The notes under the pieces were generated by a model, which was given only the letters and a program-made list of their open reading frames with translations, searched no databases and had not been told where the DNA came from. Positions 1 through 64,000 of a stretch of DNA of 64,000 nucleotides are shown here, piece after piece (positions within the stretch are counted from its first letter, which is position 1; each line of letters begins with the position of its first letter). Both the position numbers and the translations under genes were made by a program. Origin of the DNA: an uncultured Gemmatimonadales bacterium (GTDB lineage Bacteria > Gemmatimonadota > Gemmatimonadetes > Gemmatimonadales > GWC2-71-9). Location of the stretch: NCBI GenBank assembly GCA_963726955.1, contig CAVSEC010000007.1, positions 403,929-467,928 on the forward strand, in the 5' to 3' direction.

Positions 1-1
1 C

Positions 2-124
2 TACGTCTCCGACCGCAAGCTGGCCGAAGGCGAAGTGGTCGTCATCGGCGAGCACTTCGGCGTGCGCATCACCCGGATCGTCGCCGGGACCGATCAGCCG
101 GTCGCGCAGCGAGAGCACGGTCTG
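2..124 (+). CDS. fliN: flagellar motor switch protein FliN, C-terminal end (5'-partial at window edge)
   Basis: Frame 2 reads ...LAEGEVVVIGEHFGVRITRIV, the conserved FliN/SpoA C-terminal motif. There is no in-frame stop before the fliO ATG at 125. A TGA at 123-125 lies in frame 3, so the 3' end is probably disturbed by an indel. Confidence 0.5.
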
Positions 125-409
125 ATGCTCGGCGCCTTGGCCTCGCTGCTGTTCACCATCGGCATGCTGGCTCTCGGGGTCTGGGCGCTGCGCCGGTTCG
201 CGCCCGGCGCGGCGCGCCCCGGAGGCGGGCGCCTGCCGCTGGAGGTGCTCCGCCGCGTCGCGACCGGCCCCAAGCACGGAGTGGCGCTGCTCCGGGTCGG
301 CGAGCGGGTGCTGCTCGTGTCGCTCGCCGATGACGGGGCGCGACTGCTCACCGAACTGGAGGGGACCGACCTGCGAAGCCGCGCTGCGAACCTCCGGTCG
401 ACGAGCGCC
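125..409 (+). CDS. fliO: flagellar biosynthesis protein FliO (3' boundary uncertain)
   Basis: MLGALASLLFTIGMLALGVWALRRF is a single TM helix. It is followed by LEVLRRVATGPKHGVALLRVGERVLLVSLADDGARLLTEL, and the gene sits between fliN and fliP. The frame stays open to 550 and runs into a signal-peptide-like stretch (LLRYLPLVLALVAAA) that should belong to fliP, so the end coordinate is a guess. Confidence 0.45.
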
Positions 410-1239
410 GTGCCGCCCGGATGCACTCCGCGGCCCGGGCTGCTCCGCTACCTGCCGCTGGTCCTCGCCCTCGTCGCTGCTGCCGATCTGCCGCGCAGGC
501 GCAGGCGGCCGCCGGACGCGTCCCGACGCCGCGACCGTCGGGCAGCGTGAGCGGGCCGGTCGCGCCTCGGGTGTCGCTCACCATCGGACAGGGCGCCGAT
601 CAGCTGCAGCTCTCCGGCGCGGTCGGCATCGTGGTGTTCATGGGCGCGATGACCCTGCTGCCCGCGGTCTTCCTGCTGATGACCAGCTTCACCCGGATCG
701 TGATCGTGCTGCACTTCGTGCGCACCGCCATCGGCACCCAGACCGCGCCGCCGGGCCAGCTGCTGGTGGCGCTCGCCGTGCTGCTGACCGGGGTCGTGAT
801 GCAGCCGGTGATGAAGCACGGCGAACGACGATGCGATCCAGCCCTACCTGAACGGCCAGATCAGCCAGGTCGACGCCTACAAGAAGGCGCTGGTGCCGCT
901 GCAGCACTTCATGCTCGCCAACACGCGCGAGAAGGACCTCGGGGTCTTCGCGGAGCTGACCGGCGCACCAGGACGCGGACAGCCTGGAGGCGCTGCCGGT
1001 GCTCACGGTGACGGCCGCCTTCGTGACCAGCGAGCTGCGGACCGCCTTCCAGATGGGCTTCGTGATCTTCCTGCCCTTCGTGGTGGTGGATCTCGATCGT
1101 CGCCTCGGTGCTGATGAGCATGGGCATGTTCATGCTCCCGCCGGTGATGATCTCGCTCCCCTTCAAGCTGATGCTCTTCGTACTGGCCGATGGCTGGAGC
1201 CTCGTGGTGCAGCGGCTCGTCACCGGCTTCCAGGTCTGA
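410..1239 (+). pseudogene. fliP: flagellar export pore protein FliP, frame-broken (about 4 shifts)
   Basis: The protein reads across four frames. LLMTSFTRIVIVLHFVRTAIGTQTAPPGQLLVALAVLLTGVVMQP (frame 1) -> AIQPYLNGQISQVDAYKKALVPLQHFMLANTREKDLGVFAELTG (frame 2) -> [31 protein letters not shown] (frame 3) -> [47 protein letters not shown] (frame 1). The shifts are near 487, 822, 965 and 1095. Confidence 0.8.
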
Positions 1240-1243
1240 CGCC

Positions 1244-1514
1244 ATGGCTCCCGGATTCGCGATCGAACTGCTGAATCGCGCCGTCATGATGGCGCTCCTG
1301 ACCTCGGCCCCGCTGCTGGTCACCGCGCTGGTGGTCGGCGTGCTGGTCAGCCTGGTGCAGGCCCTGACCCAGATCCAGGAACAGACCCTCACCTTCATTC
1401 CGAAGCTGCTGGCCGTGGCGGTGGTGATGCTGCTCAGCCTGCCGTGGATGGTCCGCGAGCTGGTGGCCTACGTCGATCCAGACGTTCAACCTCCTGCCCA
1501 GCCTCGTCGGATGA
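1244..1514 (+). pseudogene. fliQ: flagellar export protein FliQ, one frameshift
   Basis: MAPGFAIELLNRAVMMALLTSAPLLVTALVVGVLVSLVQALTQIQEQTLTFIPKLLAVAVVMLLSLPWMVRELVAYV is in frame 2. After an extra G at 1475 it continues as IQTFNLLPSLVG* in frame 3, with the TGA at 1512-1514. Confidence 0.8.
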
Positions 1515-2319
1515 TGGCCCCGGGACTGCTCCGAGCTGATCGGCATCCAGGACGGGCCGGCCTTCGTGCTGGTGAGCGCGCGGGTGAGCGGGCTCTTCCT
1601 GGCCGGCCCGCTCTGGTCCATGGCCGGTGTGCCCAAGACCGTGCGCAGCGCGGCGGTGGTGCTGCTGAGCGCGGTGCTGCTCCCCGCGATTGCCCCATCT
1701 GCCGGCGATGCCGGACGACATGGTCGCGATGAGCCTGATCCTCGCCGGCGAGACCCTGATGGGTATCGCCATCGGACTGACCGGCGCGCTGGTCCTCCAC
1801 GGCATCTCCGTCGCGGGCGAAGTGGCCTCGCTGCAGATGGGTCTCTCGCTGGGCGAGGCGCTCGGGTCGCTGCCGCCGGGCGCCACCGTCGGCATCGGCC
1901 AGCTGCAGGGGTATTTCGGCATGCTGATCTACCTCAGCGTGGGCGGGCACCTGACGCTGTACCGCGGCCTCGCCGCAAGCTTCGCCGCGGTGCCGCCGGG
2001 GCAGGCGTGGCTGGGCGCCACCGGGGCTCGTCAGGCGGTGGACCTGGTCGGATCGGTCTTCAGCACCGGCGTGCGCGCCGCGGCGCCGATTCTGGTCGCA
2101 CTGCTCCTCGCCAACCTGGCCCTTGCGATCCTGGGCAAGGCGGTCCCCCAGCTCAACGTCATGATGGTGTCCTTCCCGATCACCATCAGCATCGGCCTCG
2201 TGGCCCTCGGGGCGACGCTCCCGCACCTGGCGGCGTTCATCGCGGGGTCGATCGACGGCCTGCCAGCGCTGGTCGGTCAGACCATCCAGGCATTCACGCC
2301 CATCCCCGCGGTGCAATAG
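1511..2319 (+). pseudogene. fliR: flagellar export protein FliR, about 2 frameshifts
   Basis: The ATG at 1511 overlaps the fliQ stop. SELIGIQDGPAFVLVSARVSGLFLAGPLWS...LLPAIAP is in frame 3. MPDDMVAMSLILAGETLMGIAIGLTGALVLHGISVAGEVASLQMGLSLG...VMMVSFPITISIGLVALG...* follows in frame 1. The shifts are near 1528 and 1692. Confidence 0.75.
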
Positions 2320-2321
2320 TC

Positions 2322-3411
2322 ATGGCGCAGAGCGACGGCCAGGAACGCACCGAAGACGCTACCCCCAAGCGGCGCGAGGAGGCGCTCAAGGAAGGGCGGG
2401 TTCCGCGCAGCCAGGAGCTCTCCGCCGCGACGCTGCTCATCGCCGGCACGACGACCCTCGCCCTCGCCGGCGGCGCGACGCTCGCCCGGCATGCCGTGGT
2501 GACGCTGCAGGCGGGCACCGGCTGGCTGACGGCCGTGCCGATGACCGTCAACGGTGCGGTCACCATTCTCCAGCAGGTCGGGCAGAATACGCTACTCGCG
2601 CTGGCCCCATTCTTTGGCGCCGTCATGGCGATCACCCTCCTGGTCAATGCGATCCAGGCGCGCGGCGTGATCTCCACCGAGGCGCTGGGCCCCAAGCTCT
2701 CCCACATCGATCCGATCGCCGGAATGGGCCGGATCTTCAGCGCGGAAGCCCTCTTCAATCTCTTCAAGGCGCTGGTCAAGCTCGCGGTGATCGGCTGTGT
2801 CGCCTGGGGCGTCCTGCATCATGCCTGGAACGAAATCCTCTCGACCAGCGGGGCAGGAGTCGAGCAGGTCCTGGGCGTGACCCGGGAGCTCGCCATCCGG
2901 ATGGCGCTCTTCGTCGGGCTCGTCTTCCTGGCGATCGCGGCGGTGGACTACGGCTTCCAGGTCTGGCAGTTCGAGAAGAGCCTGCGCATGACCAAGCAGG
3001 AGGTCATGCAGGAGCATCGCGAGTCCGAGGGCGATCCCGCAGGTGAAGGGCCGCATCCGCCAGCTGCAGAAGGCGATGGCGCGGAAGCGGATGCTCACGA
3101 ACGTGGCGACCGCGGACGTGGTGGTGACCAACCCGACGCACATCGCCGTCGCGCTCAAGTACGACCCGCTCGTCTCGCCGGCACCGGTGGTCCTCGCGAT
3201 GGGCGAGCGACTGCTGGCCAAGCGCATCCGCGAGATTGCCATGCGCGCCGGAGTGCCGGTCATCGAGAACAAGCCCCTGGCGCGGGCGCTCTTCGCCACC
3301 GCCAAGGTCGGCACGCCGATTCCGCCGGCCCTCTACGTGGCAGTCGCCGAAGTCATCGCCTTCGTCTTCCGGCGCAAGGGTACCCGGTTGCCGGCCCGGA
3401 GGGATAGATGA
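2322..3411 (+). pseudogene. flhB: flagellar export switch protein FlhB, one frameshift
   Basis: MAQSDGQERTEDATPKRREEALKEGRVPRSQEL...MTKQEVMQEHRESEGDP is in frame 3. QVKGRIRQLQKAMARKRMLTNVATADVVVTNPTHIAVALKYD...* follows in frame 1. The NPTH autocleavage motif is present. The break is an extra G at 3039. Confidence 0.85.
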
Positions 3412-5587
3412 CCGCCCCGTCCGCGGCCATCGGCACGGCCCCGACCGTCAGCGAAGGCTCCCTGCGTGGCGCGGCCGGTCAGCGCGGCAGGGCGCCGGCC
3501 GGCGGTTCCCTCGGCGCCGCCGAGGGGATGATCAGCAAGATGGGCGGCGGGGCGGAGACCTGGCTGGCACTGGCGGTGGTGGTGGTGGTGGCGCTGCTCA
3601 TCGTGCCGCTGCCGGCCGTCTTGCTCGACGCGCTGCTGGCCACCAGCTTCGCGATTTCGGTGCTGATCCTGCTGGTGACGCTCTCGGTGAGCGATCCGCT
3701 CGAGTTCAGCATCTTCCCGAGCCTGCTGCTGCTGGTCACGCTGCTCCGGCTCGGCCTCAACGTGAACAGCACCCGGCTCATCCTGAGCCACGGTCACGCC
3801 GGCGAGGTGATCGCGGCCTTCGGCAATGCCGTCATCGGCGGCAACTACATCGTCGGTCTCGTCATCTTCCTCATCCTGATCGTGATCAACTTCATGGTGA
3901 TCACGAAGGGCGCCGGTCGCGTGGCGGAAGTCGCCGCCCGCTTCACTCTCGACGCCATGCCCGGCCGCCAGATGAGTATCGACGCCGATCTCGGCGCCGG
4001 ACTCATCGACGAGGCCGAGGCGCGCCGGCGCCGCGAGGAGATCCAGCGGTACGCCGATTTCTACGGCGCGATGGATGGCTCGGCCAAGTTCGTGCGGGGC
4101 GATGCCATCGCCGGCCTGCTGATCACCGGCATCAATCTCATCGGCGGCTTCCTGATCGGGATCACCCAGCAGGGGATGACGGCCAAGGAGGCTCTGGGCA
4201 CCTTCACCAGCCTCACCGTGGGCGATGGCCTCGTCACCCAGATCCCCGCGCTCATCGTCAGCACCGCGGCGGGCATCATCGTCACCTACGGCTCCAAGAG
4301 CCCAAGGGTCGGCCCCGCCATCGCCCAGCAGATGATGCGGCACCAGGGCGCGCTGTGGATCTCGTCAGGCATCCTGGGCCTGATGGGGCTCGCGCCAGGC
4401 TTCCCGATGCTGCCGTTCTTCCTGCTCTCCGGCCTGCTCGCCGGCGGGGCGTGGATGGTCCGGGCGCGGGAGGAGCGCGAACGGATGCCGGACGCCGTGG
4501 TGCAGGTCAAGCCGACGGGCAAACCGGAATCGTCACCGATCAAGGATCTGCTGCTGGTGGAGCCGCTCGAGGTCGAAGTCGGCTACGCACTGGTGCCACT
4601 CGTGGACGAGGCCCAGAAGGGAGACCTGCTGCAGCGCATCGGTCTCATGCGGAAGCAGCTCGCCGTCGAGATGGGGATCATCGTGCCGCCGGCTCGCATC
4701 CGGGACAACATCCAGCTCCCCGCGACGGAGTACGTCGATCAAGCTGCGTGGCGTGCGCGTCGCGAGCGGCGAGGTCCTGCCGCGCTACCTGCTCGCGCTC
4801 GACACCACCGGCATCGCCGCACCGATCGACGGCATCCGCACCACCGACCCGAGCTTCGGGCTGCCGGCGGTGTGGATCATGCCCGACCGGCGCGTCGAGG
4901 CCGAAGCGAATGGCTACAGCGTGGTCGAGCCGCAGACCGTGCTCTCCACGCACCTGATGGAAACCATCAAGCACCACGCGGCGGAACTCCTCTCGCGCCA
5001 GAACGTGCGGGAGCTGCTCGACTGCGCTCAAGGAGACCCACCCCGCGCTGGTGGAAGACACCATTCCCGGCAAGCTCTCGCTCGGGACGGTGCACCGCGT
5101 GCTGCAGCGCCTGCTCCGGGAAGGTGTGCCGATCCGGGACCTGCCGCTCATCCTGGAGACGCTCTCCGACGCCGCCGAGACGACCAAGGACCCCGAGGCG
5201 CTGTGCGAGCAGGTCCGCCGCACCCTCTCCACCGTCCTGGTGCAGATCTACGACGATGGCGACGGCACCATCAGCGGCATCACCATGGGCCCGCGGCTCG
5301 AGGCCGCTCTCATGGGGCTGTTCAGTGCACGCCCGATGCGCGAAGGCGCACGCCCGCTGGAGCCCGAGGACCTCACCGCCGCGCTCCGCAGCCTCAACGA
5401 CCTGATGACCCTCCACAAGCGGGACGGGCAGTTCCGTCCGCTGATCACTCCACCGTCACTCCGCATCGGGGTCCGGCGGCTGGTGGAACCGGTCATGCCC
5501 AATCTGCCGATCCTCTCGCTGGGCGAACTGCCGGCCCAGACCCCCGTCCACAGCATCGCCACCTGGGAGTTGCCCCGTGCCGCTTGA
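3408..5587 (+). pseudogene. flhA: flagellar export gate protein FlhA, two frameshifts
   Basis: FPSLLLLVTLLRLGLNVNSTRLIL, ARFTLDAMPGRQMSIDADLGAG, FYGAMDGSAKFVRGDAIAG and LTVGDGLVTQIPALIVSTAAGIIVT are in frame 3. IKLRGVRVASGEV... continues in frame 1 after an extra G at 4737. LKETHPALVEDTIPGKLSLGTVHRVLQRLLREGVPIRDL...* continues in frame 2 from about 5030. The start may lie downstream of 3408. Confidence 0.9.
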
Positions 5588-6455
5588 ATCCTTTACCGGC
5601 CACGCCGTCGACGCGCTGCTGTCGCGCGCGAGTGAGATGCTCGGCCCCGACGCCGAAATCGTCGCGGTGCGCACGCTCCGGGCACCCGACGGCTCTTCCT
5701 ATTACCAGGTACTCGCGACCGACGCCGCCAGCGCTGCGGACGAGCGCCGCCGGATGGCGCCGGATGGCGGTACCCATCCGCTGCTCAAGAGCTCTCCCGG
5801 CCCTGCCGATTTCGCCCGCCGGCGCGAGGCGGACACGACACCGCGGATCATCGCCTTTGTCGGCCCGACCGGCGTCGGCAAGACGACCACCATCGCGAAA
5901 TTGGCGACCCACGCCGAGTTCTTCCGTGGCAAGCGGATCGGATTCCTCTGCCTCGACACCTATCGCGTGGGCGCGGTCGAGCAGATCCGCACCTATGCGG
6001 AGATCGCCGGCCTGCCGCTGGAAGTGATCTATGAGTCGGCCGAATTCCCCGATGCGTTGCGCCGACTGGGCGATCGGGACCTGGTTCTGGTGGACACACC
6101 GGGACGCGGCCCGCGGCATCATGCCGATACCCAGCAGATCCGCCAATGGCTGACGCAGCTCGCACCGAGTGAGGTCCACCTCGTCCTCCCGGCCGGTCTG
6201 CAGGAGGTGCACGTACGGCGAATCATTCAGACCTATCGATCCCAGGGAATCACCCATCTCCTGCCGACCAAGCTGGACGAGGCGATGGAGGATTGGAGCC
6301 TGTTCGACGCGGCCGCAGAGAATCGGCTGCCGATGCGCTGGATGGCCGATGGCCAGGAGGTCCCGCGCGATCTCAAGGCGGCGGCACCCCGGCTGCTTGC
6401 GGCCGTCGCCTCGCTCCGGGTGCGCACCGCGGTCGACGCCGAGGTCTTCCCATGA
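5577..6455 (+). CDS. flhF: flagellar SRP-type GTPase FlhF
   Basis: Intact 292-aa ORF with a GTG start overlapping the flhA end. It carries GPTGVGKTTTIAKLA, DTYRVGAVEQIRTYAEI, LVDTPGR and LLPTKLDE, and lies between flhA and flhG. Confidence 0.85.
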   Translation: MPLESFTGHAVDALLSRASEMLGPDAEIVAVRTLRAPDGSSYYQVLATDAASAADERRRMAPDGGTHPLLKSSPGPADFARRREADTTPRIIAFVGPTGVGKTTTIAKLATHAEFFRGKRIGFLCLDTYRVGAVEQIRTYAEIAGLPLEVIYESAEFPDALRRLGDRDLVLVDTPGRGPRHHADTQQIRQWLTQLAPSEVHLVLPAGLQEVHVRRIIQTYRSQGITHLLPTKLDEAMEDWSLFDAAAENRLPMRWMADGQEVPRDLKAAAPRLLAAVASLRVRTAVDAEVFP

Positions 6456-7279
6456 ACGATCAGGCGGCATTGCTGCGCACGATGATGGCTGGTCGCCGCG
6501 TCGCCCCACCCGAATCGCCGGGCCCGCCGACGTTTGTCATCGGCAGCGGCAAGGGCGGCGTGGGGAAGTCGGTGGTCAGCGTGCTGCTCGCCGGCCGACT
6601 CGCCCTTGAGGGGCGGCGGGTGTTGCTGGTCGATGGCACCCAGAACATGGGCAACCTGCATGTGCTGCTGGGCCTCGCGCGGGAGTCGCGACTCGAACAC
6701 CTGCTGGCCGACGGGATCGCCCCTCGCGACCTGCTGGTGCCGGTCAACGAGCAGCTGTGGCTGCTCCCCGCCGACAGCGGGGCGGAGGGCCTCTATGCCC
6801 TCGGCGCCACCGATCGGGCGCGGCTGCATCACCGGTTGAGTGCGCTCTACAGCGATTTCGACGCAGTGATCGTGGACGCGGGGCCCGGCCTGGAGAGTGT
6901 GGTTCGCGTCGCTACGATGCGCGCGACCCGCTGCATCGTGCTCACCGCGCCCGAGCCGGCGGCGCTCACCGACGCCTACGCCACCATCAAGATCGTCAAC
7001 GCCCAGGTCGCGGGTCTCCCCGTGGATGTCATGGTCAATCGGGTGGCCGACGACCGCGAGGGCCCCGAGACCTTCGAGCGCCTCGCGACCGCGGCCGAGC
7101 GGTTTCTGCATCGGGAGCTCCGGTATCTCGGCGCCCTCTGGGAGGACGAGGAAATCCGGCGCGCCGTCCGCGTGCCGGGCCAGCTGGCTCAGGGCATCGG
7201 CCCCGGGCTCAATCACGATGTCTTCACTACGGTGCTCGAGCGTCTCGATGTGCCGGTTCCGGCGAGGGCCGCTGTATGA
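6452..7279 (+). CDS. flhG: MinD/ParA-family flagellar number regulator FlhG (FleN/YlxH)
   Basis: The ATG at 6452 overlaps the flhF stop. It carries the deviant Walker A GSGKGGVGKS and VIVDAGPG, and lies between flhF and fliA. Confidence 0.8.
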   Translation: MNDQAALLRTMMAGRRVAPPESPGPPTFVIGSGKGGVGKSVVSVLLAGRLALEGRRVLLVDGTQNMGNLHVLLGLARESRLEHLLADGIAPRDLLVPVNEQLWLLPADSGAEGLYALGATDRARLHHRLSALYSDFDAVIVDAGPGLESVVRVATMRATRCIVLTAPEPAALTDAYATIKIVNAQVAGLPVDVMVNRVADDREGPETFERLATAAERFLHRELRYLGALWEDEEIRRAVRVPGQLAQGIGPGLNHDVFTTVLERLDVPVPARAAV

Positions 7280-8112
7280 AGCCCAATGCGAATGAGGTAA
7301 CCACGATGGCCACGACCGCACCCAAGGCACCCGCTTCGGCACCCGCCACCGCCACTCTCACCGATGCCCTGTGGCAACGGTACCGCGGCACCGGCGACCC
7401 GGCCGCCCGCACCCAGCTGCTCGATCGCTATCTCGGGCTCGTCCACCACGTCGCGCGCCAGGTCGCGGCCCGGGTCTCCGATGTGGTGGAGGTGGACGAC
7501 CTCGTCAGCGCGGGCACCCTCGGGCTGGTGCAGGCCCTCGAGGGGTTCGACCTCTCGCGTGGCCTGGCCTTCAGCACCTTCGCGATGCGCCGCATCCGCG
7601 GCTCCATTCTCGATGAACTGCGCAGCCGCGACTGGGTACCGCGCTCGGTGCGTGCCAAGGGCCGGCAGATGGCCGCCGCGGTCGCCCAGCTCGAGGGCAA
7701 ACTCGGCCGCGCGCCGGAGCCGAAGGAGGTCGCCGGCGTGCTCTCCCTCGACCTCGAGACCTACTGGCGCTGGCGCGAGGAGATCGATGGCGCGGTGCTG
7801 GTGTCGCTCGACGGGTCCGTGACACTCGATCATGCGGAGTCGGCGTCGCTCGAGGAAACCATGGGCGATCCCAACGCGCAGATGCCGGGGGAACGGCTCA
7901 GTCAGGAGGAGACCGTCGCCGGCCTGCGTCATGCCATCGGCATGCTCCCGCCGAAGGAGCGAACCGTCCTCGCCCTGTACTACTATGAAGAGCTGAACCT
8001 GCGGCAGATCGCCGAAGTGCTGCACGTGACAGAATCGCGAGTCTCCCAGATCCGTACCCAGGCTCTCAAACGCCTCCGCCAGCGAATGGCCCCGACCCAG
8101 GAGCAGTCATGA
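7276..8112 (+). CDS. fliA: flagellar sigma factor FliA (sigma-28)
   Basis: The ATG at 7276 overlaps the flhG stop. DDLVSAGTLGLVQALEGFD and FSTFAMRRIRGSILDELR are sigma-70 region 2. LNLRQIAEVLHVTESRVSQIRTQALKRLR is the region 4.2 HTH. Confidence 0.85.
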   Translation: MKPNANEVTTMATTAPKAPASAPATATLTDALWQRYRGTGDPAARTQLLDRYLGLVHHVARQVAARVSDVVEVDDLVSAGTLGLVQALEGFDLSRGLAFSTFAMRRIRGSILDELRSRDWVPRSVRAKGRQMAAAVAQLEGKLGRAPEPKEVAGVLSLDLETYWRWREEIDGAVLVSLDGSVTLDHAESASLEETMGDPNAQMPGERLSQEETVAGLRHAIGMLPPKERTVLALYYYEELNLRQIAEVLHVTESRVSQIRTQALKRLRQRMAPTQEQS

Positions 8113-8645
8113 ACCCGCGTCAGCTGCGTCTCGTCGTCTGCTTTCTCGCGATCTTCGTGCTGATCTCGGTCGCCCCGGTGGTGTCCGCGCTGCCGGCCTC
8201 GTTTGCCGGTCTGCGCCTCGATCCCGATGTCGCCAACGGCCTCGGCGATCTGGGCCTCACCTTCGCCGCCGGGATGGTACTGGCCGTTGGTCTCATCGTC
8301 ACCCGCCGCCGCCTGCTGGCGCGTCGTGCCCGCCGCCCGCAATCGCGGCCGAGTCAGGCTGTCGCGGTCGCGCGCCGGGAATCGGGGAAGGACACCCCCG
8401 TCGTCCGGAACTCCGAGCTCACCCGTCGGCTCCGGAAAAGGGCCAAGGGGGGCGCCCGGATCCCCGAGCTTGCCCGTACGTTCGGTCTCTCCCAGGACGC
8501 GGTGCGCAGCGCACTCGGCCAGGGCGTGACTCCTCCTGCCGCCCCTGGGGGAAGTTCCTTCCGGAACCGGAAGGCCGCGACCCCTGCCAAGCCGGCGGCG
8601 CGGGCGGTGGCCGTCCGGCGAAGCGCTTACCAGGCCCTCGCTTAG
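8109..8645 (+). CDS. hypothetical membrane protein translationally coupled to fliA
   Basis: The start forms an ATGA overlap with the fliA stop. Two hydrophobic segments are present (LVVCFLAIFVLISVAPVVSAL and LTFAAGMVLAVGLIVT). A basic linker and the HTH-like IPELARTFGLSQDAVRSAL follow. I recognise no family. Confidence 0.5.
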   Translation: MNPRQLRLVVCFLAIFVLISVAPVVSALPASFAGLRLDPDVANGLGDLGLTFAAGMVLAVGLIVTRRRLLARRARRPQSRPSQAVAVARRESGKDTPVVRNSELTRRLRKRAKGGARIPELARTFGLSQDAVRSALGQGVTPPAAPGGSSFRNRKAATPAKPAARAVAVRRSAYQALA

Positions 8646-8718
8646 CGCGTTGGCCAGTCGGGGGCCGAGGGGGCATACCGATTGCTTTCCTCGGACCCGA
8701 CTACTGAGAGGGGACCCC

Positions 8719-9429
8719 ATGGGCCTCGATGCCATCCGCAGCACCGCCCGCACCCTTGGCTATTACACCAGGCTGCAGGCGCTGACCGCCAACAATATCG
8801 CCAACAGCGACACCGACGGCTTCAAGGCCGATGTGATGTCGGCTCGGAAAATCGGGACGACGACCTTTCCGGTGCCGGTCACGAAGACCGATCTCTCCCA
8901 GGGCACGCTCACGCCGACCGGGCGGGGGCTCGATGTCTCGCTCGACGGCCCCGGGTTTCTGGTGCTGCAGACGGCGCAGGGCGAGCGATTGACGCGGGGC
9001 GGCTCGCTCGCGCTCGATGGCGCCAACCGCCTGGCCGATCGGCACGGCAATGTGCTCCTCGGCGAGAATGGTCCCATTCAGATACCGCTGCGCTACGCGA
9101 CGATGGACGTGCAGGCCGATGGCCAGGTGGTCGTCGACGGCACCCGGCTGGATCGTCTCCGGGTCGAGACGGTGGCCGATCCCGCCACGCTCCTGAAGGA
9201 TGGGGCGGGGATGTACCGGACCGCGGCACCGGGCGACGCCCGGCTCCCCGTGGATACCGCCACTACGATGGTCCGTCAGGGCCAGGTGGAAGACAGCAAT
9301 CAGGACACGCTCAAGGGTGTGGTGGACCTGGTCACCATCCAGCGCGCCTATGCGGCGAACATCGACTCGCTCAAGGCGCTGGACAGCGTCCTCGGCACCG
9401 TGGTCAACGAAGTCGGCAAGGTGGTCTAG
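8719..9429 (+). CDS. flgF: flagellar basal-body rod protein FlgF
   Basis: MGLDAIRSTARTLGYYTRLQALTANNIANSDTDGFKAD is the rod N-terminal motif. ...VDLVTIQRAYAANIDSLKALDSVLGTVVNEV is the rod C-terminal motif. The gene lies directly upstream of flgG. Confidence 0.75.
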   Translation: MGLDAIRSTARTLGYYTRLQALTANNIANSDTDGFKADVMSARKIGTTTFPVPVTKTDLSQGTLTPTGRGLDVSLDGPGFLVLQTAQGERLTRGGSLALDGANRLADRHGNVLLGENGPIQIPLRYATMDVQADGQVVVDGTRLDRLRVETVADPATLLKDGAGMYRTAAPGDARLPVDTATTMVRQGQVEDSNQDTLKGVVDLVTIQRAYAANIDSLKALDSVLGTVVNEVGKVV

Positions 9430-9477
9430 CAACCGTACGCGCGCAGCACCGTGCGCGCCCCTGACGAGGAAGACACG

Positions 9478-10272
9478 ATGAATCCCGGACTCCGCAGCTC
9501 CGCCAGCGGCATGCGCGCGCAGCAGACGCGCATCGACGCCATCGCCAACAACCTGGCGAACGTCAACACCACCGCGTTCAAGCGCAGCCGCACCAACTTC
9601 GAGGACATGCTGTACGAGACCCTGCAGGGGTCGCAGCTGGTGCACTATCAGGGGACCGAGACGCTGGCGCCGATCCAGATCGGCCGCGGCGTCCGGCTCG
9701 CCGACGTGCAGCGGGTGCACACCCAGGGCACGTCGGAGCCGACCGGCAATCCGCTCGACTTCGCGATCGAGGGCGACGGCTTCTTCCAGATCCAGCTTCC
9801 CAATGGCGACGTGGGCTACACCCGCGACGGCACCTTTACCCGGAGTGCCGACTCGGGCACCCTGGTGACGCATGCCGGATTCATGGTGCAGCCGGAGATC
9901 ACCATCCCCAGCGAGGCGACGCAGCTCACCGTCTCGCCGACCGGACTGGTGAGCGCCATCCTCGGCAACAACGGGCAGCAGGTCGAGCTCGGTCAGATGG
10001 AGATCGTGCGCTTCGCCAACCCGAGCGGGCTGCTCAGCCTCGGCGGCAACAACTACGCGGCGACCCCCGCCTCCGGCGATCCGATGTCCGGCGTGCCGAT
10101 GGAGGATGGCTTCGGCCAGATCGTGCAGGGGTCGCTCGAGTCGTCCAACGTCGAGATCGTGCAGGAGATGGTCGACATGATCACCGCGCAGCGGGCGTAT
10201 GAGGTCAACTCCAAGGCGATCAAGACCGCCGAGGAGATGATCCAGACGGCGACCAGTGAACTCATCCGTTAG
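9478..10272 (+). CDS. flgG: flagellar distal rod protein FlgG
   Basis: MNPGLRSSASGMRAQQTRIDAIANNLANVNTTAFKRSR, DGFFQIQLPNGDVGYTRDGTF and VQGSLESSNVEIVQEMVDMITAQRAYEVNSKAIKTAEEM are present. Confidence 0.9.
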   Translation: MNPGLRSSASGMRAQQTRIDAIANNLANVNTTAFKRSRTNFEDMLYETLQGSQLVHYQGTETLAPIQIGRGVRLADVQRVHTQGTSEPTGNPLDFAIEGDGFFQIQLPNGDVGYTRDGTFTRSADSGTLVTHAGFMVQPEITIPSEATQLTVSPTGLVSAILGNNGQQVELGQMEIVRFANPSGLLSLGGNNYAATPASGDPMSGVPMEDGFGQIVQGSLESSNVEIVQEMVDMITAQRAYEVNSKAIKTAEEMIQTATSELIR

Positions 10273-10960
10273 GCGCGCCATGCTCTCCCTGCTGTCCGTT
10301 CTCAGCACCCTGACCGGCGGGCTGCGGGGCCAGGCCCCGCCGCGCCTCGTCGCCGACTCCGGTCGCGTCTCGCCGAGACTGGCGGCACGGGTTGCAGAGC
10401 AGGTGGGCCGGACCTGGGGCGTCGACTCCGCCGGCCTGATCCTCTCCTGGGGGAGCGGTTCACTCGCGGGGGTCTCCGACACCGCGCCGTTCCGCCTGCT
10501 CGGCCGTGGCGAAGGGGGCTGGTTTGCCGTGACCATCGAGCTGCCAGGGCGCCCTCCGCTGGCCATGCGCCTCCGCGCGGGGATCGCCGGGAGCCGCCTG
10601 GTGGCGGTCCGCGCCCTCCGCGTCGGCATGCGACTCACGGAGGGAGACATCCGGCAGGAGCCGCATCTCGCGTGGGGTCCGCCCCCTGCAGCGACCGGGG
10701 TGCCTGCCGCGGGATGGGTGGTGCGGCGCATCCTGTCGCCCGGCGATCCCCTCGATCTCTCCCGAGTCGCACCGCCCCCCGTCATCGAAAGCGGTCAACC
10801 GATGCGGCTGATCTGGAATGAGGGCAGTGTCTCCATCGCGCTCGAGGGCACCGCCGTCAACGACGCCGCGATGGGCGAGCTGGTCCGTGTGCGCACCCAG
10901 GGCCGAACCGGCGTGCTCCTGGGCACCGTCACTGCACCCGGTGAAGCGAGGATGCAATGA
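10256..10960 (+). CDS. flgA: flagellar P-ring assembly chaperone FlgA
   Basis: It has a signal-like N-terminus. The C-terminus reads ...VIESGQPMRLIWNEGSVSIALEGTAVNDAAMGELVRVRTQGRTGVLLGTVTAPGEARM, the SAF/FlgA pattern. It lies between flgG and flgH. The start could be 10280. Confidence 0.65.
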   Translation: MNSSVRRAMLSLLSVLSTLTGGLRGQAPPRLVADSGRVSPRLAARVAEQVGRTWGVDSAGLILSWGSGSLAGVSDTAPFRLLGRGEGGWFAVTIELPGRPPLAMRLRAGIAGSRLVAVRALRVGMRLTEGDIRQEPHLAWGPPPAATGVPAAGWVVRRILSPGDPLDLSRVAPPPVIESGQPMRLIWNEGSVSIALEGTAVNDAAMGELVRVRTQGRTGVLLGTVTAPGEARMQ

Positions 10961-11586
10961 AGACCCTGCCATTTCTTTCGCTCTTCCTCGCCGCCCCGCT
11001 GGTGGCCCAGGGAGCTCCGCCCGCACCCGCCGCGACCCAGGCACCCCCCGCGGCGCAACCCACGGTCGCTGCGGCACCGGCGGCCAGTCGGGCCGGCTGG
11101 TTCAGCGACCGGCGTCCGCTCCGCGTCGGCGACATCGTGACGATCGTGGTGGATGAGGCCGCGAGTGCCAGTGAGAAGCAGAGCCTGAGCGGCAGCGCCA
11201 AGCGCGCCCAGTCGATGGGCCTCAACGTGAATGTCAGCCCGACGCTCAAGATCGGGCCAGCGAAGGGATTCGAGAGCGGCGTCAATAACGACTCCCGCAA
11301 CACCGGCGACGCCGGGCGCACCGGAGATCTCACCGCGACTATCTCGGTCCGGGTGACCGCGATCGAACCGACGGGCATGGCCCGGATCAAGGGCGAGAAG
11401 ACCGTGAGCGTTGACGGGCGGAATCAGGTGATCCAGCTGGAGGGGGTGGTCCGCCCCGAGGACGTCAGCTCCAGCAATACGATCTCCTCCTCCCGGATCG
11501 CCGAGTCGGTCATCAGCTACAAGGGCAAGAAGATCGGCCCCGCGAAGGGCATCCTCGGCAGCATTCTCTCCATCTTCTGGCCATGA
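10957..11586 (+). CDS. flgH: flagellar L-ring protein FlgH
   Basis: It has a signal peptide, then LRVGDIVTIVVDEAASASEKQS, TGDLTATISVRVTAIEPTGMARIKGEKTVSVDGRNQVIQLEGVVRPEDV and SSRIAESVISYKG. Confidence 0.85.
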   Translation: MKTLPFLSLFLAAPLVAQGAPPAPAATQAPPAAQPTVAAAPAASRAGWFSDRRPLRVGDIVTIVVDEAASASEKQSLSGSAKRAQSMGLNVNVSPTLKIGPAKGFESGVNNDSRNTGDAGRTGDLTATISVRVTAIEPTGMARIKGEKTVSVDGRNQVIQLEGVVRPEDVSSSNTISSSRIAESVISYKGKKIGPAKGILGSILSIFWP

Positions 11587-12683
11587 TGAGCCACTCGAGA
11601 GCCGCACCACGGCTCGTACTCGCGCTCCTGCTGTCCGGTTCCTGGGCCTCGGCGCTGTCCGCTCAGGCGATGGAACGGGTCGGTGATCTCGTTTCGCAGG
11701 CGGGGAATATCCCGCGACGGGTCCTCGGCTATGGCCTCGTCATCGGCCTCGAGGGCTCGGGGGACCGCTCCCTCGGCTCTGCCAACGGCGGGACCCCCAC
11801 CGTGCGCTCGATTGCCAACGCCCTGCATCGACTCGGCCTCGACATACCTCCGGAACGGCTCCGGCCGAAGAACGTCGCCGCCGTCGTCGTCACGGCAGAG
11901 CTGTCGCCGTACCTCCGCGCCGGTGGTCGCTTCCAGGTACAGGTCAGCTCGATCGGCGACGCCACCAGTCTCCGCGGGGGCGTACTCTGGATGACGCCGC
12001 TGCTCACCGACGTCGATCAGCCGGCGGTCGGAACGGCCCAGGGTCCGCTGCTCCTGGCCGACGAGGAAAACCGCTACGCCGGCCGGCGGGGGAACTCCGC
12101 CCGGATTCCGGATGGCGGCGTGCTCGAAGTCGAGCCGGCCCAGATCGCTGCGCTCACTCCCAGACTCATCCTGAAGAAGCCCAACCTGGCCACTGCCCAG
12201 CGAGTCGCGTCAGCCATCAACGCGGCGATGGGCGACAGCACGACGGCCAAGGCGGATGACCCAGGGTCGATCACCCTCAACCCCGGGAGCCGAGGAGCCG
12301 ATAATCTCATGAGCTTCCTCGCCCTGGTGGACACCATCCCGATCCGAATGGCGCCCGAAAACCGGGTGATCATCGACGGCCGGAGCGGGACCGTGGTCAC
12401 GGGCGGAACGGTGCGGGTGGCCTCGGCCACAGTCAGTCACCGCGGCTTGACGCTGCGGATCGGTGGTCCACCACCGACGGCGGTGTCCGCCTCTGCCGAT
12501 TCGGCTGGTCAGGGGACAGGGAACGGCGCACCGGCCGGGTTGCTCGCCGTCGGTGATGGGGCCACGGTCCAGGAAGTCGCCGCCGGGCTGCACGCCTCTG
12601 GCGCACGGCCGCAGGAGATCGCGGAAATGTTCTCCATGCTGCATGAGGTCGGTGCGCTCGGCGCCGAGGTGGTGGTGCGATGA
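11583..12683 (+). CDS. flgI: flagellar P-ring protein FlgI
   Basis: RVGDLVSQAGNIPRRVLGYGLVIGLEGSGD, GGRFQVQVSSIGDATSLRGGVLWMTPL and ...QEIAEMFSMLHEVGALGAEVVVR are present. Confidence 0.85.
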   Translation: MMSHSRAAPRLVLALLLSGSWASALSAQAMERVGDLVSQAGNIPRRVLGYGLVIGLEGSGDRSLGSANGGTPTVRSIANALHRLGLDIPPERLRPKNVAAVVVTAELSPYLRAGGRFQVQVSSIGDATSLRGGVLWMTPLLTDVDQPAVGTAQGPLLLADEENRYAGRRGNSARIPDGGVLEVEPAQIAALTPRLILKKPNLATAQRVASAINAAMGDSTTAKADDPGSITLNPGSRGADNLMSFLALVDTIPIRMAPENRVIIDGRSGTVVTGGTVRVASATVSHRGLTLRIGGPPPTAVSASADSAGQGTGNGAPAGLLAVGDGATVQEVAAGLHASGARPQEIAEMFSMLHEVGALGAEVVVR

Positions 12684-12997
12684 CCGACGCGCTCGGGGGG
12701 CCGGGAGCATCACAGAGTGCTCCGGCGCCCGGTCAGGATGCCCGGGCGAAGCTGCGCAAGGCGTCGCACGATCTCGAGAGCGTGTTCGTCAACGAACTGT
12801 TCAAGGCCATGCGGGCAACGGTGCCGGACGATGGGATCCTCGCCAACGATCCGGGCCAGGATCTGTTCACCGGGATGCTCGACGAACGCATCGCGCAGAC
12901 CTACGCAGGGCGGGCAAGACCGGGATCGGCGAGGCGCTGTACCACCAGTTGAGCCGGCGGCTTGCCGGATGCCGGCCCGGGCCGAGGGGCACCATGA
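12680..12997 (+). pseudogene. flgJ: FlgJ-like rod-binding protein (no muramidase domain), about 2 frameshifts
   Basis: KLRKASHDLESVFVNELFKAMRATVP...DLFTGMLDERIAQTYA is in frame 2. GKTGIGEALYHQLS is in frame 1. The gene ends at the TGA at 12995-12997, which forms an ATGA overlap with the next gene. One break is a shortened G run at 12912-12914. Confidence 0.6.
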
Positions 12998-13532
12998 CAC
13001 CGCATGGCCATCAGGAATACATCGCGGCCGGACCCTCGGCCAGTGAACGGCTGTCGGATCTGGCGGACGCGCTGCTCTACGAGGCGAGCGTGATCGAAGA
13101 GCTGCGCGGGTCGTTGCTTCGACAGCGGGCGGGCGTGGCCTCCGACGACGCCGAGACTGGTGGAGTCGAGTATTCACGCCATGGGACGCACGCTGCTGAC
13201 CCTCGATGAGGCCAAGCGCCGCCGGGCGGCGCTCACCGCGCTGATCGCGGGCGGGGAGCCGACGCCGCTCGACCGGCTGGAGGTGATGCTGGGTGGATCG
13301 CTGCCGCGCGATGTCGAGGACGCGCGGACTCTGGTGAAGCGGGCCGCGCTGCAGACGGCACAGGACGTCGCCATCAACCAGCACATCCTGCGGCGTGCGC
13401 TCGAAGCCGGCGATGTCTTCCTGCAGAAGCTCTTCTCGATGGGCGGCGATCCTTCGCCGGGGTACAACCGCGGGGAGCGGCCGATGGATTCGATCGCCGC
13501 AGAGCGGCCTCATCCTCAACCGGACGGCCTGA
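12994..13532 (+). pseudogene. FlgN-like flagellar chaperone candidate, about 2 frameshifts
   Basis: The helical reading is LSDLADALLYEASVIEELRGSLLRQRAGVASDDAE (frame 1), then VESSIHAMGRTLLTLDEAKRRRAALTALI...AINQHILRRALEAGDVFLQKL (frame 2), then ...QSGLILNRTA* (frame 3). The call rests on position before flgK and general resemblance only. Confidence 0.4.
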
Positions 13533-13534
13533 CG

Positions 13535-14910
13535 ATGAGCCTGACCAGTCTCCTCAGTATCGCGCGGACGGCGCTGCTCACCCAGCAGAAGGCGATCGAC
13601 GTCACCGGCCACAACATCGCCAACGCCAGTACCGATGGCTACACCCGCCAGCGGCTGACGCTCGAGGCGGCCCTGCCGTTGCAGACCGCGATCGGCCAGA
13701 TCGGCCGAGGGGTCACCGCGACTGGTCTGGAGCGGATCCGGAGCCAGTTCCTCGATGCCACCTATCGCAAGGAGAACGGCGACCTCGGCAGTTCGCCACG
13801 ACGCAGGATCTGCTCGGCCAGGTCGAGGGCATCTTTGGCGAGCCGTCCGGCACCGGGCTGGCCAACGGCATCGACCAGCTCTTCTCCGCCTTCGGCGACC
13901 TTGCGAACGACCCCACGAACAAGACCACCCGCACGCTCGTCAGCCAGGCGGGCACCAGTCTCACCCAGATGTTCCAGGATACCGATCACCGGCTCACCCA
14001 GGCCAACGCCGATGTAACTGCGCGGATCGGGGGCGCCGTCGCCGAGGTGAACGATCTCGTCGCGCCAGATCGCCGATCTCAACGCGCGTATCCAGGCCGG
14101 CTCCGCCGGCAACCGGGAGGCACCCGACGTCAAGGATCAGCGCGATCGACTGATCGACACGCTCTCCGGGATCGTCGGGGTGCGCGTCATCGCGCGGACC
14201 GACGGCACCGTGGGCGTGGCTGCGGGTGATGCCCTCCTGGTCGACGGCGGCGATGGCCACCACCCTCGATGTGCGGGACAACGGCTCCGGCCACCTGACC
14301 GTCGGAATGACGGGAACAACTGGCGCCATCAACCTGCAGGGCGGCTCGCTCGGTGCGCTGACGGAGCTCTCCACCACGACCATTCCCGGGTTGCGAACCA
14401 GGCTCGACGCCCTCGCCAAGGGGATCGTGACCGAGGTGAATGCGCTCCACAGGTCGGGTACAGGCCTGGCCGGGAGCACCGGCGTCGACTTCTTCAATCC
14501 GACCGGCGTCACGGCGGGCAGCATGGCGGTGAGCCTGTCGATACAGTTTTCCACGGACAATATCGCGGCCGGGAAGAACGGGGCCGCCGGCGACAACGCC
14601 AACGCGCTCGCCCTGGCCTGGCCTCCGGACCGCCGGTGTCGCCTCCTTCGGCGGCAGCACGATCGGCGAGGCGTTCCAGGGCCTGGTCTCCGAGCTCGGC
14701 GTGCATGGTGCGCGAATGCGACCGACAAGCAGACCGCACAGGAGATCGTGGTCTCACATGCCGATACTCTACGTCAGAGCATCAGCGGGGTCTCCGTCGA
14801 CGAGGAGCTGACCACGGCTCATCGGCCAGCAGAACGCCTACAAGGCGGCTGCCAGGCTGGTGACCGTCGCGGACGACATGATCCAGGCGCTGATCGGGAT
14901 GGTGCGGTAA
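13535..14910 (+). pseudogene. flgK: flagellar hook-filament junction protein FlgK, about 6 frameshifts
   Basis: The N-terminus is MSLTSLLSIARTALLTQQKAIDVTGHNIANASTDGYTRQRL. Internal segments are QVEGIFGEPSGTGLANGIDQLFSAFGDLANDP and QIADLNARIQAG. The C-terminus is VSVDEELT-LIGQQNAYKAAARLVTVADDMIQALIGMVR*. Shifts are near 13790, 14066, 14250, 14625, 14715 and 14815. Confidence 0.8.
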
Positions 14911-14940
14911 CTACTCGGACGGAGGAGGCGAAGGGAACGC

Positions 14941-15177
14941 GTGCTGATTCTCAATCGTCGCCAGGGAGAGGCGATCCTTATTGAGGGAGGGATCCGGATC
15001 GTCGTGCTGTCCAGCGACCGTCGCGGAGCCCGGATCGGCATCGAAGCGCCGACGACCGTCAATATCCAGCGGGAAGAGCTGGTCTCACGCATGGCGGAGG
15101 AGAATCGCCGTGCCAATGCCCGCTCGACCGGAACCGAGTGGCTCGAGCAGATCCCGCTGCGCGACCCGAAACCCTGA
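14941..15177 (+). CDS. csrA: carbon storage regulator CsrA
   Basis: The GTG start follows GGAGGAGG. MLILNRRQGEAILIEGGIRIVVLSSDRRGARIGIEAPTTVNIQREEL is the canonical CsrA fold sequence. Confidence 0.9.
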   Translation: MLILNRRQGEAILIEGGIRIVVLSSDRRGARIGIEAPTTVNIQREELVSRMAEENRRANARSTGTEWLEQIPLRDPKP

Positions 15178-15205
15178 CCCACTCGCGGGGCCACCCGGAT
15201 GCGCG

Positions 15206-15232
15206 AGAGGCGACCATCGGCTGGTCGCCTCT
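15206..15232. terminator. hairpin between convergent csrA and the histidine kinase gene
   Basis: AGAGGCGACC-atcggct-GGTCGCCTCT is a perfect 10-bp stem with a 7-nt loop. It lies in the 85-bp gap between convergent genes. Confidence 0.5.
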
Positions 15233-15262
15233 TGACGCTTGCTACCGGTCCGTGCGTCGGGA

Positions 15263-16030
15263 TCACGCCCCCCGACGCCAGGTCGGCAGGAGAAGCACGG
15301 CGCGGGTGCCCTGCCGCGGCCGCGGCTCGAGCGCCAGCGCTCCGCCATCGCGGCTGGCCAGCCACCGCGCGACCGTCAATCCGATGCCCAGGTGATGGGT
15401 GTGCGTGGTGAAAAACGGCTCGAACGCCTGCGTCCCTGCCGCCTCACTCAGCCCCCTTCCATTGTCCTCGACGACAATTTCGATCTGCCCCTCCCGCATC
15501 CCGGCCGAGAGTGTGAGCTCCCCGTCCTCCCGGCCCAACAGTGCCTGCTTGGCGTTGCTCACGAGGCTCAGCAGAATGTGCCGCAGATCGGCCTCGATGC
15601 CGCGCACGGGCGGCAGTCCGCCGGTCAGACGCAGCTCCACCTCCAGAGCGGGCAGGCCACGCTGAAAGCTCTGCAGCTCGACGACGTGGGCCAGGAGGTC
15701 GTCGACGATGACCGGGGATGCCTCGGTGTCATTCGGCGCGTAGACCCGGCCGAAGCAGCCGATGGTGTCGGCGAGGTGCTGCACCGCGTCGCTCACTGCG
15801 GTCTTCAGCCGAGCGCCCTCGCTGCCGCCGAGCAGATCGGCGTGGGGATCCACGAGCAGGGTGAGGGTCTGGAGCGGGCCCCGAAGATCGTGGGCCATTC
15901 CGCGGGCGAGAGAGGCCACCACCGTGGCTCGGTCGGCGCGGATGAGCAATTCCTCAAAGGCGGGCGAAGGTATGATGGACAGCGGGGCCGGCGTTGCGGC
16001 AATCGTCACGGATAGCTCTCCCGGGGGCAC
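15263..16030 (-). CDS. cytoplasmic sensor histidine kinase (HisKA + HATPase only)
   Basis: The H-box is LARGMAHDLRGPLQTL, the N-box is LLSLVSNAKQAL, G1 is VEDNGRGL and G2 is LGIGLTVAR. There is no TM segment or recognisable sensor domain. Confidence 0.8.
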   Translation of the reverse strand: MPPGELSVTIAATPAPLSIIPSPAFEELLIRADRATVVASLARGMAHDLRGPLQTLTLLVDPHADLLGGSEGARLKTAVSDAVQHLADTIGCFGRVYAPNDTEASPVIVDDLLAHVVELQSFQRGLPALEVELRLTGGLPPVRGIEADLRHILLSLVSNAKQALLGREDGELTLSAGMREGQIEIVVEDNGRGLSEAAGTQAFEPFFTTHTHHLGIGLTVARWLASRDGGALALEPRPRQGTRAVLLLPTWRRGA

Positions 16031-16104
16031 GTAACTCTACGGCGGCCCGCGGCGATTGGCAATGCGGGGTGAGCCCCAGGACAGGATCCCGGTGCAGCCC
16101 CAGG

Positions 16105-17301
16105 CTACACGGACCGGCTGATCCAGACGCCGTCGATGATGGGATCGGCGAGGTGGCGGCGCTGAATGACGTCGAGCATGCTCTCGGAGATCGTGGTCCC
16201 CTTGGCGAGCAGCTTGACCCCGGAACTGGTGGTGAGATCGGCGGCCAGCACCATGCCGATTCCCAGGTGATCGACGCCGATCTGATTGCGGGTCGCCTGC
16301 CACTCCTCCCTCGGCCGGTCGAGGACCAGCGATTCGAGGTGTACGAGGGCGAGCGGATCATACCAGGTGGACTGGTGCTGGCGCATCTCCTCGATCACGG
16401 CGACGGGGTCACGCGGGGAATGGCGGCCGTCGCCATCTACGGCGCGGTAGAAATCCACGGCCACCCGGAGTATCCGGGCCCTGAGCGGGATCTGTCCCGA
16501 GACGTAGTGGTTGGGCATGCCGGTGCCGTCCCAATTCTCGAAGATGCCACCGACCAACTCGGCGGCACCCTTCAGCCGGAGGACCTGACCCAGGAGCGAG
16601 GCCGAGACGACCGCATAGTGCCAGTCCGGCTGGGACGCACTGTCGGGGGTGTGATGGATCGGCTCGACCACCTTGCCGATCTCGTGCAGTTGCGAGGCCA
16701 GCTCGAGGTCGCCGACGAGTTCCCCCGGCACCTCGAATCGTTCGGCCATCTGCCGCCCCAGTGCCGCGAGGCGACGGCCCCGGTCACTCGCGCCTGGCAG
16801 CCCGAGGTCAATCAGGTGAATGAGCAGCTGCAGCAGGCCGTCGAAGCTGTCGCCCAGCTGCTGATGCAGCCGCTCGACCTCCACCTTGTCCTCACGGAGC
16901 TGATCCTGGAGCCGCTTCAAACGCAGGCTCGCCCGCACCCGCGCGATCAGTTCGGGGACCTCGATCGGCTTGGTGAGGTAGTCATCGACGCCGAGGTTGA
17001 GGCCCCGGACTTTCAGCGCGGTGTCGGTAAACCCGCTCAACACCACGAAGAGGACGCCGGTGAGCCCCGGGTCGTTCTTCACATGCCGGCAGAATTCGAA
17101 GCCGTCCATCTCCGGCATCTGGTAGTCGGAGATGATCAGATCGGGATGAATCTCACGGGCGCGGGCGAGTCCGTCCTTGCCGTTGATTGCGGTCGCCACC
17201 CGGAGGGCAGGTTCGTGCGCCAGCACCGCGTGGAAGTGCGCCAGCGTGGTCGGATCATCATCGACCAGGAGGACCGTGCTGACCGTGCTGACCCCGCTCA
17301 T
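16105..17301 (-). CDS. response regulator, REC + degenerate HD-GYP domain
   Basis: The REC domain reads VLLVDDD...LIISDYQMPEMDGFEF...VDDYLTKP. The HD-GYP-like domain carries LHEIGKV (HE in place of HD) and WDGTGMPNHYVSGQIPLRARIL (GMP in place of GYP). The start overlaps the motB stop as ATGA. Confidence 0.8.
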   Translation of the reverse strand: MSGVSTVSTVLLVDDDPTTLAHFHAVLAHEPALRVATAINGKDGLARAREIHPDLIISDYQMPEMDGFEFCRHVKNDPGLTGVLFVVLSGFTDTALKVRGLNLGVDDYLTKPIEVPELIARVRASLRLKRLQDQLREDKVEVERLHQQLGDSFDGLLQLLIHLIDLGLPGASDRGRRLAALGRQMAERFEVPGELVGDLELASQLHEIGKVVEPIHHTPDSASQPDWHYAVVSASLLGQVLRLKGAAELVGGIFENWDGTGMPNHYVSGQIPLRARILRVAVDFYRAVDGDGRHSPRDPVAVIEEMRQHQSTWYDPLALVHLESLVLDRPREEWQATRNQIGVDHLGIGMVLAADLTTSSGVKLLAKGTTISESMLDVIQRRHLADPIIDGVWISRSV

Positions 17302-18176
17302 GGGGCCGTCACCGCGACATGCCCGCTGTCCACCGCCGGCGTTCCGGTGGCGGTGGTGCTGTCTGCTCTGGCGCTGTCAGGGGACGCTGCGAGCGAATCG
17401 GGAGCCGGAGGCCGCGGCGGGAGCAGCATCGTGACGGTGACTCGCCGGTTGGCGTCGGCCATCGGGTGCTCCGGGTCGCGGGGCCGGCGATCCGCCCAGC
17501 CACGCACCTCCTGGAGCTGCGCATCGTTGAGCCCCCCGGCCTCCATGATGCGCCGGGCGGCGTTGGCCCGATCGACACTCAGCTCCCAGTTGGAATAGCC
17601 GTCGGGCCGCGAGTAGGGCTTGGCGTCGGTATGCCCTTCGATGGCGACGGCGTTCGGCAGACCGCCAAGCGTCTTCCCCAGGAAGGAGAGGAGACCGACG
17701 CCCGCGGGCGTTGGTGACGAGGAGCCGGACTGAAAGAAGACCCCGGTCGAGTCTTCCAGGAGCTGGATGCGCAGGCCGTCGTCGGTCATCTCGATCTCGA
17801 CATGCTCGGCCAGTTCGGAGAGCGCCGGGACTTCGCGGATCTCCTGCTTGATCTGCTCCGCGGTCTGACGCAACCGGTCCCGCCGGAGGTTCACGACATC
17901 GGCAGGCGACATGATGCGCGGGCTCTGGGTCTGGGCGCCCTCCCCCGGCATGATCGAGCTGCCGAACTCGCCGGCCCGCCCCATCGGATCCTGGAAATAG
18001 CCGGCGATGGCCGACTTGACGTCGCTCGACTGATTCACGAGCCAGAGCACCAGGAACATCGCGAACATGGCCGTCATGAAGTCGGCAAAGGCGACCTTCC
18101 ACGCGCCACCGTGATGGCCATGCCCGGCCACCTTCTTCTTGATGATGATGATCGGCTGTTCGCGCGCCTTGTTCAT
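17298..18176 (-). CDS. motB: flagellar stator protein MotB
   Basis: HHGGAWKVAFADFMTAMFAMFLVLWL contains the TM helix with the conserved Asp. The OmpA-like C-terminus reads VAIEGHTDAKPY...YSNWELSVDRANAARRIM...ANRRVTV. Confidence 0.85.
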   Translation of the reverse strand: MNKAREQPIIIIKKKVAGHGHHGGAWKVAFADFMTAMFAMFLVLWLVNQSSDVKSAIAGYFQDPMGRAGEFGSSIMPGEGAQTQSPRIMSPADVVNLRRDRLRQTAEQIKQEIREVPALSELAEHVEIEMTDDGLRIQLLEDSTGVFFQSGSSSPTPAGVGLLSFLGKTLGGLPNAVAIEGHTDAKPYSRPDGYSNWELSVDRANAARRIMEAGGLNDAQLQEVRGWADRRPRDPEHPMADANRRVTVTMLLPPRPPAPDSLAASPDSARADSTTATGTPAVDSGHVAVTAP

Positions 18177-18179
18177 GGC

Positions 18180-19046
18180 TTACTTCGCGGCCTTGGCCGC
18201 CGCCTTGCAGGCCGCTTCCATCTCCTGAAAGGTCGGCCGCGCCGTCGAGAAGATGGCGCGGCGGGCGAACTCGACCGCCACGATCGGGGCGAAGCCCTTC
18301 GCAAAGGCGACGACGCTCGCCTTGAAGAACGCGAAGAACCGCGCTTCCTCGGAATTGGCGTTCTCGATTGCGGTCGAGAGCGGGCTGCAGAAGCCGTAGG
18401 CCAGCAACACGCCCATGAACGTCCCCGTCAGCGCGGCGCCGACCTTCTCACCGATCACCTCGACCGGTCCGGCGATAGCCGCCATCGTCACCACGATGCC
18501 GAGGACGGCCGCGACGATGCCGATACCGGGCAGCGCGTCGCCGACCTTCTGCAGGGCGCCTGCGGGTTTCCCCGCTTCCTCGTGGTGGACGTCCATCTCG
18601 CCATCCATCAGGGCGTCGAGGTCGTGGGGCGGGACGCTCCCGACGAGGACCAGTCGAAGCGAGTCGCAGAGGAACTCGATCGCATGGTGCTCGTGCAGGA
18701 CCTTGGGATACTTCTTGAAGATCGAGCTCTTCTTGGGGTCCTCGATATGCGACTCGATCGCGACCAGGCCGTCCTTGCGGGCGATCTGGAAGAGCTCGTA
18801 CAGCATCTTGAGGGAGTCGAGGTAGATGTCGCGGGTGAACTTGTTACCCTTGAAGACCACACCCAGCTTCCCGCCCAGCGCCTTGAGCACGGTGCCGGGG
18901 GTGGAGATCAGGACCGTGCCGATGGCGATGCCGCCGATCACGACGATCTCGGACACGTGAAAGAGCGCGCCGAGGTGGCCGCCGGCGATCGTGAAGCCTC
19001 CTGCGACAGAGGCCAGAACGATGATCAGTCCGATGATCGAGATCAT
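18180..19046 (-). CDS. motA: flagellar stator protein MotA
   Basis: MISIIGLIIVLASVAGGFTIAGGHLGALFHVSEIVVIGGIAIG and ALPGIGIVAAVLGIVVTMAAIAGP...GAALTGTFMGVLLAYGF are present. The gene lies directly upstream of motB. Confidence 0.9.
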   Translation of the reverse strand: MISIIGLIIVLASVAGGFTIAGGHLGALFHVSEIVVIGGIAIGTVLISTPGTVLKALGGKLGVVFKGNKFTRDIYLDSLKMLYELFQIARKDGLVAIESHIEDPKKSSIFKKYPKVLHEHHAIEFLCDSLRLVLVGSVPPHDLDALMDGEMDVHHEEAGKPAGALQKVGDALPGIGIVAAVLGIVVTMAAIAGPVEVIGEKVGAALTGTFMGVLLAYGFCSPLSTAIENANSEEARFFAFFKASVVAFAKGFAPIVAVEFARRAIFSTARPTFQEMEAACKAAAKAAK

Positions 19047-19069
19047 GAAAGTGCCATCCCTTGCATGGC

Positions 19070-19101
19070 TGAAGTATCGGAGCCGCTTGCCGATACCTTG
19101 A
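19070..19101. promoter_or_regulatory. candidate back-to-back sigma-28 promoters (HDOD gene on +, motAB on -)
   Basis: On the plus strand, TGAA(19070-73)-N15-GCCGATAC(19089-96). On the minus strand, TCAA(19101-19098)-N16-TCCGATAC(19081-19074). The two -10-like boxes form the inverted repeat GTATCGG-N9-CCGATAC. The consensus I recall is TAAA-N15-GCCGATAA. Confidence 0.4.
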
Positions 19102-19149
19102 GATGCACGGGGGCCAGGACGGGCCCGCCACAGTCATCGGGGGTATGGA

Positions 19150-20013
19150 GTGCCCTATATCATCAACGGCATGCGCGACCTGCTGGCGCGGGGGGAGAAT
19201 CTCCCCACGCTCCCGACGGTCGTCTTTCAGCTCCACAAAGTGCTGGACAACGAGCATGCCGGGGCCTCCGATGTCGCCGCGATCATCGAACGGGATCCCT
19301 CGTTGACCGCGCGGCTGCTGCGGGCGGCCAATTCGGCCGCCTACGCCCGCTCCGGGAGCCGCGTGGGGTCGGTATCGTCGGCGGTCGCCCGGCTCGGGGT
19401 CAATCAGGTCCGCGCCATCTGCATCGCCCTCGCCGTGGTGAAGGCCTTCAGCCAGAAGGCCGGCGGCCTCAATCACGAGGCGTTCTGGACCCACTCGGCC
19501 GCGGTCGGCATGACGGCCAGGCGCCTGTGGGAGCGATTCGGGGAGGACCCGGCGGTCAGCGCGGACGACATGTATGTCGCCGGCCTGCTCCACGACACCG
19601 GACTGCTGGTGCTGGAACAGCACTTCCCCCGGGAATTCATGGAGGCGTTCAACGCCCGCCTGGGGACCGGGGGCAGGCTCTGGCAGGCCGAGGAGGAACA
19701 CCTCGGAATGGACCATGGGGCCGTGGGCGGCCTGCTCCTCGGACGTTGGTCGCTGCCACCATTCATCGCCGAGGCCGTCACCAATCACCACCACCCGCAC
19801 CAGGCGGAAGACCAGCTCCAGTCGCTCTGCCGGGTGGTGCAGGCGGCCGAGGTACTCTGCACCGAATTCGGGGCCGCCCTGATTGACGAAGGGCCGGCGG
19901 ACTGCTCGGCGGCGGATGTCCTGGGGGAGTTGGGGGCGGATGAGGGAACGATCGAAGCGCTCCAGGCCGAGGTCCCGAAGCTTGCCGAGCGGGCACGCGA
20001 ATTCCTTTCTTAA
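19150..20013 (+). CDS. HDOD domain protein
   Basis: LPTLPTVVFQLHKVLDNEHAGASDVAAIIERDPSLTARLLRAANSAAY, VAGLLHDTGLLVL and HLGMDHGAVGGLLLGRWSLP match the HDOD pattern. Confidence 0.8.
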   Translation: MPYIINGMRDLLARGENLPTLPTVVFQLHKVLDNEHAGASDVAAIIERDPSLTARLLRAANSAAYARSGSRVGSVSSAVARLGVNQVRAICIALAVVKAFSQKAGGLNHEAFWTHSAAVGMTARRLWERFGEDPAVSADDMYVAGLLHDTGLLVLEQHFPREFMEAFNARLGTGGRLWQAEEEHLGMDHGAVGGLLLGRWSLPPFIAEAVTNHHHPHQAEDQLQSLCRVVQAAEVLCTEFGAALIDEGPADCSAADVLGELGADEGTIEALQAEVPKLAERAREFLS

Positions 20014-20053
20014 GGAAGAGGAAAGGGCTGGGACAGGGGGTCTGAACTGAGTC

Positions 20054-20079
20054 GGGGGCCCTGCGCATGCAGGGCCCCC
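20054..20079. terminator. hairpin between convergent genes
   Basis: GGGGGCCCTGC-gcat-GCAGGGCCCCC is a perfect 11-bp stem. It lies 40 nt after the HDOD stop and 35 nt after the stop of the minus-strand orphan ORF. Confidence 0.5.
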
Positions 20080-20113
20080 GCGTTGTGGGTCATCCCGAGA
20101 GACGTCCGCGTGA

Positions 20114-20359
20114 TTATGCGGTCCGGCGGGAGAATCGCTGGACCAGGCGGGCGGCAAAGTTGTTGTTGACAACAATCATCAAGAACAGCGCCTTGAGCAT
20201 AGGCCACCTCCACGGCTGGGAAGTCGACAGGGAGCACTGGATTTCTCTTGCAAGAACGGTTCCACTCAAGCCGCGGTGACACTCCAACCACACACGTTTC
20301 TTGAACCACTTGCCGTCCAATGCCTTATCGAGCGGGCCGACGAACCGAGGGCGCAGCAT
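20114..20359 (-). CDS. orphan 81-aa ORF in a lower-GC island
   Basis: The sequence is MLRPRFVGPLDKALDGKWFKKRVWLECHRGLSGTVLAREIQCSLSTSQPWRWPMLKALFLMIVVNNNFAARLVQRFSRRTA*. GGAGG lies 9 nt upstream of the ATG at 20359. A second GGAGG precedes the internal Met at 20200-20198, which begins MLKALF. Hand-counted third-position GC is about 75% against about 56% overall, which favours this frame. I recognise no family. Confidence 0.35.
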   Translation of the reverse strand: MLRPRFVGPLDKALDGKWFKKRVWLECHRGLSGTVLAREIQCSLSTSQPWRWPMLKALFLMIVVNNNFAARLVQRFSRRTA

Positions 20360-20484
20360 GAGTGTGTACCTCCGACGCTGTGGCGTTCGCCCAAGTGACA
20401 CATCTCATTTCCTGCTCAAGTCGATTCTGCCGCCTGTCGAGAATTCAAAGGGTGTCGAGTGTTTCCTTCTTCCCGAGGCGAGAA

Positions 20485-21408
20485 ATGTTTCCTCATAGGT
20501 CTGGCCAGGTGAGCGTTGCCGCAGCCGCGGTCGGCGCGGCCTGGATCGGGGTCATGGTGATGGCGCTGGGGCTGAGCAGCGGAGTGCGCCGGGTCGCGGC
20601 GCAGGAGCCGCAAGGGCCCGCGATCGAGGACAACTCTTTCTTCATCGAGGAGGCCTATAACCAGGAGGCCGGAGTCGTCCAGCACATCAGCACCTTCGCG
20701 GCTTCAGGGGCCCATCACCGGGACCTCGCCTACACCTTCACTCAGGAATGGCCCTTCCACGGACAGACCAACCAGCTCAGCTACACACTTCCCCTGACGC
20801 GCCTCGACGGGCAGAGCAGCGGGCTCGGCGACATCCTGCTCAACTACCGCTATCAGCTGGGTGGAGGGGAGCGGCGCTGGGCTGCTTCACCGCGTCTCAC
20901 CGCGGTGCTCCCCACGGGCAGCGTCAGCCGACAGCTGGGCGACGGCAGCCCCGGCCTGCAGGTCAACCTGCCGATCAGCTACAAGCTCAGCCGCGACGTG
21001 GTCACCCATTGGAACGTGGGAGGGACCATCCTGCCGTGGGCGCAGGGCCCGCAGGCCGGTGGCATCCGCCCGAAGCGAGTGGTGGCCAGCGGTTTTGCAG
21101 GGATGAGCATCATCGGGCCGATCCGCGCCCCGATCCAGTTGATGGTCGAGAATGTAGTGAGCCGGGACGGCGAAATCGGGGCGGGCGGGGTGGTCAGTCA
21201 CTCCAATACCTGGATCTTCTCACCGGGCTTCCGCGCTGCCCTCAACCTGGGGACCCTGCAGATCGTCCCGGGAATCGCGCTGCCGTTCACCCGTTCGGGG
21301 GGTGTCACCTCTCACGACCTGTACCTCTACCTGTCCTTCGAGCACCCGTTCAGCGCCGAAGGCGTGACGGCTGTGAGCGCCGCGGTAGGGACCGAGTCGT
21401 CCGAGTAG
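20485..21408 (+). CDS. outer-membrane beta-barrel protein (MetA/phenol-degradation-like transporter family, from memory)
   Basis: It has a signal peptide (AAWIGVMVMALGLSSGVRRVAAQE). Alternating beta-strand patterns follow, with SSGLGDILLNYRYQL and the C-terminal ...LYLYLSFEHPF. Confidence 0.5.
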   Translation: MFPHRSGQVSVAAAAVGAAWIGVMVMALGLSSGVRRVAAQEPQGPAIEDNSFFIEEAYNQEAGVVQHISTFAASGAHHRDLAYTFTQEWPFHGQTNQLSYTLPLTRLDGQSSGLGDILLNYRYQLGGGERRWAASPRLTAVLPTGSVSRQLGDGSPGLQVNLPISYKLSRDVVTHWNVGGTILPWAQGPQAGGIRPKRVVASGFAGMSIIGPIRAPIQLMVENVVSRDGEIGAGGVVSHSNTWIFSPGFRAALNLGTLQIVPGIALPFTRSGGVTSHDLYLYLSFEHPFSAEGVTAVSAAVGTESSE

Positions 21409-21432
21409 CGACGGCCGAGAGACCCACGCCGA

Positions 21433-21468
21433 GTCGGCCCGCGCGAATGCGCGGGCCGACTTGCATTT
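21433..21468 (+). terminator. rho-independent terminator after the OMP gene
   Basis: GTCGGCCCGCGC-gaat-GCGCGGGCCGAC is a perfect 12-bp stem, followed by TTGCATTT. Confidence 0.6.
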
Positions 21469-21607
21469 CGGCCACTGCCGCAGGCGGGTGACGCAGCAGC
21501 ACCGGGGTCTGTCATCTCTGGTGTGGCCGATGCCGCGACGACCGGTCACCGCGCGGGCGCGATGTGAACATACCCTCACGTGAAGCCCGAGGGGGCGAGA
21601 GCGACGT

Positions 21608-21634
21608 TCAACCTCACGGCACTCTGGCCGATAA
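21608..21634 (+). promoter_or_regulatory. sigma-28 (FliA) type promoter upstream of the first MCP gene
   Basis: TCAA(21608-11)-N15-GCCGATAA(21627-34). The -10 box is a perfect match to the remembered consensus TAAA-N15-GCCGATAA. It lies 80 nt upstream of the ATG at 21714. Confidence 0.6.
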
Positions 21635-21713
21635 TCACACTCTGACCGACGGGTTCGGCCATGTGCCGCCCACGCAGCGGCACGAAACAGGATCACTACT
21701 CTCGAGAATCGCC

Positions 21714-23450
21714 ATGGGAAACTTCCAGAATTGGGGCGTGAAGACCAAACTCTTCCTCCTCGTCGGCCTCGCCGTGGCCGGCCTCATCGCCAGCGCCGCC
21801 ATCGGGTATATCGCGATCGAAAAGGTGAAGGTGCACGGGCCCGTCTACGAATCGATGATCACCCAGAAGGATCTCCTGGGCGATGCCCTCCCTCCGCCGC
21901 TCTCTCTACTGGAACCCTACATGCTGGCGTTGAAGATTCCCGCGGAGGATCACCCGGGGGATCGCGCCGCGTACATCGGTCGCGCCGACTCCATACGGGC
22001 GATCTACCTGGCTCGAAGGTCGTACTGGATGGAGCAGCTCCCCGAGGGACCGGAGCGCAAAGTGCTGCTGGAGCAGGTGCTGCCGCCGGCCGATCGATTC
22101 TACTCGATCTGGGAAAGCGCCTACCTGCCGGCCGTACACCGGGGCGACTTTGCCGCCGCTCGAAAGGTGACGGAGACCGACCTGGACAGTCTGTACAAGG
22201 CGAGCGCGACCGCCGTGGTCGGGATCCTGGCCCTCGGCAATGCGGAGGCAGCGCGTCTCGATGCCGTCGCGGAGGGAATTGATGAGGCCCCCAAGCGTGA
22301 ACTGATCGGCCTGGCGGTGGGGGTCGCCATTGTCCTGTCGCTCGTCGGCTGGATGGTGATGCGACAGATCCTGAGCAATCTGGTGAGTACGGTCGGGGCC
22401 CTGCAGACCGCCGCGACCGGCGATCTGACTGTCCGGACCGGCGTCACCACCACGGACGAATTCGGCCAGATCGCGGGCGCACTGGACGCCTTTCTCGGGA
22501 GCATGCGGGAGAGCATCGCCTCGATTGCGAACAACGCGACCGCACTCGCCTCAACTGCGGAAGAGCTCACCAACGTGAGCCAGACGATGAGCGCCGGCGC
22601 CGAAGAGACCGCGGTGCAGTCGAACGTCGTGGCGCGAGCCACCGACGGGGTCAATCGCAACGTGCAGACGGTCGCCGCGGCCTCGGAGGAGATGAGCGCC
22701 AGCATCCAGGAGATTTCCAAGAATGCCTCCGAGGCAGCGCGGGTCGCCTCGGAAGCGGTGTCGGCGGCGGACCAGGCCAACGAGACGATCTCCCGGCTGG
22801 GCAAGTCCAGTGATGAGATCGGCGCGGTGATCAAGACGATCACCTCGATCGCCGAACAGACCAATCTGCTCGCCCTCAACGCCACGATCGAGGCGGCGCG
22901 GGCCGGGGAAGCGGGCAAGGGCTTCGCAGTGGTGGCGAACGAAGTGAAGGAGCTCGCCAAGGAGACGGCGAGGGCGACCGAGGACATCAGTCGCAAGATT
23001 CAGACGATTCAGGCCGACACCCATTCCGCGGTACAGGCGATTCAGGGGATTGGCCGGGTGGTGGGGCTCATCAGCGCGGCCCAGAATACGATCGCCAGTG
23101 CCGTCGAGGAGCAGACCGCCACGACCAACGAGATCAACCGCAACCTGGCCGAGGCCGCGACGGGCGCCTCGGAGATCGTGCAGAACGTCGCGGGCGTCGC
23201 CACCGCCGCCAACGAGACTACGCGAGGGGCCAACGATACCCAGCAGGCGGCAGCGGAACTGGCCCGCATGGCGGCGGCGCTCCAGGACCTGGTGCGGCAG
23301 TTCCGCTACGAAGAGCGCGATCGACGGACCCAGCCGAGCCCGGCTCGGCGGGTCGCCGTTCAGATGCCCGCCGCACCGGACGGTGTCGAGCTGAACGAGT
23401 ATGGCCGGGCGTTCGCCGCCAGCCGGCAGCCGTCCGTCGAAGCCGACTGA
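21714..23450 (+). CDS. methyl-accepting chemotaxis protein, 2 TM with a periplasmic helical sensor, HAMP and MA domains
   Basis: TM1 is [24 protein letters not shown] and TM2 is [20 protein letters not shown]. The HAMP region contains [22 protein letters not shown]. The signalling hairpin core is [38 protein letters not shown]. Confidence 0.9.
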
Positions 23451-23522
23451 GTCAGGCGTCCGACTCGGCCGGGCACGAGGATGCAGGGGAGGGGAGTCAC
23501 TTTCAGCCAGGATGGGCAAGGT

Positions 23523-25871
23523 ATGCGCTGGACAATTCAACGTATGCTGATCGGCCTTGGCGCCATCGGCGCCGTGGTGGCCCTCGTGGTGGGCGAGGTG
23601 GGGTACTACTCGACCGTGGAGGCCGCCAACAGCGAGGCGCTCCTCAATCGCGAGGCGCGAGCCCTCCGCCGAGAAATGCTCGCGGACATGATGCACGACG
23701 CCTTGCGGGCGGATGTACAACGCGCGCTCCTCGCTGCCCGGATTGCGCCGCAGGATCGTGACTCGGTCCTCGCGGATGTGACGGAGCATGTTCAGACCTT
23801 TCGCGCTGCCCTGGCGGACAGCGACCTGCAGGCGGGTGGCCCTCCCATTCACCAGGTGCTCTCCGAAATACAGCCGGCGGCTGACGACTACCTCGCGACT
23901 GCGCAGGCCCTCGCGGCCCTGGCCTTCCGGGATCGGGTCCTGGCAGAGCAGCGATTCGGCCAGTTCCAGACCGCGTTCGAGCGGCTGGAGGTCGGCATGG
24001 AGAATCTCGGTGATGCGGTGCTGCAGGAGGGAGAAGGGGTCCAGGCATGGGCGGCAGAGCAGGGCATTCGCTCGCGAAGGTTGATCCGGATGTTCGCGAT
24101 CCTGGGGCTCGGCATTTCGATATTCATCGGCTGGGCGGTTGCCCGTCGGGTGACGCGTGAAGTCAGGGAGATTCAGCGGGTGACCACACTGGTCGGCGCC
24201 GGTGACTTCCGGGAGGAGGCACGGGTACTCAGCCGGAACGAACTGGGAGAGACGGCGCGCGCCCTCAACCAGGCGATCCACGGCATGCGCACCGCCCTCG
24301 CGGCCGAGCGGGTCGACTGGCAGGACGTCGGGCGGCAGCGCGCCGAGGTGATTCGGATCCGGCAGCTGGTCGAGAACGCGCCGGTCAATATCATGTATGC
24401 CGATCGGGATCTGACACTGCAGTACATGAATCCGGCGGCGAGCAGCACCTTCCGCAAGCTGGAGCGGTACCTCCCGGTGAAGGTGGAAGAGATGTTGGGC
24501 AAGTCAATCGACATCTTCCATCGCAATCCGGCGCACCAGCGGGACCTGCTGGGCGTCGCCGCGAATCTGCCGCATCGCGCGCAGATCCAGGTCGGTCCGG
24601 AGACGCTCGATTTCATGGCCTGCGCCATCAAGGATGACCACGGCGAACACATCGGCACGATGGTGACCTGGGAGTTGATCACCTCGAGACTGGCGTCGGA
24701 GCAGCAGGTCAAGGATGCGCAGGCGGCGCAGCTGCGGACGGCCGAGGAGCGCCGGAAGACCGAGCAGGCGGAGTCGGAGCGCCGCCAGCATGAAGGGTCG
24801 GAGCGCGAGGCGGAGCAGCACAGCCGGGCGGAAGTGGAGCGAGCCAGGGCGTCGGAGCTGCGCGCCAAGGTGGACGAAATCCTCGCGGTGGTGGATGCTG
24901 CGGGCCAGGGCGATCTCACCCGCGAGATCTCGGTGCGGGGGGAGGATGCCATCGGCCGGTTGGGCGAAGGACTGACCACCTTCTTCCGCAATCTGCGCGG
25001 CAGCGTCGCGAACATCGCCCGGACGGCGGAGACGGTCGCCACGACCTCGACGCAGGTGAACGCGGTTGGGCAGCGGCTGGGCGGCGCGGCTGGCGAGACG
25101 GCTGCGCAGGCGAGCGTGGTCTCGACGGCGGCGGAGGAGGTCTCGCGCAACGTGCAGACGGTGGCGTCGGGGACGGAAGAGATGAGCGCTTCGATCCGCG
25201 AGATCGCGAAGAATGCGTCGGAGGCCGCCCGGGTGGCGCTGCAGGCGGTGAAGGTGGCGGAGCGAACCAACGGCACGGTAGGGAAGCTGGGCGAGTCGAG
25301 CGCCGAGATCGGAAAGGTCATCAAGGTGATCACCTCGATCGCGCAGCAGACCAATCTGCTGGCTCTCAACGCCACCATCGAGGCGGCCCGCGCCGGCGAG
25401 GCGGGCAAGGGCTTCGCCGTCGTGGCCAACGAGGTCAAGGAACTCGCCAAGGAGACCGCACGTGCCACCGAGGAGATCGGGCGGAAGATCGAGGCGATTC
25501 AGGCCGACACCGGCGACGCGGTGAGCGCCATTCGGGAGATCAGCGATATCATCGGCCAGATCAGTGGCATCCAGACCACGATCGCGGGCGCGGTCGAGGA
25601 ACAGACGGCCACGACCAACGAGATGAGCCGGAACGTTTCGGAGGCCGCGCGCGGGGCGCAGGAGATCGCGCAGAACATCCAGGGTGTTGCGACCACCGCC
25701 CAGAGCACGACGGAGGGTGCGACTCAGAGCCAGACCGCGGCCGGCGAGCTCGCCCGTGCCGCCCGTGAGCTGCAGGCCCTCGTGGCCCAGTTCCGCTATG
25801 AGGAGGCGGGCGCCTCGGTGCGGGGTCGGGCCTCACGTCCGGTGGCGCGCCTCGCCGGGGCGAAAGCCTAG
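23523..25871 (+). CDS. methyl-accepting chemotaxis protein, 2 TM-HAMP-PAS-coiled coil-HAMP-MA
   Basis: TM segments are [21 protein letters not shown] and [18 protein letters not shown]. The PAS module reads [30 protein letters not shown]...[11 protein letters not shown]. An E/R-rich coil and [22 protein letters not shown] follow. The core is [38 protein letters not shown]. Confidence 0.9.
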
Positions 25872-25905
25872 CGAGGCGCCATCGGGGTCCGCGGGGGAAA
25901 GAACT

Positions 25906-25938
25906 GCCGCCGGCCGGAGAGTTTCTCCGGTCGGCGGC
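25906..25938 (+). terminator. hairpin after the second MCP gene
   Basis: GCCGCCGGCCGGAGA-gtt-TCTCCGGTCGGCGGC is a 15-bp stem with one mismatch, followed by CTGCTGCGCTTT. Confidence 0.5.
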
Positions 25939-26051
25939 CTGCTGCGCTTTGGTAACTGGTTGCTGCGCCAGCACTTCGGATCTGGCCCCTGAACTGCTCT
26001 TGTCACCTCGAATCGCTGGCAGTTCGGAGTAGCGGGCCGAGGTGTGGCCGC

Positions 26052-26078
26052 TCAACGAATTCATCGGGGCGACCGATA
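26052..26078 (+). promoter_or_regulatory. candidate sigma-28 type promoter upstream of cheA
   Basis: TCAA(26052-55)-N15/16-(G)ACCGATAC(26071-79). It lies about 65 nt upstream of the cheA ATG. The -10 match is weaker than at 21627. Confidence 0.4.
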
Positions 26079-26141
26079 CTCCCGACATCGAGTGGTTCCC
26101 CCACAGAGTCGCGGTCGACGACCGGCGCCGGAGAAGAACGC

Positions 26142-28421
26142 ATGAGCGACATGGACGAGATCGTCAAGGAGTTCCTGGTCGAGAGTACCGAGGGCCTTGA
26201 TACGCTGGATCGCAACCTCGTTGCGCTCGAGAAGAAACCGGGCGACAAGGAGCTGATGGGCGGGATCTTCCGCGCCATCCACACGATCAAGGGCACCAGC
26301 GGGTTCCTCGGCTTCGGGCGGCTGGAATCAGTGGCCCATGTCGGCGAGAGTCTGCTCTCCGATCTGCGGGACGGCAAGAAGACGCTCACCCCGGAGATCA
26401 CCAGTGCGCTGCTGCAGCTGGTGGACGCCGTGCGGTCGATCCTCGGTGCCATCGAAAGCACCGGGGTGGACGGCCAGGACGACTTCGTTCCGCTCGTCGA
26501 GCTGCTGACGCGGCTGCAGAAGGGGGAGGCCGTCGCGGGAAAAGCTGAGGGGGCCGGGACGCCCGCAAAGGCGACACAGGCGGCGAAGCCGGAGCCGGCC
26601 GAGGTGGCAGCCGCCACCCCCGCGCCCGACGTCGCGTCCATCCCGGCCCCCGCAGCCGTGCCGGCCCCGGTCTCTGCCGTCCCCGTCGGCGAGGGCGCGG
26701 AAGCCAAGGGTCCGCAGGCGACCGACAGCAATATCCGGGTGGACGTGAGTCTGCTCGACAAGCTCATGAATCTGGTCGGCGAGCTGGTGCTGGCTCGGAA
26801 CCAGATCCTGCAGTACACCGCGACGCAGGAGGACAGCAGCTTCGTCGCGACCACGCAGCGCCTCAATCTCATCACCACCGAGCTGCAGGAAGGGGTCATG
26901 AAGACCCGCATGCAGCCGATCGGCAATATCTGGACCAAATTCCCGCGCGTGGTCCGCGACCTCGCGCTGGCCTGCAAGAAGCAGGTCCGCATCGAGATGG
27001 AAGGCAAGGAGACCGAACTCGACAAGACCATCATCGAAGCCATCAAGGATCCGCTCACCCACATCGTGCGCAACTCGGTGGACCACGGGATCGAGCTTCC
27101 CGCGGACCGGGTGGCGCGGGGCAAGCCGGCGGAGGGGTGCCTGCTGTTGCGCGCCTACCACGAGGGCGGCCAGGTGAACATCGAGATCTCCGATGACGGC
27201 GGCGGGGTCAACGTCGATCGGGTGAAGGCCAAGGCGATACAGAAAGGGTTGATCACCGCGGAGCAGGCGGCACGGATGGCCGACCGCGAGGTCGTCACCA
27301 TGATCTTCGCTCCAGGCTTCTCGACGGCCGAGCAGGTCAGCAACGTCTCCGGCCGCGGTGTGGGCATGGATGTCGTGAAGACCAACATCGAGAAGATTGG
27401 CGGCACGGTCGACATTCACAGTGTGGCGGGCCAGGGGACCACCCTCAAGATCAAGATTCCGCTCACGCTTGCCATCATCCCCGCGCTGATCGTGACCAGG
27501 GGTGGAGATCGCTTCGCGATCCCGCAGGTGTCACTGCTGGAACTGGTGCGGCTGGAGGGCGATGAGACCGGCAACTGCATCGAGATGGTCCACGGCTCGC
27601 CGGTCTATCGGCTGCGCGGCCGGCTGCTGCCGCTGGTGCACCTCTCGGATGCGCTGGGGCTCACCACCGGCGCCGCGATGGCGCCGAGGACACCGGATGA
27701 TGTCGTGAACATCGTCATCCTGCAGGCCGACGAACACAGCTTCGGGCTGGTGGTGGACGAGATCAACGACACCGAGGAGATCGTGGTCAAGCCGCTGGGG
27801 AAGCAGCTCAAGGGGATCAGCGCCTTTGCGGGCGCGACCATCATGGGCGACGGGCGGGTGGCCCTCATCCTGGACGTCCTCGGCATCGCGCAGAAATCGG
27901 CGGTGGTGTCCGAGGCGCGGGTCCGCGGTCAGGCGGAGGTCGTGGATACGCTGCGCGCTGCCGGCGACGAGAAGCAGATGCTGCTGCTGTTCCGCCTCGG
28001 CGAGGACCGCCGGATGGCCATCCCGCTCTCGATGGTGGCGCGCCTCGAGGAATTTCCCCGGAGCGCCGTGGAACGGGCCGGTGCCCACCAGGTGGTCCAG
28101 TACCGGGATCGCCTGCTGCCGCTGCTGCGCCTCACGGAGCTCCTTGGTGAGGCAGGCGGCACAGGGGAGGAGCGGGATCCCATTCCGGTCGTCGTCTACG
28201 CCCACGAGGGGCGTGATGTCGGGCTCGTGGTGGAGAACATCGTGGACATTGTGGAGGAGCACCTCACGGTGCACCGCCGGCAGCGGCCGGGCGCGGTGTA
28301 CGGCACGGCGGTGATTCAGCAAAAGGTCACCGACCTGCTGGACGTGCGGGCCCTCATCGAGGGCGCCGACGTCCTGCTGTTCGCCGGCGCCGATGTCGAA
28401 ACCGTCGGCGCGGGAGCCTGA
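26142..28421 (+). CDS. cheA: chemotaxis histidine kinase CheA (P1, no P2, P3, P4, two P5/CheW-like domains)
   Basis: P1 is FRAIHTIKGTSGFLG. An Ala/Pro-rich linker replaces P2. P3 is IRVDVSLLDKLMNLVGELVLARNQ. P4 carries DPLTHIVRNSVDHGIE, ISDDGGGV and SGRGVGMDVVK. Two CheW-like segments follow (RFAIPQVSLLELVRL...IMGDGRVALILDV and MLLLFRLGEDRRMAIPLSMVARLEEF...VIQQKVTDLLDV). Confidence 0.95.
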   Translation: MSDMDEIVKEFLVESTEGLDTLDRNLVALEKKPGDKELMGGIFRAIHTIKGTSGFLGFGRLESVAHVGESLLSDLRDGKKTLTPEITSALLQLVDAVRSILGAIESTGVDGQDDFVPLVELLTRLQKGEAVAGKAEGAGTPAKATQAAKPEPAEVAAATPAPDVASIPAPAAVPAPVSAVPVGEGAEAKGPQATDSNIRVDVSLLDKLMNLVGELVLARNQILQYTATQEDSSFVATTQRLNLITTELQEGVMKTRMQPIGNIWTKFPRVVRDLALACKKQVRIEMEGKETELDKTIIEAIKDPLTHIVRNSVDHGIELPADRVARGKPAEGCLLLRAYHEGGQVNIEISDDGGGVNVDRVKAKAIQKGLITAEQAARMADREVVTMIFAPGFSTAEQVSNVSGRGVGMDVVKTNIEKIGGTVDIHSVAGQGTTLKIKIPLTLAIIPALIVTRGGDRFAIPQVSLLELVRLEGDETGNCIEMVHGSPVYRLRGRLLPLVHLSDALGLTTGAAMAPRTPDDVVNIVILQADEHSFGLVVDEINDTEEIVVKPLGKQLKGISAFAGATIMGDGRVALILDVLGIAQKSAVVSEARVRGQAEVVDTLRAAGDEKQMLLLFRLGEDRRMAIPLSMVARLEEFPRSAVERAGAHQVVQYRDRLLPLLRLTELLGEAGGTGEERDPIPVVVYAHEGRDVGLVVENIVDIVEEHLTVHRRQRPGAVYGTAVIQQKVTDLLDVRALIEGADVLLFAGADVETVGAGA

Positions 28422-28426
28422 GCCCC

Positions 28427-28876
28427 ATGGCCATCGAACGTCAGTTCTGCACCTTCTTTCTCGACTCGCTCTTTCTTGGCATCGAAGTGCAGCAGGTCCA
28501 GGAAGTGATACGCCGCCAGACCATGACGCGGGTACCCCTCGCGCCGCGGGCGGTGCGCGGCCTCATCAATCTGCGCGGCCAGATCGTCACCGCCGTCGAC
28601 CTGCGGGAGCGACTGGGGCTGCCACCGCTTGCAGCCGATCGGGAACCGATGAACGTCGTGGTCCGCACGGAAGAGGGGGCGGTGAGCCTGCTCGTCGACG
28701 AGATCGGTGATGTGCTGGAGACCGAGGAGCACCAGTATGAACCGCTGCCCGAGACCCTGCCGGCCCAGGCCCGCGCGCTGATGCGGGGCGTCTACAAGCT
28801 CCCGGGCCGACTGCTGCTGATTCTCGATACCGCCAAGGTGCTCGCCACCGAGCCCGTTGGATCCGGTGCGCGCTGA
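28427..28876 (+). CDS. cheW: chemotaxis coupling protein CheW
   Basis: QFCTFFLDSLFLGIEVQQVQEVIR...PRAVRGLINLRGQIVTAVDLRERLGL...LLVDEIGDVLE...RLLLILDTAKV is present. Confidence 0.9.
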   Translation: MAIERQFCTFFLDSLFLGIEVQQVQEVIRRQTMTRVPLAPRAVRGLINLRGQIVTAVDLRERLGLPPLAADREPMNVVVRTEEGAVSLLVDEIGDVLETEEHQYEPLPETLPAQARALMRGVYKLPGRLLLILDTAKVLATEPVGSGAR

Positions 28877-29073
28877 GATGGGCCCGCTGCTGTCCGTCCT
28901 GTCACTGGCGCTGATTGCGGCGGAGGTCGCGGCAGCTGCCTGCGTCACCCGCGCGCGAGGCCTGGGTGATGGCCTGCCCGCTCGATCACTCCGGCCATCC
29001 CGGGATCTCAAGTGGGCTGCCGCACGTACCCGCGCCGTTGACGGCGGCGCTTCACTGGTAACGCAGGGAGTGC

Positions 29074-30843
29074 GTGCCGATGACCGCCCCGACCGCTAAC
29101 GCCGCGCGCGAGATGCCCCCGGCGGCAGCCGTCAGCGATCCGCTCTCGGCGCCACGCCTTCTGGAGAGTCTCGGGCGACTCACGGCCGTCCTGTTCCTCG
29201 CCGATCGGCACCAGCGGATCGTCGCTGTCAGCGCCGCCGCCGAGGAGGCGGTGCACCGGCTCGGCTTCGCCGCCGGTACCCTGCAGGGCATGGACCTCGC
29301 CGCCGTGCACGGCAATCCGCCCGGTTTCCGGGAGTCGGTCACCGGTGCGACAACTCTCCCGTTCGAGCACAAGATCAGGACCGAGCAAGCGATCTACAAG
29401 TGCATCATCGCGCCCGTGCCGGACGCGAGCGGTTCCCTGTCCGGGTATGCGGTCGCGTGGGAAGACCAGACCAAGCGGCAACGGATTGAAGTGGAGCTCG
29501 GGCGGGTACTGTCGATGATCGAGAGCTGCCCCACGAACATGATCTGCAGCGACCCCGATCTCACGATGCAGTACGTGAATCCCGCGGGCCGCCGATCACT
29601 GGAGGCACTCGCGCGGGTCCTGCCGGTGCGGCCTGATGAGCTCACCGGAAAGCCGATGACGATCTTCTTCGAGCGATCGAAGGAGCTCGAGCGCCGTCTG
29701 CTCGATCCGGCGAATCTGCCCTACCGGACGCGGGTCGTGTTCGGGGCCGAGACGATCGATTTCCTGGTCTCCGCCACCGTGGATCACCAGCAGCGGTACA
29801 TCGGGCCGATGCTGACCTGGGATGTTGTCACCCCGCAGCTGGCCGCCGAGCGGACCATCGCCGAGGCACGCGATCGGGAGCAGCGCGAGGCGGGAGAGCT
29901 TCGGGTGAAGGTCGACAGTATCCTGGCGTCGGTGCACGCCGCTACCACTGGGGATCTCACGCGCGAGGTGACGGTCCGCGGCCAGGACGCGATCGGCCAG
30001 CTGGGGACCCAACTGGCCACGTTCTTCACCGACCTGCGTGGCAGCATCGGGGAGATTGCCGGCCATGCCGACACCCTCGCCGCGGCGACGCAGGAGCTCT
30101 CCGCCGTCAACAAGGCGGTGAGCGGCGGGGCGGCGGATACCAGTGCCCAGGCCCAGGTGGTTGCGACCGCCTCCGGGGAGGTGACCCGCAACGTGCAGAC
30201 AGTGGCGGCCGGGGCCGAGGAGATGGGCGCCAGTATCCGCGAAATCGCCAAGAATGCCGCCGATGCGGCCAAGGTCGCGAGGGAGGCTGTGTCCCTCGCC
30301 AATCATACCAACGGCATGATGACCAAACTGGGCGAGTCGAGCCAGGAGATTGGCAAGGTGCTCAAGCTCATCACGTCGGTGGCACAGCAGACCAACCTGC
30401 TTGCGCTGAACGCGACGATCGAGGCGGCTCGCGCGGGCGAGGCGGGGAAGGGATTCGCCGTCGTGGCCAAGGAGGTCAAGGACCTCGCCAAGGAGACGGC
30501 CCGCGCCACCGAGGAAATCGGCCAGCGGATCGACGCCATCCAGAATGACACCACGGGTGCCGTCGGGGCCATCCGCGAGATCGGCTCGATCATCACCCGG
30601 ATCAACGATATCCAGACGGTCATTGCGGGGGCGGTGGAGGAGCAGACCGCCACCACCAACGAGATGGGCCGGAATATCAGCGACGCCGCGCGCGGCTCCA
30701 GCGAAATCAGCGATACGATCGCCGGGGTGGCGCAGGCGGCGCAATCCACCAGCGACAGCACTGGCAACAGCCAGAAGGCCACTCAGGAGCTTGCCACGAT
30801 GGCTGCGGATCTCCGCCGCCTCGTGGGACGCTTCAGGCTGTAG
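29074..30843 (+). CDS. soluble methyl-accepting chemotaxis protein, PAS-PAS-HAMP-like-MA
   Basis: There is no TM segment. PAS 1 reads [19 protein letters not shown]...[13 protein letters not shown] 2 reads [30 protein letters not shown]...[33 protein letters not shown] follows. The core is [38 protein letters not shown]. Confidence 0.9.
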
Positions 30844-30851
30844 AGGCTCCC

Positions 30852-32759
30852 ATGATCCATGCGCAGGGCGCCGGTGCCGCGCTGGCCGTGGCGGATCTCC
30901 CTGGTGGCGATCAGCGCGCCGGCCGCGAGGGGGAGACGATCCTGCGCGTCATCGAGGCGGTGAGCAAGGCCGCGACGGTGAAGGGCGCCATCGCCGCCAC
31001 GCTCCAGGTAATGCGGGAGCGGGAGGGCTGGATCTACGCCGCCTTTCTGCGCCGGGATGCCGTTGATGGCCTGCTCAAGTGCGCGCTCGATTCCGGCATT
31101 GTGGCGGACGAATTCCGGGAGAAGACCCGTGCGGCCAGGTTCAGCGAAGGCGAGGCGCTCTCCGGGCGCGCCTGGCGCGCCGGCGACCTGGTCTTCGTGG
31201 AGGACTTCGGCGCGGTGCCGGAGTTCGCCCGTGCACCCGTCGCCCGGCTGGCGGGCGTCCGGGCTGCGGCATGTGTGCCGATGTTCGTCAACGGAGAGAT
31301 CGTGGGGACGCTGGAGTTCTACGCCAGTACTGTCCGCGCCATGCCGCCGGAAGAGGCGGACACCCTGCGCAAGGTGGCCCATCTCGTGGCGGGCGGGATC
31401 GCACGGGTGGAGCTGTCGCGCTTCGCATCGATGATCCGGAACTCGCCGGTGCACACCTTGTCCGCCGACAAGGAGCTGGTGATCCAGTACATCAATCCCT
31501 CCGCGCACGCCTGCCTGGTGCAGCTCGAGGAGTACCTCACGGTCTCGCCCGATCAGTTGCTGGGTCAATCCGCCGATGTGCTGCACGCCGATCTCCGCGC
31601 GATGCGCGAGACCATGATGGATCCGAAGCGGCTGCCGCAGTCGCTGCAGCTGATGCTGGGGCCGGAGACGCTCGACGTGCAGGTGCACCCCACTTTTGAC
31701 GCCAGCGACCAGTTCCTGGGGCCGATGATCACCTGGACGGTGATCACCCCGAGGCTCGAGGCCGAACGCGCGGTGCAGGAGTCGGTCGAGCGGGAACGGC
31801 GGCAGGCCGCCGACCTGCAGGCCAAGGTCGACCAGATCCTCACGGTGGTCCGGGAGGCGGCACACGGGGATCTGACTCGACCCGTCACGGTCCGGGGGAC
31901 CGATGCGATCGGTCAGCTGGGCGAAGGGCTCGCCGAGCTGCTCGCGGGCTTCCGGGGCGAGGTATCGCGCATCGGGGAGCATGCCGGCACCGTCGCATCC
32001 GCCACCGAGGAACTGTCCGCGGTGAATCGCAGCCTCACCGCGGCAGCGGACCAGACGCTGGCGGAGGTCGCGATCGTTTCCGATCTCGCCGGCGGGGTCT
32101 CGCGCAATGTGCAGGCGGTGGCGCTGGGCACCGAGGAGATGGGCGATTCCATCCGGGAGATCGCCCGCAACGCGCTGAGCGCCGCCCAGGTCGCCGGGCG
32201 GGCGGTGCAGGTTGCGGAGCGGGCGGACGGCACCGTCGCCAAGCTGGGGCAGTCGAGCCTCGAGATCGGCAAAGTGATCAAGGTGATCACCTCGATCGCG
32301 CAGCAGACCAATCTGCTGGCGCTCAACGCCACCATCGAGGCCGCCCGAGCCGGCCAGGCGGGGAAGGGGTTCGCGGTGGTCGCCAACGAGGTCAAGGAGC
32401 TGGCCAAGGAGACCGCACGGGCCACCGAGGAGATCGGCCGGAAGATCGAGGCGATCCAGACCGACACCGGGCAGGCGGTGAACGCGATCCGCGAGATCGG
32501 CGAGATCATTGCCGAGATCAACGGGATCCAGACCTCGATCGCGGGCGCGGTCGAGGAACAGACCCTGACGACCAATGAAATGGGGCGGAGCGCCGGAGAG
32601 GCGGCCCGGGGTTCGGGCGCGATCGCCACGGGAATGACGACCCTCGCCCAGGCCGCGACGGGTACCCGACAAGGCGTAGGCGACAGCCAGCGTGCCACCG
32701 ACGATCTGGCCCGGCTTGCGGAACAGCTTCATGCCCTGGTGGGCAAGTTCAAGTGTTAG
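30852..32759 (+). CDS. soluble methyl-accepting chemotaxis protein, GAF-PAS-HAMP-like-MA
   Basis: The GAF-like region reads ...[12 protein letters not shown]...[20 protein letters not shown]...[18 protein letters not shown]. The PAS module reads [23 protein letters not shown]...[33 protein letters not shown] follows. The core is [38 protein letters not shown]. Confidence 0.9.
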
Positions 32760-32784
32760 GGATGCGACACGGGAATGAACACAA

Positions 32785-34497
32785 ATGACGACGAAAACCA
32801 GCGCTTCGCGTAATGCTTCCTTCGACCGGCTCGGCGGCTTCGACGGCCTCGAGCAGGCCGTGCAACGGCTGTTCACCCGCCTGGCCGCGGATCCTGCACT
32901 GCAGTCGCTGCTGCCTGCCAGCGGGATCGAGGACGTCCGCTGGCAGGTGCAGATGCTGCTGACCGACCGGCTCGGCGGTCCCATGGCGTACGACGGCCCC
33001 GACCCCGCCACCGTCCGGTCGCAGGCCGGGATCACCCCGGAACAGGTCGGTCGGATCGGGGAGCATCTCGTCGCCGCCTTCGGGGACCTGAGCGCACCGC
33101 CACTCGCCGTGGAGGAGCTGCGCGCGGTGCTCGCCGAGTTCACGCGATCCCTCGGTATCGCCGTTGCGCCACCGGCGGCGGCCGGTCCCACGGTGGAGGA
33201 GATCCGGGCGACGCTCATCGCCCAGGCCGTGGCCGACGTTGCGCGGGCGGGGGTCGCGGATCGCCCGCTGTTCGTGCTCGATCCCGAGCTGACGCTGATC
33301 CACCTGAACGCCGAGGCCGTGCGCGGGCTCGCGGCAGTCGACACCGAGCTGCGCCGCGCCTTCCGACTCGGGGCCACGGACCTGCCCGGTCAGTCGGTGC
33401 TCCGCTTTCACCCGGCGCCGTCCCAACTGCAGGGACTGCTGCAGGACACCTCGCGTCTCCCCAAGGAGGCGACCTGGTGCTTCGGCCGGGCCGTCTGGAA
33501 GGCGCGGCTGAGCGCGGTGCGGGACGGCGCGGGGCAGCTGCTGGGCTATGCGATCGCCTGGCGCGACGAGACCGAGAGCCATCGGGCCGAGGCGGTGTTC
33601 CAGCGGCTGCGGTCGCAGGCGGAAGACCTCCCGGTGCCGATCATGTATCCGGACGCGGCCATCGAGCGCTGGTTCGGCAACGCCGCGTGCGAGCATGCGC
33701 TCCAGCGTCTCGCGTCCTACCTGCCCTATCCGGTCAACCCCCTGGAAGGGGTGCCGGTGGAGCTCTTTCTGCCTGACGAGGGCGAGCGACGCGCGCTGTT
33801 CCGCGATCCGGACCGGCTGCCGTACAAGACGCAAATCCGGATGGGCCCGGAGACGATCGCGATCCTGGTGTCGCCGATTCTGGATCAGGATCAGCACTAC
33901 CTTGGCCCGCAGATCACCTGGGAAATCGTCCACTTCACCCGGCCCGAGGACCGCGCGCCGACTGCCCCGAGGGCGACTCGGCCGGTCTCGGCTCCGCCAC
34001 CGGCGGTACCCAGAGTCGCGGCTGCTCCGGCCACGGTCGCTGCTCCGGCTGTCGACACGGCTCCGGCGACCCGGCCGGATCTGGTGCTGCGAAGCGAAGC
34101 CCGTGCGCTCGAGGCCGCCGCCGCGGACCTGCAGACGCTGGTACGTCTGCTCGACCTGGTCGCTGATCAGACGGAAGGGCGCGGGATGCCCCCCGACGAC
34201 GCCGCCGTCGAGTCGGCCGAAACGGGCGCCGCGGGTCAGGCGGAAGCGGCCATCGTCTCGGCACTGGCGACGGTGCGTCGCGCGGCCAACGAGGCGACCG
34301 GTGCCCTGATGCAGGACACCCAGGGTTTCACCGCACAGCTGCAGCAGCGGGTCCGCGAAACCATGCAGCGCACCCAGGTGTCGGCGGATGGGCTGGGAAA
34401 GATTCTGATCGCCGCCACGGCGCTGACCGAGCTGCGCGCGACATTCGGCGAGCCCGCCTCACCAGGGTCGATGGCGGAGGAAGCGGGCACCGGATGA
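32785..34497 (+). CDS. truncated-haemoglobin-like domain + PAS + PAS protein without an MCP signalling domain
   Basis: The N-terminus SFDRLGGFDGLEQAVQRLFTRLAADPALQSLL...LGGPMAYDGP...AGITPEQVGRIGEHLVAAF resembles group I truncated globins. Two PAS modules of the same type as the flanking MCPs follow (...GYAIAWRDET and ...LGPQITWEIV). An Ala/Pro linker and a helical C-terminus follow, without the [14 protein letters not shown] core. The stop overlaps the cheB start as ATGA at 34494-34497. Confidence 0.7.
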   Translation: MTTKTSASRNASFDRLGGFDGLEQAVQRLFTRLAADPALQSLLPASGIEDVRWQVQMLLTDRLGGPMAYDGPDPATVRSQAGITPEQVGRIGEHLVAAFGDLSAPPLAVEELRAVLAEFTRSLGIAVAPPAAAGPTVEEIRATLIAQAVADVARAGVADRPLFVLDPELTLIHLNAEAVRGLAAVDTELRRAFRLGATDLPGQSVLRFHPAPSQLQGLLQDTSRLPKEATWCFGRAVWKARLSAVRDGAGQLLGYAIAWRDETESHRAEAVFQRLRSQAEDLPVPIMYPDAAIERWFGNAACEHALQRLASYLPYPVNPLEGVPVELFLPDEGERRALFRDPDRLPYKTQIRMGPETIAILVSPILDQDQHYLGPQITWEIVHFTRPEDRAPTAPRATRPVSAPPPAVPRVAAAPATVAAPAVDTAPATRPDLVLRSEARALEAAAADLQTLVRLLDLVADQTEGRGMPPDDAAVESAETGAAGQAEAAIVSALATVRRAANEATGALMQDTQGFTAQLQQRVRETMQRTQVSADGLGKILIAATALTELRATFGEPASPGSMAEEAGTG

Positions 34498-35576
34498 GTG
34501 CCCGTATCCGGGTCCTCATTGTCGATGATGCGGTGATCGTCCGGCGCCTCGTCGCGCAGGCGCTGGGCAGGGATCCGGAACTCGAGGTGGTGGGGACGGC
34601 GTCCGATGGTGATGTCGCGATCGAACAGCTGAGCAGACAGCCAGTGGATATCGTGACCCTCGACGTGGATATGCCGCACATGAACGGCATGGCGACGCTG
34701 CGGGAGATCCGCGCCCGCTGGCCCCGGCTCCCGGTGATCATCTTCTCCGGCATGATCGAGCCCGGACCCGCCGAGCTGGAGGCGCTCTCTCTGGGCGCGA
34801 ACGACGTCCTGCAGAAGCTCCCGCATGAAGGCAACATGCTGAATGCGATCGAGTGGGTCGTTGAGCGCCTTGCGCCACGGCTCAAGCAGGTCGTGCGCAG
34901 CTGTCAGGGGCGGCCGCGCGAGGCTGGCAAGACCGGCGCGCCGCGCGTGATGACGCTGCGTCCCGTCGCGCCGGGCAGCCGGCCCAGGGTGCTCCTGATT
35001 GGGAGCTCGACCGGCGGGCCGAACGCGCTGGAACAGGTCCTCTCCCGTCTGCCGGCGGACTACCCATTGCCGATTGTGGTGGTGCAGCACATGCCGGTCG
35101 GATTCACCCGGCTGATGGCCGAGCGCCTCGCGGCGCTCACGCCCTTCATGGCGTCGGAGGCGGAGTCGGGGAGTGCGATGGAGCCGGGGAAGGTCTGGAT
35201 CGCTCCGGGAGACCTGCATCTCGTCATCCGGCGGGTCGGCGCAGAGATCACCCTTCAGACCAACCGTGATGCACCCGAGAATTCCTGCAGGCCCTCGGTG
35301 GACGTGCTCTTCCTGTCGGCCGTGAAGGTCTACGGGGCAGATGTGCTCGCGGTAGTCCTGACCGGGATGGGCTACGACGGACTCAAGGGGGCGGAGGGGA
35401 TCGTCGGGGCGGGCGGGCAGGTGCTGGTGCAGGATGAAGCGACGAGCGTGGTCTGGGGCATGCCAGGCGCCGTGGCGAAGGCGGGCCTGGCGAGTGGCAT
35501 CCTGCCGCTGGGCGGACTCGCCGATGCGATAATGCAGCGTACGCGCGGTGGCCTGGTCGTGGCCGCACCGTCCTGA
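34494..35576 (+). CDS. cheB: chemotaxis methylesterase CheB (REC + esterase)
   Basis: The REC domain reads RVLIVDDAVIVRRL...DIVTLDVDMPHMNG. The esterase domain carries LLIGSSTGGPNALEQVL, IVVVQHMPVGFTRLMAERL, PENSCRPSVDVLFLS, GMGYDGLKG and VLVQDEATSVVWGMPGAV. Confidence 0.9.
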   Translation: MSARIRVLIVDDAVIVRRLVAQALGRDPELEVVGTASDGDVAIEQLSRQPVDIVTLDVDMPHMNGMATLREIRARWPRLPVIIFSGMIEPGPAELEALSLGANDVLQKLPHEGNMLNAIEWVVERLAPRLKQVVRSCQGRPREAGKTGAPRVMTLRPVAPGSRPRVLLIGSSTGGPNALEQVLSRLPADYPLPIVVVQHMPVGFTRLMAERLAALTPFMASEAESGSAMEPGKVWIAPGDLHLVIRRVGAEITLQTNRDAPENSCRPSVDVLFLSAVKVYGADVLAVVLTGMGYDGLKGAEGIVGAGGQVLVQDEATSVVWGMPGAVAKAGLASGILPLGGLADAIMQRTRGGLVVAAPS

Positions 35577-35592
35577 ACCGGGAGACCGGGCG

Positions 35593-36417
35593 ATGGCCCT
35601 GAGTCCCACAGATTTCCAGTATGTGAGCACCCTGGTGCGCCAGAAATCGGCGATCGTGCTGGAAATTGAGAAGAGTTACCTCCTCGAGGCGCGGCTGACC
35701 CCGCTCGCCCGGGCGGAAGGCTTCGCGTCGCTGGATGCGATGGTGGCGCTGATGCGCGCCCAGCCGCTGAACGGACTGCATCGGAAGGTCGTCGAGGCGA
35801 TGACGACCAACGAGACCAGCTTCTACCGTGACCTGCATCCGTTCGAGGCCCTGAAGGCGGTCGTGATCCCCGAGGTGATGAAGCGCCACGCGACGGACCG
35901 CCGGCTGAACATCTGGTGCGCCGCCTGCTCGAGCGGTCAGGAGCCGTACACCGTGGCGATGACGCTGATGGAGCACTTTCCGCAGCTCGCCTCCTGGACT
36001 GTCCGGATCACGGCGACCGACCTCTCCAGCGAGATGGTCGCCAAGTCCCGGGCGGGGAAGTACGGCCAGATCGAGGTCAACCGCGGCCTGCCGGCGAGTC
36101 TCCTGCTCAAGTATTTCGAGAAGAAGGGGATGGAGTGGCTGGTAAAGCCCGAGGTGAAGCGGTGGTGCGAGTTCCGCGAGCTGAATCTGATCGAGTCCTG
36201 GGGGCCGCTGCCACCGATGGACGTGGTCTTTCTGCGCAACGTCCTGATCTACTTCGACGTGGACACCAAGCGGGCCATCCTCGGCAATGTCAAGAAAGTG
36301 CTGCAGCCCTGGGGCTATCTCTTCCTCGGCGGCGCCGAGACGACGATCAACCTGGGTGATGTGTTCGAGCGCGTGCAGTTCGACAGGGCCGGCTGTTACC
36401 GGCTCAAAGGAAGTTAG
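35593..36417 (+). CDS. cheR: chemotaxis methyltransferase CheR
   Basis: EAMTTNETSFYRDLHPFEAL, LNIWCAACSSGQEPYTVAM, ATDLSSEMVAKSRAGKY and VVFLRNVLIYFD are present. Confidence 0.9.
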   Translation: MALSPTDFQYVSTLVRQKSAIVLEIEKSYLLEARLTPLARAEGFASLDAMVALMRAQPLNGLHRKVVEAMTTNETSFYRDLHPFEALKAVVIPEVMKRHATDRRLNIWCAACSSGQEPYTVAMTLMEHFPQLASWTVRITATDLSSEMVAKSRAGKYGQIEVNRGLPASLLLKYFEKKGMEWLVKPEVKRWCEFRELNLIESWGPLPPMDVVFLRNVLIYFDVDTKRAILGNVKKVLQPWGYLFLGGAETTINLGDVFERVQFDRAGCYRLKGS

Positions 36418-36426
36418 GGGGACAGA

Positions 36427-36882
36427 ATGCAGTTTCTCGAGGAAGAGATTCGTCAGGTGACGGAGGTGGTGTGGGAGTCGGTGCTTGGCGTGAGCCTCGT
36501 CCGGCAGCCCAACGTGCCGCCGGCGCCGGCCCGAGTGGTCTCCGGGTGTGTCCAGTTCACCGGTGCCTGGGAGGGGGCCGTGACGATTGAATGCTCGGCG
36601 GACTTCGCCCGCCAGGCCGCGGCCACCATGTTCGGCGTCGATGTCGGCTCGGCCTCCGTGTCTGACACCCAGGACGCCATCGGCGAGCTGGCCAACATGA
36701 CAGGCGGCAACGTGAAGGCGCTGCTCCCTGAGCCGTGCCGGCTCTCGCTGCCCACGGTCGTGGAAGGCGCCGACTACACCACCCGGTTGCTCGGAGGAGA
36801 ACTCCTCACGACGGTCGCCTTCGAGTGCCAGGGATCACCGCTGGTGGTGCGGCTGCTCAAGAAGGCTGTCAGCACGAACTAG
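36427..36882 (+). CDS. cheX: CheX-like chemotaxis phosphatase (CheC/CheX family)
   Basis: The 151-aa ORF follows a GGGGGA ribosome-binding site. ...VVSGCVQFTGAWEGAVTIECSADFARQAAATMFG...DAIGELANMTGGNVKALL... is the CheX pattern from memory. Confidence 0.7.
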   Translation: MQFLEEEIRQVTEVVWESVLGVSLVRQPNVPPAPARVVSGCVQFTGAWEGAVTIECSADFARQAAATMFGVDVGSASVSDTQDAIGELANMTGGNVKALLPEPCRLSLPTVVEGADYTTRLLGGELLTTVAFECQGSPLVVRLLKKAVSTN

Positions 36883-36891
36883 GAGGGACGC

Positions 36892-37278
36892 ATGCAGGAC
36901 GTGCCATTTCCCCACCGGCGGGAATTCAGCCGGGTGCAGGTCCACCTCAACGCCGAGGTGACCGCCAACGGGGTCCGCCATGAAGGCGGTGCCATGGAAA
37001 ACCTCAGCCTCAAGGGCGGCTTTCTGCGCATCGCCAACGGACCGCCGGAGGGCGCCCTCTGTGACATCCGCCTGCACCTGGATGGCACCGAGGTCGTGGT
37101 GCACGCGCAGGGAACCGTGGTCCGGATGGGGCCGGCAGGTTCCGCCATCCAGTTCACCGAGATCGTCGGGCTGGACAGCCTCGAACATCTGCGGAACCTG
37201 ATCCTGTTCAACGCCCACGACCCTCACCAGGTGGAGCAGGAATTTCACGACCATCTGGGTCTCAAGCGCGACGACTGA
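36892..37278 (+). CDS. stand-alone PilZ domain protein (c-di-GMP receptor type)
   Basis: AGGAGGG lies 5 nt upstream of the ATG. The RxxxR motif is in [10 protein letters not shown] and the (D/N)xSxxG motif is in [10 protein letters not shown]. The ORF is 128 aa. Confidence 0.8.
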
Positions 37279-37361
37279 CCGGTCCGGCGCCGGTGGCTGG
37301 TGGATCACAGCCGCCGGTGATCCTCCGCCGCGTGCCCTGCTCCCCCGCCCGATGCCCTCGA

Positions 37362-37389
37362 TCAAGCCAACCGCCACCCCTGCCGATAC
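37362..37389 (+). promoter_or_regulatory. sigma-28 type promoter upstream of the fifth MCP gene
   Basis: TCAA(37362-65)-N16-GCCGATAC(37382-89). It lies 69 nt upstream of the ATG at 37458. Confidence 0.5.
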
Positions 37390-37457
37390 CTGAGGGGTGG
37401 CCCCGCGGGGAATTGCTTCCCGAACGGCAACCGACTTCCGTCCTCGAGAGACTGTCC

Positions 37458-39095
37458 ATGCGCCTCACCATTCGCGGGAAATTGATCGCCCTGAGTGGTC
37501 TGGGACTGGCACTTGTGGTGCTGCTCGCAAGCCTCGACCTCTGGAGCCAGGCCCAGCTGGGCCGGAGGCTCGAGGTGATGAACCTGACGGCGGGGGCGCT
37601 CAGCTACCACATGGATGTTGACATGATGCAGGACGCGATCCGGGGCGACGTGCTGCTCGCCCTCGGCGCCCAAGGCGCGGCGGATCTGCAGCAGGCGAAC
37701 GCCGCGTTCTCGGAGCATCGCCAGGAGTTGTCGGACCGACTCGCGGCCAACGCCCGGCGACCGCTGTCGCCCGAGATCGCGACCGCCCTGAGCGCCTTTG
37801 CGCCGGTCGCCAAGGCGTACGTGGAGCGGGCCGCACTGCTGATCGCGCTGGCGGCGAGCAATCGAACCCAGGCCCTGGCGGCACGCGCCTCGTTCCTCGA
37901 GGCCTTCGGCGCGGTGGAGGACAAGGCGGATGGAGTCACCGCCCTGATGGAAGCAGCCAATGAGGCCTCGACCCGTGGCGGCCAGGCCGAGCGGCAGCGG
38001 GCGCTGGCGCAGGCGCTGACCGCCGGGCTGGCCGGTGGCGCTCTCCTTTTGCTCACGGCGCTCGCGGTGGCCCGATCCATCCTTCGCCCCCTGGCGGTCG
38101 TCGCCGGCCGACTCCGCGAGGTCGCGGAAGGGGACGGCGACCTCACCGCGCGCGTGGACTATGCGAATGACGACGAGCTCGGCGAACTGGCGCGAAACTT
38201 CAACACCTTTGTCCAGAAAATTGAAGAGACGGTGGTCCTGATCACCGGCAATGCGACTGCCCTCGCCGCCGCCGCCGAGGAAGTCTCGGCGGTCAGCCGG
38301 CAGATGACGGAGACCAGCGAATCGGGTCGGGCGCTGACGAGCGAGGCGGCCACGGCAGCGGGCGAGATCACCACCAGCGTCAACAGCGTCGCGGCGGGCG
38401 TCGAGGAGCTGTCCTCCGCCATTCGGGAGATCGCCCGAAACGCTGCCGAGGCGGCCGGGGTAGCATCCGAAGCGGCGTCACTGGCGCGCGACGCCGAAAC
38501 GACGGTCGATCGGCTCGGCCAGGGTAGCGCCGAAATCGGTCAGGTGGTGCAGTCGATCACCGCGGTGGCGCAGAAAACCAACCTGCTCGCGCTGAACGCC
38601 ACCATCGAAGCGGCGCGGGCCGGGGAGGCCGGCAAAGGCTTCGCGGTCGTCGCCAACGAGGTGAAGGAGCTGGCCAACCAGGCCGGCGCCTCGAGCGATG
38701 ATATCGGGCGGCGGATTCAGAATGTGCAGACCCAGATCAGCGATGTCGTCAATGCCATCCGACGGATCGCAGAGGTCGTGGATCAGATTCATCAGCGCCA
38801 GGGGGGCATCGCCAGCGCAGTCGAGGAACAGAGTGCGGTGACCGCCGAGATGAGCCGGGGAGTCAAGCACGCCGCCGATGGTGGGGTGGAGATCTCGCGG
38901 ATCATGGGGGCGGCTGCCGAAACCTCGCAGGTGGCAAGCGGGGCGGCCTCCGAAACGGCGCTCGCGGCAGGGGAGCTCGCCCGGATGGCCTCGGCGCTCC
39001 AGGGCCTGGTCGGTCAGTTCCGTACCGGTAGCCAGTCGCAGGTGAGCCCACCGACGGTTCGCGCTGCGCGGCCGGTGCGCCCGGTGGGGGTCTGA
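37458..39095 (+). CDS. methyl-accepting chemotaxis protein, 2 TM with a periplasmic helical sensor, HAMP and MA domains
   Basis: TM1 is [21 protein letters not shown] and TM2 is [19 protein letters not shown]. The HAMP region contains [22 protein letters not shown]. The core is [37 protein letters not shown]. Confidence 0.9.
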
Positions 39096-39713
39096 TTGCG
39101 GATTCTCATTGCGGAAGATGACGAGACCTCCCGGCGGGTCCTGGCCCGCACGCTCGAAAAGCTGGGCTACGGTGTCGCAGCCGCCCGGGATGGTGACGAG
39201 GGATGGGAGCTGTTCCAGCAGGAGCGTCCGCGGGTGCTGATCACCGATTGGATGATGCCGAGAGTCGACGGACTGGAACTGTGCCGGCGGATCCGGCGGG
39301 ATGCGGCGAACGACGGCTACACCTACCTCATGGTGCTGACGTCGCTGGCCGGGAAGAAGAACTACCTCGAGGCGATGAATGCCGGGGCGGACGACTTCCT
39401 GACCAAGCCTTTCGATCCCGATGAGCTGGTGTCGCGGCTGCGCGTCGCGGAGCGTATCCTCGGCATGGACTCCACCCTGCGGTATCTCGCGGCGATGCAC
39501 GACTGTTGTCCCGACTGCCGGCGGGTCCGCCAGCCGGATGGCCGGTGGGCCGTGCTCAAGCAGGTGGTCGCCGGGCTGACGGAGCGGTTCAAGGCGCCCC
39601 GCCGCTGTCCGGAGTGTCAGCGCAAGCAGCATGGCGTTCCGATCCGGGAGGACGGGGCGGCGGAGCAACTCACCCTGAAGCAAGGAGGCCGCAGTGCGAG
39701 CGTTGGTCGTTGA
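39096..39713 (+). CDS. response regulator, REC + C-terminal Cys4 tail (copy 1)
   Basis: It has a TTG start. The REC domain reads ILIAEDDETSRR...VLITDWMMPRVDGLELCRRIR...ADDFLTKPFD. The tail is CCPDCRRVRQPDGRWAVLKQVVAGLTERFKAPRRCPECQ. Confidence 0.75.
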   Translation: MRILIAEDDETSRRVLARTLEKLGYGVAAARDGDEGWELFQQERPRVLITDWMMPRVDGLELCRRIRRDAANDGYTYLMVLTSLAGKKNYLEAMNAGADDFLTKPFDPDELVSRLRVAERILGMDSTLRYLAAMHDCCPDCRRVRQPDGRWAVLKQVVAGLTERFKAPRRCPECQRKQHGVPIREDGAAEQLTLKQGGRSASVGR

Positions 39714-40065
39714 TGACTCGCGGGCGATCCGCAGCATTATCGGGAAGACGGTCCGGGAACTCGGCTTCGAGGTCCTCGAGGCCGGGCATGGTCTCGAGGC
39801 ACTCGCGCGGCTGGCCGAGCACGGCAAGGTCGAGCTGATCCTGGTCGACTGGAACATGCCGGAGATGAACGGCTTCGACTTCCTGTGCAAGGCGCGGGAG
39901 AATCCGGACTGGAAGGACACGGTCATCATGATGGTCACCACCGAAACCGAGATGGCCCAGATGCAGCGGGCGCTCGAGGCGGGGGCCAACGAATACGTGA
40001 TGAAGCCATTCACCAAGGACGTGCTGCGCGAAAAGCTGCAGCTGGTGGGTCTGGCCACCGCCTGA
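39694..40065 (+). CDS. cheY: single-domain response regulator CheY
   Basis: It has a GTG start. The sequence RALVVDDSRAIRSII...LILVDWNMPEMNGFDFL...MVTTE...GANEYVMKPFT is 123 aa. Confidence 0.85.
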   Translation: MRALVVDDSRAIRSIIGKTVRELGFEVLEAGHGLEALARLAEHGKVELILVDWNMPEMNGFDFLCKARENPDWKDTVIMMVTTETEMAQMQRALEAGANEYVMKPFTKDVLREKLQLVGLATA

Positions 40066-40068
40066 GCC

Positions 40069-41189
40069 ATGCGCAAGATCCGCGTGCTGGTGGTCGACGA
40101 TGCGGTGGTGGTGCGGCGCCTCGTGACCGATGTCCTGGCAGCGGACCCCGACATCGAGGTCGTGGGGACGGCAGCGAACGGTCGCCTGGCGCTCGCCAAG
40201 CTGGCCCAGCTGAAGCCGGACCTGATCACGCTCGACATCGAGATGCCGGAGATGGACGGCCTGGAGACGCTGGTGGAGCTCCGCAAGAGCCACCCACGCC
40301 TGCCGGTGATCATGTTCAGCACGCTGACCGAGCGCGGCGCGGCGGCGACGCTCGAGGCGCTCGCGCGCGGGCGCCACCGACTACGTCACCAAGCCCGCCA
40401 ACGTCGGCAGCGTCACCCTCGCCCAGGAGCGGATCCGGGAGGAGCTGATCCCGAAGATCCGGGCGCTCGCCGGAAGGGGCATGCTGTCGGCCCGGCCTGC
40501 CGCGCCCGTGGCTCCGACCGCCCGCGACTCCTCCGGCGCGCTCGCCGGCCGAGCCTGCCGGTGCGAATCGATATCCTGGCGATCGGGGTCTCGACCGGCG
40601 GCCCGAACGCGCTCGCGGAGGTGCTCCCGGCGCTGCCGGCGGACTTTCCGATCCCGATCGTCATCGTGCAGCACATGCCGCCGATGTTCACCAAGTTCCT
40701 GGCCGACCGGCTGTCGAGCGTCTCGAAGCTGTCGGTCCGCGAGGGCGAAGAGGGCGGCCTGGTGGAACCGGGCGTCGTCTGGATCGCGCCGGGCAACCAC
40801 CACATGGTCGCTCCGCCGTGACGGCGAGCAGGTCCGGCTCGCGCTGAATCAGGCGCCGCCGGAAAACTCCTGCCGACCCGCGGTCGACCTGCTGTTCCGC
40901 AGTGCGGCCGCAGCTGTACGGGAACCGGGTGCTCGGCCTGGTCCTCACCGGCATGGGACAGGACGGTCTGCTCGGCGCGGGTGCGATCCGGAGCGCCGGG
41001 GGGCAGCTCCTGGCGCAGGACGAGGCGACCTCGGTGGTCTGGGGGATGCCCGGTGCCGTCGTCGGCGCAGGGCTCGCCGACCTGGTGCTGCCGCTGGAGC
41101 GCGTTTCGGCGGAGCTGACCCAGCGTGCCGGCGTGGGACGCCTGACACGGCTGCCCGGCGCCGTGGCGCCCGCGATCACCACCCGCTGA
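40069..41189 (+). pseudogene. cheB: second CheB methylesterase, at least 4 frameshifts
   Basis: The REC domain reads RVLVVDDAVVVRRL...LITLDIEMPEMDGL...ALARG. After an extra G in the run at 40369-40371 it continues ATDYVTKPANVG.... VRIDILAIGVSTGGPNALAEVL...IVIVQHMPPMFTKFLADRL then follows. PENSCRPAVDLLFRSAA and GMGQDGLLG...LLAQDEATSVVWGMPGAV* lie in further frames. Shifts are near 40370, 40555, 40815 and 40900. Confidence 0.8.
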
Positions 41190-41205
41190 GCGAAAGGACG
41201 CGCGC

Positions 41206-42066
41206 GTGCTGGGTCAGGCCGAATTCGACTTTCTGCGAGGGCTCGTCCGCGAGCGCTCCGCCATCGTGCTCGAACCGGGCAAGGAGTACCTGGTCGACAG
41301 CCGGCTGATGCCGCTGCTGCGCGAGGGGAGCTACACGACGGCGGCCGAACTGTGTGCGGCGCTCCGCACGGCCCCCCGCAGCGAGCTCGAACGGCGGGTG
41401 GTCGAGGCGATGACCACCAACGAGACCAGCTTCTTCCGCGACGTCCATCCCTTCGACGCGCTGCGCACACGCCTGCTGCCGGAGCTGCTCGCCGCCCGCC
41501 TGGCGGAGCGGAGGCTGCGGTTCTGGAGCAACGCCTGCTCCAGCGGGCAGGAGGCCTACAGCCTCGCCATGCTGCTGGCGGAACACTTTCCTCAGCTCCG
41601 GAACTGGGAGGTGAGCATTCTCGCGACCGACATCAGTCGCGACATGGTGCAGCGGACAGGCCAGGGCAGCTTCGGGCAGCTGGAGATGAACCGCGGCCTG
41701 CCCGCCCCGCTCCTGCTCAAGTACTTCACGCGCTCGGGGACCCACTGGCAGATCAAGCCCGAGCTGCGCCGCCTGGTGCTGGCACGCGAGATGAACCTGA
41801 TCACCTCCTGGCCGCCGCTGCCGCGCTTCGACGTCATCCTGCTGCGCAATGTCCTCATCTATTTCGACCTGGACGCCAAGCGCAACATCCTCCGCCGGGC
41901 CCGCCAGGTGCTCCGCCCGGACGGCTACCTGCTGCTCGGGAGCGCCGAGACGACCGTCATGGTCGACGACAGCTGGGAGCGTGTCAGTTGTGGTGCCTCC
42001 GTGGCGTACCGGCCGCTGGCCGAGGTGCCGGGGACGGCCGCCCGACCGGTGGGAGCGGCCCGATGA
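41206..42066 (+). CDS. cheR: second CheR methyltransferase
   Basis: It has a GTG start. EAMTTNETSFFRDVHPFDAL, LRFWSNACSSGQEAYSLAM, ATDISRDMVQRTGQGSF and VILLRNVLIYFD are present. Confidence 0.9.
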   Translation: MLGQAEFDFLRGLVRERSAIVLEPGKEYLVDSRLMPLLREGSYTTAAELCAALRTAPRSELERRVVEAMTTNETSFFRDVHPFDALRTRLLPELLAARLAERRLRFWSNACSSGQEAYSLAMLLAEHFPQLRNWEVSILATDISRDMVQRTGQGSFGQLEMNRGLPAPLLLKYFTRSGTHWQIKPELRRLVLAREMNLITSWPPLPRFDVILLRNVLIYFDLDAKRNILRRARQVLRPDGYLLLGSAETTVMVDDSWERVSCGASVAYRPLAEVPGTAARPVGAAR

Positions 42067-42648
42067 AGATCCTTGCAGTGGAAGACGATCCGGTCTCGCG
42101 CCGGATTCTCACGGCGACCCTCGAGCGCCAGGGTCACGAGGTGGTGGTGGCGCAGGATGGCCTGGAAGGGTGGGAGCACTTCGCGATCGCCCCGGTCGAG
42201 GTGGTGATCACCGACTGGATGATGCCACGCATGGATGGGCTCGAACTCATCCGGCGGATTCGGGCGCGCGACGGCGGGCGCTACGCCTACCTGATCATGC
42301 TGACCGCGCTGCGCGGCCGCACGAGCTATCTCGAGGGGATGACGGCCGGTGCCGATGATTTCGTGACCAAGCCGTTCGACAAGGAGGAGCTCCGCGCCCG
42401 CCTCCGTGTCGCGGCGCGTGTCCTGGGATTGCAGCACGAAGTGAAGCAGCTCGCAGGGGTTGCTGCCGATCTGCTCCTATTGCAAGCGGATCCGGGACGA
42501 AGTCGATGCCTGGACCCAGGTCGAGGAATACGTGGGACGCCGGACCGAGGCGCAGTTCTCCCACGGCATCTGTCCTGACTGCTATGACCGGCATCTGAGG
42601 CCGCAGCTCGAGAGCGTGCAACAGATCGACGTGCACCGGACACCCTGA
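42063..42648 (+). pseudogene. response regulator, REC + C-terminal Cys4 tail (copy 2), one frameshift
   Basis: The ATG overlaps the cheR stop. The REC domain reads ILAVEDDPVSRR...VVITDWMMPRMDGLELIRRIR...ADDFVTKPFD. After a G run at 42456-42459 the frame changes to LLPICSYCKRIRDEVDAWTQVEEYVGRRTEAQFSHGICPDCYDRHL...*. Confidence 0.75.
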
Positions 42649-42655
42649 GCGATCC

Positions 42656-43048
42656 ATGCCGACTCCCCACTCCATCCAGCCGTGCAGCTCGACGGCTCCC
42701 GTGCTCGAGGCCACGATCATCGCCAACCTCCGCGCCCTGGATGACGGCGAGGACGCCTTCCTTGCCGAACTCGCTCGCGTCTTCCGGAGCGAATCCCCCT
42801 CCCGGATTGCGGGCATCCGGCGATGTTCGGCCACCCATGCTTCCTCTCGACTGGTCGGCATGGTCCACGCGCTAAAGGGTTCGGCACGGACCCTCGGCCT
42901 GGTCCGGCTTGCGGACGTCTGCCAGCAGATCGAATCCGCGGCGACGGAGGGCCAGTTCCCCCCGCCGGCCATGCTCCAGCGGCTCGATGCCGAGTACACC
43001 GCCGCGACCCGGGCGCTGGCCGCCCTCGGCCTGCGGCAGGATCGCTGA
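42656..43048 (+). CDS. stand-alone HPt phosphotransfer protein
   Basis: The 130-aa helical ORF has the phospho-His motif in LVGMVHALKGSARTLGLVRLADVCQQIE. Confidence 0.75.
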   Translation: MPTPHSIQPCSSTAPVLEATIIANLRALDDGEDAFLAELARVFRSESPSRIAGIRRCSATHASSRLVGMVHALKGSARTLGLVRLADVCQQIESAATEGQFPPPAMLQRLDAEYTAATRALAALGLRQDR

Positions 43049-43050
43049 CG

Positions 43051-43425
43051 ATGACCACGCCCTCTGCTTCCGCGCAGGCCGGCCGCCATGCGGTCGGCGT
43101 CGACGACCTCGAAGTGGGGATGCTCCTCGCGGAAAATGTCCACGACCAGCAGGGCAGGCTGCTGCTGCCCAGCGGCACGGAACTGACCGAACGACACCTG
43201 CGCGCCTTCCAGATGATGGGCGTCGTCACGGTCAAGATTCGCGGTTCCGGCGAGGACTCCCAGGAGCCGGTGATTTCACCGGAGATTCGTGCCGAGGCCG
43301 AGGTCCGGGTGCGCGAACGGCTGCGCAATCACGATCTGGACCATCCGGTGATTGCCGAGATCCTCCGATTCGCCATCGAGCGGGAGGCCAGGCTCATCGC
43401 GGCCGGGGAGCGTCCGCATGCGTAG
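43051..43425 (+). CDS. small protein resembling the DUF3391 N-terminal module of HD-GYP proteins
   Basis: HAVGVDDLEVGMLLAENVHDQQGRLLLPSGTELTERHLRAFQMMGVVTVKI recalls the DUF3391 pattern (V..deL..GMyv..d...........g..l....i..L...Gi..v.Id). This is a from-memory resemblance only. Confidence 0.4.
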   Translation: MTTPSASAQAGRHAVGVDDLEVGMLLAENVHDQQGRLLLPSGTELTERHLRAFQMMGVVTVKIRGSGEDSQEPVISPEIRAEAEVRVRERLRNHDLDHPVIAEILRFAIEREARLIAAGERPHA

Positions 43426-44269
43426 AGCGTCCGATCTGCTCAAGGGGGTGGTCAGTATCTCGACCCTGCCGGGGGTCTACCTCCGGCTCGCCTCGGTGGT
43501 CAGCGACCCGCGCAGCTCGGCCGCCGATGTGGGCCGGGTGATCGCGGACGATCCGGGCCTCACGGCGCGCCTGCTCAAGCTGGTAAACAGCGCGATGTAC
43601 GGATTTCCCTCGAAGATCGAGACGGTCAGTCACGCGATCAGCATCGTCGGGACGGCCCAGCTCCAGGATCTCGCGCTGGCGACCTCGGTCATCCGGCTGT
43701 TTGCGAGTGTGCCGGAGAATCTGGTCACCATGGAATCCTTCTGGCGCCATAGCGTGGCCTGCGGTGTCACGGCGCGGACCCTGGCGACCCGCCGGCGTGA
43801 GTCCAACGTCGAGCGCTACTTCGTGGCCGGCCTTCTGCATGACATCGGGCGACCGGTCATGTACATGCAGATCCCCGAGGAGGCCGGCGTCGCGGTGACG
43901 CGCAGTCGGGAGTCCGGCCGGTCGCTCTTCGAGATCGAGTATGAACTCCTCGGGTTTGATCACTCGCACGTCGGTGCCGCGCTGCTCGAACAATGGAAGC
44001 TGCCGCCCAGTCTGCGCGAGCCGGTCGCCCATCATCATCACCCGGAGCGCTCGCAGCGGTTTCCGGTCGAGGCCGCGCTCGTCCACGTCGCCGACCTGAT
44101 CGCCAATGCGCTGCAATTCGGTACCAGCGGCGAGCCCGGCGTGCCGCTCCTCGCGCCCGGCGCCTGGGAGGCGATCGGCCTGGCGCCCAGCGTGCTCGGG
44201 GATGTCATGGAGGAGGCCGAGACCCACTACGAGGCGGCGGTGCAGGTCATCGCGCTGGATCGCACATGA
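43418..44269 (+). CDS. HDOD domain protein (second copy)
   Basis: LPGVYLRLASVVSDPRSSAADVGRVIADDPGLTARLLKLVNSAMYG, VAGLLHDIGRPVM and LLGFDHSHVGAALLEQWKLP are present. Confidence 0.8.
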   Translation: MRRASDLLKGVVSISTLPGVYLRLASVVSDPRSSAADVGRVIADDPGLTARLLKLVNSAMYGFPSKIETVSHAISIVGTAQLQDLALATSVIRLFASVPENLVTMESFWRHSVACGVTARTLATRRRESNVERYFVAGLLHDIGRPVMYMQIPEEAGVAVTRSRESGRSLFEIEYELLGFDHSHVGAALLEQWKLPPSLREPVAHHHHPERSQRFPVEAALVHVADLIANALQFGTSGEPGVPLLAPGAWEAIGLAPSVLGDVMEEAETHYEAAVQVIALDRT

Positions 44270-46783
44270 CCACCCCACCCGTTCCCGGCGCCGATCCGCA
44301 GTGGGTGCTCGATGCGCTCGATCTGGTCGCCTCGCTGGGCGCCTTTCGAGCCGGTGAGCAGCACGACGTCACGCCGGCCGTCGTGCTGGGCGCGGCAAAG
44401 CCCGTGCTCCGCCGACTGCTCGAGTTCGACCAGGCCGCCTTCCTCCTGCTGGAGCCCGACGGTCTCGGCTTCCAGGTGGTCGACGCCGAGCCGCGCGAGG
44501 CAGGCCCGGCGCTGGAGCGCGAGGTCGACGAACAGGTCCGCGCTGGCGTGTTCGCCTGGGCCGCGCATCGGAACTCGGCCGTCCAGGTGCCCTGCGCGAC
44601 CCAGCCGAAGCGCACCGTCCTCCTGCATGCCCTCGCCACCCGCTCGCAGGTGATCGGGATGTTCGTCGGCATCGCGGGGGAATCGCTGGAGGACACGCCG
44701 GAGGCCAATCAGAAGCTGCTGTCGATCCTGCTGAGCAACGTGGCCGGCGCGCTCGAGAGTGCCCAGCTCTATCACGCGCTCTCGGCCTACAGCGAGGGTC
44801 TGGAGCGTCTGGTGGAGGAGCGGACCCGTGAACTGGTACAATCGAACGAGAGGGCCCAGGCCGCCAACCGCGCCAAGAGCGAATTCCTCGCCAACATGAG
44901 TCACGAGCTCCGCACCCCGATGAATGGCGGTCATGGGCATGGCGAGCCTCCTGCTGGATACCGAACTCAGCGACGAACAGCGGGACTTCGCGCAGACCAT
45001 CAACTTGTCCGCGGAAAACCTCCTGACCCTGGTCAACGACATCCTGGACCTGTCCAAGATCGAGGCCGGCAAGCTGACGATCGACCTGGTGGCGATGAAT
45101 CTGCGGGAAGTCGTCGAGGAGGTGGCCACGCTGCTGGGCGTCCGCGCGGCGGAGAAGGGGCTGTCCTTCGCGGCCCGTGTAGCGCCCGGCATTCCGGAGC
45201 GGGTCCTCGGCGACCCTGGCCGCTTTCGCCAGGTGCTCACCAATCTGGCCGGCAACGCCGTGAAGTTCACGGAACGGGGGCAGGTCCTCCTGGATCTCGC
45301 GCCGGTACAGCGCGACGGCAATCGGCTCACCGTGCATCTGCGCATCGTGGATAGCGGCATCGGCATCCCGGCGGAGAAGCTGGGACAGATTTTCGACAAG
45401 TTCACCCAGGCCGATGCCTCCACCACCCGACGCTATGGCGGGACCGGATTGGGGCTCGCGATCTGCCGTGAACTCGTCGAACTGATGGGCGGGCAGATCG
45501 GTGTGGAGAGCACGACGGGGGCGGGGAGTACCTTCTGGTGCACGCTGCCTTTCGAAGTGGTGCTGCCGGAGCGTGCCGCGCCGCCCCGACTCGACGGGCA
45601 GCACATCCTGCTCTCCGCCGCCGATCCCACGGAGCGGGGTCTGGTGGCGGAGCTGCTCACCGCTGAAGGAGCGAGCGTCATTGCCGCCGCGAGCGTGGGC
45701 GAGGCGCTGCGACACCTGCAGGAAGCCATCGCCGGCCGGCGGATGGTGCATTCGCTCGTGGTGGACGCGGCAGATGTCGGTTCGCTCCTGCCGTTCCTCA
45801 ACCGCACTCCCGCCCTCCGGTCCACCCGCCTGGTGCTGCTCGCTGCCGCCGACCATCGGACCGACCCACGCCTCGACGGCCTCGGCCCCCGGGCCACCTC
45901 GGTCTTCCGCCCCTATCGCCAGCGCGATCTGCTCGAGGCGGTCGGTCCCGGGGGGCACCGGCCGATCCACCCTGCGGAGAGCGCCGAGCCGGAGGGCCCG
46001 GTCCTTGGTCCTGCCCGGATCCTGCTGGTCGAGGACGGTCTCGTGAATCAGAAGGTGGCGCTGAACATGCTGCGGCGATTCGGGTGTCGCACCGACGTCG
46101 CGGGGGATGGGGTGGAGGCGCTCGAACGACTGGCCGAGGCGGCCTATGATCTGGTGTTGCTGGATTGCCAGATGCCGCGGATGGATGGATTCACCACGGT
46201 CCGCGCGCTGCGGGAGCGGGAGTCCGCGGTGGGCCAGCACCTCCCGGTGATCGCGATGACGGCGCATGCCATGCAGGGCGACCGGGAGCGCTGTCTCGCC
46301 GCCGGAATGGACGACTACCTCACCAAGCCGGTCGACCGTGAGGCACTCGCCGGCATCCTGGCCCGCTGGATTCCAGGCCGATACCTCCTCACACGGCGGG
46401 TGAGTGAGCCTGTCGTCCTCCCGGCAACGGAGCCGAGCCTGGACTACGACGTCGTCGCGGGGCTTCAGGAGCTCGAGGCCTCGGGCGAGTCCGGACTCTT
46501 CGCGGAGGTCGTCTCGCTATTTGCCGGCCAGGGACAGCTCATGATGGAGAAGTTGCACGCTGCGGTCGCGGCGGGTGATGAGGCGGGTTGGCGGCAGGCG
46601 CTGCATGGGTTCGTCGGTACCGCCGGCTCGGTCGGGGCGCTCCGACTCTCCGAGCGCTGTCGCGAGCTGGAAGAGGGAGTGGGCGGGTTGCCCGCTGACG
46701 CCGCGGCTACTCTGGCCGAGCTCGAGGAGGCCTTCGCGGAAGCGCGGGCCGAACTCGGTCGAGTCGGTGAGCTCCGTGCGTAA
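44266..46783 (+). pseudogene. tripartite hybrid histidine kinase 1 (GAF-like, HisKA, HATPase, degenerate REC, REC, HPt), one frameshift
   Basis: The ATG overlaps the HDOD stop. The H-box is [18 protein letters not shown]. An extra G at 44929/44930 precedes VMGMASLLLDTELSDEQ.... GTGLGLAICRELVELMGG follows. The REC domain reads ILLVEDGLVNQKV...LVLLDCQMPRMDGF...[26 protein letters not shown]. The HPt motif is ALHGFVGTAGSVGA. Confidence 0.85.
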
Positions 46784-49460
46784 GGGATTGCTGTTCGTCG
46801 CCATCGCCATCCTCGGCGGAGAGCTCGGTACGATGCTGCTCCTGCCCCTGGCCCTGCCGCATGCGTCGGTCTGGCAGCAGGCGCTGGTGGATGCGAGCAT
46901 CCAGTGCCTCATCGCGGTACTCTCCCTCTACTGCTTTGTCGCCGTGCCGCTCCGGCGCGGCGCAGCGCGCGCGGTCCGCCAGAGCGCTGATGCGCTGGAG
47001 GAGGTAGTCAACGCGGTGGGCGAGGTGCTGTTCCGGACCGATCTCGACGGCCGCTGGACGTTCCTCAACCTCGCCTGGACGCGGATCACCGGATGGGAGG
47101 TGGGGGAAACACTCGGGACCGCAGCGCTCGACGCCGTGCACGAGGACGATCGTGAGGCGCTCACGCAGCTGGTCGCCGGAGTCCTCCGGGACACGTCGGA
47201 CGAGTGCCGCCTCGAGGTGCGCTTCCGGACCAGAGACGGCAGCCTGCGCTGGATGGAGTACCAGGGCCGCGCCGTGCGCGACGGGCGCGGTGCGGTGACC
47301 GGCGTCTCCGGCACGCTGCATGACGTGACGGAGCGGCACGAGGCCGGGCAGGCGCTGGCCGCCCAGACCCGCGTGCTCGAGGCACAGGCCCGCGAACTCG
47401 CGCAGGCGCGGGATGCCGCGCTCGATCTCTCACGGCTCAAGTCTGATTTCCTGGCCGGCATGAGCCACGAAATCCGCACCCCGATGAACGGCGTGCTCGG
47501 CATGTCCGGACTGCTGATCGATACCGCGCTGGACGCGGAACAACGCGGCTACGCCCAGGCGATCCAAGGCTCCGCCGACGCACTCCTCACCATCATCAAT
47601 GACATCCTGGATTTCTCCAGGATCGAGGCCGGGAAGCTCAGCATCGAGCCGCTCTCGTTCGATCTCCGCGTCGCGGTCGAGGAAGTCGCCGATCTGCTCA
47701 CGCAGCGGGCGGGCCAGCAGGGCGTGGAGCTCATCGTCCGCACCGCCCCGGACTTGCCGCGTTATGTGATCGGCGATGCGGGCCGGATCCGTCAGATCCT
47801 CACCAATCTTGCGGGCAACGCCCTCAAGTTCACCTCCCGCGGACATGTCCTGATCAATGTGGAAGTCGAACCGGGGCCGGGTCCCGTTCCCTGGATCCGT
47901 TTCTCCGTGGAGGATACCGGTGTCGGCATCGAGGCGGACCGACTGGATGCGATCTTCGACAAGTTCACCCAGGCCGAGGCCAGTACGACCCGCCGGTTCG
48001 GCGGGACCGGGTTGGGGCTCGCGATCTGTCGTCAGCTGACGGAACTGATGGGTGGGCGCATCGGAGTCGACAGCGTGCCGGGGGAGGGCTCGACGTTCTG
48101 GGCCGTGCTTCCGCTGCCGGCTGCCACGGACCCTCGCCCGATGACCACGATCGACTGCGACTTCACCAAGGTCCGCGCCCTCATCGTGGAGCCGGACGCG
48201 ACCGGCCGGCACGTCCTCACGGAGCAGCTCGATGGCCGTGGTTTGCGGGTTGCCGCCGTCGCGTCCGGCGAAGCGGCGCTGGCCGAGCTGGGTAACGCCG
48301 AGTGGGCGGACGATTCGTATGCCATCATCCTGCTCGCCGGCGACCTGCCTGACATGGAGGGGGAGACTCTCGGCCGGCTCATCAAGGCGGATGCCCGGCT
48401 GCATACCGCGGTGCTGCTCTACCTGGCGACGCACGGACGGCCGGGAGATGGGCGACGGATTCACGAGGCGGGCTTCGCCGCCTACCTGCTCAAACCCTGT
48501 CGGCAGGATGACCTCGGCGCCGCGATGGCGCTCGCGTGGCAGAACCGGGATGCCGTGGTGCCGCTTCCGCTGATCACCCGACACTCGCTGGCGGAGGCCC
48601 GCGCGGCCGACCAGCCGGCGCCGGTGCCGGCCCAGCGGGCGGGGGAGTCTCCCTGGCGGATTCTGCTGGTCGAGGACAATCCGGTCAACCAGAAGCTGGC
48701 CGCGCGGCTGCTGGAGAAGCTGGGCTGCCGGGTCGATGTCGCGGGCAACGGACGGGAGTGTGTCGAGATGCTCACCTCCCTCCCCTACGATCTGGTCTTC
48801 ATGGACTGCCAGATGCCGGAGATGGACGGCTACGAGGCCACGCGCCAGGTGCGCGCCTCCACGAGCCCGGTGGCCCATCTGCCGATCATCGCCATGACCG
48901 CCAATGCCATGGCGGGCGACCGGGAGAAGTGCCTGGCCGCGGGCATGGACGACTACATCTCCAAGCCCATCCGGAGCGATGATCTCGCCGAGATGCTGCC
49001 GCGCTGGCTTGGCGCCGGCGCGCCCCGTTCCGCTACCCCGACGGACGCGCGGCGCCCCGGCGAGGTCGGCAGCATCGAACTGAGCGCACTCGATCAGCTC
49101 CGCGCATACGACCTGCGGGGCGGCTCCCGCCTGGTGGAGGAGCTCTGCCGGCTCTTTCTCAGCGACACGCCCACGCGCATCGCCACACTCGCGGAGGCGG
49201 TGCAGCGCAGCGACGGCGACCTGGTCCACCTCATCGCCCACACGGTGAAGGGTGCCGCGTGGCTGGTCGGCGCGCGCCGGCTGGGTGCCCTCGCCGAAGG
49301 AATCGAGCAGCAGGCGGGCCAAGGCCACCTCGACCGGATCCCGGACCAGTCCGCCCGGCTGCGGCAGGAGTTCGAACGCATCCGTCCGTTCTATGAGCGC
49401 GCCCTCGCCGCCGCAGTGCGCGGCGAGCCCCTGCCCGCCGAACCGGAGCCAGCGGTATGA
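46776..49460 (+). CDS. tripartite hybrid histidine kinase 2 (2 TM, PAS, HisKA, HATPase, degenerate REC, REC, HPt)
   Basis: The GTG at 46776 overlaps the upstream stop. The PAS domain reads VLFRTDLDGRWTFLNLAWTRITGW...GVSGTLHDVTERH. The H-box is [18 protein letters not shown], and GTGLGLAICRQLTELMGG follows. The REC domain reads ILLVEDNPVNQKL...[14 protein letters not shown]...AMTANAMAGDREKCLAAGMDDYISKP. The HPt motif is IAHTVKGAAWLVGA. Confidence 0.85.
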   Translation: MRKGLLFVAIAILGGELGTMLLLPLALPHASVWQQALVDASIQCLIAVLSLYCFVAVPLRRGAARAVRQSADALEEVVNAVGEVLFRTDLDGRWTFLNLAWTRITGWEVGETLGTAALDAVHEDDREALTQLVAGVLRDTSDECRLEVRFRTRDGSLRWMEYQGRAVRDGRGAVTGVSGTLHDVTERHEAGQALAAQTRVLEAQARELAQARDAALDLSRLKSDFLAGMSHEIRTPMNGVLGMSGLLIDTALDAEQRGYAQAIQGSADALLTIINDILDFSRIEAGKLSIEPLSFDLRVAVEEVADLLTQRAGQQGVELIVRTAPDLPRYVIGDAGRIRQILTNLAGNALKFTSRGHVLINVEVEPGPGPVPWIRFSVEDTGVGIEADRLDAIFDKFTQAEASTTRRFGGTGLGLAICRQLTELMGGRIGVDSVPGEGSTFWAVLPLPAATDPRPMTTIDCDFTKVRALIVEPDATGRHVLTEQLDGRGLRVAAVASGEAALAELGNAEWADDSYAIILLAGDLPDMEGETLGRLIKADARLHTAVLLYLATHGRPGDGRRIHEAGFAAYLLKPCRQDDLGAAMALAWQNRDAVVPLPLITRHSLAEARAADQPAPVPAQRAGESPWRILLVEDNPVNQKLAARLLEKLGCRVDVAGNGRECVEMLTSLPYDLVFMDCQMPEMDGYEATRQVRASTSPVAHLPIIAMTANAMAGDREKCLAAGMDDYISKPIRSDDLAEMLPRWLGAGAPRSATPTDARRPGEVGSIELSALDQLRAYDLRGGSRLVEELCRLFLSDTPTRIATLAEAVQRSDGDLVHLIAHTVKGAAWLVGARRLGALAEGIEQQAGQGHLDRIPDQSARLRQEFERIRPFYERALAAAVRGEPLPAEPEPAV

Positions 49461-52400
49461 CAGCGCTCCTCGAGGCCAAGGCGAGGCCTCTCTGGAGAGT
49501 GCGGACGCAAGTGGCTCTGCTCGGCGCCGCGACGGCGCTGGTCCTTCTCGTCGGCGTCATCGGCACCGCGCTCATCCTGTCCGCCGCCCGGCAACGCTTC
49601 GATCGCGAGGATCAGACGACCTCGATCGGACGGGCACGCGTCGCGATCGCCCAGAGCCTCGCGGCGGACCGCAGCCGGATCACCGATTTCGCCTGGTGGG
49701 ACGAGCTGTACACCTGGATCGGTCGCCCGCACGATGGCCGGACAGATCTCTTCCTGCGCGACAACTTCACCACGACCCTCCCGGGAAAATACGGCGATCA
49801 GCTGATCGGATTCTGGAAGGCAGACCGGTCGCCGGTGTTCGAGTGGCATGCCCCGACTGCCGCCTCGTTCGCGCAGGGTGTCCCGGTGACCGACCTGTTC
49901 AACCTGCTCGACCGGGAGCAGGTCGCCTCCGGATTCGTCACGTTCGGCGGGCGGATCTATCGGCTGACGGGTGCGCTCATCAAACCCAGCGATCTCACGA
50001 GCACGGCCGCGCCACGCGGCTATCTCGTCACGGGTCAGCAGGTGGACGACAGCGCCATGTCCCGTCTCGCCGTGACCCTGCAGCAGCAGGTCAGCGTCCG
50101 CCCGGTGATCGCCAGGAGCGATACGATCGTGCGCCTGACCTTTGCCGGTGGTGACAGCGTCGCCACGACGTTCGGCGTCACCGACCTCTTCGGGGCGAAC
50201 AAGGTTCGGATCGAACTCCGAGCCTCCCGCGCCTTTCTCCGAGGCGTCGAAGGCTGGATGGCGCGCCTCATGGTCGGGGCCGCGGTGCTGGTGCTCCTCT
50301 TCCTGGGCCTGCTCATCCTGGTGGTCACCCGCTACCTGCTCCGCCCCTTTGCCCGCATCGGAGTGGAGTTCGCCGCGATGCATGCCGAAGGGCGCTTCGG
50401 CCGCCTCGGCACCGCCGCGACGGCGCGCGAGTGGGCCCTCTTCCTCGACAGCTTCAACCAGCTCGCCGACGGCCGCGAACGCGCCGAGCTGGAGCTGGCT
50501 GCCGCGCGCGATGAGGCGGTCGCCTCCACCCGGGCGAAGAGCGATTTCCTGGCCAATATGAGCCATGAGATCCGGACCCCGATGAACGCCATTCTCGGCC
50601 TCTCCGACCTGCTGCGGCGTACGCCGCTGACTGGGGAGCAGCGCCGGTACGTGGAGGCGGTACACGGCTCGGGGGAGGCGCTGCTCACCCTGATCAACGA
50701 CATTCTCGATCTCTCGAAGGTCGAGGCCGGCAAGCTCACGATCGAGACGGTGCCGTTCGACCTCCACCGCGCGGTCTCGGAGACGGTCGCGATCTTCACG
50801 CACCGGGCCGCCGAGCGAGGCGTGCGAATAGAGGAATGCATCGCGCCAGGAGTACCGGCGCGGGTGCTCGGCGATCCCGGCCGGGTGCGCCAGGTGCTGA
50901 CCAACCTGATGGGGAACGCACTCAAGTTCACCAAGGCGGGACAGGTCCTCGTTCGCGTGTTGGCGGACGGCTCGGCCGAAGAGAACGTGGTGCGCTTCGA
51001 GGTCGAGGACACCGGGATCGGCATTCCGGCCGACAAGCTTGGGCGGATCTTCGAGAAGTTCGCCCAGGCCGACTCGAGCACGACCCGGAAATTCGGGGGA
51101 ACCGGGCTGGGGTTGTCGATCAGTCGGCAGCTGGTGGAGCTGATGGGAGGCGAGGTCACCGTGCAGAGCGAGGTGGGGCGCGGGAGCACCTTCGCATTCA
51201 CCGTCCCCCTGCCGCCCTGCGTCGGGGTACCGGCCCAGCTCCCGCGCGACCTCCCGCTGACCGGGCTCCGGCTGCTGCAGCTGTCCGTGGATGGAGTCGC
51301 CGATCCGGCGGTGCGGGCGGCGCTCGTCACCGAGGGGCTCCGGGTGGTGGAGGCGGCGGTGTTCCCGTCTTCCGACGAGCTGCTGCTCGCGGCGTCCACC
51401 GAAGAGACACCATTTCATTTCGTCCTGATCGAAGGCGAAGAGATGTCGCCTGCGGTGCAGCAGGCGATAGCGGCCTGTCGCCAGGGCCTGTGGCCGGCGG
51501 TGGCGGTGGTGGTACTCCTCCGGCGCGGCTTCCGCGGCCTGGCCAGTCAGGCGCGCATCGCCGGCGCCCATGCCTGCCTGGTCGATCAGGGACCCCCAAA
51601 CGACCTCCGTGAGGCGCTCGCGGTGGCGCGCCAGGTGGTGCAGGGCGGCCTGTCGTGGCCGCTCATCACCCGACCCTGGCTGCTGGAGGCGCGTGCCGGC
51701 GAGGAAGACAGTGCGACCCCGCTCGCTGGGGAACGGGTCACAGCACCGGGAACTCGGGTGCTCGTGACGGACGATAACGAGCTCAACCGCCTCATCGCCA
51801 CCGAATACCTCCGGCGCCTCGGCGCCGACGTCCTCACGGCGGCAAGTGGCGAAGAGGCGATCGCCCTGCTGGCCGATGGCGGCATCCAGCTGGTGTTCAT
51901 GGATTGCCAGATGCCGGAGCTCGACGGGTACGAAACGACGGCGCGCATTCGCGGCATCCCCGGGGATCCCGGCCAGGTCCCGATCGTGGCGATGACCGCC
52001 AACGCGATGCAGGGGGACCGGGAGCGGTGCCTCGCGGCCGGGATGAACGATTATGTGAGCAAGCCGATCCGGGAAGCGGATGTGAGTCGCGTGCTCCGGC
52101 GCTGGTGCGGCACCGCACCCACGCCCAGGAACCCGCCGATATCGCATGAGCGGCCGGCAGCGGCGCAGGAGGCCGCACCGATCAGCGCCGGCTCGCTCGA
52201 GAGCCTCAGCTCCTCGGGGCCCGGTGGGGCGGGCCTCGCCGCCCGGCTCACGGCCCTCTACCTCCGGGAGACGCCGGCGCAGATCCGGTTGCTCCGTCAG
52301 GCGATCAGTGCCGGCGACCTTGCCGTAGCGGGCAGGATGGCCCACACACTCCGAGGGGCGTCAGGCGTGATGGGGGCACTCGGAGTCGTGGAGTTGTGCC

Positions 52401-52945
52401 AGCGCATCGAACAGGCCGTCGCGCGGGAGGCGAGCGAGGATGCGCGTGACGCGATCGGCGTGCTTGAGCGCGAGGTGGAGCGCGCCCTCCGGGCGCTCGG
52501 CGCAGCTGCCGTCGAGGTGCCGGCGCTGGACCCCGGCAAACGCGATGAATTCCGGACGATGGAAGAGGAGAGCCCGGGGTTACTGACGACGGTCTTCCAG
52601 CTCTTCCTGAGTGATGCTCCGGGACGGATCACGTCGATCGAGACCGCCCTTGCGATCGAGGATGTCCCGGCGCTCGGTCACGCGGCGCATACCCTGCGCG
52701 GGGCCGCGCTCCAGCTCGGTGCGGTCGCGCTCGGACAGACGGTGGCAGGGATGGAGGCCGACGCGCAACGAGGTGACCTGCCATCGGTGCGAGCGCGCTT
52801 CCCCGACATGATCAAGGAGTGGGAGCGCGTGCGCGAGGCACTGTTGTCGGAAATCGAACGGGCGGGATCTCAGGCGCCGGGCGTCGCCTGCGCGCCCGCA
52901 GCGCCCGCAGCGCCCGCAGCGCCCGCAGCGCCCGTGGGGAACTGA
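49457..52945 (+). CDS. hybrid histidine kinase 3 (periplasmic CHASE4-like sensor, HAMP-like, HisKA, HATPase, degenerate REC, REC, two HPt)
   Basis: TM segments flank a roughly 230-aa periplasmic region ([12 protein letters not shown]...). The H-box is [18 protein letters not shown], and [18 protein letters not shown] follows. The REC domain reads [13 protein letters not shown]...[14 protein letters not shown]...[26 protein letters not shown]. The HPt motifs are [14 protein letters not shown] and [14 protein letters not shown]. The 3' end runs into the 9-bp repeat at a suspected junction. The CHASE4 call is from memory. Confidence 0.8.
52892..52936. repeat. 9-bp tandem repeat, about 5 copies
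   Basis: GCGCCCGCA occurs 4 times (52892-52927), followed by GCGCCCGTG (52928-52936). It encodes [15 protein letters not shown] at the end of kinase 3 and (AAG)n on the opposite strand. Confidence 0.9.
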
Positions 52946-53010
52946 GGGACCGCGTCGAGCAGCGCGCGGGTGTAGGGATGCTGGGGCGTGTGCAGCAATA
53001 CGTAACTGCT
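52946..53010 (-). other. isolated fragment resembling the C-terminal oligo_HPY region of an oligopeptide/dipeptide ABC ATPase
   Basis: The minus strand reads [23 protein letters not shown]. The HPYT-ALL-A-P motif is typical of DppD/OppD-type ATPases. Only about 21 codons are present, fused in frame to the broken sbp gene. Confidence 0.35.
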
Positions 53011-53476
53011 GCCCGAGGTCTTCGGGTTCGGCGTGATCACCGCGACGCCGGGCTTGATCAGATCGTCCCAGTCCTTGATGGCCTTCGGGTTGCCCTTGCG
53101 CACCAGGAACACGATGGTCGACGTGTAGGGCGATGAATTCTGCGGCAGACGCTTCTGCCAGTCGACGCGCGGTGAGTCCCTTGGCTGCGATCGCGTCGAT
53201 GTCATAGGCGAGCGCGAGCGTCACCACGTCGGCCTGCAATCCGTCGATCACCGAGCGCGCCTGCGAGCCGCTGCCGCCATGCGACTGCTTGATCTCGACG
53301 CTCTTGCCGGTTTCCTTCTGATAGGCGTTGGCGAACGCCTTGTTGAACTCGACATAGAGCTCACGCGTCGGATCGTACGACACGTTCAAGAGATTGATGT
53401 CAGCGGCGAGAACCGAGCTTGCCCAGAGCAGGCCTGCCGCGAGCGGAACGATACGGCGCATCATGTCCATCTCCAT
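53011..53476 (-). pseudogene. sbp: sulfate/thiosulfate ABC transporter substrate-binding protein, 3'-truncated and frameshifted
   Basis: It has the signal peptide [20 protein letters not shown]. Then come [76 protein letters not shown]. After a shift near 53190 it continues [52 protein letters not shown], where homology stops abruptly at 53011. Confidence 0.75.
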
Positions 53477-53588
53477 TCACCTCGACGACGTCATCGTCAT
53501 CGATGGCATGCGGGCATAACTCGGGGCGAAACGCGTTCAAGTCAACGGAACCGGATTTTCTTGTTTGCAGCGTCGCAGCCCGACTGTG

Positions 53589-54324
53589 CTACGAAATCTT
53601 CATCGTGTGGATGCCGCATTCTGTCTTGGCTCGGCCGCGCCAGCGACCGGCGCGCGCATCCTCGCCTCGGCCGTTCTGCTGGTGCAGGGCATGCAGCCGA
53701 CCGACAGAAACCGTGCGCCACGCAGCGGATGCCGCGGCAATTTGGCGCGGACGAAAATCGCCTCGATCTCCTCGCGCGAGACGTTGGCGAACGGATTGAA
53801 CTTGAGCCGCGCGCCGTCGTCCTCGACCACCGGAATGTCGGCGCGCGTCGTCGCCCTGGAAGCGCTTGCGGCCGTTGATCCAGGCCGCGAACGGCTCCAG
53901 CGCCCGCGCCAGCGGCTCGACCTTGCGGATGCGGCAGCAGGCGTCGGGATCGGAGAACCAGAGCTCGCGATCGGGATCCTCGCGCGACAGCGTCTCCTCG
54001 CGCCGGCTTGATCGAGCGGACGTCCGTCAGGCCGAGCATGCGCGATCAGCGTGTCGCGATAGGCGAGCGTCTCCTCGAACAGCCAGCCGGTGTCGAGGAA
54101 GATCACGGGGATCGCCGGATCGACGTCGGCCATCGACCTTCAGCAGCGCCGCCGATTCCGTGCCGAACGACGACACCAGCGCAAGCTTGTCGCGCCCGAC
54201 CGTCTTCAACGCGGCGGCAATGACTGTCCGCGGGCGAGGCATCGCGCAACGCGCGATCAAGTCTCCGCCGCGGCAGCAGCCGAGACGGCAGGGCGACGAG
54301 ACCTGAGGCGCGATGTGCGCTCAC
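53589..54324 (-). pseudogene. cysH: (phospho)adenosine phosphosulfate reductase CysH, at least 4 frameshifts
   Basis: The GTG at 54324 overlaps the DUF934 stop as GTGA. Fragments lie in three frames: VIAAALKTVGRDKLALVSSFGTESAALLKV, ADVDPAIPVIFLDTGWLFEETLAYRDTLIA, LGLTDVRSIKP, DGARLKFNPFANVSREEIEAIFVRAKLPRHPL and FLSVGCMPCTSR...GEDARAGRWRGRAKTECGIH...*. Confidence 0.8.
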
Positions 54325-54836
54325 GTGCCGACACCTTCGGAATGGCGCAGCTGCATGCGCCGATGCAGCGCCGTGATGCGGCCGTCGCCGGTCGGCTGAT
54401 AGAACACCGAATAGCGCTTCGCGGTCTGCGCGAAGGCTTCGCGCGTCGGCCTGCTTCTTGACCTCGAACGAATCGAAGCCGGCGCGCAGCATGAACACGA
54501 ACTGGTCGCGCAGCACCTGGCCGGTCGCACGCAATTCGCCGCGATAGCCGTAGCGCTCGCGCAGCAGCCGCGCCTGGCTGTAGGCGCGGCCGTCCCGGAA
54601 CGTCGGGAACACCAGCGCGACCGCGGCGAGCCGGCCGAGATACGGCACGAGCTCGTCGATGTCGCGATTGTTCGGCCAGATCACGCCGACCTTGCCGGCG
54701 CGCGCCGAGCAGCCGTCGGCATCCTGCAGGAAGCGCTCCGCCGGCACCAGCATGTCACCGCCCGCAGGCAGCGGCGTGTCGGCGTCAAGCTTGACGAAGC
54801 TATCGTCGGCGATCTTTCCGCCTTAACGAGTGGCAT
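54321..54836 (-). pseudogene. DUF934 protein of sulfite-reduction operons, about 2 frameshifts
   Basis: MPLVK begins the gene, followed by a shift. GGKIADDSFVKLDADTPLPAGGDMLVPAERFLQD...VALVFPTFRDGRAYSQARLLRERYGYRGELRATGQVLRDQFVFMLRAGFDSFEVK comes next. After a further shift it continues REAFAQTAKRYSVFYQPTGDGRITALHRR...*. It lies between cysI and cysH, as in alpha- and beta-proteobacterial operons. Confidence 0.7.
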
Positions 54837-56290
54837 AGACGCGCTCCTTGAATGGTTCGACGCCGAGGCGCTTCACCGTATCGACGAACAGCTCCTCGGG
54901 GCGCTCGCGCAACGCGAGATAGGCTTCAACGATGTCCTCGATGACATCGGCGACCTCGTCGAACTTGACGCCGGGGCCGATCAGATGTGCCGAGCGCGGC
55001 ATTCTCGTCGGCGCGGCCGCCGATCGTGATCTGGTAGAATTCCTCGCCGTTCTTCTCGACGCCGAGAATGCCGATATGGCCGACATGGTGATGGCCGCAG
55101 GCATTGATGCAGCCGGAAATGTTGATGTGCAGCCGGCCGATCAGATTGGCGGTCTCGTGATTGGCGAAGCGCCGCGTCATCTCCTGCGCGATCGGGATCG
55201 AGCGCGCATTCGCCAGCGAGCAGTAGTCGAGCCCCGGGCAGGCGATGATGTCGGTGATCAGATTGACGTTCGGCGTCGCGAGCCCGAGCTTGTCGAGCGC
55301 CTTCCACAGCGCCGGCAGGTCGCGCTTGGCGACATGCGGCAGCGCCAGGTTCTGCTCGTGGCCGACGCGGATTTCGCCGAAGGAATATTTGTCGGCGAGA
55401 TCGGCGAGCGCATCCATCTGCTCGGCGGTGGCATCGCCCGGCGGCCCGCCGATCGGCTTCAGCGAGATCGTGACGATGGAATAGCCCGGCACCTTGTGCG
55501 TGGCGACCGAGTTGCTTGCCGCCACGCCTCGAAATCGGGATCAGCCGCGGCCTGGCGCAGCTCGTCCGGCATGTGCGTCAGCTTCTCGTAGGCCGGATAG
55601 GTGAAACGCGAGACGGATGTCCTCGATCACCTCGTCGTCGAGCGCGAGCGAGGACTTGCGGATCTGCTGCCACTCGTCCTCGACCTCGCGGGCGAATTTC
55701 TCGATGCCGAGCTCGTGCACCAAAATCTTGATGCGCGCCTTGTAGATGTTGTCGCGGCGGCCATACTGGTTGTAGACGCGCAGGATCGCCTCGATATAGC
55801 TCAGGATGTCGCGGCCGCGCGACGAAATGCTTGATGGTCTTGCCGATGAACGGCGTGCGGCCGAGACCGCCGCCGACCAGCACCTCAAAACCGGTCTCAC
55901 CCTTCTCGTTCTTGATCAGGCGCAGGCCGATGTCGTGGATCTTGATCGCGGCACGGTCGTGATCCGACGCGGTGATCGCGATCTTGAACTTGCGCGGCAG
56001 GAACGAGAATTCCGGATGCAGCGTGGTGTGCTGGCGGATCAGCTCCGACCAGATGCGCGGATCCTCGATCTCGCCGGGCGCGACGCCGGCCCACTGGTCG
56101 GAGGTGACGTTGCGCATGTTGTTGCCGGAGGTCTGCATCGCATGGATGCCGACCTCGGCGAGATCGGCCAGCGCATCCGGCAGTTCAGCGAGCTTGATCC
56201 AGTTGAACTGGATGTTCTGCCGCGTCGTGAAGTGGCCGTAGCCCGCATCCGAAAACGTTGTTTCAGTGCGCATCCACCGCGGCGTCGCAA
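54823..56290 (-). pseudogene. cysI: sulfite reductase hemoprotein (nitrite/sulfite reductase family), 5'-truncated, at least 4 frameshifts
   Basis: GYGHFTTRQNIQFNWIKLAELPDALADLAEVGIHAMQTSGNNMRNVTSD, FLPRKFKIAITASDHD, FEVLVGGGLGRTPFIGK and ILRVYNQYGRRDNIYKARIKILVHELGIEKF are present. The siroheme and 4Fe-4S cysteines are in IIACPGLDYCSLANA...HINISGCINACGHHHVGHIGILGV. The end reads ...FKERVYATR*. Roughly 50-90 N-terminal codons are missing. Confidence 0.8.
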
Positions 56291-56327
56291 AGCTGCGGGC
56301 CTTGTGCAAGGAAGACATCAAAAACAT

Positions 56328-57574
56328 ATGAACGAAGAATTCCAAAAATAATACCGAAGGCAGGGGAGGGCATCTCTCTTTCGCACGAAGAGCGCGCGAA
56401 GATGCGCAGCACGCTGCATGCATACATGGAAATGAAACCGGTTCGTTCTGCCGCCACCCCCGCGCGCGCGATATCGTTCGGATGGCTCTTCACGCTGCTA
56501 TCCATTGCCGCAGTTCTTGTGCTCGCGTTCTTTATATCTTCGGCGGGCATATCATACGCCGCTGCAGACGCGTTGCCGGGAGATATTTTGTATCCGATAA
56601 AAACACAGGTCAACGAACCACTCCAAGGGGCGCTCGCGATTTCTCCGTCCGCAAAAACAGCGTGGGCGATGAGTGTCGCGGGGAAGCGTGAAAGAAGCCG
56701 CAACGCTCGCGGCGGAAGGGCGCTTGAGTAGTTCGACACAACAACAATTGCAAACAAATTTTGAAGAGCATGCACAGCAGGCAACCGCGGTCATCGCGCA
56801 AGCCGCGACCTCTAGCCCGAGCGTAAGCGGTGAGGCGGCAGTGCGTTTCGACGCGCAACTTTCCGAATATGAAACGGTGCTCGCACAGATAGGCACCGCA
56901 AAAAAGGTTGATACCACATCGCTCGCGTCCTCCGTGAGAGATACACGCACACAACTCGCAAGCGTTCGCGCCGAAGTTGCGACGCGCGTTACATCAACCG
57001 AAGTGGACCACTGGCAGCCGCAGGAATGGCTATCGCTGCGCGCGCGCAGCTTCACACATCATCCGAACTCGCCCGCACAGCCTCGAAGAGCATCTCGACT
57101 TCCTCAGCCGAACTCGTCGCCGCACAGCTTGATACCGCGAGCCACGCCATCGCCGCCGGAGAGAACCTCACGGCACAAAACGATACCCCGGCCGCGCTCG
57201 GCGCGTTCCAAAGCGCGCTCCGAGCAACCGAGAAGCTCGGTGTCTTTTTGCAGACTAGCTCCGACATACACGCGCGTACCGGACTCGTCGTAAGCGAGCC
57301 GAAGACGTCCACCTCGGATAAAACCTCGCGAATTGCTACGAGCGAAGGTGCGCGGAGTGCGAAGAATACTTCCGGTGAACAGCCGCGTCGTGCAGCCGTC
57401 ATGATGAAGGCTGCGACCGCGCCAGCTCCCGCCGCCGCACTTTTCAGCGCCACTGAACCCGCCGCAACGACGACGGCAACATCGACTCCGGAGGACCTGA
57501 GCGGTGCAACGGTAACGGCATCTTCGAGCCTCGAAACATTGCCGGTATCGGTGCCGATGAACGGTTTTCAATAA
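56328..57574 (+). pseudogene. membrane-anchored DUF5667-like protein (Patescibacteria-type), about 3 frameshifts
   Basis: MNEEFQK begins the gene, with a shift in the A run at 56344-56348. IIPKAGEGISLSHEERAKMRSTLHAYMEMKPV...FTLLSIAAVLVLAFFISSAG...LPGDILYPIKTQVNEPLQGAL comes next. VKEAATLAAEGRLSSSTQQQLQTNFEEH... follows. The Ala/Thr-rich tail ends ...PMNGFQ*. The family call is from memory. Confidence 0.45.
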
Positions 57575-57581
57575 AAAGATG

Positions 57582-57609
57582 CGGGGCGTCGCAGAATGAC
57601 GACGCCCCG
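57582..57609. terminator. bidirectional hairpin between convergent genes
   Basis: CGGGGCGTCG-cagaatga-CGACGCCCCG is a perfect 10-bp stem, preceded by AATAAAAAG. Confidence 0.6.
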
Positions 57610-57649
57610 ATGTGAGGACGATGGGGAACAATACCGGTAGAGCGACCGC

Positions 57650-58024
57650 CTAGTCCGCGAGCAACTTGAGCACGCGGAGCTTTGTCAGAAGTTTTTCCGA
57701 CGAATAGCCGCCGGTGATGACCTCGTTGGCACCAACATTGTGCAACGATGACACGAGGTCAAAGTCGATACCTTGCACCACGGCGATTATCTTGGCATCG
57801 CCGTTGTCGAAGCTGCGAACCGACCGGATGGCCTGCACGGCGCCGAACGGCGGCAGCTCGGAATCAATGACCAGCAGCTCCGGCTTCTGCTCACCGAGCC
57901 GTGCGAGCAGCGCGTTACTGTTCGTGACGGCCGCTGTCTCAAAATACAGATTGCGCAGTGCGCCGAGCATTGCTCCGCACATGAGTGGCGATACGTGTGC
58001 GACCAGAGCCCTCGCCATAGCCAA
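57650..58024 (-). CDS. receiver-like (degenerate REC) single-domain protein
   Basis: The 124-aa ORF reads ...ELLVIDSELPPFGAVQAIRSVR...AKIIAVVQG...GANEVITGGYS. The N-terminal acidic pair and the conserved Lys of canonical receivers are not evident. Confidence 0.45.
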   Translation of the reverse strand: MAMARALVAHVSPLMCGAMLGALRNLYFETAAVTNSNALLARLGEQKPELLVIDSELPPFGAVQAIRSVRSFDNGDAKIIAVVQGIDFDLVSSLHNVGANEVITGGYSSEKLLTKLRVLKLLAD

Positions 58025-58069
58025 TTCCTTCTTGTTGCGCCACGGATGTGGCGACAGTGTTCAAACGCA

Positions 58070-58093
58070 GCACCCACTCTATTGAGTGGGTGC
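58070..58093 (-). terminator. hairpin after purA
   Basis: GCACCCACT-ctattg-AGTGGGTGC is a 9-bp stem. On the minus strand it is followed by TGCGTTTG. Confidence 0.45.
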
Positions 58094-58116
58094 GTGCGGG
58101 TCAAGCGAGCCGAAAA

Positions 58117-59127
58117 CTAGATGGTTTCTTTGCTCTCCGAGTAAAAAACGTTCTCTTTTTTGAGGCCCAGCGATGCGAGGCGCTCTGAAACGAACTCCTG
58201 CATTTCTTTTTCACTCTTGAATTTTTTTACCTTTTCTTTATCTATGACCGCCCACTGACCGACTGCGCGCAGAACGTCGACTTTGTTGAAGACGATGTGC
58301 GTGACGCCGTTCATGCGGATGGCACGTTCGAGCGTTTGCATGTTCATCCAGTTGGTCTGGCGGCGGCGTCCTGTGGTGGATCCGAACTCCTCACCGATGT
58401 CGCCGATCTTGTTGAAGACTTCGCCTTCAGGTTGGAACTTTTTGCGAGCCGACGTAGGTTTCGTAGATTTTCGCGACACCCCATACCGTCACGAATGCGC
58501 TGGCGGGTGAAGACCGTTGAGAAGCGCGCCGGCGGTCGTGCAGTGCGAAGAGGTGACGAACGGGTAGTCGCCCCAGTCGATGTCGAGCCCGAATCCTTGC
58601 GCGCCTTCGCGCGAGAATCGGCGACGTCTTGTTCATTGGTCGGATACCATTCTTTGTAGAGATCGATGAGGTAGGGCTCCAGCTTCGGTGATATCTTTCG
58701 CGCGGACGCCGGTGCGGCCGTACTTGTCGCGATACGCCGGACCGTTGCCGCGGCCGGTCGTGCCGATCTTGCCGCCGTGCTGTTTTATCTTCGGCCTTGT
58801 GCGCGTCGGTGATGACGTGCGTATTCTCCGCGACGAAAATCTTTCCCGTCGTTTGCACGCCGCCCTCTTCGAGATCACCGATTTCCTGTGAAAAATTGAT
58901 CGGGATCGAGCACGCAGCCCGGAGCCGATGATGCTCTTCACGCCAAAAAAAACGCCCGCAGGAATGTGGTGTGTGATGAATTTCTTCCCTTCATGGAAGA
59001 TTGTGTGGCCAGCGTTGCAGCCGCCGTTGTAGCGGAGCACGTGGGTGTAGGAGTTTTTGTGGCTTAAATAGTGGGCGATTTTGCCCTTTCCGCTGTCTCC
59101 ATACTGGAGATCGACTATGACATCCAT
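58117..59127 (-). pseudogene. purA: adenylosuccinate synthetase PurA, several frameshifts
   Basis: MDVIVDLQYGDSGKGKIAHYL...VLRYNGGCNAGHTIFHEGKKFITHHIPAGVF contains the GDxGKGK and GG.NAGHT motifs. GGKIGTTGRGNGPAYRDKYGRTGVRA and EEFGSTTGRRRQTNWMNMQTLERAIRMNGVTHIVFNKVDVL...* lie in other frames. Confidence 0.85.
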
Positions 59128-59301
59128 CTTTAACACAACTACCTCAATGTAGCATTTCTCGAGTGTACGATGCAAGCGCAAGTTACCTGTTCACAACTCG
59201 ATTTGAGCTAGATTTTATAGGCCTTTTTGGGCGTCTCGACATAAAAAGAAGCCGCCCGGACACCGGGGCAAATCTGTTTAGCGACCTCGAGACGTTGCGA
59301 T

Positions 59302-59767
59302 CTAGCGGCGCGAGTCGATTTTCACCAGTCGCATGCACGCATGCTCCTCGTCTTGTCGTGCTTCTCGTCCACGCCGGGCGATATCGTGCAGCCACTTCAC
59401 GGGATGCGGTACCGTGAACGCGTCGCTCGTATGCGAGAAACAGCGGGTCATCCCGCAGTTCGTCGATCCATGTGGGCTGATGATCATGACGCGGATGATG
59501 TGCGCAGCGCGCAGACCTTGCCACGTAACGGGACAAAGCAAGACGTCGTCAGGGTACGTCGGCCGATCCATGAGTGCATCGATGTTCGCCGACGAGTCGT
59601 TGCCGGTGATTGCTTCTTCCAACCCGTCCATGAGGAGCAGTTGGCCCGGCGATTCGATCCGGATAAAACCTTCCCGCCCATGTGCGCTTCTCGACTTTCT
59701 TTTCGAGGATCGGGTCGTGGAGCAGGTCCGTGAGCGGTACGTTGCCTCCCGTCCCACGATACGACAT
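59302..59767 (-). other. unassigned ORF fragments (gene Y)
   Basis: The ATG at 59767 overlaps the upstream stop as TAATG. It reads MSYRGTGGNVPLTDLLHDPILEKKVEKR... and then, in another frame, GFIRIESPGQLLLMDGLEEAITGNDSSANIDALMDRPTYPDDVLL...VKWLHDIARRG...*. Third-position GC and neighbour orientation favour the minus strand. I recognise no family. Confidence 0.25.
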
Positions 59768-60010
59768 TAAGTCTGGATGTTGCTGTCATCGGAAACCTTG
59801 CGCAACACGTGCGCCTCGATGACGACGATGCCGGGATTTTCGAGATTGTTGTATTCGCTCCGCATTCGGTGATGTCCGAGATAAGCGGGTGAACCGCCCC
59901 CACCACGAACGGATAGGACGTGATCGGCGATAGTAGCGAGGTCGACTGGAGAGGAACTGTAATCGTGGCTTTCCTGGAGTAGCGCACCCAGGCCGTTTTC
60001 CAGACATTCT
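59768..60010 (-). other. unassigned ORF fragment (gene X, C-terminal part)
   Basis: It reads ...ENGLGALLQESHDYSSSPVDLATIADHVLSVRGGGGSPAYLGHHRMRSEYNNLENPGIVVIEAHVLRKVSDDSNIQT*. No usable start is visible and the upstream part is frame-broken. I recognise no family. Confidence 0.2.
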
Positions 60011-60158
60011 CGTCTCCGACGTATCTATACGCCGGTCGACACTCTATAGAAAAAAAGGCTTTTGAGCCAGTTTTGCAAAACGCACGAAAACCCGCGCCTA
60101 CGAGAGGACGCGCATCAAAAATCGAATGACGAGAATGACTTCGTTCATAAAGATAGTG

Positions 60159-61290
60159 CTAGAACGGATTACGGATGCCGTTACGAATTTCGAAGTGCAC
60201 GTGAGGACCGGTCGCAAGGCCGGTCGTCCGACGTAGCCGATGACTCACCCTGCTGCACGCTCGCGCCGTCATACGTGGCGACCTTGGACATGTGTCCGTA
60301 GAGCGTCTGCGAGCCGTTGTCGTGACTGATGACTACGTAGCTGCCGTAGCCGCCGTTCCATCCGCCCTGTCGCGCGACGACGACATCGCCGGCGGCGGCG
60401 GCCATGATGGGTGTGCCGGTCGGTGCCGCGAGGTCGACGGCGTTGTATCCGTGGATGCCCTGCGTCTCGATGTAGTGCGCGAGCGGCGCGATGTAGTAGG
60501 ATATTTCGGAGGCGTCACCCTGCGGTCCGACGTTGTGCGCAGGCTTGCTGGTTACTTGGCCGTCTTCGTTGTCGTCTTGGTGGTACCCGAAGCGGAAGAC
60601 CGTCCGAGGACGCCGATACTTCGCCGTTGGGGACGATGATAGTCGCTCCGACGGCGAGCGAGCGTCGCTCTCGATACCGTTATAAGTGGCGATTTCGGTC
60701 GCGTCACCGCCGAACCGCTTGGCGATACTCTCAAGCGTGTCGCCTTTCTTTATCGTGTAGTTGATGCCCGTGACAGGAAGGATGACGAGCTTCTGTCCGA
60801 CCTGCAGCTTGTCTTTGGATGAGAGCCCGTTCGCCGCGAGAATCGTGCCGGGAGTAACGGTGAAGAGTTTCGCGATACTGGAGAGCGAGTCGCCTTCGCG
60901 CACGACGTACGTGCTGATAGTGCTGTTCTTGGGCTTCTCGATATCAGCCATAGTTCCCGACGGTCCCTCTTCGGGCATCAGCGCGGAGCTGTCGACAATG
61001 GTGATACCGCCACCGCCGGTTGCCGGCGCGGGGTTGAGATTCATAGCAGGCTCAAGAATGTCCATCGTCTGGAGATTACCCGCGACTGCACTCGTGCTGG
61101 TGCGCCCGATTACGGAACCCGTAAGAGTCGCGAAGATATTACTTAAAACAGATGCCCGCGCGGAGACGGGCAGAAGGGTACCGATGATGACGAGCAGGGA
61201 AATAAAAGTGACCGCCGTGCGTGCGGAATGAGATTTACGATATTTCGCCTTACGGGGTTCGCCACTACCCGCGTTAGGTTCCTTTTTACT
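60159..61290 (-). pseudogene. LysM-LysM-peptidase M23 cell-wall hydrolase, about 3 frameshifts, start codon not identifiable
   Basis: The N-terminal anchor is KYRKSHSARTAVTFISLLVIIGTLLPVSA. The two LysM domains are YVVREGDSLSSIAKLFTVTPGTILAANGL and YTIKKGDTLESIAKRFGGDATEIATYNGI. The M23 motifs are GIHGYNAVDLAAPTGTPIMAAAAGDVV, GYGSYVVISHDNGSQTLYGHMS and TGLATGPHVHFEIRNGIRNPF* (stop at 60159-60161). Confidence 0.8.
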
Positions 61291-61519
61291 GTCTTTTATA
61301 AGCCTTTGTTAAGCCACGGTACGGGAGAATGTCTGGAATATGGCTCTAATCCTTGCTTTTTCGAGTAGAGCCTCGTGCTATCAGTACCGCTTAGTCCACC
61401 GTACCCGACAGGGGGTTCACCGTCAATTCATAATGGCGCTGGACGGTGGATAAGCCATTTGTCAAATGCATTTTAGCCTTATTTTAAGCCATTTTCTACA
61501 TGAAGAGGCTCCTGCGTGG

Positions 61520-61525
61520 TATAGT
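61520..61525 (+). promoter_or_regulatory. extended -10 box (TGgTATAGT) that would give a leaderless pcrA mRNA
   Basis: TATAGT at 61520-61525 is preceded by TGG. Only 6 nt separate it from the ATG at 61532, and there is no Shine-Dalgarno sequence. Confidence 0.3.
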
Positions 61526-61531
61526 CTTCCG

Positions 61532-63401
61532 ATGTCATATCTGGAGGGATTGAACGAAAGGCAGCGCGGTGCTGTTTTGCACACCGACGGACCCCTCCTT
61601 ATCGTCGCAGGCGCGGGCGCGGGCAAGACAAAGACCATAACGCACCGCATCGCTCATCTAATAGAGACGGGAGTCGCCCCCCATCACATCCTTGCAGTCA
61701 CCTTTACCAACAAGGCGGCCGGGGAGATGCGTGAACGGGTACGGAAATTGCTCGGCGGACGGACCGGCATGCCGCTTCTCTCGACCTTCCACTCGCTCGG
61801 AGTCCGACTCCTTCGCGAGTTCCACGACGAAGCGGGCATCGAACGCGATTTCAGCATTTGGGACCGGGACGACAGCACCAAGGCCCTGAAGCGGATACTC
61901 ACAAACTTCGGCTCCGACCTGACACCCAAAAGTGTGCTGTCTGCGATATCGAGACAGAAAGGCGACGGGATATCCGTCGCGGACTACGCGGAAGGTGCAT
62001 CGGATTATCGTACACAGAGCGTCGCGCGTGTGTGGGATGCGTACGAACGGGCGCTCAAAGAAGAGCAGGCACTCGATTTCGACGACCTATTGTTGCGCAC
62101 GCTAACGTTGTTGCGGAAAATGTCCTGAGGTCCTCTCGCTTCTCCAAGACCGCTGGACCCACATCACGATTGATGAGTATCAGGATACCAACGCGGCGCA
62201 GTACGAAATCGCGCGACTACTCGCGGGAGAACGAAAAAACATCTGTGTGGTCGGCGACACCGACCAGAATATTTACAGCTGGCGCGGCGCCGACATCGAA
62301 CACTTGCTCGGTTTCGAAGAGACGTTCCCCGGAGCCGCCGTCGTAACGCTCGAACAAAATTACCGCTCGACGCGCACGATTCTGCGGCGGCAAATGCAGT
62401 CATCGAGAAAAATATGCGTCGCAAGCCGAAGAATCTTTTCACGGAGAACGAGACGGGCGAGCCTATTACGTTCTACGGCGCGCACAACGAAGGCGACGAA
62501 GCATGGTTCGTCGCGGAAAGTATCGTACGGCTGATGGAACGCGGAATGAACCCGGCGCATATTGCCGTCTTGTACCGGGAAAATTTCCAGTCGCGCGTGC
62601 TCGAAGAAGCGTTCTTGCACTTGGCCCTGCCGTACCGCGTGCTCGGTACGCGATTTTTTGAACGCAAAGAAGTCAAAGACGTGCTCGCGTACTTGCGCGC
62701 GGCGCTCAACCCGAAAAGTCGCAACGATATCGCGCGCATTATTGCGGTGCCGTCGCGCGGCATCGGGAAGGTGACGATCGAAAAGATGTTTGCGGATGAC
62801 GACGCCGGAATTCCGGCGGGCGCGCGCGCAAAAGTCGAATCGTTCCGCAATGCTTACTCGCGATACGCAAAGCGTGCGAGACCCTGACCGCGTCGGAGGC
62901 CGTGCGCTTCGCCATCGAGGCGAGCGGCATCGAGGCAATGCTCAAAAAAGACAAAGAAGAGGGGCCGGAGCGGCTCGGCAACGTGCACGAGCTCGTGAAC
63001 CTCTCAACAAAGTACGACGATGCAGTGCCGCCGGAAGGCATCGAGCGCCTGCTCGAAGAGGCGGCGCTCCAATCGAGCAGGACGCGCTCGAAAAGCCGAT
63101 GGATAAAGTTACGCTCATGACGGTACACGCCTCAAAGGGTCTTGAGTTCGATGCGGTTTTCGTGACGGGCCTCGAACAGGGACTCTTTCCTTCGGGACGG
63201 GAAAGCGACACCGAGCGCGACCCGGAGGAGGAACGGCGACTGTTTTACGTGGCCATCACGCGTGCCGGCAAGCGCCTTTTTCTTTCGTATGCGCGCGAAC
63301 GCATGAAGTACGGCTCGCGCGAACACAGTTTGCCGTCTGAATTTCTGAGCGATATCGACGAGCGACTCCTTAAAGCACCTTCGCGCGGAAGAACAATTTG
63401 A
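61532..63401 (+). pseudogene. pcrA: UvrD/PcrA-family DNA helicase, at least 6 frameshifts
   Basis: The gene begins MSYLEGLNERQRGAVLHTDGPLLIVAGAGAGKTKTITHRIAHL. VTFTNKAAGEMRERV, ITIDEYQDTNAAQYEI, VVGDTDQNIYSWRGAD, LEQNYRSTRTIL, LGTRFFERKEVKDVLAYL, MTVHASKGLEFDAVFV and RRLFYVAITRAGKRLFLSY follow, spread over all three frames. Confidence 0.85.
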
Positions 63402-63422
63402 GGATACTATTGAATAATCGGT

Positions 63423-64000
63423 ATGAAAAAACGCGGCGCGAGATTGGGACAGCATTTTTTGACCGGGCAGTGGGCCGCTTAAACACTGCGCGAAATCCGT
63501 GAACATGCAAAGAGGCGAGCAGATCCTCGAAATAGGACCGGGTACAGGCGCCCTCACGCGCGAACTCCTTGCAGAAGGCGGCCGCGTGCTCGCGGTCGAG
63601 AAAGATGAGGCGCTCGTTGCGCAGCTAGAAGAAACATTTGCGAGAGAAATCATGTCAGACACATTGCGCGTGATAGCCGCCGACATCCGGGATTTTTCTC
63701 CGGAGCAACACGGCCTCACTCGCGCCGGCTATGTGCTTGCGGCGAATATTCCGTACTACATTACCGGTGAAATACTGCGGAAATTTCTTGAGGCAAAAGC
63801 GCACCCGCGCGCGCTCGCACTGTTGATACAAAAAGAAGTTGCCGAGCGCATCCTCGCGCGTGACAAAAAAGAAAGCATCTCTCACTGTCGGTCAAAGCGT
63901 ACGGAACGCCGCGTATTGCCGCGAAAGTATCTCGCGGAAATTTCTCCCCGCCCCCATCCGTCGATTCCTTCTATTCTCGTAATCGAAAAAGTTTCAAAAG
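63423..64000 (+). pseudogene. rsmA: 16S rRNA (adenine1518/1519-N6)-dimethyltransferase RsmA/KsgA, frameshifted, 3'-partial
   Basis: MKKRGARLGQHFL begins the gene, followed by a shift. GEQILEIGPGTGALTRELLAEGGRVLAVEKDEALV...VLAANIPYYITGEILRKFL...LLIQKEVAERI comes next. After a further shift it continues ...KAYGTPRIAAKVSRGNFSPPPSVDS. It runs off the window. Confidence 0.7.

Follow-up and report, generated by a model that had tools for sequence, protein, structure and literature searches.

Class F5 chemosensory systems, whose criteria have been published (PMC10782961, PMC10746217, PMC6759762), are marked by an extra CheW domain in CheA and by the gene order A-W...(Y)-B-R. In other phyla, the cluster takes the form CheA-CheW-MCP-CheY-CheB-CheR(-CheX). 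The window analysed here is a 64,000-nucleotide stretch of DNA from an uncultured Gemmatimonadales bacterium, in which a long plus-strand block of chemotaxis and phosphorelay genes had originally been thought to match no described pathway. That reading was too strong, since the core of the block shows the published F5 hallmarks. The best explanation, to which we give a probability of about 0.7, is a single F5-class flagellar chemotaxis system in the sigma-28 regulon, equipped with an accessory phosphorelay. Directly shown in its support are the domains that the proteins carry, the hallmarks of the class, the pattern of orthology, and the conservation of synteny and of promoter motifs. The receptors and the kinase core are the following.

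21714-23450, plus strand: MCP1, transmembrane, with HAMP and MCPsignal domains (Pfam, TM segments); 38H length class
23523-25871, plus strand: MCP2, transmembrane, with HAMP, PAS and MCPsignal domains (Pfam, TM segments); 38H length class
26142-28421, plus strand: cheA, with P1 (Hpt), P3 (H-kinase_dim), P4 (HATPase_c) and two CheW-like domains, no P2 (Pfam)
28427-28876, plus strand: cheW (Pfam)
29074-30843, plus strand: soluble PAS-type MCP (Pfam; no TM segment); 38H length class
30852-32759, plus strand: soluble GAF-type MCP (Pfam; no TM segment); 38H length class
37458-39095, plus strand: MCP3, transmembrane, with HAMP (Pfam, TM segments); 38H length class

Both hallmarks, the second CheW-like domain (Pfam) and the gene order, are present, all five MCPs belong to the 38H length class, and by these marks the core is assigned to the known class F5, a flagellar chemotaxis system. 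The P1 domain of CheA carries its histidine in the motif HTIKG, and the linker between P1 and P3 (residues ~105-195) is of low complexity and rich in Ala and Pro; CheA therefore has no P2, as had been predicted. Transmembrane predictions likewise agree with three membrane-bound and two soluble MCPs. All five exceed the 36H receptor Tsr by exactly one heptad in each arm and align with one another without gaps; a single alignment with Tsr is what puts them in the 38H class. Together with CheW and the two CheW-like domains of CheA, they would form one sensory complex.

Between and behind the receptors lie the adaptation enzymes, the response regulator and several genes of other kinds.

32785-34497, plus strand: truncated-globin-PAS protein (Bac_globin, E 1.8e-8, and PAS_4 in Pfam), with no MCP signalling domain
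34494-35576, plus strand: cheB1, a lineage-specific divergent copy (Pfam, NJ trees)
35593-36417, plus strand: cheR1, the copy that corresponds to the one CheR of relatives (Pfam, NJ trees)
36427-36882, plus strand: cheX phosphatase (Pfam CheX)
36892-37278, plus strand: single-domain PilZ protein (Pfam PilZ; RxxxR and NxSxxG motifs read from the sequence)
39694-40065, plus strand: cheY, the sole single-domain CheY of the locus (Pfam)
40069-41189, plus strand: cheB2, counterpart of canonical CheB, with its frame broken four times (Pfam on fragments, tree)
41206-42066, plus strand: cheR2, a second methyltransferase, 53% identical to CheR1 (Pfam, tree)

Pfam bears out the presence of one CheA and two CheB/CheR pairs. 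The original prediction took cheB2 and cheR2 as a second set with no CheA of its own, and this does not stand: the pair adjoins the only cheY, and CheY and CheB2 match what single-set F5 clusters have as their CheY-CheB pair. Indeed, trees group CheB2 with the canonical CheB of such clusters, CheB1 being a divergent copy. In the cheB1/cheR1 part (34494-36417), the catalytic Ser, His and Asp are present. The clusters of other phyla have a CheY and a CheB whose best matches here are CheY and CheB2, and a CheR whose best match is CheR1; the single-set Gemmatimonadota order is CheR1-CheX-PilZ-CheY-CheB2 (L008, L092, L098, L170, L174, L199). By orthology, CheR1 and CheX are the counterparts of the CheR-CheX pair of single-set relatives, CheB1 and CheR2 are lineage-specific additions, and the locus is best described as one chemotaxis system with extra copies of adaptation enzymes, not two. 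CheB2 and CheR1 would be the ancestral enzymes, CheB1 and CheR2 having been gained within the order.

A second, ACF-like pathway devoid of CheA, in which CheB2, CheR2 and MCP3 work with hybrid kinases in place of CheA after the model of Rhodospirillum centenum Che3 with CheS3, is highly improbable. It would account for the position of cheB2 and cheR2 among receivers, Hpt domains and non-CheA kinases, in a sigma-28-type unit of their own that starts with an MCP gene, and Che-like cascades with extra hybrid kinases are known (PMC3868531). However, apart from the grouping of CheB2 noted above, the tip of MCP3 is near-identical to that of the other four MCPs and its length is the same, so that MCP3 would be expected in one CheA/CheW array with them. 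In addition, relatives with one CheB and one CheR retain the same relay genes, and Pfam finds no CheW-like domain in the hybrid kinases.

The globin protein has an Aer2-like PAS region (NCBIfam), and its gene is kept at most Gemmatimonadota loci. When the PilZ protein was compared with PDB sequences, PA4608/MapZ was the sole match, weak (E ~0.02) yet aligned over the full length. We infer that this MapZ-like protein, encoded beside cheR1 and cheX, probably couples c-di-GMP to methylation.

The setting of the block is flagellar. At 1.6-15 kb lie fliR, flhB, flhA, flhF, flhG, a gene for a fliA-type sigma factor, flgF, flgG, flgA, flgH, flgI and flgK, followed by these features.

16105-17301, minus strand: REC-HD-GYP response regulator (Pfam Response_reg and HD_5; NosR-family match in NCBIfam)
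17298-18176, minus strand: motB, stator gene divergent from the cluster (Pfam MotB_plug/OmpA)
18180-19046, minus strand: motA, stator gene divergent from the cluster (Pfam MotA_N/MotA_ExbB)
19070-19096, plus strand: sigma-28-like motif TGAA-N15-GCCGATAC, upstream of HDOD#1
19150-20013, plus strand: HDOD#1 (Pfam HDOD, E 1.5e-54), 39% identical to HDOD#2
21608-21634, plus strand: sigma-28-like motif TCAA-N15-GCCGATAA, upstream of MCP1, with a counterpart in L001
26052-26079, plus strand: degenerate sigma-28-like motif TCAA-N15-GACCGATAC, upstream of cheA, read from the gap sequence
37362-37389, plus strand: sigma-28-like motif TCAA-N16-GCCGATAC, heading the third unit (MCP3 to HK3)

The adjacency of motAB is conserved in L001-L005, L092, L098, L059 and L172. 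The HD-GYP-like regulator that had been noted upstream is real as a REC-HD-GYP gene, though with degenerate versions of the HD, HHE and GYP motifs (HEIGK, FENW, GMP); its C-terminal ~50 amino acids resemble the small ORF at 43051-43425 (39% identity).

The gaps that had been called promoter-containing hold no sigma-70 consensus, but they do hold sigma-28-like motifs. GCCGATA[AC] occurs 9 times, always on the plus strand, against 2.6 expected, and full TNAA-N15-16-GCCGATA motifs stand in the gaps before HDOD#1, MCP1 and MCP3. All of these are consensus matches only, and the copy upstream of cheA, degenerate in the window, takes the consensus form TCAA-N16-GCCGATAC at the same site in L001, L004, L005 and L007. 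The motif before HDOD#1 is identical in L001, and its position is also occupied in L004, L092, L098 and L172. At 15 related loci, the next gene after pilZ, be it MCP3, REC-Cys4-1 or cheY, has a conserved motif in front of it, and at 19 related loci every match (24 of 24) is intergenic, with the same genes starting 50-230 nt downstream. No terminator-like site was found in 19.0-38.9 kb, where 6.8 were expected. The block would thus belong to the sigma-28 (late flagellar) regulon, as three or four transcription units.

The third of these would run without a gap from cheY-cheB2-cheR2 into the phosphorelay, and from MCP3 to HK3 the genes indeed overlap or lie within 16 nt of one another. The relay genes are as follows.

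39096-39713, plus strand: REC-Cys4-1, a receiver with a divergent CxxC...CxxC extension (Pfam Response_reg, sequence)
42063-42648, plus strand: REC-Cys4-2, a receiver with a conserved LLPICxYCKRIRD...FSHGICPDC domain, with one frame break (Pfam, domain alignment)
42656-43048, plus strand: stand-alone Hpt protein, motif HALKGSA (Pfam Hpt)
43051-43425, plus strand: small DUF3391-like protein of 124 aa, from a widespread family, with no Pfam match
43418-44269, plus strand: HDOD#2 (Pfam HDOD, E 2.6e-66), in a conserved genomic context
44266-46783, plus strand: HK1, soluble hybrid kinase GAF-HisKA-HATPase-REC-Hpt, with one frame break (Pfam on two fragments)
46776-49460, plus strand: HK2, with 2 TM segments, PAS, HisKA, HATPase, two REC and Hpt (Pfam, TM segments)
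49457-52945, plus strand: HK3, with CHASE4, HisKA, HATPase, REC and two Hpt (Pfam, TM segments)

The three kinases are paralogues of one another, with identities of 42-49%. The small ORF, earlier called DUF3391-like, matches nothing in Pfam even at E<=10 and is related to DUF3391 only distantly; its family counts 2276 representatives and in other genomes is fused N-terminally to HDOD. All the domain calls originally made were recovered by Pfam scans, on the plus strand throughout, as was the interleaving of che genes with receivers, Hpt domains, non-CheA kinases and c-di-GMP-type parts (PilZ, HDOD, HD-GYP). Gap sizes of 72, 270, 197 and 179 nt were reproduced exactly with ortholog-supported starts, the others being at most 25 nt or overlaps.

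The gene count fared less well: 21714-52945 does hold 26 ORFs, but only 23 plus-strand genes, because cheB2, REC-Cys4-2 and HK1 are each split by single-base indels. The original prediction listed 23 genes while stating 26, and did not mention the frameshifts. Three-frame reads and DNA alignment with the intact genes of L081 and L089 place four breaks in cheB2 (~40370, 40500-40560, ~40812 and ~40910). REC-Cys4-2, intact in L081 and L082, has one at ~42455 (GGG to GGGG), and frame reads place one in HK1 at ~44932, a gene intact in L081. If the breaks were real, part of the proposed circuit would be dead in this organism. Such a decaying locus, with motility signalling partly being lost, is improbable. 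The six breaks do crowd into 40.3-45.0 kb, the 18 kb upstream being intact, and flhA, flhB and flgK also appear split; but so do unrelated housekeeping genes (sulfite reductase, adenylosuccinate synthetase, UvrD), and at several breaks a G run is longer by one base. Moreover, all three broken genes are intact in relatives and show no excess amino-acid divergence from L081 (the identity is 71% for CheB2 and 69% for CheB1). The pattern fits an indel-prone assembly of a 472-kb metagenomic contig, and the frameshifts are probably assembly errors.

Loss of synteny was not seen. The full order of the block recurs on contig JBGATI010000001.1, and the view of the block as one conserved same-strand unit holds. 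In 21 of 22 Gemmatimonadota genomes, REC-Cys4, the small ORF, HDOD and HK1 directly follow cheY-cheB, and the cheY-cheB(-cheR)/REC-Cys4 junction is kept across CheA identities of 62-87%. This conservation weighs against a possible, though unlikely, alternative: a complete F5 system ending at cheR2 and an independent multi-kinase phosphorelay (REC-Cys4, Hpt, small ORF, HDOD, HK1-3) that are merely co-located and co-regulated, the relay controlling, for example, c-di-GMP-related behaviour or gene expression without sharing phosphate or contacts with Che proteins. As this alternative would have it, the usual targets of tripartite kinases are receivers of their own. The trio of small ORF, HDOD and GAF hybrid kinase occurs free of che genes in L182, L183, L204, L205 and L206, is found in that state in Gammaproteobacteria, Geobacteraceae and Spirochaetaceae, and in L172 has no che genes between it and motBA; HK2 and HK3 vary among relatives, being conserved only in closer ones, and immediately upstream of REC-Cys4-2 L083 carries an additional sigma-28-like motif. 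In the window, however, no promoter- or terminator-like site was seen between the chemotaxis and relay parts, and the other REC-Cys4 gene sits between MCP3 and cheY, its end overlapping the start of cheY. Several phyla, too, have HDOD genes beside che clusters, both F5-like and other; among 53 F5-like loci from other lineages, 29 have one within the 10 kb of flank that was fetched. The suggestion of two or three ordinary systems lying side by side thus holds in that the trio is separable in other phyla, but not for Gemmatimonadota, where the trio is a fixed attachment of the chemotaxis operon and no chance neighbour of it. Because HK2 and HK3 are confined to closer relatives and the trio is found without che genes, the relay may have a role in motility at large or work independently of chemotaxis.

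For one F5 system with an accessory relay, we infer all phosphotransfer partners, the output of the REC-Cys4 proteins and the action of HDOD. CheA would phosphorylate the single CheY, which would act on the motor, and CheX would strip the phosphate. Cues from the cytoplasm (GAF), from close to the membrane (PAS) and from the periplasm (CHASE4) would be picked up by the three tripartite kinases, whose own Hpt domains, or else the stand-alone Hpt protein, would relay the phosphate to the two REC-Cys4 regulators. The small DUF3391-like protein and HDOD would work together on the GAF kinase next to them.

By analogy with Rhodobacter, each of the two paralogous adaptation pairs may have its own set of receptors, for instance membrane MCPs for one and soluble MCPs for the other. 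Set against the described systems, the only part of this locus that is new, and moderately so, is the conserved, uncharacterised kinase/HDOD signalling module fused to the chemotaxis operon.

An unbroken chain of plus-strand signalling genes, delimited with Pfam, spans 21714-52945. Since flagellar genes and motAB lie upstream of it in the window, the che block forms the far end of a flagellar region, arranged as follows.

1669-14984, + strand: flagellar genes fliR, flhB, flhA, flhF, a MinD/FlhG-like ATPase gene, flgF, flgG, flgA, flgH, flgI and flgK
within 6757-8112, + strand: fliA-type sigma factor with regions 2-4, at the fliA position
between the flagellar genes and the cluster, - strand: kinase fragment, REC-HD-GYP regulator, motB and motA; then, + strand, an HDOD gene (HDOD#1, 19150-20013)
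start of the cluster, + strand: two transmembrane MCPs (MCP1 and MCP2, the second with PAS), CheA, CheW and two soluble MCPs (PAS; GAF), by Pfam
middle of the cluster, + strand: Bac_globin-PAS protein, CheB (CheB1), CheR (CheR1), CheX, PilZ and the third transmembrane MCP (MCP3), by Pfam
after MCP3, + strand: receiver with a Cys-rich tail (REC-Cys4-1), CheY, CheB (CheB2), CheR (CheR2) and a second receiver with a Cys-rich tail (REC-Cys4-2), by Pfam
end of the cluster, + strand: Hpt, a 124-aa ORF (the small ORF), HDOD (HDOD#2) and three HisKA-HATPase-REC-Hpt kinases with GAF, PAS and CHASE4 inputs (HK1, HK2 and HK3), by Pfam

Each domain named in the original prediction is supported by Pfam, and hydrophobicity concurs with its division of the MCPs into membrane-bound and soluble forms. 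Its gaps of 72, 270, 197 and 179 nt were reproduced exactly, the remaining boundaries being overlapping or no wider than 25 nt with orthologue-supported starts; from MCP3 to HK3, all genes overlap or are separated by at most 16 nt. The 23 genes that it listed stand, but not its total of 26, because three genes each show up as two ORFs. The MCP3 stop codon is immediately followed, in the same frame and with no gap, by the TTG start of REC-Cys4-1 (39093-39098), while 72 nt separate these genes in L081, a related locus. Two plus-strand ORFs, at 20362-21408 and 53279-53878, flank the cluster and have no significant match in Pfam or NCBIfam. The former, which sits between HDOD#1 and MCP1 and carries an N-terminal hydrophobic segment, gave no tblastn match in any related locus examined. 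Rfam and tRNA scans gave no match, hence no c-di-GMP riboswitch. The nearest relatives of the CheA protein, up to 87% identical, belong to metagenome-assembled genomes of Gemmatimonadales.

The three divided genes are cheB2, with four frame changes (~40370, in the linker at 40500-40560, ~40812 and ~40910), REC-Cys4-2, with one at a GGG to GGGG run (~42455), and HK1, with one inside the H-box (~44932). Real gene decay, the minor alternative for these breaks, has to be set against the fact that all three genes are unbroken in the closest relatives and that the identity of their products to relatives is not below that of intact neighbours. Genes are split elsewhere in the window too: flhA (3408-5587, with FHIPEP positions 1-389 and 484-655 in different ORFs), flhB (2992-3411), flgK (13094-14984), a sulfite-reductase-like gene (54926-56423), adenylosuccinate synthetase (58633-59181) and UvrD (61466-63401). 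The last 8 kb have a G+C content of ~56%, against ~68% elsewhere. These outside splits and the low G+C point to uneven assembly quality, not biology, and the breaks within the cluster are, on all these grounds, probable assembly indels. Programmed frameshifting in cheB2 was rejected, for it would involve four separate sites that relatives lack, and housekeeping genes show similar breaks. The practical value of the locus is limited, its organism being represented solely by a metagenome assembly whose quality is uneven.

Chemosensory systems of the F5 class are characterized in the literature by the gene order AW...BR, an extra CheW domain and 38H receptors (PMC10746217; PMC6759762; PMC8429497), the extra CheW domain being a criterion for F5 CheA (PMC10782961, PMC10746217). 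The CheA of the window consists of Hpt, dimerisation, ATPase and two CheW-like domains, the first of which was delimited by Pfam (residues 449-585) and the second (~611-745) read by eye from the sequence rather than reported by a tool. The linker of ~90 residues between P1 and P3 is Ala/Pro-rich, implying that the P2 domain is absent, as originally predicted. The gene order in the window (A, W, MCPs, B1, R1, X, PilZ, MCP, REC, Y, B2, R2) is that of F5 systems. In Acidobacteriota, Planctomycetota, Verrucomicrobiota, Myxococcota, Nitrospirota and other phyla, CheA relatives of 56-64% identity are found in CheA-CheW-MCP-CheY-CheB-CheR clusters, with CheX often coming after CheR.

The length class of the receptors was determined by aligning the five MCP signalling domains with MAFFT to a single reference, E. 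coli Tsr (36H), which was used instead of phmmer against the PDB because the latter gave fragmented local alignments for the heptad gaps. Relative to Tsr, all five MCPs have a net gain of 7 residues in the N arm and of 7 in the C arm, i.e. one heptad more per arm, and the distance from the tip to FR is 131 in all five, compared to 124 in Tsr; by this one reference alignment, the five are 38H receptors. They align with one another without gaps, and their tip sequences are almost identical. Having equal length besides, all five should join one array with the sole CheA and CheW. The flagellar association of the F5 class is also found here: the window contains export, rod and ring genes, the fliA-type sigma factor and motAB, and conserved sigma-28-like motifs are present. 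From these published hallmarks, the core of the cluster is assigned to the F5 flagellar chemotaxis systems, a known class. An ACF or Wsp-like pathway, in which a CheA-REC hybrid or an enzymatic regulator such as REC-GGDEF would give a non-motor output instead of CheY, does not fit, since CheA lacks a receiver and both a single-domain CheY and CheX are present; Pfam detected neither GGDEF nor EAL among the domains of the cluster. The "supercluster" is thus mostly a recognisable F5 system, and it is the HDOD, kinase and REC-Cys4 part that is less expected.

The original prediction spoke of promoter-containing gaps. A scan of 19.0-54.5 kb found no sigma-70 consensus in the gaps, so the proposal does not hold in that form; motifs of the sigma-28 type fit instead. 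The sigma-28 -10 element GCCGATA[AC] occurs 9 times, always on the plus strand, against 2.6 expected. Complete TNAA-N15-16-GCCGATA motifs precede HDOD#1 (19070), MCP1 (21608) and MCP3 (37362), and a degenerate sigma-28-like motif is found in the cheA gap (26052). In 19 related Gemmatimonadota loci, all 24 motif occurrences are intergenic and precede the same four sites at a distance of 50-230 nt, the fourth of which lies, in relatives, before the gene that follows pilZ, whether this is MCP3, REC-Cys4-1 or cheY. This positional conservation is observed directly; that the motifs would be FliA promoters is read from the established sigma-28 consensus. Extra plus-strand copies of GCCGATA[AC] are found in the flagellar region (6123, 12297 and 14760). 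The same scan revealed no intrinsic terminator inside the cluster. Over 19000-38900, neither strand carries a single intrinsic-terminator-like hairpin, where shuffled sequences gave 6.8 +/- 2.7; such a depletion may reflect long operons or another mode of termination in the phylum.

The cheB2/cheR2 pair had been viewed as a set devoid of a CheA of its own. It is not an orphan set. The sole single-domain CheY of the locus sits in the "second" half, together with cheB2/cheR2, which makes the two halves one pathway. In the F5-like clusters of other phyla, CheY and CheB are most similar to the CheY and CheB2 of the window, and CheR to CheR1. Distant Gemmatimonadota with a single set carry the order CheR1-CheX-PilZ-CheY-CheB2 (loci L008, L092, L098, L170, L174 and L199), L197, L198 and L201 combine two CheR with one CheB, L171 and L033 two CheB with one CheR, and the closer relatives of the window have two of each. 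In neighbour-joining trees, CheB2 and CheR1 group with the single-copy genes, CheB1 forms a divergent clade of its own, and CheR2 is placed close to a CheR that belongs to another, simpler cluster of Gemmatimonadales. CheB1 and CheR2 are the later additions. The paralogues are 46% (CheB1 and CheB2) and 53% (CheR1 and CheR2) identical, and all copies have intact catalytic residues after frame correction. As judged from these trees and gene sets, a stepwise, lineage-specific duplication within one pathway explains the second CheB/CheR pair. The copy numbers 1+1, 2+1, 1+2 and 2+2 form a natural series with which to ask why a system with one CheA needs two adaptation pairs, and such a series within a one-CheA operon is new here.

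Several smaller proteins accompany the core. CheX belongs to the CheY-P phosphatase family (Pfam). The PilZ protein is a single domain of 128 aa (Pfam PilZ, E 1.2e-9) with both c-di-GMP motifs, RxxxR (RREFSR) and (D/N)xSxxG (NLSLKG). Its only sequence matches in the PDB are four PA4608/MapZ entries, aligned end to end with weak E values (0.016-0.023). MapZ of P. aeruginosa binds CheR1 in a c-di-GMP-dependent manner (PMC6370697), and F5 receptors of Azospirillum and Azorhizobium carry fused PilZ domains (PMC6454048). In Nitrospirota clusters, PilZ also follows CheR-CheX. By analogy, a MapZ-like role is predicted for the PilZ protein of the window; there are precedents both for such an input and for adaptation by multiple paralogues. 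The globin-PAS protein is kept across the phylum, and its C-terminal 170 aa show no recognisable output domain, having no significant match in Pfam or NCBIfam. The HD-GYP-like regulator reported upstream, beside motB (16105-17301, minus strand), does contain an HD_5 domain (Pfam), but its phosphodiesterase motifs are degenerate (HE for HD, FEN for HHE and GMP for GYP), so that this REC-HD-GYP protein, to judge by its motifs, is probably not catalytic.

The distribution of the relay block was surveyed by probing Gemmatimonadota species-representative genomes with HDOD#2, the small ORF, CheR2 and CheA. HDOD#2 was found in 22 of these genomes, and in 21 the order is cheY-cheB(-cheR)-REC-Cys4(-Hpt)-small ORF-HDOD-GAF kinase; the junction between cheY-cheB and the relay, for which a check of conservation across related genomes had been proposed, is therefore kept in 21 of 22. 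In the exception (L172; JANOFA010000296.1, 1-7779), motB-motA, HDOD#1, REC-Cys4, the small ORF, HDOD#2 and the GAF kinase follow one another uninterrupted by che genes, which indicates that the relay module stays with the stator genes even where che genes are missing at this site. Other phyla also carry the small ORF, HDOD and a GAF hybrid kinase as a trio. In Geobacteraceae, Thiohalobacterales, other Gammaproteobacteria and Spirochaetaceae no che genes accompany it, in Ignavibacteriota/Bacteroidota it lies beside che clusters that are unrelated, and in Steroidobacteraceae only the HDOD gene lies beside such a cluster. CheB/CheR were visible in 53 F5-like loci from other lineages (L010-L078); the fetched 10-kb flank contains an HDOD gene in 29 of them, usually directly after CheB-CheR in the Acidobacteriota and Verrucomicrobiota layouts.

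Both HDOD domains of the window are full-length (Pfam, E 2.6e-66 for 43352-44269 and 1.5e-54 for 19150-20013). The family of the small ORF comprises 2276 cluster representatives, most of them stand-alone proteins of 105-130 aa, and about one in eight of the best matches is a protein of ~410-450 aa. In all seven of these longer members scanned with Pfam (P0162, P0166, P0171, P0185, P0213, P0225 and P0280), the domain lies N-terminal to HDOD, and this fusion in other genomes argues that the small protein and HDOD work together. Their separation here (43051-43425 for the small ORF) is genuine, as the window and the related loci L081 and L082 all show the same difference between the two frames. 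The description of the small ORF as DUF3391-like holds for an indirect relation, through the C-terminus of the HD-GYP regulator, to which it is 39% identical, and one family member with a weak DUF3391 match, but not for a match of its own, none being given by Pfam DUF3391 (PF11871) even at E<=10. The resemblance to the REC-HD-GYP protein concerns its C-terminal 50 residues.

The Cys-rich tails (39450-39713 in REC-Cys4-1, 39096-39713; 42445-42648 in REC-Cys4-2, 42063-42648) represent a conserved Cys4 domain with the motif LLPICxYCKRIRD...W...FSHGICPxC and invariant C, C, H, C and C, the copy in REC-Cys4-1 being divergent. A homologue search with the 64-aa Cys4 peptide returned only short fragments, many annotated just as response regulators; many of these homologues stand after receiver domains. 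Neither the small ORF nor the Cys4 extensions have a significant match in Pfam or NCBIfam. AlphaFold models reached a pLDDT of 75 for the small ORF and 79 (confident) for the Cys4 domain, and Foldseek found no significant fold match for either in the PDB. HK1 (frame-corrected), HK2 and HK3 each combine HisKA, HATPase_c, REC and Hpt in one chain, with an SHE[LI]RTP H-box, the receiver motif DxxMP and the Hpt motif HxxxG, and are paralogues of 42-49% identity.

Literature searches found no description of HDOD linked to che clusters, of Gemmatimonadota chemotaxis loci or of the Cys4 motif. The fusion of the operon, throughout the phylum, with a relay of HDOD, hybrid kinases and REC-Cys4 and the recurrence of HDOD beside F5-like clusters are new here. 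To our knowledge, neither the HDOD nor the Cys4 domain has an established function. We put forward, with a probability of roughly 0.3, that HDOD, the GAF hybrid kinase and the small DUF3391-like protein, joined by REC-Cys4 in this phylum, constitute an undescribed module, widespread across phyla and recurrently recruited to chemosensory and motility loci, of which a sigma-28-controlled branch would, in Gemmatimonadota, be physically wired into an F5 chemotaxis operon. That the relay is functionally coupled to chemotaxis, which would give HDOD a role, is likewise a tentative proposal. If the module exists as described, non-CheA kinases would feed environmental inputs into, or read out, the adaptation or motor layer through REC-Cys4, and HDOD would assist or regulate hybrid kinases in the control of motility; the locus offers a concrete, testable context for the functions of both domains.

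By homology and context, the five 38H MCPs, CheW and CheA would form the F5 array, CheY would provide the motor output and CheX would act as its phosphatase, while the two CheB/CheR pairs would carry adaptation, the locus being expressed with the late flagellar genes. PilZ could couple c-di-GMP to CheR, and the CheB/CheR pairs might split their labour between receptor subsets. The three kinases would integrate cytoplasmic, membrane and periplasmic cues and, through Hpt domains, phosphorylate the REC-Cys4 proteins, and the small protein and HDOD could modulate the adjacent GAF kinase.

With the F5 systems of Azospirillum brasilense (Che1), Azorhizobium caulinodans (Che), Caulobacter and Rhodospirillum centenum (Che1), the window shares the duplicated CheW-like domain of CheA, the order cheA-cheW...cheY-cheB-cheR, 38H receptors and the flagellar linkage. 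It differs from them in a CheA without C-terminal receiver, in operons with five MCPs, two CheB and two CheR, in the added CheX, stand-alone PilZ and truncated-globin-PAS proteins, in the predicted co-transcription of a downstream phosphorelay, and in its host, which belongs to the Gemmatimonadota and not to the Alphaproteobacteria. In Rhodobacter sphaeroides, several CheB and CheR proteins serve membrane and cytoplasmic arrays, with separate CheA and CheW sets encoded in separate operons. Common to both are more than one CheB/CheR pair and the coexistence of membrane-bound and soluble receptors; the window, however, encodes a single CheA and a single CheW, and its two pairs belong to the same locus. 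A c-di-GMP-binding PilZ module is tied to the adaptation or receptor layer in the MapZ (PA4608)-CheR1 couple of Pseudomonas aeruginosa and in the PilZ-bearing F5 receptors Tlp1 and Cbp1, and the same is predicted for the window. The similarity to MapZ is weak (E ~0.02), and the pilZ gene of the window is inside the che operon, next to cheR1 and cheX; the P. aeruginosa system is of class F6. The Rhodospirillum centenum Che3 cascade, with the hybrid kinases CheA3 and CheS3 (PMC3868531), is also a che cluster with an additional, non-CheA hybrid histidine kinase. Che3 is an ACF system controlling cyst formation, with CheA fused to REC, while the window encodes a flagellar F5 system, whose kinases are tripartite, have GAF, PAS or CHASE4 sensors and come together with HDOD, Hpt and REC-Cys4 proteins. 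Finally, the kinases have the same HisKA-HATPase-REC-Hpt build as the unorthodox kinases of the BarA/ArcB/TorS type, including the H-box motifs, the receiver Asp and the Hpt His. They differ in that three paralogues stand in tandem behind an HDOD gene, and in that their terminal receivers would be the REC-Cys4 proteins, with a zinc-ribbon-like domain, instead of DNA-binding regulators.

Follow-up and report, generated by a model that had tools for sequence, protein, structure and literature searches.

The gene located between an MCP gene and cheB in a chemotaxis operon of an uncultured Gemmatimonadales bacterium appears to encode a soluble 'pseudo-chemoreceptor', derived from an Aer2-like MCP that carried a truncated haemoglobin (trHb). 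From sequence comparison and predicted structures, we put the probability at roughly 60% that the protein is a pseudo-receptor of this kind, which would sense gas through a haem in its first PAS domain and act in trans. The evidence lies in a globin domain without the canonical haem residues, an Aer2-type PAS domain that keeps them, and a helical tail that resembles an MCP signalling domain deprived of its tip.

Architecture and conservation of the family

The open reading frame is present as described in an earlier note on this DNA, as are the two PAS domains and the Ala/Pro linker reported there. The product is laid out as a trHb-like domain, PAS1, PAS2, a Pro/Ala-rich linker and an apparently decayed MCP bundle (Table 1), and contains no hydrophobic 19-mer above KD 1.6. 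In the AlphaFold model (AF2), the helix that joins the globin to PAS1 has pLDDT >90 from residue ~140 onward.

Table 1. Features of the gene and its neighbours, numbered along the window (the whole 64,000-nucleotide stretch of DNA that was analysed).
Feature	Position	Strand	Residues	Basis
Soluble Aer2-like MCP, paralogous to the target (PAS1 with His, PAS2 without His, intact MCPsignal)	29074..30843	+		Pfam, PAS table
Second soluble Aer2-like MCP, upstream of the target	30852-32759			
Target gene, 570-aa soluble protein	32785..34497	+	1-570	ORF list; colinear with 37 homologues; hydropathy
Group-I trHb-like domain	32818..33150	+	12-122	PF01152, trHbN alignment, Foldseek, column counts
B10 position, Phe (Tyr33 in HbN)	32872-32874	+	Phe30	ungapped trHbN alignment
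CD1 position, Leu instead of Phe	32911-32913	+	Leu43	
F8 position, Arg (His81 in HbN)	33016-33018	+	Arg78	ungapped trHbN alignment
Inter-domain helix, globin to PAS1	33193..33246	+	137-154	AF2 secondary structure
PAS1, Aer2-type haem-PAS	33259..33600	+	159-272	PDB 3vol/4hi4/6ceq matches, alignment, column counts
PAS1 Eeta-His	33409-33411	+	H209	
PAS1 Ibeta-Trp, position of the O2-stabilising Trp	33559-33561	+	W259	
PAS2, Aer2-type fold without haem His	33601..33936	+	273-384	alignments, column counts
PAS2 family-specific invariant Met	33643-33645	+	Met287	
PAS2 family-specific invariant Cys	33688-33690	+	Cys302	
PAS2 haem-His position, Leu	33769-33771	+	Leu329	
Pro/Ala-rich disordered linker, in place of the HAMP region	33937..34083	+	385-433	pLDDT 41-53 (AF2)
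Helical tail, putative degenerate remnant of an MCP signalling domain	34084..34446	+	434-554	AF2, family alignment, hhalign, PDB profile, exhaustive search
cheB (start overlaps target stop, ATGA)	34494..35576	+		Pfam/NCBIfam
cheR	35548-36417			

The family comprises 38 full-length homologues including the query, all from metagenome-assembled genomes of uncultured Gemmatimonadota (taxonomy taken from the GTDB loci), and the 37 others, 544–646 aa in length, are colinear with the query over its full length. The globin ligands have decayed along with the His of PAS2 and the tip of the MCP domain, and neighbouring genes of the window carry frameshifts, which would fit a duplicated trHb-coupled MCP that has lost its function and is heading for loss. 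We consider this extremely improbable, as the full-length ORF is intact in at least 38 lineages at identities of 41–67% with 47 invariant residues, identity is 45–66% in the domains against 18–25% in the linkers, the synteny and the overlap between the target stop and the cheB start are conserved, and the family-specific invariants C302 and M287 have been gained. The Pro/Ala linker, of 25–91 aa across the family (23% Pro, 22% Ala), is conserved at 25% identity.

A truncated haemoglobin domain without the canonical haem residues

The assignment of the N-terminal domain to the group-I trHbs, made in the earlier note, was upheld by Pfam, by phmmer against the PDB and by Foldseek. Bac_globin (PF01152) matches residues 13–119 with an E-value of 1.8e-8 (35 bits, the gathering score being 21), is the only Pfam match to the globin, and is matched by 36 of the 38 family members. 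The top PDB match is M. tuberculosis trHbN (phmmer, E about 1e-7), which aligns without gaps over 108 residues (query 12–119 to HbN 15–122); all PDB matches are group I or II trHbs, and the best single entry is 2gl3, the TyrB10Phe mutant of trHbN. The AlphaFold model of the domain (pLDDT >90) matches group-I trHbs in Foldseek with TM 0.80–0.88 and rmsd 1.5–1.7 Å, and the AB and EF Gly-Gly motifs (G17-G18 and G64-G65) show little or no variation in the family. Being T-family by Pfam and PDB matches, the domain does not fit an S-family sensor globin. A word-indexed search with the globin alone gave, among the matches listed, three fragments and standalone trHbs, and no full-length family members.

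The literature treats His F8 as a strictly conserved residue of trHbs (PMC4720485). In the ungapped alignment, Arg78 stands opposite His81 of HbN, as had been read previously, and no His occurs at F8 in the query or in any other family member (Arg in 15, Ala in 13, Cys in 6 and other residues in 4 of the 38; R/A/C/M/G/V/W are seen). CD1 is L/V/I/A and never Phe (0/38). The earlier reading of B10 as Thr was wrong by one position, since HbN Tyr33 aligns with Phe30 and not with Thr31; B10 is mostly Phe or aliphatic across the family, E11 is Val or Leu, and neither Tyr B10 nor Gln E11 is present in any member, where group-I trHbs have a polar B10/E11 distal network. By comparison, the nearest 20 non-family trHb domains have His F8 in 20 of 20 and Phe CD1 in 18 of 20. 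The earlier suggestion that the globin is haem-free or binds its ligand differently is thus strengthened, because Phe CD1 as well as His F8 is lost in 38/38, and the globin quite probably does not bind haem in the canonical manner. At a family identity of 45%, this ligand-less domain is, judging from its conservation, under purifying selection.

The argument is based on missing ligands, and near-invariant Met67 (36/38) and Tyr69 (37/38), or the Cys present at F8 in 6/38 members, could bind haem non-canonically. The protein would then be a sensor with two cofactor sites, its globin holding haem, another tetrapyrrole or a hydrophobic ligand; the intact fold with both Gly-Gly motifs in a domain under selection accords with this, as does the binding of fatty acid (RsbR-type) or bilin (phycocyanin and photoglobin) by other haem-free globins (PMC8717448). 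However, F8 varies freely, unlike a ligand position, no member has Phe CD1, small or aliphatic residues occupy B10, E7 and E11, haem-binding trHbN shares the conserved Tyr69 without using it as a ligand, and His F8 is otherwise called strictly conserved, so that two cofactor sites seem quite improbable.

The proximal His has served as the defining mark of trHbs in globin surveys, and at least one dropped sequences lacking this His or exceeding 160 aa (PMC4720485), which would have left a conserved ligand-less trHb domain of a signalling protein uncatalogued. If our reading is true, it represents a natural 2/2 globin fold used for something other than canonical His-ligated haem binding.

The earlier note was not aware of any trHb-PAS protein in a che operon. 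Two trHb-PAS/GAF-MCP fusions (P0049 and P0050) were found in metagenomic che operons, in the slot occupied by the target and preceding (cheY-)cheB-cheR-cheX. In both, Tyr B10, Phe CD1 and His F8 are present, together with the PAS Eeta-His and a complete MCPsignal domain, and their globins give the highest non-family scores against the family's globin HMM. From these features they look like the functional ancestral type. Group-I trHb-coupled chemoreceptors therefore occur in bacteria; they are not in the list of a globin review, which gives bacterial chimeric T globins for T2/T3 only (PMC7475203), and no description of trHb-PAS/GAF-MCP fusions was found in the literature searched.

Aer2-type PAS domains, one with haem residues

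The two PAS domains had been described as being of a cluster-specific type; their number stands, and NCBIfam, PDB and Foldseek comparisons instead indicate the Aer2 haem-PAS type. The NCBIfam Aer2 model scores 68 bits on the target, against a cut-off of 1200, and Foldseek matches the Aer2 PAS structures 3vol, 6ceq and 4hi4, the output not giving which of the two target PAS domains is aligned. The hallmarks of Aer2 PAS domains are an Eeta-His haem ligand and an Ibeta-Trp or Gbeta-Tyr (PMC10107281), along with an Hbeta-Leu that is displaced on O2 binding. In PAS1, H209 and W259 (each 37/38 in the family) align with H234 and W283 of PaAer2, while the Hbeta-Leu is not kept, PaAer2 L264 aligning with Ala240 in the PAS alignment. 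These two conserved residues suggest that PAS1 is likely to bind haem, and since PAS1 keeps both, the protein has probably remained a haemoprotein by virtue of this domain and not of the globin.

PAS2 has F, L or I at position 329 and His in no family member, but Trp379 is invariant (38/38). Nowhere else in the protein is conservation as high as in PAS2, which has a mean pairwise identity of 66%. The "Aer2 core" has been defined as the C-terminal-most PAS-haem domain joined directly to di-HAMP and a kinase-control domain. This arrangement is absent from the target, in which the last PAS domain lacks the His (L329) and is followed by the 49-aa disordered Pro/Ala linker and a tip-less bundle; Pfam gave no HAMP match.

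The helical tail as a probable remnant of an MCP signalling domain

The tail, of ~120 aa, is predicted by AF2 to form helices at 431–465 and 482–554; the models are of monomers, and the oligomeric state of the bundle is outside their reach. Its homology is visible to profile methods only, single-sequence Pfam scans of the 38 members giving no match to MCPsignal (PF00015) at E<=0.1. Comparison of the tail profile with an MCP profile using hhalign gave a probability of 82% and a score of 43.5; among the controls, the best of 40 block-shuffles reached 37.8 and the reversed profile 14.6. When the short-tail subclade, which includes the query, was used separately, hhalign gave no MCP signal (probability 1.8%), and the MCP origin of the query's short tail is deduced from its alignment with the long-tail relatives. 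The tail profile also matches the MCP structures 3g6b, 3g67, 4jpb, 3ur1, 2ch7 and 1qu7, including Tm14, TM1143 and Tsr, in register on the tip and with an 8-residue gap at the U-turn. In an exhaustive search of 1.84 billion protein representatives, PF00015 MCPs accounted for nine of the ten outgroup matches scanned. The top PDB match of the tail profile, ApoA-IV, was rejected as a composition-biased repeat, in which five weak stretches match one profile segment. Taken from these profiles, the tail is almost certainly MCP-derived.

The U-turn of the CheA/CheW-binding hairpin tip is deleted in all family members. Long-tail members retain the N-helix motif 'IARRTNxLALxAAL', aligned to the MCP tip region; the subclade of the query is shorter by another ~43 residues, a gap common to 15 sequences, and its 'IARRTNxLAL' tip motif is deleted. 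The earlier description of a ~110-aa helical tail without the MCP hairpin core was therefore right as to the missing tip, and wrong insofar as it implied a segment unrelated to MCPs. The possibility that an indel conceals a downstream MA domain was rejected: no frame encodes one, in agreement with the earlier observation, and an artefact is excluded because the ORF is colinear at full length with 37 homologues, cheB overlaps its stop, and the 43-aa gap is common to 15 sequences. The family offers a case of a receptor decaying into an accessory factor, its sensor domains kept and its kinase-control tip lost, for which long-tail intermediates and an apparently intact ancestral trHb-PAS-MCP type still exist in nature.

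With the tip lost and a disordered linker between PAS2 and the bundle, the target very probably exerts no canonical control over the kinase CheA, and its action would have to be in trans.

The methylation consensus [ASTG][ASTG]xx[EQ][EQ]xx[ASTG][ASTG] was scored in the helices. No strict site is present in the helical tails of the family, compared to 1–3 sites in each of the five MCPs of the window. The first tail helix aligns to the methylation-site-like 'AASSEEL' region of the neighbouring MCPs, with the acceptor Glu pair mostly lost; at the MH1-equivalent pair the query has 'AD', and 11/38 members have QE or EE. A role of the tail as a methyl sink, that is, a substrate of CheR/CheB, is not supported, since the helices are devoid of consensus sites and the query carries this 'AD' pair. 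No conserved C-terminal pentapeptide was found in the family.

Operon context and candidate partners

The position of the gene between an MCP gene and cheB, with an ATGA overlap at 34494, was confirmed. Synteny follows the order CheA-CheW-MCP-[MCP]-target-CheB/CheR-CheX-PilZ, and cheB or cheR lies immediately downstream of the target in 16/16 GTDB species loci, including one in which the target has moved into a second cheB-cheR module. Frameshifts were observed in neighbouring genes of the window. The first of the two upstream soluble MCPs has no TM segment, and its PAS1-PAS2 region shares 35% identity with that of the target (BLASTP, E=3e-31); it likely represents the ancestral architecture minus the globin. 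The earlier summary of the target as the neighbouring PAS-PAS MCP with its output removed and a globin added is consistent with this paralogy, the output being crippled.

The mechanism that we infer is as follows. Haem b would be bound in PAS1 and not in the globin, and, like the haem of Aer2, would bind O2 or a different diatomic gas. The globin, without its ligands, would support or modulate the PAS dimer, like the N-terminal domains of other Aer2 receptors, and contacts in trans would be made through PAS2 and/or the MCP-derived bundle. Our committed but tentative guess is that the target acts on CheB/CheR, because their genes always follow it, and MapZ-CheR1 is a precedent for a modulator of adaptation (PMC6370697); this adjacency may reflect only a conserved operon order, with receptors before adaptation genes. 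The runner-up, itself rather doubtful, is action on partner MCPs or the receptor array, including the upstream soluble Aer2-like MCPs.

In one form of the latter, the target is the sensor half of a split receptor, whose PAS domains or bundle would dock on the two upstream soluble MCPs or on the array and modulate their control of CheA, as CetB does with CetA. Bipartite PAS/MCP receptors are established (PMC2628428, PMC12442639), the target and both MCPs are all soluble, its PAS1-PAS2 is paralogous to that of the adjacent MCP, the target gene in most cases follows those MCP genes immediately, and the tip-region motif persists in long-tail members. However, the segment carrying this motif is wholly deleted in the subclade of the query, an identity of 35% gives no prior reason to expect PAS heterodimerization, each of the neighbouring MCPs in the window has sensor domains of its own (Pfam), unlike CetA, and no MCP gene is adjacent at two loci, cheW being upstream in one (L016) and the target lying between two cheR genes in the other (L020). 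We regard a split receptor as rather unlikely.

A more specific version of the pseudo-receptor reading, which we regard as unlikely in its entirety, is an O2-responsive pseudo-receptor, a novel type of accessory protein in chemotaxis, whose tail helix would be a tethered pseudo-substrate or docking site for CheB/CheR, with gas binding at PAS1 tuning adaptation and not kinase activity. The globin would then be the first haem-free lineage among the 2/2 trHbs, and the fourth independent non-haem globin besides RsbR, phycocyanin and photoglobin.

Comparison with known systems

The target resembles the Aer2 receptors of P. aeruginosa, V. cholerae and V. vulnificus (PDB 3vol, 4hi4, 6ceq) in its PAS fold, its PAS1 Eeta-His and Ibeta-Trp, its tandem PAS domains with an N-terminal accessory domain, its solubility, and its location in a che cluster with CheB/CheR. 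It differs in lacking the "Aer2 core", with no haem His in the last PAS domain and no di-HAMP, and in that its kinase-control module has shrunk to a tip-less bundle behind a disordered linker. With M. tuberculosis trHbN and other group-I trHbs, it shares the 2/2 fold, both Gly-Gly motifs and an ungapped 108-residue alignment at an rmsd of about 1.6 Å, whereas its family lacks His F8, Phe CD1, Tyr B10 and Gln E11, and its trHb is joined to signalling domains.

Globin folds without haem are known in signalling proteins, namely the RsbR N-terminal domain, photoglobin and phycocyanin (PMC8717448), in which the haem ligands have likewise been lost. Those globins are not of the trHb (2/2) family and, since the globin domain of the target matches only Bac_globin in Pfam, its case would be an independent loss of ligands within the trHb lineage. 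Like HemAT and other globin-coupled sensors, the target has a globin that precedes MCP-derived sequence in a chemotaxis setting, but the globins of those sensors are haem-binding members of the 3/3 S family that drive an MCP domain which is intact (PMC7475203).

CetB/CetA (PMC2628428) and CetB2/CetA2 (PMC12442639) are precedents for bipartite, trans-acting sensors, in which a PAS sensor without a kinase-control domain of its own works in trans with the che pathway. CetB, a small protein with one FAD-PAS domain, has a sensor-less MCP as its partner, whereas the target has haem-type PAS domains and the vestige of an MCP bundle, and no MCP lacking a sensor is evident as its partner. The trHb-PAS/GAF-MCP fusions retain the haem residues and full MCPsignal domain that the target has lost, and share with it the N-terminal group-I trHb, the Aer2-type PAS and the same operon slot.

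Globin domain

The open reading frame at the centre of this analysis, which the earlier note described as running into cheB through an ATGA overlap, is real and intact; assembly indels are suspected at neighbouring genes. A search of 5.8 billion proteins returned about 48 homologues at 41–67% identity, mostly full length, and in GTDB representative genomes 16 of 16 loci came from Gemmatimonadales or Gemmatimonadota MAGs. The family is uncharacterised and confined to uncultured Gemmatimonadota.

Residues 13–119 matched Pfam Bac_globin (E = 1.8e-8, 35 bits; gathering score 21). The top solved-structure match was M. tuberculosis trHbN, aligned ungapped (query 12–119, HbN 15–122), bearing out the earlier call of a truncated haemoglobin (trHb) domain. 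An AlphaFold2 model built on 38 homologues reached pLDDT >90 in the globin and in each PAS domain, and superposition of the modelled globin on group-I trHbs (TM 0.80–0.88, rmsd about 1.6 Å) upheld the fold. In the trHbN alignment F8 is Arg78, opposite HbN His81, as had been read; the B10 Thr proved one position off, as Phe30, not Thr31, aligns with HbN Tyr33. The best PDB match of the globin is a TyrB10Phe mutant.

Among the 38 aligned family members, F8 is Arg (15), Ala (13), Cys (6) or another residue (4), never His; CD1 is Leu, Val, Ile or Ala, never Phe; B10 is Phe or aliphatic and E7 is Ala in most; E11 is Val or Leu. In the nearest non-family trHbs (18 standalone, 2 MCP-fused), F8 is His in all 20 and CD1 is Phe in 18, so that loss of both haem-pocket residues defines the target clade. 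HisF8 has been termed strictly conserved in trHbs, in a survey that dropped sequences without HisF8 or longer than 160 aa (PMC4720485), and the truncated-globin family is not among the three non-haem globin families (PMC8717448). Judged by mean pairwise identity (45%, above the 18–25% of linker and loop), the family globin is still constrained. That the globin binds a ligand non-canonically is improbable, and that the protein is a dead relic is far less probable still; both rank below the CheB/CheR and split-receptor readings discussed below.

PAS domains

The PAS modules, previously called cluster-specific, are instead Aer2-type haem-PAS domains: the NCBIfam Aer2 model covers residues 160–380, PDB matches include PaAer2 (3vol, 4hi4) and VcAer2 (6ceq), and the target model superposes on the VcAer2 PAS 6ceq (TM 0.83, rmsd 1.6 Å; PAS1 or PAS2 not specified). 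Aer2 PAS hallmarks are an Eη-His haem ligand, Iβ-Trp and Hβ-Leu, and the 'Aer2 core' joins the last PAS-haem, di-HAMP and kinase-control domain (PMC10107281). In PAS1, H209 (Eη-His) and W259 (Iβ-Trp) are each present in 37/38 members, and the Hβ-Leu position is Ala. PAS2, the best-conserved region of the family (66% identity), has Leu, Phe or Ile at the haem-His position (His 0/38) and keeps the Trp in 38/38. Its Cys302 and Met287, each present in 38/38 and absent from PAS2 of the paralogous MCP, might serve as a thiol-based redox switch or as a substitute ligand site.

The adjacent, soluble paralogous MCP (35% identity over PAS1–PAS2, E = 3e-31) likewise keeps the haem His in its first PAS domain and lacks it in its second, and two more MCPs of the che cluster have an Aer2-type PAS with His; the cluster seems heavily given over to gas or redox sensing. 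PAS1 would most likely bind haem and, in the manner of Aer2, sense O2 or a similar gas. The globin, which lacks the haem ligands, would probably be a scaffold or modulator, a role that N-terminal domains have in other Aer2 receptors.

Intact relatives and the helical tail

The top non-family scores of the family globin HMM were P0049 and P0050, metagenomic proteins with the layout trHb-PAS/GAF-Aer2 PAS-MCP. Both have Tyr B10, Phe CD1, His F8, the PAS His and a complete MCPsignal, and both occupy the target's operon slot, upstream of (cheY-)cheB-cheR-cheX. At two loci, L022 and L023, a group-I trHb whose B10 Tyr, CD1 Phe and F8 His are intact is fused to PAS/GAF, an Aer2-type PAS and a complete MCP domain; these proteins amount to trHb-coupled chemoreceptors with two putative haem sites. 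Bacterial chimeric T1/N globins are not listed in a globin review (PMC7475203).

In the target, a disordered linker (25–91 aa across the family, 45% Pro+Ala) leads to a helical hairpin (helices 431–465 and 482–554). No family member individually matched Pfam MCPsignal. Comparison of tail and MCP profiles by hhalign gave 82% probability and a score of 43.5 (maximum of 40 block-shuffles, 37.8; reversed profile, 14.6). With the tail profile, hmmsearch of the PDB retrieved Tm14, TM1143 and Tsr; the alignments to all three keep register at the hairpin tip and open an 8-residue gap in place of the 'AGEAGKGF' U-turn. When 1.84 billion representatives were searched exhaustively, the family was joined only by a single long repetitive protein and ten weak matches from the outgroup, nine of them bona fide MCPs. 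Since three independent profile tests concur, the tail is almost certainly a decayed MCP signalling domain that lacks the CheA/CheW-binding tip. Long-tail members (n = 23) carry ~43 additional residues, including the MCP-tip-like 'IARRTNxLALDAAL', and in one modelled member the former tip is straightened into a single 91-residue helix; the query's subclade additionally lacks the N-helix motif. The earlier interpretation thus held for the globin and its family-wide ligand loss, but missed PAS1 as likely haem site, the tail's MCP origin and the His-bearing trHb-MCP relatives.

Strict methylation-consensus sites number 1–3 per MCP in 5/5 window MCPs and zero in the family's helical tails. The best-conserved tail motif, 'LRxEARALExAAxEL', aligns with the methylation-site-like 'AQALAASSEEL' of neighbouring MCPs. 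Its QE/EE pair is kept in 11/38 members ('AD' in the query), and the segment may be the remnant of a methylation site, or a pseudo-substrate.

Operon context and proposed function

Features of the che cluster and of two comparison loci
Feature	Coordinates	Strand	Remarks
MCP	23481–25871		Aer2-type PAS with haem His
CheA	26142–28421	+	759 aa; two CheW-like stretches in Pfam scan; unusual C-terminal layout
Paralogous PAS-PAS MCP	29074–30843	+	Aer2-type PAS with haem His
Second upstream MCP	30852–32759		Aer2-type PAS with haem His
Target	32785–34497	+	570 aa; stop shares ATGA with cheB start; Aer2-type PAS with haem His
PAS2 Met287	33643–33645		
PAS2 Cys302	33688–33690		
Tail motif	34084–34140		residues 435–452
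cheX and single-domain PilZ gene	36427–37278	+	3' of cheR; kept in nearly all loci examined
Second cheB	40069–41320	+	frame shifts at least 3 times (frames 0, 1, 0, 1, 2 in turn)
Hybrid histidine kinase	43993–46783	+	apparent frameshift split
Kinase, first ORF	43993–45354		ends in HisKA 1–19/66
Kinase, second ORF	44924–46783		starts with HisKA 19–66/66
L022, trHb-PAS/GAF-Aer2 PAS-MCP	489–2768		in che operon
L023, trHb-PAS/GAF-Aer2 PAS-MCP	669–3530		in che operon

The conserved order is CheA-CheW-MCP(PAS-PAS)-[MCP(GAF)]-target-CheB-CheR-CheX-PilZ, the first gene 3' of the target being cheB in 10 and cheR in 6 of 16 species loci, among them one where the target has relocated to a second cheB-cheR module, away from MCP genes. 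Pfam covers only CheB_methylest 2–78/174 in the first ORF of the second cheB, which is also split in another MAG (L001); it is either a pseudogene or a product of long-read indel errors. The kinase is one intact protein (806–831 aa) at other loci, and its apparent split by a frameshift adds to the suspicion of assembly indel errors.

Given the missing tip and the disordered tether, canonical kinase control is very probably absent, so that the output would act in trans. CheB/CheR is the top candidate target (probability roughly 0.35), preferred because one of these two genes always follows the target directly, because the target's stop overlaps the cheB start, and because MapZ–CheR1 sets a precedent for accessory control of adaptation (PMC6370697). 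A CetB/CetA-like split receptor formed with the paralogous MCPs is a possible, somewhat less favoured reading that ranks a close second. Neither the target nor the two MCPs directly upstream has a transmembrane segment. The PilZ protein may couple c-di-GMP to adaptation, by analogy with MapZ–CheR1 in P. aeruginosa. The Aer2-like receptor and the trHb fold are both known parts, and the target is a new variation on both.

What the first reader, a model, noticed from the sequence alone, without database searches (positions are those of the whole stretch)
42656..52945. HPt / DUF3391-like / HDOD genes followed by three tandem paralogous tripartite hybrid kinases (five HPt domains in 10 kb)
Three overlapping or abutting genes encode kinases with different inputs: GAF-like, 2TM-PAS and a periplasmic CHASE4-like domain. 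They share the same output chain of HisKA-HATPase, a degenerate receiver, a canonical receiver and HPt. The canonical receivers carry DCQMP(R/E)(M/L)DG(F/Y) and AMTA(H/N)AM.GDRE(R/K)CLAAGM(D/N)DY. The third kinase has two HPt motifs (AHTLRGASG and AHTLRGAAL). A stand-alone HPt (HALKGSA), a small DUF3391-like protein and an HDOD protein precede them, all with 4-nt or 8-nt overlaps or 2-nt gaps.

No DNA-binding response regulator is present in the window. The only free receivers are CheY, CheB, CheB2 and the REC-Cys4 pair. This suggests a branched multikinase phosphorelay feeding chemotaxis-type outputs. A GacS/RetS/LadS-like multikinase analogy with the csrA gene in the window is pure speculation.
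Basis: partly seen in the sequence, partly recalled or inferred. Interest (0 to 1): 0.6.

Follow-up and report, generated by a model that had tools for sequence, protein, structure and literature searches.

The report
HDOD-coupled sensor kinase cluster on chemotaxis operon
Three hybrid sensor kinases really do sit at the end of a Gemmatimonadales chemotaxis operon, but the conserved core is a unit not described in the papers searched: an HDOD protein (split in two here), function unknown, always followed by a kinase with one particular GAF-like sensor domain, also found in sulfate-reducing bacteria.

Summary
Pfam confirms a stand-alone HPt, an HDOD protein and three kinases (GAF, 2TM-PAS and CHASE4 inputs). 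Each kinase has HisKA-HATPase, a degenerate receiver, a receiver and HPt, and K3 has two HPt. There are five HPt in all, and the genes are joined by 4- or 8-nt overlaps or a 2-nt gap.

- K1 is split by one extra G at 44929/30 that six relatives lack. This is probably an assembly error.
- K1, K2 and K3 are old paralogues (about 42% identity), each with its own orthologue clade. Close relatives carry K1 alone, K1-K2, K1-K3 or all three.
- The cluster follows the che operon in 11 of 11 same-genus genomes, but not in other genera.
- The constant core is small protein, HDOD and K1. The small protein is a remote DUF3391-like domain. In Desulfobacterota it is fused to HDOD.
- 11 of 12 sampled fusion genes are directly followed by a sensor kinase. 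All ten kinases I could read carry K1's N-terminal GAF-like domain.
- The native downstream neighbour is a convergent dppF-like gene, not a DNA-binding regulator. The foreign junction lies near 53.01 kb.
- The Gac/Csr analogy is unsupported.

Another first-stage note (e1-4525881) reports a similar stand-alone module in another genome. Phosphotransfer partners remain untested.

The parts
37293..39095 (+). MCP5 chemoreceptor. First gene of the accessory segment that follows cheX-PilZ. Present in only some relatives.
   Evidence: Pfam MCPsignal 6e-29 and HAMP 1.8e-16. Present in G003, G018 and G153; absent in G080 and G006.
39096..39713 (+). REC-Cys4 protein 1: a receiver with a C-terminal CxxC...CxxC tail. 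Candidate phosphorelay target.
   Evidence: Pfam Response_reg 6.7e-29. Sequence.
39694..40065 (+). CheY, the only single-domain CheY in the window. 96% identical to the G003 orthologue.
   Evidence: Pfam Response_reg 1.2e-26. Identity. Receiver census.
40069..41189 (+). cheB2 (REC plus methylesterase), broken by at least four frame changes in this assembly.
   Evidence: Pfam finds it in two pieces. tblastn with the G003 CheB2 jumps between frames 1, 2, 2 and 3.
41206..42066 (+). cheR2 methyltransferase.
   Evidence: Pfam CheR 5.7e-54.
42063..42648 (+). REC-Cys4 protein 2. Its ...HGICPDC tail lies in another frame, so there is a frame break near 42456. It ends about 8 nt before the HPt gene.
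Evidence: Pfam Response_reg 4.9e-27. The tail is read directly in the DNA.
42656..43048 (+). Stand-alone HPt protein (130 aa, motif HALKGSA).
   Evidence: Pfam Hpt 1.5e-12. Present in G003, G018, G006, G080 and G153. Absent in G024, G011, G001, G127 and G063.
43051..43425 (+). Small protein (124 aa): a free-standing, remote DUF3391-like accessory domain. It corresponds to the N-terminal half of the fused N-domain-HDOD proteins found in other phyla.
   Evidence: - No Pfam hit.
- 58 close homologues, all annotated 'hypothetical'.
- A profile built from it finds 2281 representative proteins. The long ones carry the domain at the N-terminus, followed by HDOD.
- The profile also matches the N-termini of HD-GYP proteins at E about 1e-10.
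- Family member P0066 gives a weak DUF3391 hit (E 1.9e-4).
- AF2 model has mean pLDDT 79: three beta-strands with one short helix, then two long helices.
43418..44269 (+). HDOD protein (283 aa). It keeps the HD residues (LLHDIG).
   Evidence: Pfam HDOD 2.6e-66 and HD 1.9e-12. 40-48% identical to the HDOD part of the fused proteins.
44266..46783 (+). K1, a cytoplasmic kinase: GAF-like sensor (about 44299-44775), HisKA, HATPase, degenerate receiver (45554-46015), REC (46019-46351) and HPt (46508-46750). One extra G at 44929/44930 breaks the frame just after the H-box.
   Evidence: Pfam. Read-through translation P0001. DNA alignment with six relatives. No transmembrane segment. The sensor domain has no paralogue in its own genome, yet it matches all ten readable kinases that follow fused HDOD genes.
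46776..49460 (+). K2: two transmembrane segments, PAS (46995-47327), HisKA, HATPase, degenerate receiver (48168-48512, Ala at the acceptor position), linker motif PLITRHSLAEAR, REC (48660-48998) and HPt (49140-49385).
   Evidence: Pfam. Hydropathy and GTG start. Orthologue clade with 100/99 support.
49457..52945 (+). K3: TM, periplasmic CHASE4 (49643-50098), TM, HisKA, HATPase, degenerate receiver (about 51263-51661, Glu at the acceptor position), linker [16 protein letters not shown] (51758-52087), HPt-1 (52247-52489) and HPt-2 (52595-52834). It ends in an (AP/AAP) tail encoded by a 9-bp repeat.
   Evidence: Pfam. Hpt positions. Long and short forms among relatives. The HPt-2 His is invariant, while the HPt-1 His is lost in G006 and G015.
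52946..53008 (-). Remnant of the 3' end of the native convergent dppF-like ABC ATPase gene (...[17 protein letters not shown]). The foreign, truncated sbp sequence begins right after it. This marks the true end of native DNA.
   Evidence: Minus-strand translation. The matching gene ends ...HPYTQALLAAAP in G003 and is convergent with K3 in G003 and G006.
16105..17301 (-). REC-HD-GYP (RpfG-type) response regulator next to motAB and a kinase fragment (15263-16030). A second stand-alone HDOD gene lies at 19150-20013 (+).
   Evidence: Pfam Response_reg 4.7e-24 and HD_5 3.5e-20 for the regulator; HDOD 1.5e-54 for the second HDOD gene. Receiver census.

Best explanation
The region is the 3' part of one long motility and chemotaxis transcription unit in a Gemmatimonadales genome.

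Core module. The ancient core has three genes: small protein, HDOD and K1.
- The small protein and HDOD are the two halves of a protein that is a single polypeptide in other phyla: a DUF3391-like N-domain followed by HDOD.
- That protein is almost always encoded directly upstream of, and overlapping, a cytoplasmic sensor kinase. The kinase's N-terminus carries one specific GAF-like domain.
- Across lineages the N-domain, the HDOD and this GAF-like domain stay constant. The transmitter varies: HisKA or HisKA_2, with or without PAS, REC or HPt.
- From this I infer that the HDOD pair acts on the input side of the kinase, as a bound co-sensor or regulator of the GAF-like domain.

Expansion in this genus.
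- The module was placed behind the che operon.
- K1 acquired an HPt.
- Two further unorthodox kinases joined: K2 (membrane-anchored PAS) and K3 (periplasmic CHASE4).
- Some lineages also hold a free HPt, cheB2 and cheR2, and a second REC-Cys4 protein.

Inferred signal path. Each kinase autophosphorylates, then passes the phosphate His to Asp to His within itself. Its HPt then most likely feeds the DNA-binding-less receivers encoded just upstream: the REC-Cys4 proteins, CheY and CheB2. This would let cytoplasmic, membrane and periplasmic cues modulate flagellar behaviour. The degenerate receiver and its conserved PLITRHxLxEAR linker probably gate the true receiver.

Shown versus inferred. Shown: domain content, intact catalytic residues, synteny, the fusion and the neighbourhood statistics. 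Inferred: physical interaction, the direction of control and the phosphotransfer partners.
For: - Domains and catalytic motifs are intact.
- Genes are packed with overlaps and show no terminator signal above chance.
- K1, K2 and K3 each form an orthologue clade (100/100, 100/99, 97/84).
- che linkage holds in 11 of 11 same-genus genomes: G000, G003, G018, G006, G024, G011, G080, G153, G127, G063 and G001.
- Only small-HDOD-K1 is kept in three other genera of the family and in one other family. There K1 lacks an HPt and no che genes are nearby.
- The small-protein profile finds 2281 representative proteins. All 8 long ones tested are N-domain plus HDOD fusions.
- The fusion family has more than 1238 members and includes Desulfocurvibacter africanus, Desulfovibrio and Syntrophales.
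- 11 of 12 sampled fusion genes are followed on the same strand by a sensor kinase, overlapping or within 22 nt. Flanking genes otherwise differ.
- All 10 of those kinases with DNA available share K1's N-terminal domain at 28-35% identity over about 160 aa. That domain has no second copy in the 3.66-Mb genome itself.
- No DNA-binding regulator lies downstream in relatives, and a dppF remnant survives in the window.
- Published HDOD proteins repeatedly affect flagellar motility: PSPTO_4229 (PMC11813219); GsmR, CJ0248, SadB, PFL_0554 and PFL_5871 (PMC11004494).
Against: - No biochemical or expression data exist. No interaction or phosphotransfer has been shown.
Two of them (P0208 and P0213) share the same synteny, and one (P0316) has no kinase.
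- 9 of the 11 kinases are hybrids that end in a REC. This fits equally well with HDOD being the output of that REC.
- K2, K3 and HPt come and go between close relatives, so they may not work with K1 at all.
- K1 itself is frame-broken in this assembly, as are cheB2 and REC-Cys4 2.
- CheY here is probably the main CheA substrate, so its position need not imply input from these kinases.
Confidence: 0.55

Rival explanations
1. HDOD, together with the small protein, is the output of K1 rather than its input partner. The phosphorylated C-terminal receiver of the hybrid kinase controls the HDOD protein in trans. This would be a split version of the known REC-HDOD response regulators.
For: - 9 of the 11 kinases next to fused HDOD genes are hybrids ending in a REC. 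Most have no HPt and no response regulator nearby.
- K1 orthologues outside the genus end at the REC.
- REC-HDOD regulators such as GsmR exist and control motility (PMC11004494).
Against: - The D. africanus-type partner kinase (GAF_3-HisKA_2-HATPase) has no receiver.
- The part of the kinase that is always conserved is the N-terminal GAF-like domain, not the receiver.
Confidence: 0.25
2. The three kinases are independent two-component sensors whose real partners are orphan regulators elsewhere in the genome. Their place behind the che operon would be a neutral consequence of insertion next to an existing kinase gene, with no functional network.
For: - K2 and K3 are present or absent independently among close relatives, and the stand-alone HPt is optional.
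- The tree does not unite K1, K2 and K3. K2 is as close to a second tandem kinase pair on contig C12 as to K1 or K3.
- The genome holds 13 Hpt matches, so such kinases are common here.
Against: - Start and stop codons overlap along the whole run.
- The position behind the che genes is the same in 11 of 11 genus members.
- The K1, K2 and K3 clades have congruent branching, which suggests joint vertical inheritance with losses.
- No DNA-binding regulator is found in or after the operon.
Confidence: 0.15
3. The accessory module is decaying in this particular organism. On this view the frame breaks in cheB2, REC-Cys4 2 and K1 are real, so K1 is a pseudogene and the cluster is a relic.
For:
- cheB2, cheR2 and HPt have been lost outright in some relatives.
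Against:
- There are no stop codons, deletions or raised divergence within the broken genes. K1 shows 83% and 66% identity to G003 on the two sides of the break.
- Other indel patches hit flagellar genes such as flhA and flhB.
- The assembly scores only 59% complete although it has just 20 contigs, and the contig tail is foreign and full of indels.
Confidence: 0.3
4. This is a GacS/RetS/LadS-like multikinase network acting through CsrA. The first reader raised this only as speculation.
For: A csrA gene is present in the window at 14944-15096. Several hybrid kinases lie close together.
Against: - csrA sits about 28 kb upstream among flagellar genes.
- No GacA-type regulator is found in the window or downstream in relatives.
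- Every kinase has its own HPt, unlike RetS and LadS.
- No evidence for an Rsm sRNA was sought or seen.
Confidence: 0.03

Closest known systems
Unorthodox (tripartite) hybrid sensor kinases: the ArcB, BarA/GacS, TorS, EvgS, BvgS and RpfC class
   Same: HisKA with an H-box His, an HATPase with N, G1, F and G2 boxes, a receiver with the acceptor Asp, and a C-terminal HPt with His, all in one polypeptide.
   Different: - An extra degenerate receiver is inserted between the HATPase and the true receiver.
- K3 has two HPt domains.
- No cognate DNA-binding regulator is adjacent.
- The genes are embedded in a che operon.
ShkA of Caulobacter crescentus: DHp-CA-pseudo-receiver-REC, activated when c-di-GMP displaces a linker motif from the pseudo-receiver (bioRxiv 10.1101/675454)
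   Same: The same domain order, HisKA-HATPase-degenerate REC-linker-REC. K2 and K3 have a strongly conserved motif in the linker (PLITRHxLxEAR). A PilZ protein and a REC-HD-GYP protein in the same motility island point to c-di-GMP signalling nearby.
   Different: - ShkA does not appear among the 60 PDB matches listed (of 105) for K2's degenerate receiver.
- The linker motif is not DDR.
- The c-di-GMP-binding residues were not mapped.
- ShkA uses a separate HPt protein (ShpA, from my own knowledge; the passages read do not name it), whereas these kinases have their own.
Multikinase phosphorelays that converge on one HPt: P. aeruginosa HptB with PA1611, PA1976, SagS and RetS (PMC5085249, PMC5992135); Vibrio LuxN/LuxQ/CqsS-LuxU (from my own knowledge, not from a paper read here)
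   Same: Several hybrid kinases with different sensor domains, a free HPt protein, outputs without a DNA-binding domain, and control of motility or biofilm formation.
   Different: In those systems the kinases lack an HPt and depend on the shared one. Here every kinase has its own, and the free HPt is optional among relatives.
Che-like clusters with an auxiliary kinase: the Rhodospirillum centenum Che3 cascade with CheS3 (PMC3868531)
   Same: A non-CheA histidine kinase encoded inside a che cluster, next to a CheY-like receiver and CheB/CheR.
   Different: - By its published description CheS3 is a REC-plus-kinase hybrid without an HPt; its exact domain order was not checked here.
- That cascade controls cyst formation.
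- There is no HDOD partner.
- Here the che cluster also holds a complete CheA-CheW-MCP set.
HDOD proteins that affect motility: PSPTO_4229 (PMC11813219); GsmR, CJ0248, PFL_0554, PFL_5871 and SadB (PMC11004494, PMC12075610)
   Same: A stand-alone or receiver-linked HDOD domain genetically tied to flagellar motility, with no demonstrated catalysis.
   Different: In the papers read here, none is described with a DUF3391-like N-domain or as the constant neighbour of a GAF-type kinase. SadB carries a different N-terminal domain (YbaK-like, from my own knowledge) and acts as a proteolysis adaptor.
Bd1817-family DUF3391-HD-GYP phosphodiesterases (bioRxiv 10.1101/2021.11.05.467447)
   Same: An N-terminal accessory domain of about 120 aa, described as beta-strands followed by two long helices. 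The AF2 model of the small protein shows the same order of elements. The small-protein profile matches the N-termini of HD-GYP proteins in the same phylum.
   Different: - The Pfam DUF3391 model does not score the window protein.
- The Foldseek match to Bd1817 is insignificant (rank 42, E 0.3).
- Here the partner domain is HDOD, not HD-GYP, and the accessory domain is a separate gene.

Membership tests
Unorthodox hybrid histidine kinase (HisKA-HATPase-REC-HPt) | HisKA dimerisation domain with the phospho-accepting His in an H-box | tested here: met
   SHELRTPMN (K1) and SHEIRTPMN (K2, K3). Pfam HisKA E 1.9e-24 to 1.2e-10. In K1 the domain is interrupted by the 1-nt insertion.
Unorthodox hybrid histidine kinase (HisKA-HATPase-REC-HPt) | HATPase_c with N, G1, F and G2 boxes | tested here: met
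   Pfam HATPase_c E 1e-29 to 1.8e-33. NLxGNAxKFT, DxGxGI, F(D/E)KFxQA and GGTGLGL can be read in all three.
Unorthodox hybrid histidine kinase (HisKA-HATPase-REC-HPt) | Receiver with an acidic pocket, acceptor Asp, and conserved Thr/Ser and Lys | tested here: met
   Each has (E/D)D, (L/M)DCQMP, AMTA and (S/T)KP. These are conserved in orthologues.
Unorthodox hybrid histidine kinase (HisKA-HATPase-REC-HPt) | C-terminal HPt with the phosphorylatable His | tested here: met
   Pfam Hpt in K1, K2 and K3 (two in K3). The His aligns in all of them. The K3 HPt-1 His is replaced by Q or R in G006 and G015, whereas the HPt-2 His is invariant.
HDOD (PF08668) | Match to the family profile above the curated cut-off | tested here: met
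   223 bits against a cut-off of 22.9, over profile positions 2-196 of 196.
DUF3391 (PF11871), the N-terminal domain of Bd1817-type HD-GYP proteins | Match to the family profile | tested here: not met
   No hit for the window protein at E<=10. A six-frame search of the genome with PF11871 does not find it.
DUF3391 (PF11871), the N-terminal domain of Bd1817-type HD-GYP proteins | Remote homology or shared fold with the HD-GYP N-terminal accessory domain | tested here: inconclusive
   For:
- Profile A1 matches residues 9-94 of 362-380-aa HD_5 (HD-GYP) proteins at E 1e-8 to 1e-10.
- Family member P0066 scores 22.4 bits against DUF3391, below the 27.8 cut-off.
- The AF2 topology fits the published description.

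Against:
- Those HD-GYP proteins themselves have no DUF3391 hit.
- The Foldseek match to Bd1817 has E 0.3.
ShkA-type c-di-GMP-gated hybrid kinase | Domain order DHp-CA-pseudo-receiver-linker-receiver | tested here: met
ShkA-type c-di-GMP-gated hybrid kinase | c-di-GMP-binding residues on the alpha4-beta5-alpha5 face (R324, Y338, R344) and a DDR tether in the linker | tested here: inconclusive
   The linker motif is PLITRHxLxEAR, not DDR. ShkA is not among the 60 PDB matches listed, of 105. No residue-level mapping was done.
GacS/RetS/LadS-Rsm/CsrA network | A NarL-type regulator (GacA) and CsrA-titrating sRNAs controlled by the kinases | tested here: not met
   No DNA-binding receiver is found in the native window or downstream in relatives. 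csrA lies in the flagellar block at 14944-15096. sRNAs were not searched for.
HptB- or LuxU-type convergent phosphorelay | Hybrid kinases that lack an HPt and share one free HPt protein | tested here: not met
   All three kinases have their own HPt. The free HPt is missing in five relatives that still keep the kinases.

The most novel reading that the evidence does not exclude
The DUF3391-like N-domain plus HDOD protein (fused in Desulfobacterota, split into two genes in Gemmatimonadota) and the kinase carrying one specific N-terminal GAF-like domain would form a signalling module that I found undescribed in the papers searched and that is conserved across phyla. In it the HDOD protein is the dedicated physical partner of a histidine kinase, acting either as a co-sensor on the GAF-like domain or as a non-receiver output. 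That would give the HDOD domain, whose function has long been unknown, its first defined biochemical context.
Probability: 0.45. Interest if true: 0.7.

Novelty: new variant of a known kind. Interest (0 to 1): 0.45.

Why it matters
The kinases themselves are ordinary members of a well-known class, and clusters of hybrid kinases are common.

The new point is the constant core. HDOD is one of the most widespread bacterial signalling domains without a mechanism. Several HDOD proteins alter flagellar motility, but by unknown means. Here an HDOD protein with a DUF3391-like accessory domain appears as a fixed, translationally coupled neighbour of kinases that share one particular sensor domain. This holds in at least two phyla, and in one of them the HDOD protein is split into two genes. 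That gives a concrete hypothesis of partnership that simple binding and phosphorylation assays can test.

The Gemmatimonadales series (K1 only, K1-K2, K1-K3, K1-K2-K3, with or without a free HPt) is also a natural experiment. It shows how a phosphorelay grows by adding modules behind a chemotaxis operon.

Tried and rejected
- **Pfam and the PF11871 genome search on the small protein:** no hit.
- **PDB sequence profile search and Foldseek on its AF2 model:** nothing significant. Best E values were 0.047 and 8e-3, to unrelated beta-barrel subdomains.
- **Recent tandem duplication of the three kinases:** rejected. Pairwise identity is only about 42%, the five HPt are 21-37% identical to one another, and each kinase has its own orthologue clade.
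- **K3's second HPt as a copy of the free HPt:** rejected, at 28% identity.
- **Sequence kinship with ShkA:** not seen.
- **Promoter and terminator scan:** counts were at or below the shuffled expectation, so it was uninformative.
- **The look-up of sequencing runs:** The extra G in K1 and the contig junction could not be checked against reads.
- **The search for related loci in genome contigs:** it returned only close Gemmatimonadales relatives because it works from exact peptide patterns.
- **Looking for the rest of the dpp-gcvP neighbourhood in this assembly:** absent. The native continuation is known only from relatives.
- **rpoB and rpoC as a gauge of assembly-wide frame errors:** both are intact. 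Indels therefore come in patches rather than everywhere, and the question of artefact versus pseudogene stays open.
- **Gac/Csr analogy:** rejected.

Full report
**Setting.** The window is G000:C7:403929-467928, from a 3.66-Mb, 20-contig assembly scored 59% complete. Related contigs are named Gemmatimonadales or Gemmatimonadaceae MAGs. Bases 1 to about 53,000 are native, at 66-70% G+C. They hold flagellar export and rod/ring genes, csrA, a kinase fragment with a REC-HD-GYP regulator, motAB, a stand-alone HDOD gene, chemoreceptors, cheA, cheW, cheB1, cheR1, cheX and a PilZ gene.

**The observation.**
- HPt, 42656-43048.
- HDOD, 43418-44269.
- K1, 44266-46783: GAF_3, HisKA, HATPase, REC, Hpt.
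- K2, 46776-49460: PAS, HisKA, HATPase, REC x2, Hpt.
- K3, 49457-52945: CHASE4, HisKA, HATPase, REC, Hpt x2.

All five HPt carry the phosphorylatable His. The quoted motifs are all present. The gene junctions are a 2-nt gap, two 8-nt overlaps and two ATGA overlaps. K2 has two N-terminal hydrophobic segments, K3 has two that flank CHASE4, and K1 has none.

The 'degenerate receiver' is seen directly by Pfam only in K2 (E 8e-11). For K1 and K3 it rests on profile-profile comparison with receivers (E 1.4e-6 and 1.6e-6). At the acceptor position K1 keeps Asp but has lost the Thr and Lys. K2 has Ala and K3 has Glu. K2 and K3 share a conserved linker, PLITRHxLxEAR, between the degenerate and the true receiver.

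**Corrections.**
- K1 is not one open frame. Directly after SHELRTPMN the frame shifts. DNA alignment with six relatives shows a single extra G at 44929/44930, GGCGGTC against GGC-GTC. I read it through with a four-letter codon to obtain P0001.
- cheB2 has at least four frame changes, and the Cys-rich tail of REC-Cys4 2 lies in another frame.
- A separate first-stage note (e1-3570470) attributes these breaks to G-run length errors. I confirmed the K1 site.
- rpoB and rpoC are intact, so errors come in patches.
- The small protein has no Pfam hit.
- The 'junction at 52.9 kb' is about 60 nt further on. On the minus strand, 52946-~53008 still encodes ...[17 protein letters not shown], the C-terminus of a dppF-type ABC ATPase. 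It then runs into a truncated sulfate-binding gene.

**What lies downstream in the real genome.** In G003 and G006, K3 is the last gene and faces a convergent dppF/dppD/permease/binding-protein operon. That operon is followed by lplA-like, gcvP, gcvH, coaE, tdk, HU and a DEAD-box helicase gene. The dppF remnant in the window shows the same arrangement existed here. The rest of that region is missing from the assembly, and the last ~15 kb of contig C7 are foreign.

**Age of the kinases.** Pairwise identity is about 42% over the transmitter, and the HPt domains are 21-37% identical to one another. A maximum-likelihood tree of 30 transmitter sequences gives separate K1, K2 and K3 clades, with support 100/100, 100/99 and 97/84 and congruent internal branching. 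The relation among the three, and to a second tandem pair on contig C12, is unresolved. These are old paralogues inherited together, not recent tandem copies.

**Synteny.** All 11 same-genus genomes with enough contig place the cluster directly after cheX-PilZ-(MCP5)-REC-Cys4-cheY-cheB2. Content varies:
- K1-K2-K3 (long form, two HPt) plus a free HPt: G000, G003, G018, G080, G006.
- K1-K2-K3 (short form, no degenerate receiver, one HPt), without a free HPt: G024, G011, G022. G023, whose locus covers only K2-K3, has the same short K3.
- K1-K2 with a free HPt: G153.
- K1-K3: G063.
- K1 alone: G001, G127.

In G006 and G015 the first HPt of K3 has lost its His, while the second keeps it. Outside the genus only small-HDOD-K1 remains. 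This was seen in G192, G176 and G158 (same family) and G274 (another family). In G192 and G274, whose kinases I read in full, K1 ends at the receiver without an HPt; no che genes lie nearby in any of the four, and the G192 and G274 flanks are unrelated. In a sample of 301 genomes of the phylum, the small protein was found in 24.

**The core module.**
- The small protein has 58 close homologues, all annotated 'hypothetical'.
- A profile of them (A1), scored against 1.84 billion representative proteins, finds 2281 at E<=1e-3 and 944 at E<=1e-10. Most are free proteins of about 110-120 aa. A second class is 405-440 aa long, with the domain at the N-terminus.
- All eight long proteins tested are N-domain plus HDOD fusions.
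- The window's small and HDOD genes, which overlap by 8 nt, are therefore a split form of one protein.
- The fused family has more than 1238 members at E<=1e-10. They are annotated only as 'HDOD domain-containing protein', in Desulfocurvibacter africanus, Desulfovibrio, Syntrophales and unclassified 'Deltaproteobacteria'.
- I looked up the genomic context of twelve members, chosen by longest contig. In eleven, the next gene on the same strand is a sensor histidine kinase, overlapping or at most 22 nt away. The kinases are GAF_3-HisKA_2-HATPase (two loci with the same synteny), PAS-HisKA-HATPase-REC (seven), GAF-HisKA-HATPase-REC (one) and HisKA-HATPase-REC-Hpt (one). Flanking genes otherwise differ.
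- In all ten loci with DNA, the first ~160 residues of that kinase are 28-35% identical to K1's N-terminal GAF-like domain. The same domain has no second copy in K1's own genome, where the next best match has E 0.03.
- One kinase (L077) aligns with K1 over its full length at 39% identity, with Pfam Hpt at its C-terminus.

**Is the small protein 'DUF3391-like'?** Not by the Pfam model. However:
- A1 matches residues 9-94 of 362-380-aa HD-GYP (HD_5) proteins in another class of the phylum at E 1e-8 to 1e-10.
- One family member gives a sub-threshold DUF3391 hit (E 1.9e-4).
- The AF2 model (pLDDT 79) has beta-strands followed by two long helices. That is the order of elements published for the Bd1817 N-domain (bioRxiv 10.1101/2021.11.05.467447).
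- Foldseek gives no significant match.

I call it a remote relative of that accessory domain. The cited survey states that DUF3391 occurs almost only with HD-GYP, so the pairing with HDOD is not covered there.

**Mechanism (inference).** Across lineages the N-domain, the HDOD and the GAF-like sensor stay constant, while the transmitter changes. The simplest reading is that the HDOD pair works with the kinase's sensor domain as a co-sensor or regulator. The main rival is that the kinase's terminal receiver controls HDOD, as in fused REC-HDOD regulators. In this genus the module gained HPt domains and two more sensors, and it sits beside receivers that lack a DNA-binding domain. A phosphorelay into CheY, CheB2 and the REC-Cys4 proteins, and perhaps the REC-HD-GYP protein, is therefore plausible but untested. 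The order degenerate receiver-linker-receiver is the one shown for ShkA to gate kinase activity through c-di-GMP (bioRxiv 10.1101/675454). That is an analogy only.

Published genetics link HDOD proteins to flagellar motility (PMC11813219, PMC11004494, PMC12075610). Four library searches returned no paper whose title, abstract or HDOD passages, as far as I read them, describe the HDOD-kinase pairing.

**Verdict.** The kinases are new members of a known class. The conserved pairing of HDOD with a GAF-type kinase, in fused and split forms, is the part worth following.

Noticed in passing
window 40069-41189: cheB2 changes frame at least four times within 1.1 kb relative to the intact 374-aa orthologue of G003, while cheY and cheR2 on either side are clean.
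   Followed up: partly
window 52946-53011 and onward to the contig end (C7:456874-471853): About 20 codons of the native convergent dppF-like gene survive, then foreign DNA follows: a truncated sbp and cys genes, then genes at 56% G+C. The remaining dpp, gcvP and gcvH region seen in relatives is absent from the whole assembly. The last ~15 kb of the contig therefore look like a chimeric join.
   Followed up: partly
window 52890-52940: K3 ends in a 9-bp tandem repeat (GCGCCCGCA x4) that encodes [14 protein letters not shown]. Orthologues in G003, G018 and G080 end differently and lack it.
   Followed up: no
window 15263-20013: A kinase fragment, a REC-HD-GYP (RpfG-type) regulator, motB and motA on the minus strand, then a second stand-alone HDOD gene (287 aa, 37% identical to the first). 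The same HDOD and REC-HD-GYP pair sits upstream of the che cluster in G001, G080, G153 and G127.
   Followed up: partly
G000:C12:129262-135854: A second tandem pair of hybrid kinases with HPt lies here. They are 47% and 43% identical to the K2 transmitter. Matching tandem hits with similar spacing appear in several relatives (G003:C38, G018:C35, G001:C2, G021:C1, G019:C3).
   Followed up: no
K3 orthologues in G006:C12 and G015:C448: The first of K3's two HPt domains has Gln or Arg in place of the phospho-His, while the second HPt keeps His in every long-form orthologue. This suggests HPt-2 is the working one.
   Followed up: partly
window 48540-48580 and 51660-51700 (K2 and K3 linkers): A conserved motif, (L/W)PLITR(H/P)xLxEAR, lies between the degenerate and the true receiver. 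It is kept in K2 and long-form K3 orthologues but is absent from K1.
   Followed up: no
JGI metagenome 3300072015, contig with P0270 (no DNA held): This fused HDOD gene plus PAS hybrid kinase is preceded by cheD and followed by a single-domain receiver and a stand-alone HPt. It is a second, independent case of the module next to chemotaxis-type and phosphorelay parts.
   Followed up: no
window 3043-7279: flhB, flhA and flhF/flhG appear as overlapping or partial open frames. The FlhB profile matches only positions 228-335, and the FHIPEP profile only 1-389 of 657. This suggests another patch of frame breaks in the flagellar genes.
   Followed up: no
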